Made by a program: the position numbers and the translations under genes. A DNA stretch of 64,000 nucleotides from Isurus oxyrinchus (lineage: Eukaryota): positions 208,196,001 to 208,260,000 of the forward strand of contig JANJGN010000002.1 of assembly GCA_026770705.1 (NCBI GenBank). The letters run 5' to 3'. The notes beneath the pieces were generated by a model that saw only the letters and a list, made by a program, of their open reading frames with translations, had not been told where the DNA came from and did no database searches. This document shows positions 1-64,000 of this stretch, one piece after another; positions within the stretch are counted from its first letter, which is position 1; the number at the start of each line of letters is the position of its first letter.

Positions 1-116
1 GCTCATACCTTGGAGCATGTGACCCTGACCAGAACCTGGGGTGATGAGCAAAACGGCAGGCACAACAACCCCTAAGGTCTGCAAAGACACAACCACAAAT
101 AGACTTTTTTCTACAA

Positions 117-234
117 GTATTGCTGAATGCGCAATCAACATATCAAGATGTCAACAAATCTGTGACATACAAATGGCAGCTTTACAATGCTGTTGCCATC
201 CAGACTACAGCACCAAAATCTTCACTATGTGATG
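117..234 (+). pseudogene. Degenerate cbEGF pseudo-exon D1
   Basis: Translates [34 protein letters not shown]. The homologous acceptor is AA rather than AG (ctacAA|gtatt). It has internal -1/+1 indels, is 8 nt shorter than 126, and has a weak GTCTGA donor. Copies start at 5496, 10875, 16254, 21633, 29893, 35271, 40650. Confidence 0.75.
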
Positions 235-739
235 GTCTGAAATGTTTAAGCGCAAATCTTTATGGGTTGGAGCAAATAATACATGGCTCATTCAGAATTA
301 GAAAATGAATGGATCACAACAATAATCTGCGCCACATCACAATAGGGATCTTCTGGCAGCAGAATGTTGTGTTGGAGTTAAGCCATCATTGCTAAGAGAT
401 TGTTAAAAAGTTCCCCAATTTCTGATAAACGGCCCGAAATTTGCACGTCTGGATTTGCCATTATTTAATATTGTTGAGCCTCAGCCTACAAAGCGGCTGT
501 CACGTTGCAGGTTAGAGGGCACAGAAACATGGTCTCATGGCCAAAAACAACAGTACAATAATTTAGCCATTATATGGCCATCTGTTATATTAGACGGAGA
601 AGTGAAACTAAATATATTGCTCTTCAAATACAAGAAAAACAACATTATAGAGGCTAGAAGGATGTGTTGAAAACACGTGAAACTGTGTGGTGAAATGTGA
701 ATCAACTAAGCAAGGAATAATTTGATATAATTCTTGCAG

Positions 740-865
740 ATATTGATGAATGTGCAACCAGCACATCAACCTGTCATCAAATCTGTACCAATACAATTGG
801 AAGCTTCAATTGCAGTTGCCGTCCTGGGTTTACCACCAATGTTACAAACGCTTCTCTTTGTGATG
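740..865 (+). CDS. cbEGF exon A1 ([42 protein letters not shown])
   Basis: AG 738-739, GT 866-867, 126 nt, phase 1-1. Copies start at 6119, 11498, 16877, 22256, 30515, 35894, 41273. Confidence 0.9.
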
Positions 866-3800
866 GTAGGCACTCTTCACATAAACAGATTCTCTGTTAT
901 TGATTGTTTGTGAATTGCGCTTCGTTGAACATCTATCACAATATTGCAAATCTAATTGGCTTCAAGCAAGACTTGGTGCTCCTTAGTAACTAAATAATCA
1001 GAAGCTAAATAAAATGTTTAGTAGCGCTTTATGAAGGGATATTTTGTATTTGGCAGATATCACTGATGATATTGCTGTTGAATTACACAAATGTTGAATA
1101 TTATACAATTCAAAAGTAATTGTTGCAAACGTGATTTAAGTTGCCAATACCTGCTTTCATGTCAATCAAACTGAGCGAGGAATAATTGGACATTGTTTTG
1201 CAGATATTGATGAATGTGCAACCAACACATCAACCTGTCAACAAATCTGCACCAATACGTTTGGAAGCTTCAATTGCAGTTGCGATCCTGGATTTGGCAC
1301 CAATGTGACAAACACTTCTCTTTGTGATGGTAGGCAATTTTGAAACAATCAGACCCCTGCAATAATAACAAAAATAGCTGGAAAAACTCAGCAGGTCTGA
1401 TAGCGTCTGTGGAGAGGAAGACAGAGTTAATGTTTTGAGTCCGTTTGACACTTCACATTTCTCTTCATTCTGATGAAGACGCATACAGACTCGAAACGTT
1501 AACCCTGACTTCCTCTCCACATATGCTGTGAGACCTGTTGAGTTTATTCAGCTACTTATGTTTATGTTTTTGTTTCAGACTTCCAGCATCTGCAGTATTT
1601 TGCTTTTGATCCCTGCAATTGATGATTTGTGAATTGCGTTTCACTGAACAGCTATCAGAAGATTGCTAATTGTCTTCATGCAAAGTCTTGGTGCGCCCTA
1701 ATAATTAATAATAAGAAGCTGACAATATATGTAGTAATGCTTTGTAATGAGATATACCATATTTGGAAGATGTCTTTTATAAAATTGTTGTTGAATCATG
1801 GATGTGTTAATCAGGATGGAATCCAAAAGGAAGTGTTGCAAACATGTGATTTAAATTGTCAATGTATTTTAATCGAACTGAGTGAGGATTGATTGGACTT
1901 TTTTGTGCAGATATTGATGAATGTGCAATCAACACATCAACCTGTCAACAAATCTGCACGAATACAATTGGAAGCTTCAATTGCAGTTGCCATCCTGGAT
2001 TTAGCACCAATGTGACAAACACTTCTCTTTGTGATGGTAGGTAACCTTCAAACATGCAGATTGTGACAAACTGATGATTGGCATATCACAATATATACAA
2101 CTGCTGCTAATGCTAGATGGCTATCAAAAATCTCTTTGTGTTACTTCACAGAAAAACACTCAGAGGTTGATAACAATAATCTATGTAATTGTACATTGTG
2201 GTTTCCATTGTGTTAAAGTCATAGACTACAATGATATTACATGTATGATTCTGAATTTTGTATCAAAAGCACGTTCTTTGTGCTTCGGGACTTGCCATGA
2301 GCCAGGGATCCTGGTTGTTTTGCAACCATGGTGATAGGAATGTTGTAGTTTGTTGAGGGCAGCAGCAGAATGTCCTAGCCAGAGAATCAATAAATTAGTC
2401 ATTGTGATCTGTCTGAAATTTTTGCTGATTTCTGCATTGTGTGGAATCTTGCACTCTCCTCTTACATTGCTTGCAAGAAATGCCCATTTTCAATTTCATT
2501 GATCATTGAGCAATATGATTTTGGAAATTAATATTTGAGGTGTTTTCCCAGTGCCTACCTCATGTGTGAATGTAGAAACTCAAGTCCTCTTCACAGAATG
2601 GATATTGAGAATCAGCCCTTGCCTATGATATTCTCAATCTTTCGCCATCACCACTGGAATTTGCTGCTTATGCTGATGGCCTTTGCTCATACCTTGGAGC
2701 ATATGACACTGACCTGAGCCTGGGGTGATGAGCAAAAGGGCAGGCACAATGACCCCTGAGGTCTGCAATGACCCTGACACAATCACAAATAGAATTTCTT
2801 CTACAAGTATCAATGAATGTGCAATCAACACATCAGGATGTCAACAAATCTGCACCAATACAATTGGGAGCTTTACATGCTGTTGCCATCTAGGCTTCAG
2901 CACCAAAATTTTCGCTTTGTGATGGTCTGAAATGTTTAAGCACAAATGTTGAAGCAAATAATACGTGGCTCATTCAGAATTAGGAAAAGAATGGATCACG
3001 ACAATAATCTATGCTAAAACACAATAGGGATCTTCTGGAAGCAAAATGTTGTGTTGGAGTAAAGCAGTCATTACTGGGAGATTATTAAAAAGTTCCCCAA
3101 TTTCTGATAAATGGCTTGCACTTTGCACTTCAGGACTTGCCATTATTTAACATTGTTGAGCCGAAGCCTACTAAGTAGCTGTAACATTGTAGGTTAGAGA
3201 GCACAGAAGAAAAGTTTCATGGCCAAAAACAACAAATCAATAATTTAGTCATTATATGGCCAGCTGTTATATTTGACGGAGAATTGAAACTAAATATATT
3301 GCTCTTGAAATACAGAGTAAACCAACATTATAGAGGCTAGAAGGATGTGTTGAAAACATGTGAAATGTATGGTCAAATATGAATCAACTAAGCAAGGAAT
3401 AATTTGATATATTTCTTGCAGATATTGATGAATGTGCAACCAACACATCAACCTGTCATCAAATCTGTACCAATACAATTGGAAGCTTCAGTTGCAGTTG
3501 CCGTCCTGGGTTTACCACCAATGTTACAAATACTTCTCTTTGTGATGGTAGGCGCTCTTCACATGAACAGATTCTCCGTTATTGATTGTCTGTGAATTGC
3601 GCTTCATCAAACATCTGTCACTATATTGCAAATCTAATTGGCTTCAAGTAAGACTTGATACTCCTTAGTAACTAAATAATCAGAAGCTAAATAATATGAT
3701 TAGTTGCGCTTTATGAAGGGCTATTTTATATTTGGATAATGTCACTGATGATATTGCAGTTGAATTTGAGAAATGTTGAATATTATACAATTCAAAAGTA

Positions 3801-6800
3801 AGTGTTGCAAACATGTGATTTAAGTTGTCAATGCCTGCTTTCATGTCAATCAAACTGAGTGAGGAATAATTGGACATTGTTTTGCAGATATTGATGAATG
3901 TGCAACCAACACATCAACCTGTCAACAAATCTGCACCAATACAATTGGAAACTTCAATTGCAGTTGCGATCCTGGCTTTAGCACCAATGTGACAAACACT
4001 TCTCTTTGTGATGGTAGGCAACATTCAAACAATCAGACCACTGAAATAAAAGCAAAAATAGATGCCAAAACTCAGTAGGTCTGACAACATCTGTGGCGAA
4101 GAAAACAGAGTTATCGTTTTGAGTCTGTATGACTCGTCACATTTCTCTTCATTCTGATGCAGACTCATACGGACTCGAAACGTTAACCCTGACTTCCTCT
4201 CAACAAATGACTTGCTGAGTTTTTCCAGCTATTTATGTTTCTGTTTCAGATTTCCAGCATCTGCAGTATTTTGCTTTTGATCCCTGCAATTGATGTTTTG
4301 TGAATTGCGTTTCACGGAACAGCTATCTGTACATTGCTAATTGTCTTCACGCAAAGACTTGGTGCACTGTAATAATTAAGTAAAAAGAAGCTGACAATAT
4401 ATGTAATTATGCTGTGTAATGAGATATGCCATATTTGTAAGATGTCTTTTATAATATTGTTGTAGAATCATGGATGTGTTAATCATGATAGAATCCAAAA
4501 GGAAGTGTTGCAAACATGTGATTTAAATTGTCAATGTATTCGCTTATTTTAATCAAACTGAGTGAGGATTGATTGGACTTTTATGTGCAGATATTGATGA
4601 ATGTGCAATCAACACATCAACCTGTCAACAAATCTGCACAAATACAATTGGAAGCTTCAATTGCAGTTGCCATCCTGGATTTAGTTTGTCACCAATGTGA
4701 CAAACACCTCTCATTGTGATGGAAGGCAATCTTCAAACATGCAGATTGTGACAAACTGATGATTGGCATATCACACTGCATCCAACAGCTCCAAATGCTA
4801 GATGGCTATCAAGAAACTCTTTGTGTTAATTCACAAAAAACATTCAGGTTGATTACAATAATCTGTGTCTGTATGCAATCATTATAGGTTGATTGCACAT
4901 TGTGGTTTCCATTGTGTTAAATTTCTAGACTACAATGATGTTACATGTAGGATTAAAAATTTTAGATCAACTTTGCACTTCCGGACTTGCCATGAGCAAG
5001 GAATCCTGGTTGTTTTGCATCCATCGTGGGAGGAATGTTGTAGTTTGTTGAGGGCAGCAGCAGAATGTCCTAATCAAGAGAATCAATACATTAGTCACTG
5101 TGATCGGTCTGAGATCATTGCTCATTTCTGCATAGCTTGGAGTCTTGCACTTTCCTCTTCCATTGACTGGAAGAAACGCCCAGTTTCAATTTCACTGACC
5201 ATTGAGCAATAATGATTTTGGAAATTAACATTTGAGGTGTTTTCCCATTGCCTACCTCGTGTGAATTTAGAAACGCAAGTCCTCTTCAAGGAATGGAAAT
5301 TGAGAATCAGCCCTTGCCTATGGTGTTCTAGTTCTTTCGCCATCACCACTGGAATTTGCTGCTTATGCTGATGGCCTTGGCTCATACCTTGGAGCATGTG
5401 ACCCTGACCAGAACCTGGGGTGATGAGCAAAACGGCAGGCACAACAACCCCTAAGGTCTGCAAAGACACAACCACAAATAGACTTTTTTCTACAAGTATT
5501 GCTGAATGCGCAATCAACATATCAAGATGTCAACAAATCTGTGACATACAAATGGCAGCTTTACAATGCTGTTGCCATCCAGACTACAGCACCAAAATCT
5601 TCACTATGTGATGGTCTGAAATGTTTAAGCGCAAATCTTTATGGGTTGGAGCAAATAATACATGGCTCATTCAGAATTAGAAAATGAATGGATCACAACA
5701 ATAATCTGCGCCACATCACAATAGGGATCTTCTGGCAGCAGAATGTTGTGTTGGAGTTAAGCCATCATTGCTAAGAGATTGTTAAAAAGTTCCCCAATTT
5801 CTGATAAACGGTCCGAAATTTGCACGTCTGGATTTGCCATTATTTAATATTGTTGAGCCTCAGCCTACAAAGCGGCTGTCACGTTGCAGGTTAGAGGGCA
5901 CAGAAACATGGTCTCATGGCCAAAAACAACAGTACAATAATTTAGCCATTATATGGCCATCTGTTATATTAGACGGAGAAGTGAAACTAAATATATTGCT
6001 CTTCAAATACAAGAAAAACAACATTATAGAGGCTAGAAGGATGTGTTGAAAACACGTGAAACTGTGTGGTGAAATGTGAATCAACTAAGCAAGGAATAAT
6101 TTGATATAATTCTTGCAGATATTGATGAATGTGCAACCAGCACATCAACCTGTCATCAAATCTGTACCAATACAATTGGAAGCTTCAATTGCAGTTGCCG
6201 TCCTGGGTTTACCACCAATGTTACAAACGCTTCTCTTTGTGATGGTAGGCACTCTTCACATAAACAGATTCTCTGTTATTGATTGTTTGTGAATTGCGCT
6301 TCGTTGAACATCTATCACAATATTGCAAATCTAATTGGCTTCAAGCAAGACTTGGTGCTCCTTAGTAACTAAATAATCAGAAGCTAAATAAAATGTTTAG
6401 TAGCGCTTTATGAAGGGATATTTTGTATTTGGCAGATATCACTGATGATATTGCTGTTGAATTACACAAATGTTGAATATTATACAATTCAAAAGTAAGT
6501 GTTGCAAACGTGATTTAAGTTGCCAATACCTGCTTTCATGTCAATCAAACTGAGCGAGGAATAATTGGACATTGTTTTGCAGATATTGATGAATGTGCAA
6601 CCAACACATCAACCTGTCAACAAATCTGCACCAATACGTTTGGAAGCTTCAATTGCAGTTGCGATCCTGGATTTGGCACCAATGTGACAAACACTTCTCT
6701 TTGTGATGGTAGGCAATTTTGAAACAATCAGACCCCTGCAATAATAACAAAAATAGCTGGAAAAACTCAGCAGGTCTGATAGCGTCTGTGGAGAGGAAGA

Positions 6801-9800
6801 CAGAGTTAATGTTTTGAGTCCGTTTGACACTTCACATTTCTCTTCATTCTGATGAAGACGCATACAGACTCGAAACGTTAACCCTGACTTCCTCTCCACA
6901 TATGCTGTGAGACCTGTTGAGTTTATTCAGCTACTTATGTTTATGTTTTTGTTTCAGACTTCCAGCATCTGCAGTATTTTGCTTTTGATCCCTGCAATTG
7001 ATGATTTGTGAATTGCGTTTCACTGAACAGCTATCAGAAGATTGCTAATTGTCTTCATGCAAAGTCTTGGTGCGCCCTAATAATTAATAATAAGAAGCTG
7101 ACAATATATGTAGTAATGCTTTGTAATGAGATATACCATATTTGGAAGATGTCTTTTATAAAATTGTTGTTGAATCATGGATGTGTTAATCAGGATGGAA
7201 TCCAAAAGGAAGTGTTGCAAACATGTGATTTAAATTGTCAATGTATTTTAATCGAACTGAGTGAGGATTGATTGGACTTTTTTGTGCAGATATTGATGAA
7301 TGTGCAATCAACACATCAACCTGTCAACAAATCTGCACGAATACAATTGGAAGCTTCAATTGCAGTTGCCATCCTGGATTTAGCACCAATGTGACAAACA
7401 CTTCTCTTTGTGATGGTAGGTAACCTTCAAACATGCAGATTGTGACAAACTGATGATTGGCATATCACAATATATACAACTGCTGCTAATGCTAGATGGC
7501 TATCAAAAATCTCTTTGTGTTACTTCACAGAAAAACACTCAGAGGTTGATAACAATAATCTATGTAATTGTACATTGTGGTTTCCATTGTGTTAAAGTCA
7601 TAGACTACAATGATATTACATGTATGATTCTGAATTTTGTATCAAAAGCACGTTCTTTGTGCTTCGGGACTTGCCATGAGCCAGGGATCCTGGTTGTTTT
7701 GCAACCATGGTGATAGGAATGTTGTAGTTTGTTGAGGGCAGCAGCAGAATGTCCTAGCCAGAGAATCAATAAATTAGTCATTGTGATCTGTCTGAAATTT
7801 TTGCTGATTTCTGCATTGTGTGGAATCTTGCACTCTCCTCTTACATTGCTTGCAAGAAATGCCCATTTTCAATTTCATTGATCATTGAGCAATATGATTT
7901 TGGAAATTAATATTTGAGGTGTTTTCCCAGTGCCTACCTCATGTGTGAATGTAGAAACTCAAGTCCTCTTCACAGAATGGATATTGAGAATCAGCCCTTG
8001 CCTATGATATTCTCAATCTTTCGCCATCACCACTGGAATTTGCTGCTTATGCTGATGGCCTTTGCTCATACCTTGGAGCATATGACACTGACCTGAGCCT
8101 GGGGTGATGAGCAAAAGGGCAGGCACAATGACCCCTGAGGTCTGCAATGACCCTGACACAATCACAAATAGAATTTCTTCTACAAGTATCAATGAATGTG
8201 CAATCAACACATCAGGATGTCAACAAATCTGCACCAATACAATTGGGAGCTTTACATGCTGTTGCCATCTAGGCTTCAGCACCAAAATTTTCACTTTGTG
8301 ATGGTCTGAAATGTTTAAGCACAAATGTTGAAGCAAATAATACGTGGCTCATTCAGAATTAGGAAAAGAATGGATCACGACAATAATCTATGCTAAAACA
8401 CAATAGGGATCTTCTGGAAGCAAAATGTTGTGTTGGAGTAAAGCAGTCATTACTGGGAGATTATTAAAAAGTTCCCCAATTTCTGATAAATGGCTTGCAC
8501 TTTGCACTTCAGGACTTGCCATTATTTAACATTGTTGAGCCGAAGCCTACTAAGTAGCTGTAACATTGTAGGTTAGAGAGCACAGAAGAAAAGTTTCATG
8601 GCCAAAAACAACAAATCAATAATTTAGTCATTATATGGCCAGCTGTTATATTTGACGGAGAATTGAAACTAAATATATTGCTCTTGAAATACAGAGTAAA
8701 CCAACATTATAGAGGCTAGAAGGATGTGTTGAAAACATGTGAAATGTATGGTCAAATATGAATCAACTAAGCAAGGAATAATTTGATATATTTCTTGCAG
8801 ATATTGATGAATGTGCAACCAACACATCAACCTGTCATCAAATCTGTACCAATACAATTGGAAGCTTCAGTTGCAGTTGCCGTCCTGGGTTTACCACCAA
8901 TGTTACAAATACTTCTCTTTGTGATGGTAGGCGCTCTTCACATGAACAGATTCTCCGTTATTGATTGTCTGTGAATTGCGCTTCATCAAACATCTGTCAC
9001 TATATTGCAAATCTAATTGGCTTCAAGTAAGACTTGATACTCCTTAGTAACTAAATAATCAGAAGCTAAATAATATGATTAGTTGCGCTTTATGAAGGGC
9101 TATTTTATATTTGGATAATGTCACTGATGATATTGCAGTTGAATTTGAGAAATGTTGAATATTATACAATTCAAAAGTAAGTGTTGCAAACATGTGATTT
9201 AAGTTGTCAATGCCTGCTTTCATGTCAATCAAACTGAGTGAGGAATAATTGGACATTGTTTTGCAGATATTGATGAATGTGCAACCAACACATCAACCTG
9301 TCAACAAATCTGCACCAATACAATTGGAAACTTCAATTGCAGTTGCGATCCTGGCTTTAGCACCAATGTGACAAACACTTCTCTTTGTGATGGTAGGCAA
9401 CATTCAAACAATCAGACCACTGAAATAAAAGCAAAAATAGATGCCAAAACTCAGTAGGTCTGACAACATCTGTGGCGAAGAAAACAGAGTTATCGTTTTG
9501 AGTCTGTATGACTCGTCACATTTCTCTTCATTCTGATGCAGACTCATACGGACTCGAAACGTTAACCCTGACTTCCTCTCAACAAATGACTTGCTGAGTT
9601 TTTCCAGCTATTTATGTTTCTGTTTCAGATTTCCAGCATCTGCAGTATTTTGCTTTTGATCCCTGCAATTGATGTTTTGTGAATTGCGTTTCACGGAACA
9701 GCTATCTGTACATTGCTAATTGTCTTCACGCAAAGACTTGGTGCACTGTAATAATTAAGTAAAAAGAAGCTGACAATATATGTAATTATGCTGTGTAATG

Positions 9801-12800
9801 AGATATGCCATATTTGTAAGATGTCTTTTATAATATTGTTGTAGAATCATGGATGTGTTAATCATGATAGAATCCAAAAGGAAGTGTTGCAAACATGTGA
9901 TTTAAATTGTCAATGTATTCGCTTATTTTAATCAAACTGAGTGAGGATTGATTGGACTTTTATGTGCAGATATTGATGAATGTGCAATCAACACATCAAC
10001 CTGTCAACAAATCTGCACAAATACAATTGGAAGCTTCAATTGCAGTTGCCATCCTGGATTTAGTTTGTCACCAATGTGACAAACACCTCTCATTGTGATG
10101 GAAGGCAATCTTCAAACATGCAGATTGTGACAAACTGATGATTGGCATATCACACTGCATCCAACAGCTCCAAATGCTAGATGGCTATCAAGAAACTCTT
10201 TGTGTTAATTCACAAAAAACATTCAGGTTGATTACAATAATCTGTGTCTGTATGCAATCATTATAGGTTGATTGCACATTGTGGTTTCCATTGTGTTAAA
10301 TTTCTAGACTACAATGATGTTACATGTAGGATTAAAAATTTTAGATCAACTTTGCACTTCCGGACTTGCCATGAGCAAGGAATCCTGGTTGTTTTGCATC
10401 CATCGTGGGAGGAATGTTGTAGTTTGTTGAGGGCAGCAGCAGAATGTCCTAATCAAGAGAATCAATACATTAGTCACTGTGATCGGTCTGAGATCATTGC
10501 TCATTTCTGCATAGCTTGGAGTCTTGCACTTTCCTCTTCCATTGACTGGAAGAAACGCCCAGTTTCAATTTCACTGACCATTGAGCAATAATGATTTTGG
10601 AAATTAACATTTGAGGTGTTTTCCCATTGCCTACCTCGTGTGAATTTAGAAACGCAAGTCCTCTTCAAGGAATGGAAATTGAGAATCAGCCCTTGCCTAT
10701 GGTGTTCTAGTTCTTTCGCCATCACCACTGGAATTTGCTGCTTATGCTGATGGCCTTGGCTCATACCTTGGAGCATGTGACCCTGACCAGAACCTGGGGT
10801 GATGAGCAAAACGGCAGGCACAACAACCCCTAAGGTCTGCAAAGACACAACCACAAATAGACTTTTTTCTACAAGTATTGCTGAATGCGCAATCAACATA
10901 TCAAGATGTCAACAAATCTGTGACATACAAATGGCAGCTTTACAATGCTGTTGCCATCCAGACTACAGCACCAAAATCTTCACTATGTGATGGTCTGAAA
11001 TGTTTAAGCGCAAATCTTTATGGGTTGGAGCAAATAATACATGGCTCATTCAGAATTAGAAAATGAATGGATCACAACAATAATCTGCGCCACATCACAA
11101 TAGGGATCTTCTGGCAGCAGAATGTTGTGTTGGAGTTAAGCCATCATTGCTAAGAGATTGTTAAAAAGTTCCCCAATTTCTGATAAACGGCCCGAAATTT
11201 GCACGTCTGGATTTGCCATTATTTAATATTGTTGAGCCTCAGCCTACAAAGCGGCTGTCACGTTGCAGGTTAGAGGGCACAGAAACATGGTCTCATGGCC
11301 AAAAACAACAGTACAATAATTTAGCCATTATATGGCCATCTGTTATATTAGACGGAGAAGTGAAACTAAATATATTGCTCTTCAAATACAAGAAAAACAA
11401 CATTATAGAGGCTAGAAGGATGTGTTGAAAACACGTGAAACTGTGTGGTGAAATGTGAATCAACTAAGCAAGGAATAATTTGATATAATTCTTGCAGATA
11501 TTGATGAATGTGCAACCAGCACATCAACCTGTCATCAAATCTGTACCAATACAATTGGAAGCTTCAATTGCAGTTGCCGTCCTGGGTTTACCACCAATGT
11601 TACAAACGCTTCTCTTTGTGATGGTAGGCACTCTTCACATAAACAGATTCTCTGTTATTGATTGTTTGTGAATTGCGCTTCGTTGAACATCTATCACAAT
11701 ATTGCAAATCTAATTGGCTTCAAGCAAGACTTGGTGCTCCTTAGTAACTAAATAATCAGAAGCTAAATAAAATGTTTAGTAGCGCTTTATGAAGGGATAT
11801 TTTGTATTTGGCAGATATCACTGATGATATTGCTGTTGAATTACACAAATGTTGAATATTATACAATTCAAAAGTAAGTGTTGCAAACGTGATTTAAGTT
11901 GCCAATACCTGCTTTCATGTCAATCAAACTGAGCGAGGAATAATTGGACATTGTTTTGCAGATATTGATGAATGTGCAACCAACACATCAACCTGTCAAC
12001 AAATCTGCACCAATACGTTTGGAAGCTTCAATTGCAGTTGCGATCCTGGATTTGGCACCAATGTGACAAACACTTCTCTTTGTGATGGTAGGCAATTTTG
12101 AAACAATCAGACCCCTGCAATAATAACAAAAATAGCTGGAAAAACTCAGCAGGTCTGGTAGCGTCTGTGGAGAGGAAGACAGAGTTAATGTTTTGAGTCC
12201 GTTTGACACTTCACATTTCTCTTCATTCTGATGAAGACGCATACAGACTCGAAACGTTAACCCTGACTTCCTCTCCACATATGCTGTGAGACCTGTTGAG
12301 TTTATTCAGCTACTTATGTTTATGTTTTTGTTTCAGACTTCCAGCATCTGCAGTATTTTGCTTTTGATCCCTGCAATTGATGATTTGTGAATTGCGTTTC
12401 ACTGAACAGCTATCAGAAGATTGCTAATTGTCTTCATGCAAAGTCTTGGTGCGCCCTAATAATTAATAATAAGAAGCTGACAATATATGTAGTAATGCTT
12501 TGTAATGAGATATACCATATTTGGAAGATGTCTTTTATAAAATTGTTGTTGAATCATGGATGTGTTAATCAGGATGGAATCCAAAAGGAAGTGTTGCAAA
12601 CATGTGATTTAAATTGTCAATGTATTTTAATCGAACTGAGTGAGGATTGATTGGACTTTTTTGTGCAGATATTGATGAATGTGCAATCAACACATCAACC
12701 TGTCAACAAATCTGCACGAATACAATTGGAAGCTTCAATTGCAGTTGCCATCCTGGATTTAGCACCAATGTGACAAACACTTCTCTTTGTGATGGTAGGT

Positions 12801-15800
12801 AACCTTCAAACATGCAGATTGTGACAAACTGATGATTGGCATATCACAATATATACAACTGCTGCTAATGCTAGATGGCTATCAAAAATCTCTTTGTGTT
12901 ACTTCACAGAAAAACACTCAGAGGTTGATAACAATAATCTATGTAATTGTACATCGTGGTTTCCATTGTGTTAAAGTCATAGACTACAATGATATTACAT
13001 GTATGATTCTGAATTTTGTATCAAAAGCACGTTCTTTGTGCTTCGGGACTTGCCATGAGCCAGGGATCCTGGTTGTTTTGCAACCATGGTGATAGGAATG
13101 TTGTAGTTTGTTGAGGGCAGCAGCAGAATGTCCTAGCCAGAGAATCAATAAATTAGTCATTGTGATCTGTCTGAAATTTTTGCTGATTTCTGCATTGTGT
13201 GGAATCTTGCACTCTCCTCTTACATTGCTTGCAAGAAATGCCCATTTTCAATTTCATTGATCATTGAGCAATATGATTTTGGAAATTAATATTTGAGGTG
13301 TTTTCCCAGTGCCTACCTCATGTGTGAATGTAGAAACTCAAGTCCTCTTCACAGAATGGATATTGAGAATCAGCCCTTGCCTATGATATTCTCAATCTTT
13401 CGCCATCACCACTGGAATTTGCTGCTTATGCTGATGGCCTTTGCTCATACCTTGGAGCATATGACACTGACCTGAGCCTGGGGTGATGAGCAAAAGGGCA
13501 GGCACAATGACCCCTGAGGTCTGCAATGACCCTGACACAATCACAAATAGAATTTCTTCTACAAGTATCAATGAATGTGCAATCAACACATCAGGATGTC
13601 AACAAATCTGCACCAATACAATTGGGAGCTTTACATGCTGTTGCCATCTAGGCTTCAGCACCAAAATTTTCGCTTTGTGATGGTCTGAAATGTTTAAGCA
13701 CAAATGTTGAAGCAAATAATACGTGGCTCATTCAGAATTAGGAAAAGAATGGATCACGACAATAATCTATGCTAAAACACAATAGGGATCTTCTGGAAGC
13801 AAAATGTTGTGTTGGAGTAAAGCAGTCATTACTGGGAGATTATTAAAAAGTTCCCCAATTTCTGATAAATGGCTTGCACTTTGCACTTCAGGACTTGCCA
13901 TTATTTAACATTGTTGAGCCGAAGCCTACTAAGTAGCTGTAACATTGTAGGTTAGAGAGCACAGAAGAAAAGTTTCATGGCCAAAAACAACAAATCAATA
14001 ATTTAGTCATTATATGGCCAGCTGTTATATTTGACGGAGAATTGAAACTAAATATATTGCTCTTGAAATACAGAGTAAACCAACATTATAGAGGCTAGAA
14101 GGATGTGTTGAAAACATGTGAAATGTATGGTCAAATATGAATCAACTAAGCAAGGAATAATTTGATATATTTCTTGCAGATATTGATGAATGTGCAACCA
14201 ACACATCAACCTGTCATCAAATCTGTACCAATACAATTGGAAGCTTCAGTTGCAGTTGCCGTCCTGGGTTTACCACCAATGTTACAAATACTTCTCTTTG
14301 TGATGGTAGGCGCTCTTCACATGAACAGATTCTCCGTTATTGATTGTCTGTGAATTGCGCTTCATCAAACATCTGTCACTATATTGCAAATCTAATTGGC
14401 TTCAAGTAAGACTTGATACTCCTTAGTAACTAAATAATCAGAAGCTAAATAATATGATTAGTTGCGCTTTATGAAGGGCTATTTTATATTTGGATAATGT
14501 CACTGATGATATTGCAGTTGAATTTGAGAAATGTTGAATATTATACAATTCAAAAGTAAGTGTTGCAAACATGTGATTTAAGTTGTCAATGCCTGCTTTC
14601 ATGTCAATCAAACTGAGTGAGGAATAATTGGACATTGTTTTGCAGATATTGATGAATGTGCAACCAACACATCAACCTGTCAACAAATCTGCACCAATAC
14701 AATTGGAAACTTCAATTGCAGTTGCGATCCTGGCTTTAGCACCAATGTGACAAACACTTCTCTTTGTGATGGTAGGCAACATTCAAACAATCAGACCACT
14801 GAAATAAAAGCAAAAATAGATGCCAAAACTCAGTAGGTCTGACAACATCTGTGGCGAAGAAAACAGAGTTATCGTTTTGAGTCTGTATGACTCGTCACAT
14901 TTCTCTTCATTCTGATGCAGACTCATACGGACTCGAAACGTTAACCCTGACTTCCTCTCAACAAATGACTTGCTGAGTTTTTCCAGCTATTTATGTTTCT
15001 GTTTCAGATTTCCAGCATCTGCAGTATTTTGCTTTTGATCCCTGCAATTGATGTTTTGTGAATTGCGTTTCACGGAACAGCTATCTGTACATTGCTAATT
15101 GTCTTCACGCAAAGACTTGGTGCACTGTAATAATTAAGTAAAAAGAAGCTGACAATATATGTAATTATGCTGTGTAATGAGATATGCCATATTTGTAAGA
15201 TGTCTTTTATAATATTGTTGTAGAATCATGGATGTGTTAATCATGATAGAATCCAAAAGGAAGTGTTGCAAACATGTGATTTAAATTGTCAATGTATTCG
15301 CTTATTTTAATCAAACTGAGTGAGGATTGATTGGACTTTTATGTGCAGATATTGATGAATGTGCAATCAACACATCAACCTGTCAACAAATCTGCACAAA
15401 TACAATTGGAAGCTTCAATTGCAGTTGCCATCCTGGATTTAGTTTGTCACCAATGTGACAAACACCTCTCATTGTGATGGAAGGCAATCTTCAAACATGC
15501 AGATTGTGACAAACTGATGATTGGCATATCACACTGCATCCAACAGCTCCAAATGCTAGATGGCTATCAAGAAACTCTTTGTGTTAATTCACAAAAAACA
15601 TTCAGGTTGATTACAATAATCTGTGTCTGTATGCAATCATTATAGGTTGATTGCACATTGTGGTTTCCATTGTGTTAAATTTCTAGACTACAATGATGTT
15701 ACATGTAGGATTAAAAATTTTAGATCAACTTTGCACTTCCGGACTTGCCATGAGCAAGGAATCCTGGTTGTTTTGCATCCATCGTGGGAGGAATGTTGTA

Positions 15801-18800
15801 GTTTGTTGAGGGCAGCAGCAGAATGTCCTAATCAAGAGAATCAATACATTAGTCACTGTGATCGGTCTGAGATCATTGCTCATTTCTGCATAGCTTGGAG
15901 TCTTGCACTTTCCTCTTCCATTGACTGGAAGAAACGCCCAGTTTCAATTTCACTGACCATTGAGCAATAATGATTTTGGAAATTAACATTTGAGGTGTTT
16001 TCCCATTGCCTACCTCGTGTGAATTTAGAAACGCAAGTCCTCTTCAAGGAATGGAAATTGAGAATCAGCCCTTGCCTATGGTGTTCTAGTTCTTTCGCCA
16101 TCACCACTGGAATTTGCTGCTTATGCTGATGGCCTTGGCTCATACCTTGGAGCATGTGACCCTGACCAGAACCTGGGGTGATGAGCAAAACGGCAGGCAC
16201 AACAACCCCTAAGGTCTGCAAAGACACAACCACAAATAGACTTTTTTCTACAAGTATTGCTGAATGCGCAATCAACATATCAAGATGTCAACAAATCTGT
16301 GACATACAAATGGCAGCTTTACAATGCTGTTGCCATCCAGACTACAGCACCAAAATCTTCACTATGTGATGGTCTGAAATGTTTAAGCGCAAATCTTTAT
16401 GGGTTGGAGCAAATAATACATGGCTCATTCAGAATTAGAAAATGAATGGATCACAACAATAATCTGCGCCACATCACAATAGGGATCTTCTGGCAGCAGA
16501 ATGTTGTGTTGGAGTTAAGCCATCATTGCTAAGAGATTGTTAAAAAGTTCCCCAATTTCTGATAAACGGCCCGAAATTTGCACGTCTGGATTTGCCATTA
16601 TTTAATATTGTTGAGCCTCAGCCTACAAAGCGGCTGTCACGTTGCAGGTTAGAGGGCACAGAAACATGGTCTCATGGCCAAAAACAACAGTACAATAATT
16701 TAGCCATTATATGGCCATCTGTTATATTAGACGGAGAAGTGAAACTAAATATATTGCTCTTCAAATACAAGAAAAACAACATTATAGAGGCTAGAAGGAT
16801 GTGTTGAAAACACGTGAAACTGTGTGGTGAAATGTGAATCAACTAAGCAAGGAATAATTTGATATAATTCTTGCAGATATTGATGAATGTGCAACCAGCA
16901 CATCAACCTGTCATCAAATCTGTACCAATACAATTGGAAGCTTCAATTGCAGTTGCCGTCCTGGGTTTACCACCAATGTTACAAACGCTTCTCTTTGTGA
17001 TGGTAGGCACTCTTCACATAAACAGATTCTCTGTTATTGATTGTTTGTGAATTGCGCTTCGTTGAACATCTATCACAATATTGCAAATCTAATTGGCTTC
17101 AAGCAAGACTTGGTGCTCCTTAGTAACTAAATAATCAGAAGCTAAATAAAATGTTTAGTAGCGCTTTATGAAGGGATATTTTGTATTTGGCAGATATCAC
17201 TGATGATATTGCTGTTGAATTACACAAATGTTGAATATTATACAATTCAAAAGTAAGTGTTGCAAACGTGATTTAAGTTGCCAATACCTGCTTTCATGTC
17301 AATCAAACTGAGCGAGGAATAATTGGACATTGTTTTGCAGATATTGATGAATGTGCAACCAACACATCAACCTGTCAACAAATCTGCACCAATACGTTTG
17401 GAAGCTTCAATTGCAGTTGCGATCCTGGATTTGGCACCAATGTGACAAACACTTCTCTTTGTGATGGTAGGCAATTTTGAAACAATCAGACCCCTGCAAT
17501 AATAACAAAAATAGCTGGAAAAACTCAGCAGGTCTGATAGCGTCTGTGGAGAGGAAGACAGAGTTAATGTTTTGAGTCCGTTTGACACTTCACATTTCTC
17601 TTCATTCTGATGAAGACGCATACAGACTCGAAACGTTAACCCTGACTTCCTCTCCACATATGCTGTGAGACCTGTTGAGTTTATTCAGCTACTTATGTTT
17701 ATGTTTTTGTTTCAGACTTCCAGCATCTGCAGTATTTTGCTTTTGATCCCTGCAATTGATGATTTGTGAATTGCGTTTCACTGAACAGCTATCAGAAGAT
17801 TGCTAATTGTCTTCATGCAAAGTCTTGGTGCGCCCTAATAATTAATAATAAGAAGCTGACAATATATGTAGTAATGCTTTGTAATGAGATATACCATATT
17901 TGGAAGATGTCTTTTATAAAATTGTTGTTGAATCATGGATGTGTTAATCAGGATGGAATCCAAAAGGAAGTGTTGCAAACATGTGATTTAAATTGTCAAT
18001 GTATTTTAATCGAACTGAGTGAGGATTGATTGGACTTTTTTGTGCAGATATTGATGAATGTGCAATCAACACATCAACCTGTCAACAAATCTGCACGAAT
18101 ACAATTGGAAGCTTCAATTGCAGTTGCCATCCTGGATTTAGCACCAATGTGACAAACACTTCTCTTTGTGATGGTAGGTAACCTTCAAACATGCAGATTG
18201 TGACAAACTGATGATTGGCATATCACAATATATACAACTGCTGCTAATGCTAGATGGCTATCAAAAATCTCTTTGTGTTACTTCACAGAAAAACACTCAG
18301 AGGTTGATAACAATAATCTATGTAATTGTACATCGTGGTTTCCATTGTGTTAAAGTCATAGACTACAATGATATTACATGTATGATTCTGAATTTTGTAT
18401 CAAAAGCACGTTCTTTGTGCTTCGGGACTTGCCATGAGCCAGGGATCCTGGTTGTTTTGCAACCATGGTGATAGGAATGTTGTAGTTTGTTGAGGGCAGC
18501 AGCAGAATGTCCTAGCCAGAGAATCAATAAATTAGTCATTGTGATCTGTCTGAAATTTTTGCTGATTTCTGCATTGTGTGGAATCTTGCACTCTCCTCTT
18601 ACATTGCTTGCAAGAAATGCCCATTTTCAATTTCATTGATCATTGAGCAATATGATTTTGGAAATTAATATTTGAGGTGTTTTCCCAGTGCCTACCTCAT
18701 GTGTGAATGTAGAAACTCAAGTCCTCTTCACAGAATGGATATTGAGAATCAGCCCTTGCCTATGATATTCTCAATCTTTCGCCATCACCACTGGAATTTG

Positions 18801-21800
18801 CTGCTTATGCTGATGGCCTTTGCTCATACCTTGGAGCATATGACACTGACCTGAGCCTGGGGTGATGAGCAAAAGGGCAGGCACAATGACCCCTGAGGTC
18901 TGCAATGACCCTGACACAATCACAAATAGAATTTCTTCTACAAGTATCAATGAATGTGCAATCAACACATCAGGATGTCAACAAATCTGCACCAATACAA
19001 TTGGGAGCTTTACATGCTGTTGCCATCTAGGCTTCAGCACCAAAATTTTCGCTTTGTGATGGTCTGAAATGTTTAAGCACAAATGTTGAAGCAAATAATA
19101 CGTGGCTCATTCAGAATTAGGAAAAGAATGGATCACGACAATAATCTATGCTAAAACACAATAGGGATCTTCTGGAAGCAAAATGTTGTGTTGGAGTAAA
19201 GCAGTCATTACTGGGAGATTATTAAAAAGTTCCCCAATTTCTGATAAATGGCTTGCACTTTGCACTTCAGGACTTGCCATTATTTAACATTGTTGAGCCG
19301 AAGCCTACTAAGTAGCTGTAACATTGTAGGTTAGAGAGCACAGAAGAAAAGTTTCATGGCCAAAAACAACAAATCAATAATTTAGTCATTATATGGCCAG
19401 CTGTTATATTTGACGGAGAATTGAAACTAAATATATTGCTCTTGAAATACAGAGTAAACCAACATTATAGAGGCTAGAAGGATGTGTTGAAAACATGTGA
19501 AATGTATGGTCAAATATGAATCAACTAAGCAAGGAATAATTTGATATATTTCTTGCAGATATTGATGAATGTGCAACCAACACATCAACCTGTCATCAAA
19601 TCTGTACCAATACAATTGGAAGCTTCAGTTGCAGTTGCCGTCCTGGGTTTACCACCAATGTTACAAATACTTCTCTTTGTGATGGTAGGCGCTCTTCACA
19701 TGAACAGATTCTCCGTTATTGATTGTCTGTGAATTGCGCTTCATCAAACATCTGTCACTATATTGCAAATCTAATTGGCTTCAAGTAAGACTTGATACTC
19801 CTTAGTAACTAAATAATCAGAAGCTAAATAATATGATTAGTTGCGCTTTATGAAGGGCTATTTTATATTTGGATAATGTCACTGATGATATTGCAGTTGA
19901 ATTTGAGAAATGTTGAATATTATACAATTCAAAAGTAAGTGTTGCAAACATGTGATTTAAGTTGTCAATGCCTGCTTTCATGTCAATCAAACTGAGTGAG
20001 GAATAATTGGACATTGTTTTGCAGATATTGATGAATGTGCAACCAACACATCAACCTGTCAACAAATCTGCACCAATACAATTGGAAACTTCAATTGCAG
20101 TTGCGATCCTGGCTTTAGCACCAATGTGACAAACACTTCTCTTTGTGATGGTAGGCAACATTCAAACAATCAGACCACTGAAATAAAAGCAAAAATAGAT
20201 GCCAAAACTCAGTAGGTCTGACAACATCTGTGGCGAAGAAAACAGAGTTATCGTTTTGAGTCTGTATGACTCGTCACATTTCTCTTCATTCTGATGCAGA
20301 CTCATACGGACTCGAAACGTTAACCCTGACTTCCTCTCAACAAATGACTTGCTGAGTTTTTCCAGCTATTTATGTTTCTGTTTCAGATTTCCAGCATCTG
20401 CAGTATTTTGCTTTTGATCCCTGCAATTGATGTTTTGTGAATTGCGTTTCACGGAACAGCTATCTGTACATTGCTAATTGTCTTCACGCAAAGACTTGGT
20501 GCACTGTAATAATTAAGTAAAAAGAAGCTGACAATATATGTAATTATGCTGTGTAATGAGATATGCCATATTTGTAAGATGTCTTTTATAATATTGTTGT
20601 AGAATCATGGATGTGTTAATCATGATAGAATCCAAAAGGAAGTGTTGCAAACATGTGATTTAAATTGTCAATGTATTCGCTTATTTTAATCAAACTGAGT
20701 GAGGATTGATTGGACTTTTATGTGCAGATATTGATGAATGTGCAATCAACACATCAACCTGTCAACAAATCTGCACAAATACAATTGGAAGCTTCAATTG
20801 CAGTTGCCATCCTGGATTTAGTTTGTCACCAATGTGACAAACACCTCTCATTGTGATGGAAGGCAATCTTCAAACATGCAGATTGTGACAAACTGATGAT
20901 TGGCATATCACACTGCATCCAACAGCTCCAAATGCTAGATGGCTATCAAGAAACTCTTTGTGTTAATTCACAAAAAACATTCAGGTTGATTACAATAATC
21001 TGTGTCTGTATGCAATCATTATAGGTTGATTGCACATTGTGGTTTCCATTGTGTTAAATTTCTAGACTACAATGATGTTACATGTAGGATTAAAAATTTT
21101 AGATCAACTTTGCACTTCCGGACTTGCCATGAGCAAGGAATCCTGGTTGTTTTGCATCCATCGTGGGAGGAATGTTGTAGTTTGTTGAGGGCAGCAGCAG
21201 AATGTCCTAATCAAGAGAATCAATACATTAGTCACTGTGATCGGTCTGAGATCATTGCTCATTTCTGCATAGCTTGGAGTCTTGCACTTTCCTCTTCCAT
21301 TGACTGGAAGAAACGCCCAGTTTCAATTTCACTGACCATTGAGCAATAATGATTTTGGAAATTAACATTTGAGGTGTTTTCCCATTGCCTACCTCGTGTG
21401 AATTTAGAAACGCAAGTCCTCTTCAAGGAATGGAAATTGAGAATCAGCCCTTGCCTATGGTGTTCTAGTTCTTTCGCCATCACCACTGGAATTTGCTGCT
21501 TATGCTGATGGCCTTGGCTCATACCTTGGAGCATGTGACCCTGACCAGAACCTGGGGTGATGAGCAAAACGGCAGGCACAACAACCCCTAAGGTCTGCAA
21601 AGACACAACCACAAATAGACTTTTTTCTACAAGTATTGCTGAATGCGCAATCAACATATCAAGATGTCAACAAATCTGTGACATACAAATGGCAGCTTTA
21701 CAATGCTGTTGCCATCCAGACTACAGCACCAAAATCTTCACTATGTGATGGTCTGAAATGTTTAAGCGCAAATCTTTATGGGTTGGAGCAAATAATACAT

Positions 21801-24800
21801 GGCTCATTCAGAATTAGAAAATGAATGGATCACAACAATAATCTGCGCCACATCACAATAGGGATCTTCTGGCAGCAGAATGTTGTGTTGGAGTTAAGCC
21901 ATCATTGCTAAGAGATTGTTAAAAAGTTCCCCAATTTCTGATAAACGGCCCGAAATTTGCACGTCTGGATTTGCCATTATTTAATATTGTTGAGCCTCAG
22001 CCTACAAAGCGGCTGTCACGTTGCAGGTTAGAGGGCACAGAAACATGGTCTCATGGCCAAAAACAACAGTACAATAATTTAGCCATTATATGGCCATCTG
22101 TTATATTAGACGGAGAAGTGAAACTAAATATATTGCTCTTCAAATACAAGAAAAACAACATTATAGAGGCTAGAAGGATGTGTTGAAAACACGTGAAACT
22201 GTGTGGTGAAATGTGAATCAACTAAGCAAGGAATAATTTGATATAATTCTTGCAGATATTGATGAATGTGCAACCAGCACATCAACCTGTCATCAAATCT
22301 GTACCAATACAATTGGAAGCTTCAATTGCAGTTGCCGTCCTGGGTTTACCACCAATGTTACAAACGCTTCTCTTTGTGATGGTAGGCACTCTTCACATAA
22401 ACAGATTCTCTGTTATTGATTGTTTGTGAATTGCGCTTCGTTGAACATCTATCACAATATTGCAAATCTAATTGGCTTCAAGCAAGACTTGGTGCTCCTT
22501 AGTAACTAAATAATCAGAAGCTAAATAAAATGTTTAGTAGCGCTTTATGAAGGGATATTTTGTATTTGGCAGATATCACTGATGATATTGCTGTTGAATT
22601 ACACAAATGTTGAATATTATACAATTCAAAAGTAAGTGTTGCAAACGTGATTTAAGTTGCCAATACCTGCTTTCATGTCAATCAAACTGAGCGAGGAATA
22701 ATTGGACATTGTTTTGCAGATATTGATGAATGTGCAACCAACACATCAACCTGTCAACAAATCTGCACCAATACGTTTGGAAGCTTCAATTGCAGTTGCG
22801 ATCCTGGATTTGGCACCAATGTGACAAACACTTCTCTTTGTGATGGTAGGCAATTTTGAAACAATCAGACCCCTGCAATAATAACAAAAATAGCTGGAAA
22901 AACTCAGCAGGTCTGATAGCGTCTGTGGAGAGGAAGACAGAGTTAATGTTTTGAGTCCGTTTGACACTTCACATTTCTCTTCATTCTGATGAAGACGCAT
23001 ACAGACTCGAAACGTTAACCCTGACTTCCTCTCCACATATGCTGTGAGACCTGTTGAGTTTATTCAGCTACTTATGTTTATGTTTTTGTTTCAGACTTCC
23101 AGCATCTGCAGTATTTTGCTTTTGATCCCTGCAATTGATGATTTGTGAATTGCGTTTCACTGAACAGCTATCAGAAGATTGCTAATTGTCTTCATGCAAA
23201 GTCTTGGTGCGCCCTAATAATTAATAATAAGAAGCTGACAATATATGTAGTAATGCTTTGTAATGAGATATACCATATTTGGAAGATGTCTTTTATAAAA
23301 TTGTTGTTGAATCATGGATGTGTTAATCAGGATGGAATCCAAAAGGAAGTGTTGCAAACATGTGATTTAAATTGTCAATGTATTTTAATCGAACTGAGTG
23401 AGGATTGATTGGACTTTTTTGTGCAGATATTGATGAATGTGCAATCAACACATCAACCTGTCAACAAATCTGCACGAATACAATTGGAAGCTTCAATTGC
23501 AGTTGCCATCCTGGATTTAGCACCAATGTGACAAACACTTCTCTTTGTGATGGTAGGTAACCTTCAAACATGCAGATTGTGACAAACTGATGATTGGCAT
23601 ATCACAATATATACAACTGCTGCTAATGCTAGATGGCTATCAAAAATCTCTTTGTGTTACTTCACAGAAAAACACTCAGAGGTTGATAACAATAATCTAT
23701 GTAATTGTACATCGTGGTTTCCATTGTGTTAAAGTCATAGACTACAATGATATTACATGTATGATTCTGAATTTTGTATCAAAAGCACGTTCTTTGTGCT
23801 TCGGGACTTGCCATGAGCCAGGGATCCTGGTTGTTTTGCAACCATGGTGATAGGAATGTTGTAGTTTGTTGAGGGCAGCAGCAGAATGTCCTAGCCAGAG
23901 AATCAATAAATTAGTCATTGTGATCTGTCTGAAATTTTTGCTGATTTCTGCATTGTGTGGAATCTTGCACTCTCCTCTTACATTGCTTGCAAGAAATGCC
24001 CATTTTCAATTTCATTGATCATTGAGCAATATGATTTTGGAAATTAATATTTGAGGTGTTTTCCCAGTGCCTACCTCATGTGTGAATGTAGAAACTCAAG
24101 TCCTCTTCACAGAATGGATATTGAGAATCAGCCCTTGCCTATGATATTCTCAATCTTTCGCCATCACCACTGGAATTTGCTGCTTATGCTGATGGCCTTT
24201 GCTCATACCTTGGAGCATATGACACTGACCTGAGCCTGGGGTGATGAGCAAAAGGGCAGGCACAATGACCCCTGAGGTCTGCAATGACCCTGACACAATC
24301 ACAAATAGAATTTCTTCTACAAGTATCAATGAATGTGCAATCAACACATCAGGATGTCAACAAATCTGCACCAATACAATTGGGAGCTTTACATGCTGTT
24401 GCCATCTAGGCTTCAGCACCAAAATTTTCGCTTTGTGATGGTCTGAAATGTTTAAGCACAAATGTTGAAGCAAATAATACGTGGCTCATTCAGAATTAGG
24501 AAAAGAATGGATCACGACAATAATCTATGCTAAAACACAATAGGGATCTTCTGGAAGCAAAATGTTGTGTTGGAGTAAAGCAGTCATTACTGGGAGATTA
24601 TTAAAAAGTTCCCCAATTTCTGATAAATGGCTTGCACTTTGCACTTCAGGACTTGCCATTATTTAACATTGTTGAGCCGAAGCCTACTAAGTAGCTGTAA
24701 CATTGTAGGTTAGAGAGCACAGAAGAAAAGTTTCATGGCCAAAAACAACAAATCAATAATTTAGTCATTATATGGCCAGCTGTTATATTTGACGGAGAAT

Positions 24801-27800
24801 TGAAACTAAATATATTGCTCTTGAAATACAGAGTAAACCAACATTATAGAGGCTAGAAGGATGTGTTGAAAACATGTGAAATGTATGGTCAAATATGAAT
24901 CAACTAAGCAAGGAATAATTTGATATATTTCTTGCAGATATTGATGAATGTGCAACCAACACATCAACCTGTCATCAAATCTGTACCAATACAATTGGAA
25001 GCTTCAGTTGCAGTTGCCGTCCTGGGTTTACCACCAATGTTACAAATACTTCTCTTTGTGATGGTAGGCGCTCTTCACATGAACAGATTCTCCGTTATTG
25101 ATTGTCTGTGAATTGCGCTTCATCAAACATCTGTCACTATATTGCAAATCTAATTGGCTTCAAGTAAGACTTGATACTCCTTAGTAACTAAATAATCAGA
25201 AGCTAAATAATATGATTAGTTGCGCTTTATGAAGGGCTATTTTATATTTGGATAATGTCACTGATGATATTGCAGTTGAATTTGAGAAATGTTGAATATT
25301 ATACAATTCAAAAGTAAGTGTTGCAAACATGTGATTTAAGTTGTCAATGCCTGCTTTCATGTCAATCAAACTGAGTGAGGAATAATTGGACATTGTTTTG
25401 CAGATATTGATGAATGTGCAACCAACACATCAACCTGTCAACAAATCTGCACCAATACAATTGGAAACTTCAATTGCAGTTGCGATCCTGGCTTTAGCAC
25501 CAATGTGACAAACACTTCTCTTTGTGATGGTAGGCAACATTCAAACAATCAGACCACTGAAATAAAAGCAAAAATAGATGCCAAAACTCAGTAGGTCTGA
25601 CAACATCTGTGGCGAAGAAAACAGAGTTATCGTTTTGAGTCTGTATGACTCGTCACATTTCTCTTCATTCTGATGCAGACTCATACGGACTCGAAACGTT
25701 AACCCTGACTTCCTCTCAACAAATGACTTGCTGAGTTTTTCCAGCTATTTATGTTTCTGTTTCAGATTTCCAGCATCTGCAGTATTTTGCTTTTGATCCC
25801 TGCAATTGATGTTTTGTGAATTGCGTTTCACGGAACAGCTATCTGTACATTGCTAATTGTCTTCACGCAAAGACTTGGTGCACTGTAATAATTAAGTAAA
25901 AAGAAGCTGACAATATATGTAATTATGCTGTGTAATGAGATATGCCATATTTGTAAGATGTCTTTTATAATATTGTTGTAGAATCATGGATGTGTTAATC
26001 ATGATAGAATCCAAAAGGAAGTGTTGCAAACATGTGATTTAAATTGTCAATGTATTCGCTTATTTTAATCAAACTGAGTGAGGATTGATTGGACTTTTAT
26101 GTGCAGATATTGATGAATGTGCAATCAACANNNNNNNNNNNNNNNNNNNNNNNNNNNNNNNNNNNNNNNNNNNNNNNNNNNNNNNNNNNNNNNNNNNNNN
26201 NNNNNNNNNNNNNNNNNNNNNNNNNNNNNNGAAGTGTTGCAAACATGTGATTTAAATTGTCAATGTATTTAATCGAACTGAGTGAGGATTGATTGGACTT
26301 TTTTGTGCAGATATTGATGAATGTGCAATCAACACATCAACCTGTCAACAAATCTGCACGAATACAATTGGAAGCTTCAATTGCAGTTGCCATCCTGGAT
26401 TTAGCACCAATGTGACAAACACTTCTCTTTGTGATGGTAGGTAACCTTCAAACATGCAGATTGTGACAAACTGATGATTGGCATATCACAATATATACAA
26501 CTGCTGCTAATGCTAGATGGCTATCAAAAATCTCTTTGTGTTACTTCACAGAAAAACACTCAGAGGTTGATAACAATAATCTATGTAATTGTACATCGTG
26601 GTTTCCATTGTGTTAAGTCATAGACTACAATGATATTACATGTATGATTCTGAATTTTGTATCAAAAGCACGTTCTTTGTGCTTCGGGACTTGCCATGAG
26701 CCAGGGATCCTGGTTGTTTTGCAACCATGGTGATAGGAATGTTGTAGTTTGTTGAGGGCAGCAGCAGAATGTCCTAGCCAGAGAATCAATAAATTAGTCA
26801 TTGTGATCTGTCTGAAATTTTTGCTGATTTCTGCATTGTGTGGAATCTTGCACTCTCCTCTTACATTGCTTGCAAGAAATGCCCATTTTCAATTTCATTG
26901 ATCATTGAGCAATATGATTTTGGAAATTAATATTTGAGGTGTTTTCCCAGTGCCTACCTCATGTGTGAATGTAGAAACTCAAGTCCTCTTCACAGAATGG
27001 ATATTGAGAATCAGCCCTTGCCTATGATATTCTCAATCTTTCGCCATCACCACTGGAATTTGCTGCTTATGCTGATGGCCTTTGCTCATACCTTGGAGCA
27101 TATGACACTGACCTGAGCCTGGGGTGATGAGCAAAAGGGCAGCACAATGACCCCTGAGGTCTGCAATGACCCTGACACAATCACAAATAGAATTTCTTCT
27201 ACAAGTATCAATGAATGTGCAATCAACACATCAGGATGTCAACAAATCTGCACCAATACAATTGGGAGCTTTACATGCTGTTGCCATCTAGGCTTCAGCA
27301 CCAAAATTTTCGCTTTGTGATGGTCTGAAATGTTTAAGCACAAATGTTGAAGCAAATAATACGTGGCTCATTCAGAATTAGGAAAAGAATGGATCACGAC
27401 AATAATCTATGCTAAAACACAATAGGGATCTTCTGGAAGCAAAATGTTGTGTTGGAGTAAAGCAGTCATTACTGGGAGATTATTAAAAAGTTCCCCAATT
27501 TCTGATAAATGGCTTGCACTTTGCACTTCAGGACTTGCCATTATTTAACATTGTTGAGCCGAAGCCTACTAAGTAGCTGTAACATTGTAGGTTAGAGAGC
27601 ACAGAACGAAAAGTTTCATGGCCAAAAACAACAAATCAATAATTTAGTCATTATATGGCCAGCTGTTATATTTGACGGAGAATTGAAACTAAATATATTG
27701 CTCTTGAAATACAGAGTAAACCAACATTATAGAGGCTAGAAGGATGTGTTGAAAACATGTGAAATGTATGGTCAAATATGAATCAACTAAGCAAGGAATA

Positions 27801-30800
27801 ATTTGATATATTTCTTGCAGATATTGATGAATGTGCAACCAACACATCAACCTGTCATCAAATCTGTACCAATACAATTGGAAGCTTCAGTTGCAGTTGC
27901 CGTCCTGGGTTTACCACCAATGTTACAAATACTTCTCTTTGTGATGGTAGGCGCTCTTCACATGAACAGATTCTCCGTTATTGATTGTCTGTGAATTGCG
28001 CTTCATCAAACATCTGTCACTATATTGCAAATCTAATTGGCTTCAAGTAAGACTTGATACTCCTTAGTAACTAAATAATCAGAAGCTAAATAATATGATT
28101 AGTTGCGCTTTATGAAGGGCTATTTTATATTTGGATAATGTCACTGATGATATTGCAGTTGAATTTGAGAAATGTTGAATATTATACAATTCAAAAGTAA
28201 GTGTTGCAAACATGTGATTTAAGTTGTCAATGCCTGCTTTCATGTCAATCAAACTGAGTGAGGAATAATTGGACATTGTTTTGCAGATATTGATGAATGT
28301 GCAACCAACACATCAACCTGTCAACAAATCTGCACCAATACAATTGGAAACTTCATTGCAGTTGCGATCCTGGCTTTAGCACCAATGTGACAAACACTTC
28401 TCTTTGTGATGGTAGGCAACATTCAAACAATCAGACCACTGAAATAAAAGCAAAAATAGATGCCAAAACTCAGTAGGTCTGACAACATCTGTGGCGAAGA
28501 AAACAGAGTTATCGTTTTGAGTCTGTATGACTCGTCACATTTCTCTTCATTCTGATGCAGACTCATACGGACTCGAAACGTTAACCCTGACTTCCTCTCA
28601 ACAAATGACTTGCTGAGTTTTTCCAGCTATTTATGTTTCTGTTTCAGATTTCCAGCATCTGCAGTATTTTGCTTTTGATCCCTGCAATTGATGTTTTGTG
28701 AATTGCGTTTCACGGAACAGCTATCTGTACATTGCTAATTGTCTTCACGCAAAGACTTGGTGCACTGTAATAATTAAGTAAAAAGAAGCTGACAATATAT
28801 GTAATTATGCTGTGTAATGAGATATGCCATATTTGTAAGATGTCTTTTATAATATTGTTGTAGAATCATGGATGTGTTAATCATGATAGAATCCAAAAGG
28901 AAGTGTTGCAAACATGTGATTTAAATTGTCAATGTATTCGCTTATTTTAATCAAACTGAGTGAGGATTGATTGGACTTTTATGTGCAGATATTGATGAAT
29001 GTGCAATCAACACATCAACCTGTCAACAAATCTGCACAAATACAATTGGAAGCTTCAATTGCAGTTGCCATCCTGGATTTAGTTTGTCACCAATGTGACA
29101 AACACCTCTCATTGTGATGGAAGGCAATCTTCAAACATGCAGATTGTGACAAACTGATGATTGGCATATCACACTGCATCCAACAGCTCCAAATGCTAGA
29201 TGGCTATCAAGAAACTCTTTGTGTTAATTCACAAAAAAACATTCAGGTTGATTACAATAATCTGTGTCTGTATGCAATCATTATAGGTTGATTGCACATT
29301 GTGGTTTCCATTGTGTTAAATTTCTAGACTACAATGATGTTACATGTAGGATTAAAAATTTTAGATCAACTTTGCACTTCCGGACTTGCCATGAGCAAGG
29401 AATCCTGGTTGTTTTGCATCCATCGTGGAGGAATGTTGTAGTTTGTTGAGGGCAGCAGCAGAATGTCCTAATCAAGAGAATCAATACATTAGTCACTGTG
29501 ATCGGTCTGAGATCATTGCTCATTTCTGCATAGCTTGGAGTCTTGCACTTTCCTCTTCCATTGACTGGAAGAAACGCCCAGTTTCAATTTCACTGACCAT
29601 TGAGCAATAATGATTTTGGAAATTAACATTTGAGGTGTTTTCCCATTGCCTACCTCGTGTGAATTTAGAAACGCAAGTCCTCTTCAAGGAATGGAAATTG
29701 AGAATCAGCCCTTGCCTATGGTGTTCTAGTTCTTTCGCCATCACCACTGGAATTTGCTGCTTATGCTGATGGCCTTGGCTCATACCTTGGAGCATGTGAC
29801 CCTGACCAGAACCTGGGTGATGAGCAAAACGGCAGGCACAACAACCCCTAAGGTCTGCAAAGACACAACCACAAATAGACTTTTTTCTACAAGTATTGCT
29901 GAATGCGCAATCAACATATCAAGATGTCACAAATCTGTGACATACAAATGGCAGCTTTACAATGCTGTTGCCATCCAGACTACAGCACCAAAATCTTCAC
30001 TATGTGATGGTCTGAAATGTTTAAGCGCAAATCTTTATGGGTTGGAGCAAATAATACATGGCTCATTCAGAATTAGAAAATGAATGGATCACAACAATAA
30101 TCTGCGCCACATCACAATAGGGATCTTCTGGCAGCAGAATGTTGTGTTGGAGTTAAGCCATCATTGCTAAGAGATTGTTAAAAAGTTCCCCAATTTCTGA
30201 TAAACGGCCCGAAATTTGCACGTCTGGATTTGCCATTATTTAATATTGTTGAGCCTCAGCCTACAAAGCGGCTGTCACGTTGCAGGTTAGAGGGCACAGA
30301 AACATGGTCTCATGGCCAAAAACAACAGTACAATAATTTAGCCATTATATGGCCATCTGTTATATTAGACGGAGAAGTGAAACTAAATATATTGCTCTTC
30401 AAATACAAGAAAAACAACATTATAGAGGCTAGAAGGATGTGTTGAAAACACGTGAAACTGTGTGGTGAAATGTGAATCAACTAAGCAAGGAATAATTTGA
30501 TATAATTCTTGCAGATATTGATGAATGTGCAACCAGCACATCAACCTGTCATCAAATCTGTACCAATACAATTGGAAGCTTCAATTGCAGTTGCCGTCCT
30601 GGGTTTACCACCAATGTTACAAACGCTTCTCTTTGTGATGGTAGGCACTCTTCACATAAACAGATTCTCTGTTATTGATTGTTTGTGAATTGCGCTTCGT
30701 TGAACATCTATCACAATATTGCAAATCTAATTGGCTTCAAGCAAGACTTGGTGCTCCTTAGTAACTAAATAATCAGAAGCTAAATAAAATGTTTAGTAGC

Positions 30801-33800
30801 GCTTTATGAAGGGATATTTTGTATTTGGCAGATATCACTGATGATATTGCTGTTGAATTACACAAATGTTGAATATTATACAATTCAAAAGTAAGTGTTG
30901 CAAACGTGATTTAAGTTGCCAATACCTGCTTTCATGTCAATCAAACTGAGCGAGGAATAATTGGACATTGTTTTGCAGATATTGATGAATGTGCAACCAA
31001 CACATCAACCTGTCAACAAATCTGCACCAATACGTTTGGAAGCTTCAATTGCAGTTGCGATCCTGGATTTGGCACCAATGTGACAAACACTTCTCTTTGT
31101 GATGGTAGGCAATTTTGAAACAATCAGACCCCTGCAATAATAACAAAAATAGCTGGAAAAACTCAGCAGGTCTGATAGCGTCTGTGGAGAGGAAGACAGA
31201 GTTAATGTTTTGAGTCCGTTTGACACTTCACATTTCTCTTCATTCTGATGAAGACGCATACAGACTCGAAACGTTAACCCTGACTTCCTCTCCACATATG
31301 CTGTGAGACCTGTTGAGTTTATTCAGCTACTTATGTTTATGTTTTTGTTTCAGACTTCCAGCATCTGCAGTATTTTGCTTTTGATCCCTGCAATTGATGA
31401 TTTGTGAATTGCGTTTCACTGAACAGCTATCAGAAGATTGCTAATTGTCTTCATGCAAAGTCTTGGTGCGCCCTAATAATTAATAATAAGAAGCTGACAA
31501 TATATGTAGTAATGCTTTGTAATGAGATATACCATATTTGGAAGATGTCTTTTATAAAATTGTTGTTGAATCATGGATGTGTTAATCAGGATGGAATCCA
31601 AAAGGAAGTGTTGCAAACATGTGATTTAAATTGTCAATGTATTTTAATCGAACTGAGTGAGGATTGATTGGACTTTTTTGTGCAGATATTGATGAATGTG
31701 CAATCAACACATCAACCTGTCAACAAATCTGCACGAATACAATTGGAAGCTTCAATTGCAGTTGCCATCCTGGATTTAGCACCAATGTGACAAACACTTC
31801 TCTTTGTGATGGTAGGTAACCTTCAAACATGCAGATTGTGACAAACTGATGATTGGCATATCACAATATATACAACTGCTGCTAATGCTAGATGGCTATC
31901 AAAAATCTCTTTGTGTTACTTCACAGAAAAACACTCAGAGGTTGATAACAATAATCTATGTAATTGTACATCGTGGTTTCCATTGTGTTAAAGTCATAGA
32001 CTACAATGATATTACATGTATGATTCTGAATTTTGTATCAAAAGCACGTTCTTTGTGCTTCGGGACTTGCCATGAGCCAGGGATCCTGGTTGTTTTGCAA
32101 CCATGGTGATAGGAATGTTGTAGTTTGTTGAGGGCAGCAGCAGAATGTCCTAGCCAGAGAATCAATAAATTAGTCATTGTGATCTGTCTGAAATTTTTGC
32201 TGATTTCTGCATTGTGTGGAATCTTGCACTCTCCTCTTACATTGCTTGCAAGAAATGCCCATTTTCAATTTCATTGATCATTGAGCAATATGATTTTGGA
32301 AATTAATATTTGAGGTGTTTTCCCAGTGCCTACCTCATGTGTGAATGTAGAAACTCAAGTCCTCTTCACAGAATGGATATTGAGAATCAGCCCTTGCCTA
32401 TGATATTCTCAATCTTTCGCCATCACCACTGGAATTTGCTGCTTATGCTGATGGCCTTTGCTCATACCTTGGAGCATATGACACTGACCTGAGCCTGGGG
32501 TGATGAGCAAAAGGGCAGGCACAATGACCCCTGAGGTCTGCAATGACCCTGACACAATCACAAATAGAATTTCTTCTACAAGTATCAATGAATGTGCAAT
32601 CAACACATCAGGATGTCAACAAATCTGCACCAATACAATTGGGAGCTTTACATGCTGTTGCCATCTAGGCTTCAGCACCAAAATTTTCGCTTTGTGATGG
32701 TCTGAAATGTTTAAGCACAAATGTTGAAGCAAATAATACGTGGCTCATTCAGAATTAGGAAAAGAATGGATCACGACAATAATCTATGCTAAAACACAAT
32801 AGGGATCTTCTGGAAGCAAAATGTTGTGTTGGAGTAAAGCAGTCATTACTGGGAGATTATTAAAAAGTTCCCCAATTTCTGATAAATGGCTTGCACTTTG
32901 CACTTCAGGACTTGCCATTATTTAACATTGTTGAGCCGAAGCCTACTAAGTAGCTGTAACATTGTAGGTTAGAGAGCACAGAAGAAAAGTTTCATGGCCA
33001 AAAACAACAAATCAATAATTTAGTCATTATATGGCCAGCTGTTATATTTGACGGAGAATTGAAACTAAATATATTGCTCTTGAAATACAGAGTAAACCAA
33101 CATTATAGAGGCTAGAAGGATGTGTTGAAAACATGTGAAATGTATGGTCAAATATGAATCAACTAAGCAAGGAATAATTTGATATATTTCTTGCAGATAT
33201 TGATGAATGTGCAACCAACACATCAACCTGTCATCAAATCTGTACCAATACAATTGGAAGCTTCAGTTGCAGTTGCCGTCCTGGGTTTACCACCAATGTT
33301 ACAAATACTTCTCTTTGTGATGGTAGGCGCTCTTCACATGAACAGATTCTCCGTTATTGATTGTCTGTGAATTGCGCTTCATCAAACATCTGTCACTATA
33401 TTGCAAATCTAATTGGCTTCAAGTAAGACTTGATACTCCTTAGTAACTAAATAATCAGAAGCTAAATAATATGATTAGTTGCGCTTTATGAAGGGCTATT
33501 TTATATTTGGATAATGTCACTGATGATATTGCAGTTGAATTTGAGAAATGTTGAATATTATACAATTCAAAAGTAAGTGTTGCAAACATGTGATTTAAGT
33601 TGTCAATGCCTGCTTTCATGTCAATCAAACTGAGTGAGGAATAATTGGACATTGTTTTGCAGATATTGATGAATGTGCAACCAACACATCAACCTGTCAA
33701 CAAATCTGCACCAATACAATTGGAAACTTCAATTGCAGTTGCGATCCTGGCTTTAGCACCAATGTGACAAACACTTCTCTTTGTGATGGTAGGCAACATT

Positions 33801-36800
33801 CAAACAATCAGACCACTGAAATAAAAGCAAAAATAGATGCCAAAACTCAGTAGGTCTGACAACATCTGTGGCGAAGAAAACAGAGTTATCGTTTTGAGTC
33901 TGTATGACTCGTCACATTTCTCTTCATTCTGATGCAGACTCATACGGACTCGAAACGTTAACCCTGACTTCCTCTCAACAAATGACTTGCTGAGTTTTTC
34001 CAGCTATTTATGTTTCTGTTTCAGATTTCCAGCATCTGCAGTATTTTGCTTTTGATCCCTGCAATTGATGTTTTGTGAATTGCGTTTCACGGAACAGCTA
34101 TCTGTACATTGCTAATTGTCTTCACGCAAAGACTTGGTGCACTGTAATAATTAAGTAAAAAGAAGCTGACAATATATGTAATTATGCTGTGTAATGAGAT
34201 ATGCCATATTTGTAAGATGTCTTTTATAATATTGTTGTAGAATCATGGATGTGTTAATCATGATAGAATCCAAAAGGAAGTGTTGCAAACATGTGATTTA
34301 AATTGTCAATGTATTCGCTTATTTTAATCAAACTGAGTGAGGATTGATTGGACTTTTATGTGCAGATATTGATGAATGTGCAATCAACACATCAACCTGT
34401 CAACAAATCTGCACAAATACAATTGGAAGCTTCAATTGCAGTTGCCATCCTGGATTTAGTTTGTCACCAATGTGACAAACACCTCTCATTGTGATGGAAG
34501 GCAATCTTCAAACATGCAGATTGTGACAAACTGATGATTGGCATATCACACTGCATCCAACAGCTCCAAATGCTAGATGGCTATCAAGAAACTCTTTGTG
34601 TTAATTCACAAAAAACATTCAGGTTGATTACAATAATCTGTGTCTGTATGCAATCATTATAGGTTGATTGCACATTGTGGTTTCCATTGTGTTAAATTTC
34701 TAGACTACAATGATGTTACATGTAGGATTAAAAATTTTAGATCAACTTTGCACTTCCGGACTTGCCATGAGCAAGGAATCCTGGTTGTTTTGCATCCATC
34801 GTGGGAGGAATGTTGTAGTTTGTTGAGGGCAGCAGCAGAATGTCCTAATCAAGAGAATCAATACATTAGTCACTGTGATCGGTCTGAGATCATTGCTCAT
34901 TTCTGCATAGCTTGGAGTCTTGCACTTTCCTCTTCCATTGACTGGAAGAAACGCCCAGTTTCAATTTCACTGACCATTGAGCAATAATGATTTTGGAAAT
35001 TAACATTTGAGGTGTTTTCCCATTGCCTACCTCGTGTGAATTTAGAAACGCAAGTCCTCTTCAAGGAATGGAAATTGAGAATCAGCCCTTGCCTATGGTG
35101 TTCTAGTTCTTTCGCCATCACCACTGGAATTTGCTGCTTATGCTGATGGCCTTGGCTCATACCTTGGAGCATGTGACCCTGACCAGAACCTGGGGTGATG
35201 AGCAAAACGGCAGGCACAACAACCCCTAAGGTCTGCAAAGACACAACCACAAATAGACTTTTTTCTACAAGTATTGCTGAATGCGCAATCAACATATCAA
35301 GATGTCAACAAATCTGTGACATACAAATGGCAGCTTTACAATGCTGTTGCCATCCAGACTACAGCACCAAAATCTTCACTATGTGATGGTCTGAAATGTT
35401 TAAGCGCAAATCTTTATGGGTTGGAGCAAATAATACATGGCTCATTCAGAATTAGAAAATGAATGGATCACAACAATAATCTGCGCCACATCACAATAGG
35501 GATCTTCTGGCAGCAGAATGTTGTGTTGGAGTTAAGCCATCATTGCTAAGAGATTGTTAAAAAGTTCCCCAATTTCTGATAAACGGCCCGAAATTTGCAC
35601 GTCTGGATTTGCCATTATTTAATATTGTTGAGCCTCAGCCTACAAAGCGGCTGTCACGTTGCAGGTTAGAGGGCACAGAAACATGGTCTCATGGCCAAAA
35701 ACAACAGTACAATAATTTAGCCATTATATGGCCATCTGTTATATTAGACGGAGAAGTGAAACTAAATATATTGCTCTTCAAATACAAGAAAAACAACATT
35801 ATAGAGGCTAGAAGGATGTGTTGAAAACACGTGAAACTGTGTGGTGAAATGTGAATCAACTAAGCAAGGAATAATTTGATATAATTCTTGCAGATATTGA
35901 TGAATGTGCAACCAGCACATCAACCTGTCATCAAATCTGTACCAATACAATTGGAAGCTTCAATTGCAGTTGCCGTCCTGGGTTTACCACCAATGTTACA
36001 AACGCTTCTCTTTGTGATGGTAGGCACTCTTCACATAAACAGATTCTCTGTTATTGATTGTTTGTGAATTGCGCTTCGTTGAACATCTATCACAATATTG
36101 CAAATCTAATTGGCTTCAAGCAAGACTTGGTGCTCCTTAGTAACTAAATAATCAGAAGCTAAATAAAATGTTTAGTAGCGCTTTATGAAGGGATATTTTG
36201 TATTTGGCAGATATCACTGATGATATTGCTGTTGAATTACACAAATGTTGAATATTATACAATTCAAAAGTAAGTGTTGCAAACGTGATTTAAGTTGCCA
36301 ATACCTGCTTTCATGTCAATCAAACTGAGCGAGGAATAATTGGACATTGTTTTGCAGATATTGATGAATGTGCAACCAACACATCAACCTGTCAACAAAT
36401 CTGCACCAATACGTTTGGAAGCTTCAATTGCAGTTGCGATCCTGGATTTGGCACCAATGTGACAAACACTTCTCTTTGTGATGGTAGGCAATTTTGAAAC
36501 AATCAGACCCCTGCAATAATAACAAAAATAGCTGGAAAAACTCAGCAGGTCTGATAGCGTCTGTGGAGAGGAAGACAGAGTTAATGTTTTGAGTCCGTTT
36601 GACACTTCACATTTCTCTTCATTCTGATGAAGACGCATACAGACTCGAAACGTTAACCCTGACTTCCTCTCCACATATGCTGTGAGACCTGTTGAGTTTA
36701 TTCAGCTACTTATGTTTATGTTTTTGTTTCAGACTTCCAGCATCTGCAGTATTTTGCTTTTGATCCCTGCAATTGATGATTTGTGAATTGCGTTTCACTG

Positions 36801-39800
36801 AACAGCTATCAGAAGATTGCTAATTGTCTTCATGCAAAGTCTTGGTGCGCCCTAATAATTAATAATAAGAAGCTGACAATATATGTAGTAATGCTTTGTA
36901 ATGAGATATACCATATTTGGAAGATGTCTTTTATAAAATTGTTGTTGAATCATGGATGTGTTAATCAGGATGGAATCCAAAAGGAAGTGTTGCAAACATG
37001 TGATTTAAATTGTCAATGTATTTTAATCGAACTGAGTGAGGATTGATTGGACTTTTTTGTGCAGATATTGATGAATGTGCAATCAACACATCAACCTGTC
37101 AACAAATCTGCACGAATACAATTGGAAGCTTCAATTGCAGTTGCCATCCTGGATTTAGCACCAATGTGACAAACACTTCTCTTTGTGATGGTAGGTAACC
37201 TTCAAACATGCAGATTGTGACAAACTGATGATTGGCATATCACAATATATACAACTGCTGCTAATGCTAGATGGCTATCAAAAATCTCTTTGTGTTACTT
37301 CACAGAAAAACACTCAGAGGTTGATAACAATAATCTATGTAATTGTACATCGTGGTTTCCATTGTGTTAAAGTCATAGACTACAATGATATTACATGTAT
37401 GATTCTGAATTTTGTATCAAAAGCACGTTCTTTGTGCTTCGGGACTTGCCATGAGCCAGGGATCCTGGTTGTTTTGCAACCATGGTGATAGGAATGTTGT
37501 AGTTTGTTGAGGGCAGCAGCAGAATGTCCTAGCCAGAGAATCAATAAATTAGTCATTGTGATCTGTCTGAAATTTTTGCTGATTTCTGCATTGTGTGGAA
37601 TCTTGCACTCTCCTCTTACATTGCTTGCAAGAAATGCCCATTTTCAATTTCATTGATCATTGAGCAATATGATTTTGGAAATTAATATTTGAGGTGTTTT
37701 CCCAGTGCCTACCTCATGTGTGAATGTAGAAACTCAAGTCCTCTTCACAGAATGGATATTGAGAATCAGCCCTTGCCTATGATATTCTCAATCTTTCGCC
37801 ATCACCACTGGAATTTGCTGCTTATGCTGATGGCCTTTGCTCATACCTTGGAGCATATGACACTGACCTGAGCCTGGGGTGATGAGCAAAAGGGCAGGCA
37901 CAATGACCCCTGAGGTCTGCAATGACCCTGACACAATCACAAATAGAATTTCTTCTACAAGTATCAATGAATGTGCAATCAACACATCAGGATGTCAACA
38001 AATCTGCACCAATACAATTGGGAGCTTTACATGCTGTTGCCATCTAGGCTTCAGCACCAAAATTTTCGCTTTGTGATGGTCTGAAATGTTTAAGCACAAA
38101 TGTTGAAGCAAATAATACGTGGCTCATTCAGAATTAGGAAAAGAATGGATCACGACAATAATCTATGCTAAAACACAATAGGGATCTTCTGGAAGCAAAA
38201 TGTTGTGTTGGAGTAAAGCAGTCATTACTGGGAGATTATTAAAAAGTTCCCCAATTTCTGATAAATGGCTTGCACTTTGCACTTCAGGACTTGCCATTAT
38301 TTAACATTGTTGAGCCGAAGCCTACTAAGTAGCTGTAACATTGTAGGTTAGAGAGCACAGAAGAAAAGTTTCATGGCCAAAAACAACAAATCAATAATTT
38401 AGTCATTATATGGCCAGCTGTTATATTTGACGGAGAATTGAAACTAAATATATTGCTCTTGAAATACAGAGTAAACCAACATTATAGAGGCTAGAAGGAT
38501 GTGTTGAAAACATGTGAAATGTATGGTCAAATATGAATCAACTAAGCAAGGAATAATTTGATATATTTCTTGCAGATATTGATGAATGTGCAACCAACAC
38601 ATCAACCTGTCATCAAATCTGTACCAATACAATTGGAAGCTTCAGTTGCAGTTGCCGTCCTGGGTTTACCACCAATGTTACAAATACTTCTCTTTGTGAT
38701 GGTAGGCGCTCTTCACATGAACAGATTCTCCGTTATTGATTGTCTGTGAATTGCGCTTCATCAAACATCTGTCACTATATTGCAAATCTAATTGGCTTCA
38801 AGTAAGACTTGATACTCCTTAGTAACTAAATAATCAGAAGCTAAATAATATGATTAGTTGCGCTTTATGAAGGGCTATTTTATATTTGGATAATGTCACT
38901 GATGATATTGCAGTTGAATTTGAGAAATGTTGAATATTATACAATTCAAAAGTAAGTGTTGCAAACATGTGATTTAAGTTGTCAATGCCTGCTTTCATGT
39001 CAATCAAACTGAGTGAGGAATAATTGGACATTGTTTTGCAGATATTGATGAATGTGCAACCAACACATCAACCTGTCAACAAATCTGCACCAATACAATT
39101 GGAAACTTCAATTGCAGTTGCGATCCTGGCTTTAGCACCAATGTGACAAACACTTCTCTTTGTGATGGTAGGCAACATTCAAACAATCAGACCACTGAAA
39201 TAAAAGCAAAAATAGATGCCAAAACTCAGTAGGTCTGACAACATCTGTGGCGAAGAAAACAGAGTTATCGTTTTGAGTCTGTATGACTCGTCACATTTCT
39301 CTTCATTCTGATGCAGACTCATACGGACTCGAAACGTTAACCCTGACTTCCTCTCAACAAATGACTTGCTGAGTTTTTCCAGCTATTTATGTTTCTGTTT
39401 CAGATTTCCAGCATCTGCAGTATTTTGCTTTTGATCCCTGCAATTGATGTTTTGTGAATTGCGTTTCACGGAACAGCTATCTGTACATTGCTAATTGTCT
39501 TCACGCAAAGACTTGGTGCACTGTAATAATTAAGTAAAAAGAAGCTGACAATATATGTAATTATGCTGTGTAATGAGATATGCCATATTTGTAAGATGTC
39601 TTTTATAATATTGTTGTAGAATCATGGATGTGTTAATCATGATAGAATCCAAAAGGAAGTGTTGCAAACATGTGATTTAAATTGTCAATGTATTCGCTTA
39701 TTTTAATCAAACTGAGTGAGGATTGATTGGACTTTTATGTGCAGATATTGATGAATGTGCAATCAACACATCAACCTGTCAACAAATCTGCACAAATACA

Positions 39801-42800
39801 ATTGGAAGCTTCAATTGCAGTTGCCATCCTGGATTTAGTTTGTCACCAATGTGACAAACACCTCTCATTGTGATGGAAGGCAATCTTCAAACATGCAGAT
39901 TGTGACAAACTGATGATTGGCATATCACACTGCATCCAACAGCTCCAAATGCTAGATGGCTATCAAGAAACTCTTTGTGTTAATTCACAAAAAACATTCA
40001 GGTTGATTACAATAATCTGTGTCTGTATGCAATCATTATAGGTTGATTGCACATTGTGGTTTCCATTGTGTTAAATTTCTAGACTACAATGATGTTACAT
40101 GTAGGATTAAAAATTTTAGATCAACTTTGCACTTCCGGACTTGCCATGAGCAAGGAATCCTGGTTGTTTTGCATCCATCGTGGGAGGAATGTTGTAGTTT
40201 GTTGAGGGCAGCAGCAGAATGTCCTAATCAAGAGAATCAATACATTAGTCACTGTGATCGGTCTGAGATCATTGCTCATTTCTGCATAGCTTGGAGTCTT
40301 GCACTTTCCTCTTCCATTGACTGGAAGAAACGCCCAGTTTCAATTTCACTGACCATTGAGCAATAATGATTTTGGAAATTAACATTTGAGGTGTTTTCCC
40401 ATTGCCTACCTCGTGTGAATTTAGAAACGCAAGTCCTCTTCAAGGAATGGAAATTGAGAATCAGCCCTTGCCTATGGTGTTCTAGTTCTTTCGCCATCAC
40501 CACTGGAATTTGCTGCTTATGCTGATGGCCTTGGCTCATACCTTGGAGCATGTGACCCTGACCAGAACCTGGGGTGATGAGCAAAACGGCAGGCACAACA
40601 ACCCCTAAGGTCTGCAAAGACACAACCACAAATAGACTTTTTTCTACAAGTATTGCTGAATGCGCAATCAACATATCAAGATGTCAACAAATCTGTGACA
40701 TACAAATGGCAGCTTTACAATGCTGTTGCCATCCAGACTACAGCACCAAAATCTTCACTATGTGATGGTCTGAAATGTTTAAGCGCAAATCTTTATGGGT
40801 TGGAGCAAATAATACATGGCTCATTCAGAATTAGAAAATGAATGGATCACAACAATAATCTGCGCCACATCACAATAGGGATCTTCTGGCAGCAGAATGT
40901 TGTGTTGGAGTTAAGCCATCATTGCTAAGAGATTGTTAAAAAGTTCCCCAATTTCTGATAAACGGCCCGAAATTTGCACGTCTGGATTTGCCATTATTTA
41001 ATATTGTTGAGCCTCAGCCTACAAAGCGGCTGTCACGTTGCAGGTTAGAGGGCACAGAAACATGGTCTCATGGCCAAAAACAACAGTACAATAATTTAGC
41101 CATTATATGGCCATCTGTTATATTAGACGGAGAAGTGAAACTAAATATATTGCTCTTCAAATACAAGAAAAACAACATTATAGAGGCTAGAAGGATGTGT
41201 TGAAAACACGTGAAACTGTGTGGTGAAATGTGAATCAACTAAGCAAGGAATAATTTGATATAATTCTTGCAGATATTGATGAATGTGCAACCAGCACATC
41301 AACCTGTCATCAAATCTGTACCAATACAATTGGAAGCTTCAATTGCAGTTGCCGTCCTGGGTTTACCACCAATGTTACAAACGCTTCTCTTTGTGATGGT
41401 AGGCACTCTTCACATAAACAGATTCTCTGTTATTGATTGTTTGTGAATTGCGCTTCGTTGAACATCTATCACAATATTGCAAATCTAATTGGCTTCAAGC
41501 AAGACTTGGTGCTCCTTAGTAACTAAATAATCAGAAGCTAAATAAAATGTTTAGTAGCGCTTTATGAAGGGATATTTTGTATTTGGCAGATATCACTGAT
41601 GATATTGCTGTTGAATTACACAAATGTTGAATATTATACAATTCAAAAGTAAGTGTTGCAAACGTGATTTAAGTTGCCAATACCTGCTTTCATGTCAATC
41701 AAACTGAGCGAGGAATAATTGGACATTGTTTTGCAGATATTGATGAATGTGCAACCAACACATCAACCTGTCAACAAATCTGCACCAATACGTTTGGAAG
41801 CTTCAATTGCAGTTGCGATCCTGGATTTGGCACCAATGTGACAAACACTTCTCTTTGTGATGGTAGGCAATTTTGAAACAATCAGACCCCTGCAATAATA
41901 ACAAAAATAGCTGGAAAAACTCAGCAGGTCTGATAGCGTCTGTGGAGAGGAAGACAGAGTTAATGTTTTGAGTCCGTTTGACACTTCACATTTCTCTTCA
42001 TTCTGATGAAGACGCATACAGACTCGAAACGTTAACCCTGACTTCCTCTCCACATATGCTGTGAGACCTGTTGAGTTTATTCAGCTACTTATGTTTATGT
42101 TTTTGTTTCAGACTTCCAGCATCTGCAGTATTTTGCTTTTGATCCCTGCAATTGATGATTTGTGAATTGCGTTTCACTGAACAGCTATCAGAAGATTGCT
42201 AATTGTCTTCATGCAAAGTCTTGGTGCGCCCTAATAATTAATAATAAGAAGCTGACAATATATGTAGTAATGCTTTGTAATGAGATATACCATATTTGGA
42301 AGATGTCTTTTATAAAATTGTTGTTGAATCATGGATGTGTTAATCAGGATGGAATCCAAAAGGAAGTGTTGCAAACATGTGATTTAAATTGTCAATGTAT
42401 TTTAATCGAACTGAGTGAGGATTGATTGGACTTTTTTGTGCAGATATTGATGAATGTGCAATCAACACATCAACCTGTCAACAAATCTGCACGAATACAA
42501 TTGGAAGCTTCAATTGCAGTTGCCATCCTGGATTTAGCACCAATGTGACAAACACTTCTCTTTGTGATGGTAGGTAACCTTCAAACATGCAGATTGTGAC
42601 AAACTGATGATTGGCATATCACAATATATACAACTGCTGCTAATGCTAGATGGCTATCAAAAATCTCTTTGTGTTACTTCACAGAAAAACACTCAGAGGT
42701 TGATAACAATAATCTATGTAATTGTACATCGTGGTTTCCATTGTGTTAAAGTCATAGACTACAATGATATTACATGTATGATTCTGAATTTTGTATCAAA

Positions 42801-45800
42801 AGCACGTTCTTTGTGCTTCGGGACTTGCCATGAGCCAGGGATCCTGGTTGTTTTGCAACCATGGTGATAGGAATGTTGTAGTTTGTTGAGGGCAGCAGCA
42901 GAATGTCCTAGCCAGAGAATCAATAAATTAGTCATTGTGATCTGTCTGAAATTTTTGCTGATTTCTGCATTGTGTGGAATCTTGCACTCTCCTCTTACAT
43001 TGCTTGCAAGAAATGCCCATTTTCAATTTCATTGATCATTGAGCAATATGATTTTGGAAATTAATATTTGAGGTGTTTTCCCAGTGCCTACCTCATGTGT
43101 GAATGTAGAAACTCAAGTCCTCTTCACAGAATGGATATTGAGAATCAGCCCTTGCCTATGATATTCTCAATCTTTCGCCATCACCACTGGAATTTGCTGC
43201 TTATGCTGATGGCCTTTGCTCATACCTTGGAGCATATGACACTGACCTGAGCCTGGGGTGATGAGCAAAAGGGCAGGCACAATGACCCCTGAGGTCTGCA
43301 ATGACCCTGACACAATCACAAATAGAATTTCTTCTACAAGTATCAATGAATGTGCAATCAACACATCAGGATGTCAACAAATCTGCACCAATACAATTGG
43401 GAGCTTTACATGCTGTTGCCATCTAGGCTTCAGCACCAAAATTTTCGCTTTGTGATGGTCTGAAATGTTTAAGCACAAATGTTGAAGCAAATAATACGTG
43501 GCTCATTCAGAATTAGGAAAAGAATGGATCACGACAATAATCTATGCTAAAACACAATAGGGATCTTCTGGAAGCAAAATGTTGTGTTGGAGTAAAGCAG
43601 TCATTACTGGGAGATTATTAAAAAGTTCCCCAATTTCTGATAAATGGCTTGCACTTTGCACTTCAGGACTTGCCATTATTTAACATTGTTGAGCCGAAGC
43701 CTACTAAGTAGCTGTAACATTGTAGGTTAGAGAGCACAGAAGAAAAGTTTCATGGCCAAAAACAACAAATCAATAATTTAGTCATTATATGGCCAGCTGT
43801 TATATTTGACGGAGAATTGAAACTAAATATATTGCTCTTGAAATACAGAGTAAACCAACATTATAGAGGCTAGAAGGATGTGTTGAAAACATGTGAAATG
43901 TATGGTCAAATATGAATCAACTAAGCAAGGAATAATTTGATATATTTCTTGCAGATATTGATGAATGTGCAACCAACACATCAACCTGTCATCAAATCTG
44001 TACCAATACAATTGGAAGCTTCAGTTGCAGTTGCCGTCCTGGGTTTACCACCAATGTTACAAATACTTCTCTTTGTGATGGTAGGCGCTCTTCACATGAA
44101 CAGATTCTCCGTTATTGATTGTCTGTGAATTGCGCTTCATCAAACATCTGTCACTATATTGCAAATCTAATTGGCTTCAAGTAAGACTTGATACTCCTTA
44201 GTAACTAAATAATCAGAAGCTAAATAATATGATTAGTTGCGCTTTATGAAGGGCTATTTTATATTTGGATAATGTCACTGATGATATTGCAGTTGAATTT
44301 GAGAAATGTTGAATATTATACAATTCAAAAGTAAGTGTTGCAAACATGTGATTTAAGTTGTCAATGCCTGCTTTCATGTCAATCAAACTGAGTGAGGAAT
44401 AATTGGACATTGTTTTGCAGATATTGATGAATGTGCAACCAACACATCAACCTGTCAACAAATCTGCACCAATACAATTGGAAACTTCAATTGCAGTTGC
44501 GATCCTGGCTTTAGCACCAATGTGACAAACACTTCTCTTTGTGATGGTAGGCAACATTCAAACAATCAGACCACTGAAATAAAAGCAAAAATAGATGCCA
44601 AAACTCAGTAGGTCTGACAACATCTGTGGCGAAGAAAACAGAGTTATCGTTTTGAGTCTGTATGACTCGTCACATTTCTCTTCATTCTGATGCAGACTCA
44701 TACGGACTCGAAACGTTAACCCTGACTTCCTCTCAACAAATGACTTGCTGAGTTTTTCCAGCTATTTATGTTTCTGTTTCAGATTTCCAGCATCTGCAGT
44801 ATTTTGCATTTGATCCCTGCAATTGATGTTTTGTGAATTGCGTTTCACGGAACAGCTATCTGTACATTGCTAATTGTCTTCACGCAAAGACTTGGTGCAC
44901 TGTAATAATTAAGTAAAAAGAAGCTGACAATATATGTAATTATGCTGTGTAATGAGATATGCCATATTTGTAAGATGTCTTTTATAATATTGTTGTAGAA
45001 TCATGGATGTGTTAATCACGATAGAATCCGAAAGGAAGTGTTGCAAACATATGATTTAAATTGTCAATGTATTCGCTTATTTTAATCAAACTGAGTGAGG
45101 ATTGATTGGACTTTTATGTGCAGATATTGATGAATGTGCAATCAACACATCAACCTGTCAACAAATCTGCGCAAATACAATTGGAAGCTTCAATTGCAGT
45201 TGCCATCCTGGATTTAGTTTGTCACCAATGTGACAAACACCTCTCATTGTGATGGAAGGCAATCTTCAAACATGCAGATTGTGACAAACTGATGATTGGC
45301 ATATCACACTGCATCCAACAGCTCCAAATGCTAGATGGCTATCAAGAAGCTCTTTGTGTTAATTCACAAAAAACATTCAGGTTGATTACAATAATCTGTG
45401 TCTGTATGCAATCATTATAGGTTGATTGCACATTGTGGTTTCCATTGTGTTAAATTTCTAGACTACAATGATGTTACATGTAGGATTAAAAATTTTAGAT
45501 CAACTTTGCACTTCCGGACTTGCCATGAGCAAGGAATCCTGGTTGTTTTGCATCCATCGTGGGAGGAATGTTGTAGTTTGTTGAGGGCAGCAGCAGAATG
45601 TCCTAATCAAGAGAATCAATATATTAGTCACTGTGATCGGTCTGAGATCACTGCTCATTTCTGCATAGCTTGGAGTCTTGCACTTTCCTCTTCCATTGAC
45701 TGGAAGAAACGCCCAAGTTCAATTTCACTGACCATTGAGCAATAATGATTTTGGAAATTAACATTTGAGGTGTTTTCCCATTGCCTACCTCGTGTGAATT

Positions 45801-48800
45801 TAGAAATGCAAGTCCTCTTCAAGGAATGGAAATTGAGAATCAGCCCTTGCCTATGGTGTTCTAGTTCTTTCGCCATCACCACTGGAATTTGCTGCTTATG
45901 CTGATGGCCTTGGCTCATACCTTGGAGCATGTGACCCTGACCAGAACCTGGGGTGATGAGTAAAAGGGCAGGCACAACCACCCCTGAGGTCTGCAATGAC
46001 ACAACCACTAATAGACTTTTTTCTACAAGTATCGCTGAATGTGCAATCAGCATATCAAGATGTCAACAAATCTGTGACATACAAATGGCAGCTTTACAAT
46101 GCTGTTGCCATCCAGACTTCAGCACCAAAATCTTCGCTTTGTGATGGTCTGAAATGTTTAAGCGCAAATCTTTATGGGTTGAAGCAAATAATACATGGCT
46201 CATTCAGAATTAGAAAATGAATGGATCACAACAATAATCAGTGCCACATCACAATAGGGATCTTCTGGCAGCAGAATGTTGTGTTGGAGTTAAGCCATCA
46301 TTGCTAACAGATTGTTAAAAAGTTCCCCAATTTCTGATAAACGGCCCAAAATTTGCACTTCTGGATTTGCCATTATTTAACGATGTTGAGCCTAAGCCTA
46401 CTAAGCGGCTGTCACGTTGCAGGTTAGAGGGCACAGAAACATGGTCTCATGGCCAAAAACAACAGTACAATAATTTAGCCATTATATGGCCAGCTGTTAT
46501 ATTTGACGGAGAAGGGAAACTAAACATTTTGCTCTTCAAATACAAGAAAAACAACATTATAGAGGCTAGAAGGATGATTTGAAAACATGTGAAAATGTAT
46601 GGTCAAATGTGAATCAACTAAGAAAGGAATAATTTGATATATTCCTTGCAGATATTGATGAATGTGCAACCAACACATCAACCTGTCATCAAATCTGTAC
46701 CAATACAATTGGAAGTTTCAATTGCAGTTGCCGTCCTGGGTTTACCACCAATGTTACAAACGCTTCTCTTTGTGATGGTAGGCACACTTCACATAAACAG
46801 ATTCTCTGTTATTGATTGTTTGTGAATTGCACTTTATCCAACATCTATCACTGTATTGCAAATCTCATTGGCTTCATGCAAGACTTCGTGTTCCTTAGTG
46901 ACTAAATTATCACAATCTAAATAATATGTTTAGTAGCACTTTATGAAGGAATATTTTGTATTGGAAGCTGTCACTGATGATATTGCAGTTGAATTTGAGA
47001 AATGTTGAATATTATACAATTCAAAAGTAAATGTTGCAAATATATGATTTAAGTTGCCAATGCCTGCTTTCATATCAGTCAAACTGAGTGAGGAATACTT
47101 GGACATTGTTTTGCAGATATTGATGAATGTGCAACCAACACATCAACCTGTCAACAAATCTGCACCAATACAGTTGGAAGCTTCAATTGCAGTTGCGATC
47201 CTGGATTTGGCACCAATGTGACAAACACTTCTCTTTGTAATGGTAGGCACCCTTCAAACAATCAGACCCCTGCAATAAAAGCAAAAATAGATGCAAAAAC
47301 TCAGCAGGTCTGACAACATCTGTGGGAAGAAGACAGTGTTAATGATTCGAGTCCGTATGTCTGGTCACATTTCTCTTCGTTCTGATGAAGACTAATACGG
47401 ACTCGAAATGTTAATTCTAGCTGCCTCTACACATATGTTGTCAGACCTGTTGAGTTTATTCAGCTATTTATGTTTTTGTTTCAGACTTCCAGCATCTGCA
47501 GTGTTTTGCTTTTGATCCCTGCAATTGATGATTTGTGAACTGCTTTTCACTGAACAGCTATCAGAAGGTTGCTAATTGTCTTCACGCAAAGTCTTGGTGC
47601 ACCGTAATAATTAATAATAAGAAGCTGACAATATATGTAGTAATGCTTTGTAATGAGATATGCCATATTTGGAAGATGTCTTTTATAATATTGTTGTTGA
47701 ATCATGGATGTGTTAATCACGATGAAATCCAAAAGGAAGTTTTGCAAACATGTGATTTAAATTGTCAATGTATTTTAATCAACTGAGTGAGGATTGATTA
47801 GAATTTCTTGTGCAGATATTGATGAATGTGCAATCAACACATCAACCTGTCAACAAATCTGCACGAATACAATTGGAAGCTTCAATTGCAGTTGCCATCC
47901 TGGATTTAGCACCAATGTGACAAACACTTCTCATTGTGATGGTAGGCAACCTTCAAACATGCAGATTCTGACAAACTGATGATTGGCGTATCACGCTGCA
48001 TCCAGCTGCTCCTAATGCTAGATGGCCATCAAGAAGCTCTTTGTGTTACTTGACAAAGAAACACTAAGAGGTTGATGACAATAATCTATGTTTTTATGCA
48101 ATCATTATATGTTGATTGCACATTGTGGTTTCCATTATGTTAAATGGATTGAATACAATGATATTACATGTAGGATTAGGATTTGTGGATCAACTTTGCA
48201 CTTCTGGACTTGCCATGAGGAAGGGATCCTCGTTGCTTTGCATCCATGATGGTAGGAATGTTGTTGTTTGTTGAGGGCAGCAGCAGAATGTCCTGACCAA
48301 GAGAATCATTACATTAGTCCTTGTGATCTGTCTGAGATCATTGCTCATTTCTGCACAGCTTGGTGTCTTACGCTTTCCTCTTCCATTGACTGGAAGAAAT
48401 GCCCATTTTCAATTTCATTGCTCATTGAGCAATATGACTTTGGAAATTAATATTTGAGGTGTTTTCCCATTGCCTACCTCGTGTGAATTTAGAAACTCAA
48501 GTCCTCTTCATAGAATGGATATTGAGAATCAGCCCTTGCCTATGGTGTTCTAGTTCTTTCGCCATCACCACTGGAAATTGCTGCTTATGCTGATGGCCTT
48601 GGCTCATACCTTGGAGCATGTGACCCTGACCAGAACCTGGGGTGATGAGCAAAAGGGCAGGCACAACCACCCCTGAGGTCTGCAATGACACAACCACAAA
48701 TAGACTTTTTTCTACAAGTATCGCTGAACGTGCAATCAGCATATCAAGATGTCAACAAATCTGTGCCATACAAATGGCAGCTTTACAATGCTGTTGCCAT

Positions 48801-51800
48801 CCAGACTTCAGCACCAAAATCTTCGCTTTGTGATGGTCTGCAATGTTTAAGCGCAAATCTTTATGGGTTGAAGCAAATAATACATGGCTCATTCAGAATT
48901 AGAAAATGAATGGATCACAACAATAATCTGTGCCACATCACAATAGGGATCTTCTGGCAGCAGAATGTTGTGTAGGAGTTAAGCCATCATTGCTAAGAGA
49001 TTGTTAAAATGTTCCCCAATTTCTGATAAACGGCCCAAAATTTGCACTTCTGGATTTGCCATTATTTAATATTGTTGAGCCTAAGCCTACTAAGCGGCTG
49101 TCATGTTGCAGGTTAGAGGGCACAGAAACATGGTCTCATGTCCAAAAACAACAGTATAATAATTTAGCCATTATATGGCCATCTGTTATATTAGACGGAG
49201 AAGTGAAACTAAATATATTGCTCTTCAAATACAAGAAAAACAACATTATAGAGGCTAGAAGGATGTGTTGAAAACACGTGAAACTGTATGGTGAAATGTG
49301 AATCAACTAAGCAAGGAATACTTTGATATACTTCTTGCAGATATTGATGAATGTGCAACCAGCACATCAACCTGTCATCAAATCTGTACCAATACAATTG
49401 GAAGCTTCAATTGCAGTTGCCGTCCTGGGTTTACCACCAATGTTACAAACACTTCTCTTTGTGATGACAGGCACTCTTCACAAAACAGATTCTCTGTTAT
49501 TGATTGTTTGTGAATTGCGATTTATGCAACATCTATCAATATATTGCAAATTGGCTTCATGCAAGACTTGGTGTTCCTTAGTAACTAAATTATCACAAGC
49601 TAAATAATATGTATTGTAGCACTTTATGAAGGGATATTTTGTATTGGAAGCTGTCACTGATGATATTGCAGTTGAATTTGAGAAATGTTGAATATTATAC
49701 AATTCAAAAGTAAATGTTGCAAACATGTGATTTAAGTTGCCAATGCCTGCTTTCATGTCAATCAAACTGAGTGGGGAATAACTGGACATTGTTTTGCAGA
49801 TATTGATGAATGTGCAACCAACACATCAACCTGTCAACAAATCTGCACCAATACAATTGGAAGCTTCAATTGCAGTTGCGATCCTGGATTTGGCACCAAT
49901 GTGACAAACACTTCTCTTTGTAATGGTAGGCAACCTTCAAACAATCAGACCCCTGCAATTAAAGCAAAAATAGATGCAAAAACTCAGCAGGTCTGACAAC
50001 ATCTGTGGGGAAGAAGACAGAGTTAATGATTCGAGTCCGTATGACTGGTCACATTTCTCTTCATTCTGATGAAGACTCATATGGACTCGAAACGTTAACT
50101 CTAACTGCCTCTCCACATATGCTGTCAGACCTGTAGCATTTACTCAGCTATTTATGTTTTTGTTTCAGTCTTCCAGCATCTGCAGTATTTTGCATTTGAT
50201 CCCTGCAATTGATGATTTGTGAACTGCTTTTCACTGAACAGCTATCAGAAGGTTGCTAATTGTCTTCACGCAAAGTCTTGGTGCACCGTAATAATTAATA
50301 ATAAAAAGCTGACAATATATGTAGTAATGCTTTGTAATGAGATATGCCATATTTGGAAGGTGTCTTTCATAAAATTGTTGTTGAATCATGGATGTGTTAA
50401 TCAGGATGGAATCCAAAAGGAAGTGTTGCAAACATGTGATTTAAATTGTCAATGTATTTTAATCAAACTGAGTGAGGATTGATTAGACTTTTTTGTGCAG
50501 ATATTGATGAATGTGCAATCAACACATCAACCTGTCAACAAATCTGCACGAATACAATTGGAAGCTTCAATTGCAGTTGCCATCCTGGATTTAGCACCAA
50601 TGTGACAAACACTTCTCATTGTGATGGTAGGCAACCTTCAAACATGCAGATTCTGACAAACTGATGATTGGCGTATCACGCTGCATCCAACTGCTCCTAA
50701 TGCTAGATGGCCATCAAGATGCTCTTTGTGTTACTTGACAAACAAACACTAAGAGGTTGATGACAATAATCTATGTTTTTATGCAATCATTATATGTTGT
50801 TTGCACATTGTGGTTTTCATTATGTTAAATGGATTGAATACAATGATATTACATGTAGGATTAGGATTTGTGGATCAACTTTGCACTTCTGGACTTGCCA
50901 TGAGGAAGGGATCCTCGTTGTTTTGCATCCATGATGGTAGGAATGTTGTAGTTTGTTGAGGGCAGCAGCAGAATGTCCTGACCAAGAGAATCAATACATT
51001 AGTCCTTGTGATCTGTCTGAGAGCATTGCTCATTTCTGCACAGCTTGGTGTCTTACGCTTTCCTCTTCCATTGACTGGAAGAAATGCCCATTTTCAATTT
51101 CATTGCTCATTGAGCAATATGACTTTGGAAATTAATATTTGAGGTGTTTTCCCATTGCCTACCTCGTGTGAATTTAGAAACTCAAGCCCTCTTCATAGAA
51201 TGGATATTGAGAATCAGCCCTTGCCTTTGGTGTTCTAGTTCTTTCGCCATCACCACTGGAATTTGCTGCTTATGCTGATGGCCTTGGCTCATACCTTGGA
51301 GCATGTGACCCTGACCAGAACCTGGGGTGATGAGCAAAAGGGCAGGCACAACCACCCCTGAGGTCTGCAATGACACAACCACTAATAGACTTTTTTCTAC
51401 AAGTATCGCTGAATGTGCAATCAGCATATCAAGATGTCAACAAATCTGTGCCATACAAATGGCAGCTTTACAATGCTGTTGCCATCCAGACTTCAGCACC
51501 AAAATCTTCGCTTTGTGATGGTCTGAAATGTTTAAGCGCAAATCTTTATGGGTTGAAGCAAATAATACATGGCTCATTCAGAATTAGAAAATGAATGGAT
51601 CACAACAATAATCTGTGCCACATCACAATAGGGATCTTCTGGCAGCAGAATGTTGTGTTGGAGTTAAGCCATCGTTGCTAAGAGATTGTTAAAAAGTTCC
51701 CCAATTTCTGATAAACGGCCCGAAATTTGCACTTCTGGATTTGCCATTATTTAACGTTGTTGAGCCTAAGCCTACTAAGTGGCTGTCACGTTGCAGGTTA

Positions 51801-54800
51801 GAGAGCACAGAAACATGGTCTCATGGCCAAAAACAACAGTACAATAATTTAGCCATTATATGGCCAGCTGTTATATTTGACGGAGAAGGGAAACTAAACA
51901 TATTACTCTTCAAATACAAGAAAAACAACATTATAGAGGCTTGAAGGATGTGTTGAAAACACGTGAAACTGTGTGGTGAAATGTGAATCAACTAAGCAAG
52001 GAATAATTTGATATAATTCTTGCAGATATTGTTGAATGTTCAACCAACACATCAAACTGTCATCAAATCTGTACCAATACAATTGGAAGCTTCAATTGCA
52101 GTTGCCGTCCTGGGTTTACCACCAATGTTACAAACGCTTCTCTTTGTGATGATAGAAGCTCTTCACATAAACAGATTCTCTGTTATTGATTGTTTGTGAA
52201 TTGCACTTTATCCAACATCTATCACTATATTGCAAATCTCATTGGCTTCATGCATGACTTGGTGTTCCTTAGTAACTAAATTATCACAATCTAAATAATA
52301 TGTTTAGTAGCACTTTATGAAGGGCTATTTTGTATTGGAAGCTGTCACTGATGATATTGCAGTTGAATTTGAGAAATGTTGAATATTATACAATTCAAAA
52401 GTAAATGTTGCAAATATGTGATTTAAGTTGCCAATGCCTGCTTTCATGTCAATCAAACTGAGTGAGGAATAATTGGACATTGTTTTGCAGATATTGATGA
52501 ATGTGCAACCAACACATCAACCTGTCAACAAATCTGCACCAATACAATTGGAAGCTTCAATTGCAGTTGCGATCCTGGATTTGGCACCAATGTGACAAAC
52601 ACTTCTCTTTGTAATGGTAGGCAACCTTCAAACAATCAGACCCCTGCAATTAAAGCAAAAATAGATGCAAAAACTCAGCAGGTCTGACAACATCTGTGGG
52701 GAAGAAGACAGAGTTAATGATTCGAGTCCGTATGACTGGTCACATTTCTCTTCATTCTGATGAAGACTCATACGGACTCGAAACGTTAACTCTAACTGCC
52801 TCTCCACATATGCTGTCAGACGTGTTGCGTTTATTCAGCTATTTATGTTTTTGTTTCAGACTTCCAGCATCTGCAGTATTTTGCTTTTGATCCCTGCAAT
52901 TGATGATTTGTGAACTGCTTTTCACTGAACAGCTATCAGAAGATTGCTTATTGTCTTCACGCAAAGTCTTGGTGCACCGTAATAATTAATAATAAGAAGC
53001 TGACAATATATGTAGTAATGCTTTGTAATGAGATATGCCATATTTGGAAGATGTCTTTTATAAAATTGTTGTTGAATCATGGATGTGTTAATCAGGATGG
53101 AATCCAAAAGGAAGTGTTGCAAACATGTGATTTAAATTGTCAATGTATTTTAATCAAACTGAGTGAGGATTGATTAGACTTTTTTGTGCAGATATTGATG
53201 AATGTGCAATCAACACATCAACCTGTCAACAAATCTGCACCAATACAATTGGAAGCTTCAATTGCAGTTGCCATCCTGGATTTAGCACCAATGTGACAAA
53301 CACTTCTCATTGTGATGGTAGGCAACCTTCAGACATGCAGATTCTGACAAACTGATGATTGACGTATCACGCTGCATCCAACTGCTCCTAATGCTAGATG
53401 GCCATCAAGAAGCTCTTTGTGTTACTTGACAAAGAAACACTAAGAGGTTGATGACAATAATCTATGTTTTTATGCAATCATTATATGTTGATTGCGCATT
53501 GTGGTTTCCATTATGTTAAATGGATTGAATACAATGATATTACATGTAGGATTAGGATTTGTGGATCAACTTTGCACTTCTGGACTTGCCATGAGGAAGG
53601 GATCCTCGTTGTTTTGCATCCATGATGATAGGAATGTTGTAGTTTGTTGAGGGCAGCAGCAGAATGTCCTGACCAAGAGAATCAATACATTAGTCCTTGT
53701 GATCTGTCTGAGAGCATTGCTCATTTCTGCACAGCTTGGTGTCTTACGCTTTCCTCTTCCATTGACTGGAAGAAATGCCCATTTTCAATTTCATTGCTCA
53801 TTGAGCAATATGACTTTGAGGTGTTTTCCCATTGCCTACCACGTGTGAATTTAGAAACTCAAGTCCTCTTCATGGAATGGATATTGAAAATCAGCCCTTG
53901 CCAATGGTGTTCTAGTTCTTTCGCCATCACCACTGGAATTTGCTGCTTATGCTGATGGCCTTGGCTCATACCTTGGAGCATGTGACCCTGACCAGAACCT
54001 GGGGTGATGAGCAAATGGGCAGGCACAACCACCCCTGAGGTCTGCAATGACACAACCACAAATAGACTTATTTCTACCAGTATCGCTGAATGTGCAATCA
54101 GCATATCAAGATGTCAACAAATCTGTGCCATAAAAATTACAGCTTTACAATGCTGTTGCCATCCAGACTTCAGCACCAAAATCTTCGCTTTGTGATGGTC
54201 TGAAATGTTTAAGTGCAAATCTTTATGGGTTGAAGCAAATAATACATAGCTCATTCATAATTAGAAAATTAATGGATCACAACAATAAACTGTGCCACAT
54301 CACAATAGGGATCTTCTGGCAGCAGAATGTTGAGTTGGAGTTAAGCCATCATTGCTAAGAGATTGTTAAAAAGTTCCCCAATATCTGATAAACAGCCCGA
54401 AATTTGCACTTCTGGATTTGCCATTATTTAACGTTGTTGAGCCTAACCCTACTAAGTGGCTGTCACGTTGCAGGTTAGACAGCACAGAAACATGGTCTCA
54501 TGGCCAAAAACAACAGTATAATAATTTAGCCATTATATGGCCAGCTGTTATATTTGTCGGAGAAGTGAAACTAAATATATTGCTCTTCAAATACAAGAAA
54601 AAAACATTAGAGAGGCTAGAAGGATGTGTTGAAAACACGTAAAACTGTGTGGTGAAATGTGAATCAACTAAGCAATGAATAATTTGATATAATTCTTGCA
54701 GATATTGATGAATGTGCAACCAGCACATCAAACTGTCATCAAATCTGTACCAATACAATTGGAAGCTTCAATTGCATTTGCCGTCCTGGGTTTACCACCA

Positions 54801-57800
54801 ATGTTACAAACACTTCTCTTTGTGATGGTAGGCACTCTTCACAAAACAGATTCTCTGTTATTGATTGTTTGTGAATTGCGCTTTATGCAACATCTATCAA
54901 TATATTGCAAATTGGCTTCATGCAAGACTTGGTGTTCCTTAGTAACTAAATTATCACAATCTAAATAATATGTTTAGTAGCGCTTTATGAAGGGATATTT
55001 TGTATTGGAAGGTGTCACTGATGATATTTTGCAGTTGAATTTGAGAAATGTTGAATATTATACAATTCAAAAGTAATTGTTGCAAAAATGTGATTTAAGT
55101 TGCCAATGCCTGCTTTCATGTCAATCAAACTGAGTGAGGAATAATTGGACATTGTTTTGCAGATATTGATGAATGTGCAACCAACACATCAACCTGTCAA
55201 CAAATCTGCACCAATACAATTGGAAGCTTCAATTGCAGTTGCGATCCTGGATTTGGCACCAATGTGACAAACACTTCTCTTTGTAATGGTAGGCAACCTT
55301 CAAACAATCAGACCCCTGCAATTAAAGCAAAAATAGATGCAAAAACTCAGCAGGTCTGACAACATCTGTGGGGAAGAAGACAGAGTTAATGATTCGAGTC
55401 CGTATGACTGGTCACATTTCTCTTCATTCTGATGAAGACTCATACGGACTCGAAACGTTAACTCTAACTGCCTCTCCACATATGCTGTCTGACGTGTTGC
55501 GTTTATTCAGCTATTTATGTTTTTGTTTCAGACTTCCAGCATCTGCAGTATTTTGCATTTGATCCCTGCAATTGATGATTTGTGAACTGCTTTTCACTGA
55601 ACAGCTATCAGAAGATTGCTAATTGTCTTCACGCAAAGACTTGGTACACCGTAATAATTAATAATAAGAAGCTGACAATATATGTAGTAATGCTTTGTAA
55701 TGAGATATGCCATATTTGGAAGGTGTCTTTTATAAAATTGTTGTTGAATCATGGATGTGTTAATCACGATGAAATCCACAATGAAGTGTTGCAAACATGT
55801 GATTTTAATTGTCAATGTATTTTAATCAAACTGAGTGAGGATTGATTAGACTTTTTTGTGCAGATATTGATGAATGTGCAATCAACACATCAACCTGTCA
55901 ACAAATCTGCACCAATACAATTGGAAGCTTCAATTGCAGTTGCCATCCTGGATTTAGCACCAATGTGACAAACACTTCTCATTGTGATGGTAGGCAACCT
56001 TCAAACATGCAGATTCTGACAAACTGATGATTGGCGTATCACGCTGCATCCAGCTGCTCCTAATGCTAGATGGCCATCAAGAAGCTCTTTGTGTTACTTG
56101 ACAAAGAAACACTAAGAGGTTGATGACAATAATCTATGTTTTTATGCAATCATTATATGTTGATTGCACATTGAGGTTTCTATTATGTTAAATGGATTGA
56201 ATACAATGATATTACATGTAGGATTAGGATTTGTGGATCAACTTTGCACTTCTGGACTTGCCATGAGGAAGGGATCCTCGTTGTTTTGCATCCATGATGG
56301 TAGGAATGTTGTAGTTTGTTGAGGGCAGCAGCAGAATGTCCTGACCAAGAGAATCAATACATTAGTCCTTGTGTTCTGTCTGAGAGCATGCTCATTTCTG
56401 CACAGCTTGGTGTCTTACGCTTTCCTCTTCCATTGACTGGAAGAAATGCCCATTTTCAATTTCATTGCTCATTGAGCAACATGACTTTGGAAATTAATAT
56501 TTGAGGTGTTTTCCCATTGCCTACCTCGTTTGAATTTAGAAACTCAAGTCCTCTTCATGGAATGGATATTGAGAATCAGCCCTTGCCAATGGTGTTCTAG
56601 TTCTTTCGCCATCACCACTGGAATTTGCTGCTTATGCTGATGGCCTTGGCTCATACCTTGGAGCATGTGACCCTGACCAGAACCTGGGGTGATGAGCAAA
56701 TGGGCAGGCACAACCACCCCTGAGGTCTGCAATGACACAACCACAAATAGACTTTTTTCTACCAGTATCGCTGAATGTGCAATCAGCATATCAAGATGTC
56801 AACAAATCTGTGCCATACAAATGGGAGCTTTACAATGCTGTTGCCATCCAGACTTCAGCACCAAAATCTTCGCTTTGTGATGGTCTGAAATGTTTAAGTG
56901 CAAATCTTTATGGGTTGAAGCAAATAATACATAGCTCATTCATAATTAGAAAATTAATGGATCACAACAATAAACTGTGCCACATCACAATAGGGATCTT
57001 CTGGCAGCAGAATGTTGAGTTGGAGTTAAGCCATCATTGCTAAGAGATTGTTAAAAAGTTCCCCAATATCTGATAAACAGCCCGAAATTTGCACTTCTGG
57101 ATTTGCCATTATTTAACGTTGTTGAGCCTAACCCTACTAAGTGGCTGTCACGTTGCAGGTTAGACAGCACAGAAACATGGTCTCATGGCCAAGAACAACA
57201 GTATAATAATTTAGCCATTATATGGCCAGCTGTTATATTTGTCGGAGAAGTGAAACTAAATATATTGCTCTTCAAATACAAGAAAAACAACATTAGAGAG
57301 GCTAGAAGGATGTGTTGAAAACACATAAAACTGTGTGGTGAAATGTGAATCAACTAAGCAATGAATAATTTGATATAATTCTTGCAGATATTGATGAATG
57401 TGCAACCAGCACATCAAACTGTCATCAAATCTGTACCAATACAATTGGAAGCTTCAATTGCATTTGCCGTCCTGGGTTTACCACCAATGTTACAAACACT
57501 TCTCTTTGTGATGGTAGGCACTCTTCACAAAACAGATTCTCTGTTATTGATTGTTTGTGAATTGCGCTTTATGCAACATCTATCAATATATTGCAAATTG
57601 GCTTCATGCAAGACTTGGTGTTCCTTAGTAACTAAATTATCACAAGCTAAATAATATGTTTAGTAGCGCTTTATGAAGGGATATTTTGTATTGGAAGGTG
57701 TCACTGATGATATTTTGCAGTTGAATTTGAGAAATGTTGAATATTATACAATTCAAAAGTAATTGTTGCAAAAATGTGATTTAAGTTGCCAATGCCTGCT

Positions 57801-60800
57801 TTCATGTCAATCAAACTGAGTGAGGAATAATTGGACATTGTTTTGCAGATATTGATGAATGTGCAACCAACACATCAACCTGTCAACAAATCTGCACCAA
57901 TACAATTGGAAGCTTCAATTGCAGTTGCGATCCTGGATTTGGCACCAATGTGACAAACACTTCTCTTTGTAATGGTAGGCAACCTTCAAACAATCAGACC
58001 CCTGCAATTAAAGCAAAAATAGATGCAAAAACTCAGCAGGTCTGACAACATCTGTGGGGAAGAAGACAGAGTTAATGATTCGAGTCCGTATGACTGGTCA
58101 CATTTCTCTTCATTCTGATGAAGACTCATACGGACTCGAAACGTTAACTCTAACTGCCTCTCCACATATGCTGTCTGACGTGTTGCGTTTATTCAGCTAT
58201 TTATGTTTTTGTTTCAGACTTCCAGCATCTGCAGTATTTTGCATTTGATCCCTGCAATTGATGATTTGTGAACTGCTTTTCACTGAACAGCTATCAGAAG
58301 ATTGCTAATTGTCTTCACGCAAAGACTTGGTACACCGTAATAATTAATAATAAGAAGCTGACAATATATGTAGTAATGCTTTGTAATGAGATATGCCATA
58401 TTTGGAAGGTGTCTTTTATAAAATTGTTGTTGAATCATGGATGTGTTAATCACGATGAAATCCACAATGAAGTGTTGCAAACATGTGATTTTAATTGTCA
58501 ATGTATTTTAATCAAACTGAGTGAGGATTGATTAGACTTTTTTGTGCAGATATTGATGAATGTGCAATCAACACATCAACCTGTCAACAAATCTGCACCA
58601 ATACAATTGGAAGCTTCAGTTGCAGTTGCCATCCTGGATTTAGCACCAATGTGACAAACACTTCTCATTGTGATGGTAGGCAACCTTCAAACATGCAGAT
58701 TCTGACAAACTGATGATTGGCGTATCACGCTGCATCCAGCTGCTCCTAATGCTAGATGGCCATCAAGAAGCTCTTTGTGTTACTTGACAAAGAAACACTA
58801 AGAGGTTGATGACAATAATCTATGTTTTTATGCAATCATTATATGTTGATTGCACATTGAGGTTTCTATTATGTTAAATGGATTGAATACAATGATATTA
58901 CATGTAGGATTAGGATTTGTGGATCAACTTTGCACTTCTGGACTTGCCATGAGGAAGGGATCCTCGTTGTTTTGCATCCATGATGGTTGGAATGTTGTAG
59001 TTTGTTGAAGGCAGCAGCAGAATGTCCTGACCAAGAGAATCAATACATTAGTCCTTGTGATCTGTCTGAGAGCATTGCTCATTTCTGCACAGCTTGGTGT
59101 CTTATGCTTTCCTCTTCCATTGACTGGAAGAAATGCCCATTTTCAATTTCATTGCTCATTGAGCAATATGACTTTGGAAATTAATATTTGAGGTGTTTTC
59201 CCATTGCCTACCTCGTGTGAATTTAGAAACTCAAGTCCTCTTCATAGACTGGATATTGAGAATCAGCCCTTGCCTATGGTGTTCTAGTTGTTTCGCCATC
59301 ACCACTGGAATTTGCTGCTTATGCTGATGGCCTTGGCTCATACCTTGGAGCATGTGACCCTGACCAGAACCTGGGGTGATGAGCAAAAGGGCAGGCACAA
59401 CCACCCCTGAGGTCTGCAATGACACAACCACTAATAGACTTTTTTCTACAAGTATTGCTGAATGTGCAGTCAGCATATCAAGATGTCAACAAATCTGTGC
59501 CATACAAATGGCAGCTTTACAATGCTGTTGCCATCCAGACTTCAGCACCAAAATCTTCGCTTTGTGATGGTCTGAAATGTTTAAGTGCAAATCTTTATGG
59601 GTTGAAGCAAATAATACATGGCTCATTCAGAATTAGAAAATGAATGGATCATAACAATAATCTGTGCCACATCACAATAGGGATCTTCTGGCAGCAGAAT
59701 GTTGTGTTGGAGTTAAGCCATCATTGCTAAGAGATTGTTAAAAAGTTCCCCAATTTCTGATAAACGGCCCGAAATTTGCACTTCTGGATTTGCCATTATT
59801 TAACATTGTTGAGCCTAAGCCTACTAAGTGGCTGTCACATTGCAGGTTAGAGAGCACAGAAACATGGTCTCATGGCCAAAAACAACAGTACAATAATTTA
59901 GCCATTATATGGCCAGCTGTTATATTTGACGGAGAAGGGAAACTAAACATATTACTCTTCAAATACAAGAAAAACAACATTATAGAGGCTTGAAGGATGT
60001 GTTGAAAACACGTGAAACTGTGTGGTGAAATGTGAATCAACTAAGCAAGTAATAATTTGATATAATTCTTGCAGATATTGTTGAATGTTCAACCAACACA
60101 TCAAACTGTCATCAAATCTGTACCAATACAATTGGAAGCTTCAATTGCAGTTGCCGTCCTGGGTTTACCACCAATGTTACAAACGCTTCTCTTTGTGATG
60201 ATAGAAGCTCTTCACATAAACAGATTCTCTGTTATTGATTGTTTGTGAATTGCACTTTATCCAACATCTATCACTATATTGCAAATCTCATTGGCTTCAT
60301 GCATGACTTGGTGTTCCTTAGTAACTAAATTATCACAATCTAAATAATATGTTTAGTAGCACTTTATGAAGGGCTATTTTGTATTGGAAGCTGTCACTGA
60401 TGATATTGCAGTTGAATTTGAGAAATGTTGAATATTATACAATTCAAAAGTAAATGTTGCAAATATGTGATTTAAGTTGCCAATGCCTGCTTTCATGTCA
60501 ATCAAACTGAGTGAGGAATAATTGGACATTGTTTTGCAGATATTGATGAATGTGCAACCAACACATCAACCTGTCAACAAATCTGCACCAATACAATTGG
60601 AAGCTTCAATTGCAGTTGCGATCCTGGATTTGGCACCAATGTGACAAACACTTCTCTTTGTAATGGTAGGCAACCTTCAAACAATCAGACCCCTGCAATT
60701 AAAGCAAAAATAGATGCAAAAACTCAGCAGGTCTGACAACATCTGTGGGGAAGAAAACAGAGTTAATGATTCGAGTCCGTATGACTGGTCACATTTCTCT

Positions 60801-63800
60801 TCATTCTGATGAAGACTCATACGGACTCGAAACGTTATCTCTAACTGCCTCTCCACATATGCTGTCAGACGTGTTGTGTTTATTCAGCTATTTATGTTTT
60901 TGTTTCAGACTTCCAGCATCTGCAGTATTTTGCTTTTGATCCCTGCAATTGATGATTTGTGAACTGCTTTTCACTGAACAGCTATCAGAAGATTGCTAAT
61001 TGTCTTCACGCAAAGTCTTGGTGCACCGTAATAATTAATAATAAGAAGCTGACAATATATGTAGTAATGATTTGTAATGAGATATGCCATATTTGGAAGA
61101 TGTCTTTTATAAAATTGTTGTTGAATCATGGATGTGTTAATCAGGATGGAATCCAAAAGGAAGTGTTGCAAACATGTGATTTAAATTGTCAATGTATTTT
61201 AATCAAACTGAGTGAGGATTGATTAGACTTTTTTGTGCAGATATTGATGAATGTGCAATCAACACATCAACCTGTCAACAAATCTGCACCAATACAATTG
61301 GAAGCTTCAATTGCAGTTGCCATCCTGGATTTAGCACCAATGTGACAAACACTTCTCATTGTGATGGTAGGCAACCTTCAGACATGCAGATTCTGACAAA
61401 CTGATGATTGACGTATCACGCTGCACCAACTGCTCCTAATGCTAGGTGGCCATCAAGAAGCCCTTTGTGTTACTTGACAAAGAAACACTAAGAGGTTGAT
61501 GACAATAATCTATGTTTTTATGCAATCATTATATGTTGATTGCACATAATGGTTTCCAATATGTTAAATGCATAGACTACAATGATATTACATGTAGGAT
61601 TAGGATTTGTGGATCAACTTTGCACTTCTGGACTTGCCATGAGACAGGGATCCTCGTTGTTTTGCATCCATGATGGTAGGAATGTTGTAGTTTGTTGAAG
61701 GCAGCAGCAGAATGTCCTGACCAAGAGAATCAATACATTAGTCCTTGTGATCTGTCTGAGAGCATTGCTCATTTCTGCACAGCTTGGTGTCTAACGCTTT
61801 CCTCTTCCATTGACTGGAAGAATTGCCCATTTTCAATTTCATTGCTCATTGAGCAATATGACTTTGGAAATTAATATTTGAGGTGTTTTCCCATTGCCTA
61901 CCTCGTGTGAGTTTAGAAACTCAAAGTCCTCTTCATAGAATGGATATTGAGAATCAGCCCTTCCCTGTGGTGTTCTAGTTCTTTTGCCATCACCACTGGA
62001 ATTTGCTGCTTATGCTGATGGCCTTGGCTCATCCCTTGGAGCATGTGACCCTGACCAGAACCTGGGGTGATGAGCAAAAGGGCAGGCACAACCACCCCTG
62101 AGGTCTGCAATGACACAACCACAAATAGATTTATTTCTACAAGTATCGCTGAATGTGCAATCAGCATATCAAGATGGCAACAAATCTGTGCCATACAAAT
62201 GGGAGCTTTAAAATGCTGTTGCCATCCAGACTTCAGCACCAAAATCTTCTCTTTGTGAAGGTCTGAAATGTTTAAGCGCAAATCTTTATGGGTTGAAGCA
62301 AATAATACATGGCTCATTCAGAATTAGAAAATGAATGGATCACAACAATAATCTGTGCCACATCACAATAGGGATCTTCTGGCAGCAGAATGTTGTGCTG
62401 GAGTTAAGCCATCATTGCGAAGAGATTGTTAAAAAGTTCCCCAATTTCTGATAAACAGCCCGAAATTTGCACTTCTGGATTTGCCATTATTTAACATTGT
62501 TGAGCCTAAGCCTACTAAGTGGCTGTCACGTTGCAGGTTAGAGAGCACAGAAACATGGTCTCATGGCCAAAAACAACAGTACAATAATTTAGCCATTATA
62601 TGGCCAGCTGTTATATTTGACGGAGAAGGGAAACTAAACATATTGCTCTTCGAATACAAGAAAAACAACATTATAGAGGCTAGCAGGATGTTTTGAAAAG
62701 ACGTGAAACTGTGTGGTGAAATGTGAATCAACTAAGCAAGGAATAATTTGATATAATTCTTGCAGATATTGATGAATGTGCAGCCAACACACCAACCTGT
62801 CATCAAATCTGTACCAACACAATTGGAAGCTTCAATTGCAGTTGCCGTCCTGGGTTTACCACCAATGTTACAAACACTTCTCTTTGTGTTGGTAGGCACA
62901 CTTCACATAAACAGATTCTCTGTTATTGATTGTTTGTGAATTGCACTTTAGCCAACATCTATCACTGTATTGCAAATCTCATTGGCTTCATGCAAGACTA
63001 AATTATCACAATCTAAATAATATGTATGGTAGCACTTTATGAAGGAATATTTTGTATTGGAAGCTGTCACTGATGATATTGCAGTTGAATTTGAGAAATG
63101 TTGAATATTATACAATTCAAAAGTAAATGCTGCAAATATGTGATTTAAGTTGCCAATGCCTGCTTTCATGTCAATCAAACTGAGTGAGGAATAATTGGAC
63201 ATTGTTTCGCAGATATTGATGAATGTGCAAACAACACATCAACCTGTCAACAAATCTGCACCAATACAATTGGAAGCTTCAATTGCAGTTGCGATCCTGG
63301 ATTTGGCACCAATGTGACAAACACTTCTCTTTGTAATGGTAGGCAACCTTCAAACAATCAGACCCCAGCAATTAAAGCAAAAATAGATGCAAAAACTCAG
63401 CAGGTCTGACAACATCTGTGAGGAAGAAGACAGAGTTAATGATTCGAGTCCGTATGACTGGTCACATTTCTCTTCATTCTGATGAAGACTCATACGGACT
63501 CGAAACGTTAACTCTAACTGCCTCTCCACATATGCTGTCTGACGTGTTGCGTTTATTCAGCTATTTATGTTTTTGTTTCAGACTTCCAGCATCTGCAGTA
63601 TTTTGCTTTTGATCCCTGCAATTGATGATTTGTGAACTGCTTTTCACTGAACAGCTATCAGAAGATTGCTAATTGTCTTCACGCAAAGTCTTGGTGCACC
63701 GTAATAATTAATAATAAGGAGCTGACAATATATGTAGTAATGCTTTGTAATGAGATATGCCATATTTGGAAGGTGTCTTTTATAAAATTGTTGTTGAATC

Positions 63801-64000
63801 ATGGATGTGTTAATCACGATGAAATCCACAATGAAGTGTTGCAAACATGTGATTTTAATTGTCAATGTATTTTAATCAAACTGAGTGAGGATTGATTAGA
63901 CTTTTTTGTGCAGATATTGATGAATGTGCAATCAACACATCAACCTGTCAACAAATCTGCACCAATACAATTATCTGCACCAATACAATTGGAAGCTTCA
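740..64000 (+). CDS. Internal part of a giant spliced gene encoding a tandem calcium-binding EGF-domain protein (~60 intact cbEGF exons in window; both ends outside window)
   Basis: Repeated 126-nt segments bounded by pyrimidine-rich ...TGCAG acceptors and GTAGG donors, all phase 1-1 and stop-free when joined. Each encodes D-I-D-E-C...C-x-N-x4-F-x-C-x-C...C (six Cys, cbEGF consensus). No other exon type seen. Confidence 0.9.
1204..1329 (+). CDS. cbEGF exon B1 ([42 protein letters not shown])
   Basis: AG 1202-1203, GT 1330-1331, 126 nt. Copies start at 6583, 11962, 17341, 22720, 30979, 36358, 41737. Confidence 0.9.
1364..1610 (+). mobile_element. Fold-back non-autonomous insertion, Penelope-like pseudo-LTR remnant with degenerate hammerhead core (B1-C1 intron)
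   Basis: Flanked by direct repeat CCCTGCAAT (1355-1363 / 1611-1619) and absent from the paralogous site of the A-B intron. ~95-nt inverted arms; CTGATGA..GACTCGAAACGTT motif at 1470-1500. Copies start at 6743, 12122, 17501, 22880, 31139, 36518, 41897. Family assignment is from memory of PLE architecture, not from a search. Confidence 0.7.
1911..2036 (+). CDS. cbEGF exon C1 ([42 protein letters not shown])
   Basis: AG 1909-1910, GTAGGT donor at 2037, 126 nt. Copies start at 7290, 12669, 18048, 23427, 26311, 31686, 37065, 42444. Confidence 0.9.
2807..2924 (+). pseudogene. Degenerate cbEGF pseudo-exon D2
   Basis: Translates [38 protein letters not shown]. Homologous acceptor AA; 118 nt, frameshifted before the sixth Cys. 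Copies start at 8186, 13565, 18944, 24323, 27205, 32582, 37961, 43340. Confidence 0.8.
3422..3547 (+). CDS. cbEGF exon A2 ([42 protein letters not shown])
   Basis: AG 3420-3421, GT 3548-3549, 126 nt. Copies start at 8801, 14180, 19559, 24938, 27821, 33197, 38576, 43955. Confidence 0.9.
3888..4013 (+). CDS. cbEGF exon B2 ([42 protein letters not shown])
   Basis: AG 3886-3887, GT 4014-4015, 126 nt. Copies start at 9267, 14646, 20025, 25404, 28287 (1-nt deletion), 33663, 39042, 44421. Confidence 0.9.
4048..4281 (+). mobile_element. Same fold-back insertion in the B2-C2 intron
   Basis: Homologous to 1364-1610. Left TSD decayed (CCACTGAAAT); core mutated to CTGATGC. Copies start at 9427, 14806, 20185, 25564, 28446, 33823, 39202, 44581. 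Confidence 0.7.
4591..4721 (+). pseudogene. Defective cbEGF exon C2 (intact acceptor, 5-nt insertion, donor GT>GA)
   Basis: The TTTAG[TTTGT]CACC insertion gives ...[10 protein letters not shown] (TGA 4698-4700); the donor reads G|GAAGGC. Copies start at 9970, 15349, 20728, 26107 (cut by gap), 28989, 34366, 39745, 45124. Confidence 0.8.
6119..9392 (+). CDS. HOR copy 2: five intact cbEGF exons
   Basis: 6119-6244, 6583-6708, 7290-7415, 8801-8926, 9267-9392; AG/GT intact. Confidence 0.85.
11498..14771 (+). CDS. HOR copy 3: five intact cbEGF exons
   Basis: 11498-11623, 11962-12087, 12669-12794, 14180-14305, 14646-14771. Confidence 0.85.
16877..20150 (+). CDS. HOR copy 4: five intact cbEGF exons
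   Basis: 16877-17002, 17341-17466, 18048-18173, 19559-19684, 20025-20150. Confidence 0.85.
22256..25529 (+). CDS. HOR copy 5: five intact cbEGF exons
   Basis: 22256-22381, 22720-22845, 23427-23552, 24938-25063, 25404-25529. Confidence 0.85.
26131..26230. other. Assembly gap (100 N)
   Basis: Run of exactly 100 N, a typical placeholder for a gap of unknown size. Confidence 0.99.
26311..28411 (+). CDS. Partial HOR copy after gap: C1 and A2 intact, B2 with 1-nt deletion
   Basis: 26311-26436, 27821-27946, 28287-28411 (125 nt; TTCATTGC instead of TTCAATTGC at ~28355, probably a consensus error). Confidence 0.7.
30515..33788 (+). CDS. HOR copy 7: five intact cbEGF exons
   Basis: 30515-30640, 30979-31104, 31686-31811, 33197-33322, 33663-33788. 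Confidence 0.85.
35894..39167 (+). CDS. HOR copy 8: five intact cbEGF exons
   Basis: 35894-36019, 36358-36483, 37065-37190, 38576-38701, 39042-39167. Confidence 0.85.
41273..44546 (+). CDS. HOR copy 9: five intact cbEGF exons
   Basis: 41273-41398, 41737-41862, 42444-42569, 43955-44080, 44421-44546. Confidence 0.85.
46029..46146 (+). pseudogene. Distal D pseudo-exon (representative)
   Basis: D1-like lesions. Other copies at 48718-48835, 51403-51520, 54080-54197, 56765-56882, 59452-59569, 62143-62260. Confidence 0.75.
46652..47941 (+). CDS. Distal unit 1: exons A, B, C intact
   Basis: 46652-46777, 47117-47242, 47816-47941; all 126 nt with AG/GT. Confidence 0.85.
49341..49466 (+). pseudogene. 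Distal unit 2 exon A, donor destroyed
   Basis: Coding sequence intact but followed by ACAGGC instead of GTAGGC. Confidence 0.75.
49800..50626 (+). CDS. Distal unit 2: exons B, C intact
   Basis: 49800-49925, 50501-50626. Confidence 0.85.
52026..52151 (+). pseudogene. Distal unit 3 exon A, donor destroyed and Ca-ligand lost
   Basis: Begins [12 protein letters not shown]; followed by ATAGAA instead of GTAGGC. Confidence 0.8.
52491..53317 (+). CDS. Distal unit 3: exons B, C intact
   Basis: 52491-52616, 53192-53317. Confidence 0.85.
52652..52891 (+). mobile_element. Same fold-back insertion, distal-unit version (representative)
   Basis: TSD CCCTGCAATT (52642-52651 / 52892-52901); perfect 15-bp arm pair TTCGAGTCCGTATGA / TCATACGGACTCGAA. 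Other distal copies at about 47277-47516, 49961-50200, 55324-55563, 58010-58249, 60701-60940, 63374-63613. Confidence 0.7.
54702..55989 (+). CDS. Distal unit 4: exons A, B, C intact
   Basis: 54702-54827, 55163-55288, 55864-55989. Confidence 0.85.
57388..58675 (+). CDS. Distal unit 5: exons A, B, C intact
   Basis: 57388-57513, 57849-57974, 58550-58675. Confidence 0.85.
60075..60200 (+). pseudogene. Distal unit 6 exon A, donor destroyed (duplicate of 52026-52151)
   Basis: DIVECS start and ATAGAA after the exon. Confidence 0.8.
60540..61366 (+). CDS. Distal unit 6: exons B, C intact
   Basis: 60540-60665, 61241-61366. Confidence 0.85.
62766..64000 (+). CDS. Distal unit 7: exons A, B intact; C partial with 18-nt duplication
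   Basis: 62766-62891, 63213-63338, 63914 to window end. Confidence 0.8.

Follow-up and report, generated by a model that had tools for sequence, protein, structure and literature searches.

How far can a rod of cbEGF domains extend, and what could homogenise the exons that encode it but not the introns between them? A locus of the shark Isurus oxyrinchus offers a natural test of both questions. The window analysed here, a 64-kb stretch of its DNA, had been described in a first-pass annotation as a coding macrosatellite of uninterrupted, near-identical cbEGF exons that would build a pure cbEGF rod. The array is a real feature and its exon count is confirmed, and the earlier interpretation is partly right. 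In our preferred reading, to which we assign a probability of about 0.6, the window covers the central part of a single functional elasmobranch gene whose product is a mucin-like extracellular glycoprotein, with the array as a long glycosylated spacer.

Exon anatomy and repeat hierarchy

The array was mapped by a six-frame motif scan and by blastn with the first exon as a query; its units span the whole window, all on the + strand. The 59 intact 126-nt phase 1-1 cbEGF exons first counted were all recovered: each is open and bounded by AG and GT, and they run from 740–865 to 63213–63338 on the + strand, 25 before and 34 after a 100-N gap. All 59 matched the cbEGF consensus, while the same test gave no match on the minus strand or in any of 20 shuffles, and the three intact exons tested against Pfam EGF_CA (PF07645) scored 42.9–47.8 bits against a curated cut-off of 27. 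The exons are indeed near-identical, the 59 comprising only 14 different DNA sequences and 13 different protein sequences, and all 14 distinct exons have the cysteine spacing 6-3-8-1-13. As reported earlier, the array shows no terminus at the gap or at either end of the window. The absence of other exon types also held: a search of stop-free stretches of at least 55 aa in one 5.4-kb unit and of other AG-126-GT frames, which very small exons could escape, revealed no signal-peptide, PTS or other domain exon. No TB, CUB, vWA, EMI, laminin-EGF or fibulin C-terminal domain was found in the 64-kb window.

Table 1. Positions of representative exons, repeat zones and other features in the window.
Feature	Position	Strand	Remarks
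Type A cbEGF exon, example	740..865	+	21 intact A copies
Type B cbEGF exon, example	1204..1329	+	23 intact B copies
Type C cbEGF exon, example	1911..2036	+	15 intact C copies, including 47816 (unclassed by script)
Type D pseudo-exon, example	2808..2924	+	24 copies; decayed cbEGF of 117 nt; AG shifted by one base, 8-nt deletion
Dead C2 exon, example	4591..4721	+	5-nt insertion and GT>GA donor
A exon with dead donor	49341..49466	+	likewise 52026, 60075
B exon with 1-nt deletion	28287..28411	+	splice sites intact
Last C exon, cut by window end	63914..64000	+	in-frame 18-nt tandem duplication
Young higher-order repeat, left contig	1..26130	+	about 4.9 copies of 5,379-nt unit; 25 intact exons; perfectly periodic 12159–26130
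100-N assembly gap	26131..26230		inside homogeneous repeat
5,379-nt repeat, right contig	26231..46000	+	17 intact exons; older type from about 44.8–45.6 kb
Older zone, 2.69-kb A-B-C-D units	46001..64000	+	17 intact exons
Hairpin element in B-C introns, example	63390..63620		fold z = −5.95 for 63390–63535

The basic unit, of 2.69 kb, comprises four exon types, A-B-C-D, and their introns. Two versions of it, differing by 10%, alternate from base 1 to about 45.6 kb and together form a 5,379-nt higher-order repeat, A1-B1-C1-D + A2-B2-dead C2-D, with five intact cbEGF exons in each copy. Left of the gap, comparison at a lag of 5,379 gave 8 mismatches in 20,751 positions (about 99.96% identity); the locus is thus a coding macrosatellite in the sense of a kilobase tandem unit of exon plus intron in near-identical copies. 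The older units are 1.5–4.0% apart from one another and 7–10% from the young ones. The unit starting at 43955 changes from the young to the older type part-way (44808–46100), marking the edge of the recent amplification.

Over the 100 nt preceding A, B and C, the similarity between types remains at 68–82%, compared with 90–95% in the exons, and the three types therefore appear to descend from one exon-intron monomer. Sequence distances suggest the order monomer, four-mer, eight-mer. One cbEGF exon and its intron would have been duplicated to give the four types A–D; the 2.69-kb block would then have been amplified and D have decayed; two blocks 10% apart would have fused into the 5,379-nt unit, in which C2 lost its donor; and this unit would have been amplified very recently, most likely through unequal crossing-over.

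The array is not uninterrupted, as had been claimed. Of the 97 exon-like units, 38 are broken or partial (24 D, 9 C2, 3 A, 1 B and 1 C) and are interspersed among the intact ones, so the run is continuous only if these copies are skipped. Eight of the C2 copies are whole, with both the insertion and the donor change, and the ninth is cut by the gap; the dead A copies at 52026 and 60075 additionally carry D3V at a calcium ligand. Nine single-base indels are confined to 26267–29928, the first 3.7 kb after the gap, with none in the next copy compared. Such a cluster is typical of a poorly polished contig end. The deletion in the B exon at 28287 is one of the nine and is therefore probably a contig-end error, which would make this the 60th intact exon. 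The duplication in the last C exon (63955–63990), the only repeat reported by Tandem Repeats Finder at a period limit of 500, would add a seventh cysteine if spliced.

The copy number itself could be an assembly product in an otherwise real gene, if an identical repeat has been collapsed, or assembled twice where the contigs meet. Both contigs end in the homogeneous zone at the gap; on the left, the final 13,972 nt are strictly periodic and include 13 intact exons, and the right contig opens with the nine indels. We regard this as a real possibility, though short of an even chance, and it is compatible with the preferred reading. What limits it is that 17 intact exons lie in units 1.5–4% apart, that the first copies of the left contig carry private variants, and that a collapse would raise, not lower, the true number. 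Even with full overlap over the 13 periodic exons, no fewer than 46 intact exons are supported by the window, which sets no upper limit.

Nearest proteins and gene family

With one exon as the query, 92 candidates yielded 37 proteins, of which the closest full-length matches came from the catshark Scyliorhinus torazame (90%, 86% and 86%) and the skate Rhinoraja longicauda (76% and 75%). The catshark models are scyTo_0015748 (P0006) and isoforms X2 and X5 (P0026 and P0024), the skate models are LOC144599354 (P0005) and LOC144599410 (P0008), and no function is given for any of them. Domain identity to the window is 85–90% for the catshark and 68–76% for the skate models. All seven pattern-found catshark and skate domains share the spacing 6-3-8-1-13, which lies outside the three commonest spacings listed for each of 12 other proteins examined. 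In a domain tree, window, catshark and skate group at 93/84, with one Dictyostelium domain inside the group and too few columns in the alignment. Given these relatives, the view that the gene cannot be identified was too pessimistic.

Read by eye, P0024 and P0026 consist of a hydrophobic N-terminus, PTS repeats, one cbEGF and a tail of about 41 aa, and the skate models mix cbEGFs with PTS blocks. With a signal peptide, PTS blocks and a tail in the relatives, the description of the product as a “pure” cbEGF protein becomes doubtful. Neither signal peptide nor PTS repeats were seen in the window itself, and its link to the mucin-like models consists of domain and intron similarity: of the 11 translated positions in the intron-derived start of P0006, 10 agree with the window intron that lies upstream of B. 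On these similarities, the gene most likely belongs to an uncharacterised elasmobranch mucin-like family. It would be orthologous to the catshark and skate models and would be laid out as a signal peptide, PTS repeats, the cbEGF array and a short C-terminal part. The earlier proposal, that satellite-like amplification of exon-intron units expanded an extracellular gene specific to one lineage, is supported.

The catshark and skate relatives are short predictions with one to three such domains (one or two in the catshark). No long elasmobranch array protein is among the matches listed from the exon and profile searches; the profile search, over proteins of 521–2,000 aa, was dominated by fibrillin-like sequences, and its best 120 of 1,424 entries include no elasmobranch array. 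The locus appears to mark an unannotated, apparently elasmobranch-specific extracellular gene of which the database models miss most of the length. In a literature search that was thin on subscription journals, we found no paper on the gene itself, and its length, uniformity and nested pseudo-exons were likewise undescribed there.

If the short shark models are truncated, the array could instead be the stalk of an adhesion-GPCR-type membrane receptor (ADGRE/ADGRF-like) or of a SEA-plus-transmembrane mucin. ADGRE5 is the best solved-structure sequence match for the catshark pair (E = 1.2e-25), the ADGRF-type protein P0041 has 21 cbEGF stretches followed by SEA, Ig, GAIN/GPS and 7TM, with domains 83–85% alike, and single-exon cbEGFs, block duplication and skipping are described for ADGRE1 (PMC6174849). 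However, ADGR domains mostly have five residues between Cys2 and Cys3, against three in 14 of 14 distinct window exons, and their mean identity to the window is only 36–45%. No GPS, 7TM or SEA match was obtained in the five elasmobranch models or in the catshark tail, where the model may be incomplete, and Pfam detected in all five models, which are short, only EGF families plus three sub-threshold matches. A receptor stalk is quite unlikely on this evidence. The catshark tail matched no family and, used as a query, retrieved nothing but its own gene, with 2 hits out of 6 candidates; our impression is that it could be the start of a SEA-like domain.

A divergent fibrillin, LTBP, SCUBE, MEGF6, matrilin or fibulin gene would have the cbEGF fold in common with the window and would agree with the many fibrillin-like hits at 40–65%. 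The short Cys2-Cys3 spacing, which had suggested a SCUBE/MEGF6/matrilin/fibulin link in the first-pass annotation, also occurs in some of these families. Such an origin is nevertheless very improbable: there is no TB, CUB, vWA or other exon in 64 kb, and the nearest proteins are the much closer elasmobranch models, which carry PTS mucin repeats and, short as they are, none of the TB, CUB, vWA, EMI, laminin-EGF or fibulin C-terminal domains.

Conservation of the exons

Across nine distinct units, variable sites number 20 of 378 in exons and 420 of 2,127 in introns (Fisher p = 5e-14), the live exons being about four times more conserved than the introns. The six older units alone gave 10/378 versus 160/2,127 (p = 2e-4), and none of 165 equally long intron windows reaches the conservation of any exon. 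Amino-acid variants in the intact exons avoid the 11 cysteine and calcium-consensus residues (0 of 20, p = 0.0012), and D copies carry six changes at these structural residues. Wherever an A, B or C exon retains its two splice sites, it is free of stops and frameshifts, the sole exception lying in the error-rich contig end. The exon deficit of indels is small (1 versus 4.4 expected).

Type D varies at 26 of 117 sites, which is the intron rate (p = 0.55). It retains AG and GT, with a donor score of 3/7 versus 4/7 in live donors by a crude count, and 12 of 23 listed copies are open while 11 would add a stop if included; the long frame therefore depends on D being ignored. The possibility that D is a working frame-shifted exon was rejected on its intron-rate change and these stops. 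In the copy at 118–234, and in other copies, the moved acceptor and the 8-nt deletion preserve 117 nt and the phase, and the old exon is read in another frame. The locus shows both the birth and the death of exons inside a live satellite.

The dN/dS ratio among the 14 distinct exons is 0.59–0.78, which is not significantly below 1 (9 synonymous and 20 non-synonymous variants, p = 0.12). Synonymous sites vary at 5 of 78 positions versus a rate of 0.197 in introns (p = 0.002), about three times less, and synonymous and non-synonymous sites are not distinguishable (p = 0.36). The low synonymous variation in A, B and C is unexplained by protein selection alone. Given this conservation of synonymous sites, conversion between exons could account for some of the exon/intron contrast without protein selection; the conservation points to exon-limited homogenisation or a splicing constraint besides protein selection. 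Differences specific to A, B and C persist across units, which suggests that conversion between types is limited.

A recently inactivated or mostly untranslated satellite, in which similar exons convert each other and a transcript uses few of them, would fit the 38 broken or partial units among 97, the lack of a significant difference between synonymous and non-synonymous rates, and the one or two cbEGFs of the catshark models; symmetric exons are also described as readily skipped (PMC6174849). We consider it unlikely, given that spliceable A, B and C exons are free of stops and frameshifts bar the contig-end one, that variants avoid structural residues, that the persistent type-specific differences limit conversion, and that skate domains at 68–76% identity keep the spacing unchanged. 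On balance, the pattern argues for a live or recently live gene, with selection acting on the fold rather than on surface residues.

The predicted protein and its counterparts

All 59 predicted domains have the six cysteines and the calcium consensus D/N-x-D/N-E/Q...D/N...Y/F, as worded in PMC4826273, and all 59 have a packing aromatic four residues after Cys5. That report ties both features to rod-like cbEGF pairs, and the domains thus bear the sequence marks of rigid pairs, in keeping with the stiff rods first envisaged. An AlphaFold model of the catshark pair, built on a 29-row alignment, reached pLDDT 84–96 over most of the EGFs; it superposes on solved EGF pairs of LRP2 and LDLR at 2–3 Å rmsd and on fibrillin cbEGF12-13 at 4.1 Å, a comparison that is silent on calcium and rigidity. 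P0006 folded without an alignment reached a pLDDT of only 40.

Together the 59 domains amount to 2,478 residues and 261 kDa before glycans, with 30% Ser+Thr and 214 N-glycan sequons, three or four per domain. A chain of more than 2,400 aa is predicted only if all exons are included and the assembly copy number is right; because every exon is symmetric, skipping would give shorter in-frame forms. In the gene proposed here, the broken copies would be skipped and the A, B and C exons spliced into a cbEGF chain, whose domains may stiffen on calcium binding and carry N-glycans at their three or four sites. The array would then form a long glycosylated spacer or bottle-brush, its length set by the number of repeats and perhaps by exon skipping. 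Such a product would most likely serve a secreted or surface coat as a stiff, glycosylated spacer.

A bolder version, which we hold to be speculative and rather improbable, would be a shark “folded mucin”: one chain of at least 60 near-identical cbEGFs with more than 200 N-glycans, forming a calcium-stiffened brush of roughly 150–175 nm or more, the estimate being based on the length of a single cbEGF domain. Its length would vary between individuals in five-domain steps. Its exons, synonymous sites included, would be kept uniform by a process that halts at exon borders and ignores the unspliced D, possibly conversion templated by the spliced transcript.

Among 91 of 129 proteins with at least 10 cbEGFs, those named or inspected in a set limited to 2,255 aa, the longest unbroken cbEGF run is 24 and only P0041 is as uniform as the window; longer proteins with 54 and 63 matched stretches are also listed, outside this set. 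P0041, an ADGRF-type adhesion GPCR that by its architecture probably comes from a teleost, has 20–21 near-identical cbEGFs of 83–85% mutual identity and represents an independent expansion of the same kind. Fibrillins resemble the window in their long cbEGF runs with the packing aromatic and in the five-residue Cys6-Cys1 link, and human fibrillin-1 has 43 cbEGF domains; their domains are divergent, however (40% mutual identity in P0189), and are accompanied by TB domains, which are absent from the window. The elasmobranch models share its cysteine spacing, tandem cbEGFs and, in the catshark, intron similarity, but have one to three domains rather than dozens, with the signal peptide, PTS blocks and tail lying outside the window.

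The novelty of a coding satellite had been overstated, as coding exon-intron macrosatellites are already published. The kringle IV-2 coding VNTR of human LPA is a 5.6-kb exon-intron unit present in 1–40 copies that sets the length of a secreted glycoprotein, with demonstrated length polymorphism (PMC11462820); each of its units encodes one kringle from two exons, whereas 5.38 kb of the window hold five cbEGF and three dead exons in a nested arrangement. The Schistosoma SmPoMuc mucins (PMC2576457) and the Argiope spidroin MaSp2.2 (PMC9779670) likewise consist of tandem exon-plus-intron repeats, described as being under concerted evolution, with an assembly failure in the repeat in the former and alternating intron types in the latter. 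Their units are unfolded low-complexity peptides, unlike the cbEGF exons here, and spider-silk introns are reported to be more homogenised than exons (PMC2576457), whereas in the window the exons are the more uniform part. ADGRE1, in which skipping gives shorter in-frame forms (PMC6174849), and P0041 share with the window one cbEGF per symmetric exon and block duplication, but have another cysteine spacing, arrays of 7–21 rather than 46–60 or more domains, and the GAIN/7TM part not seen here. The predicted giant tenascin TN50 of the sea lamprey, from a known family, contains 131 FN3 domains, many of them identical, rather than cbEGFs (PMC11401434). Domain repeats have been described as evolving in concert rarely but repeatedly (PMC5100051). 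The general mechanism and repeat-expanded coding genes are thus already known elsewhere, and what is unusual in the shark array is its length and uniformity.

The introns carry elements of their own. Decayed core words resembling a hammerhead occur with the B-C intron hairpin at 23 places (others near 1380–1610 and 4060–4280), and stem II is broken. Rfam gave no match at the gathering score in the window, and 63340–63660 gave three weak unrelated matches and no hammerhead family. Since the isolated hammerhead-like stretches folded no better than shuffles (z = −1.07, −0.53 and +0.96), we rejected an active ribozyme. The C-D introns (e.g., 2400–2725) contain two short words that we take to resemble a decayed LINE reverse transcriptase; neither of the two had Pfam support. 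The hairpin element, which presumably resembles repeats of Penelope-like elements, is likely a transposon remnant that was copied with the unit. Penelope-like elements are described as carrying minimal hammerheads (PMC6155905).
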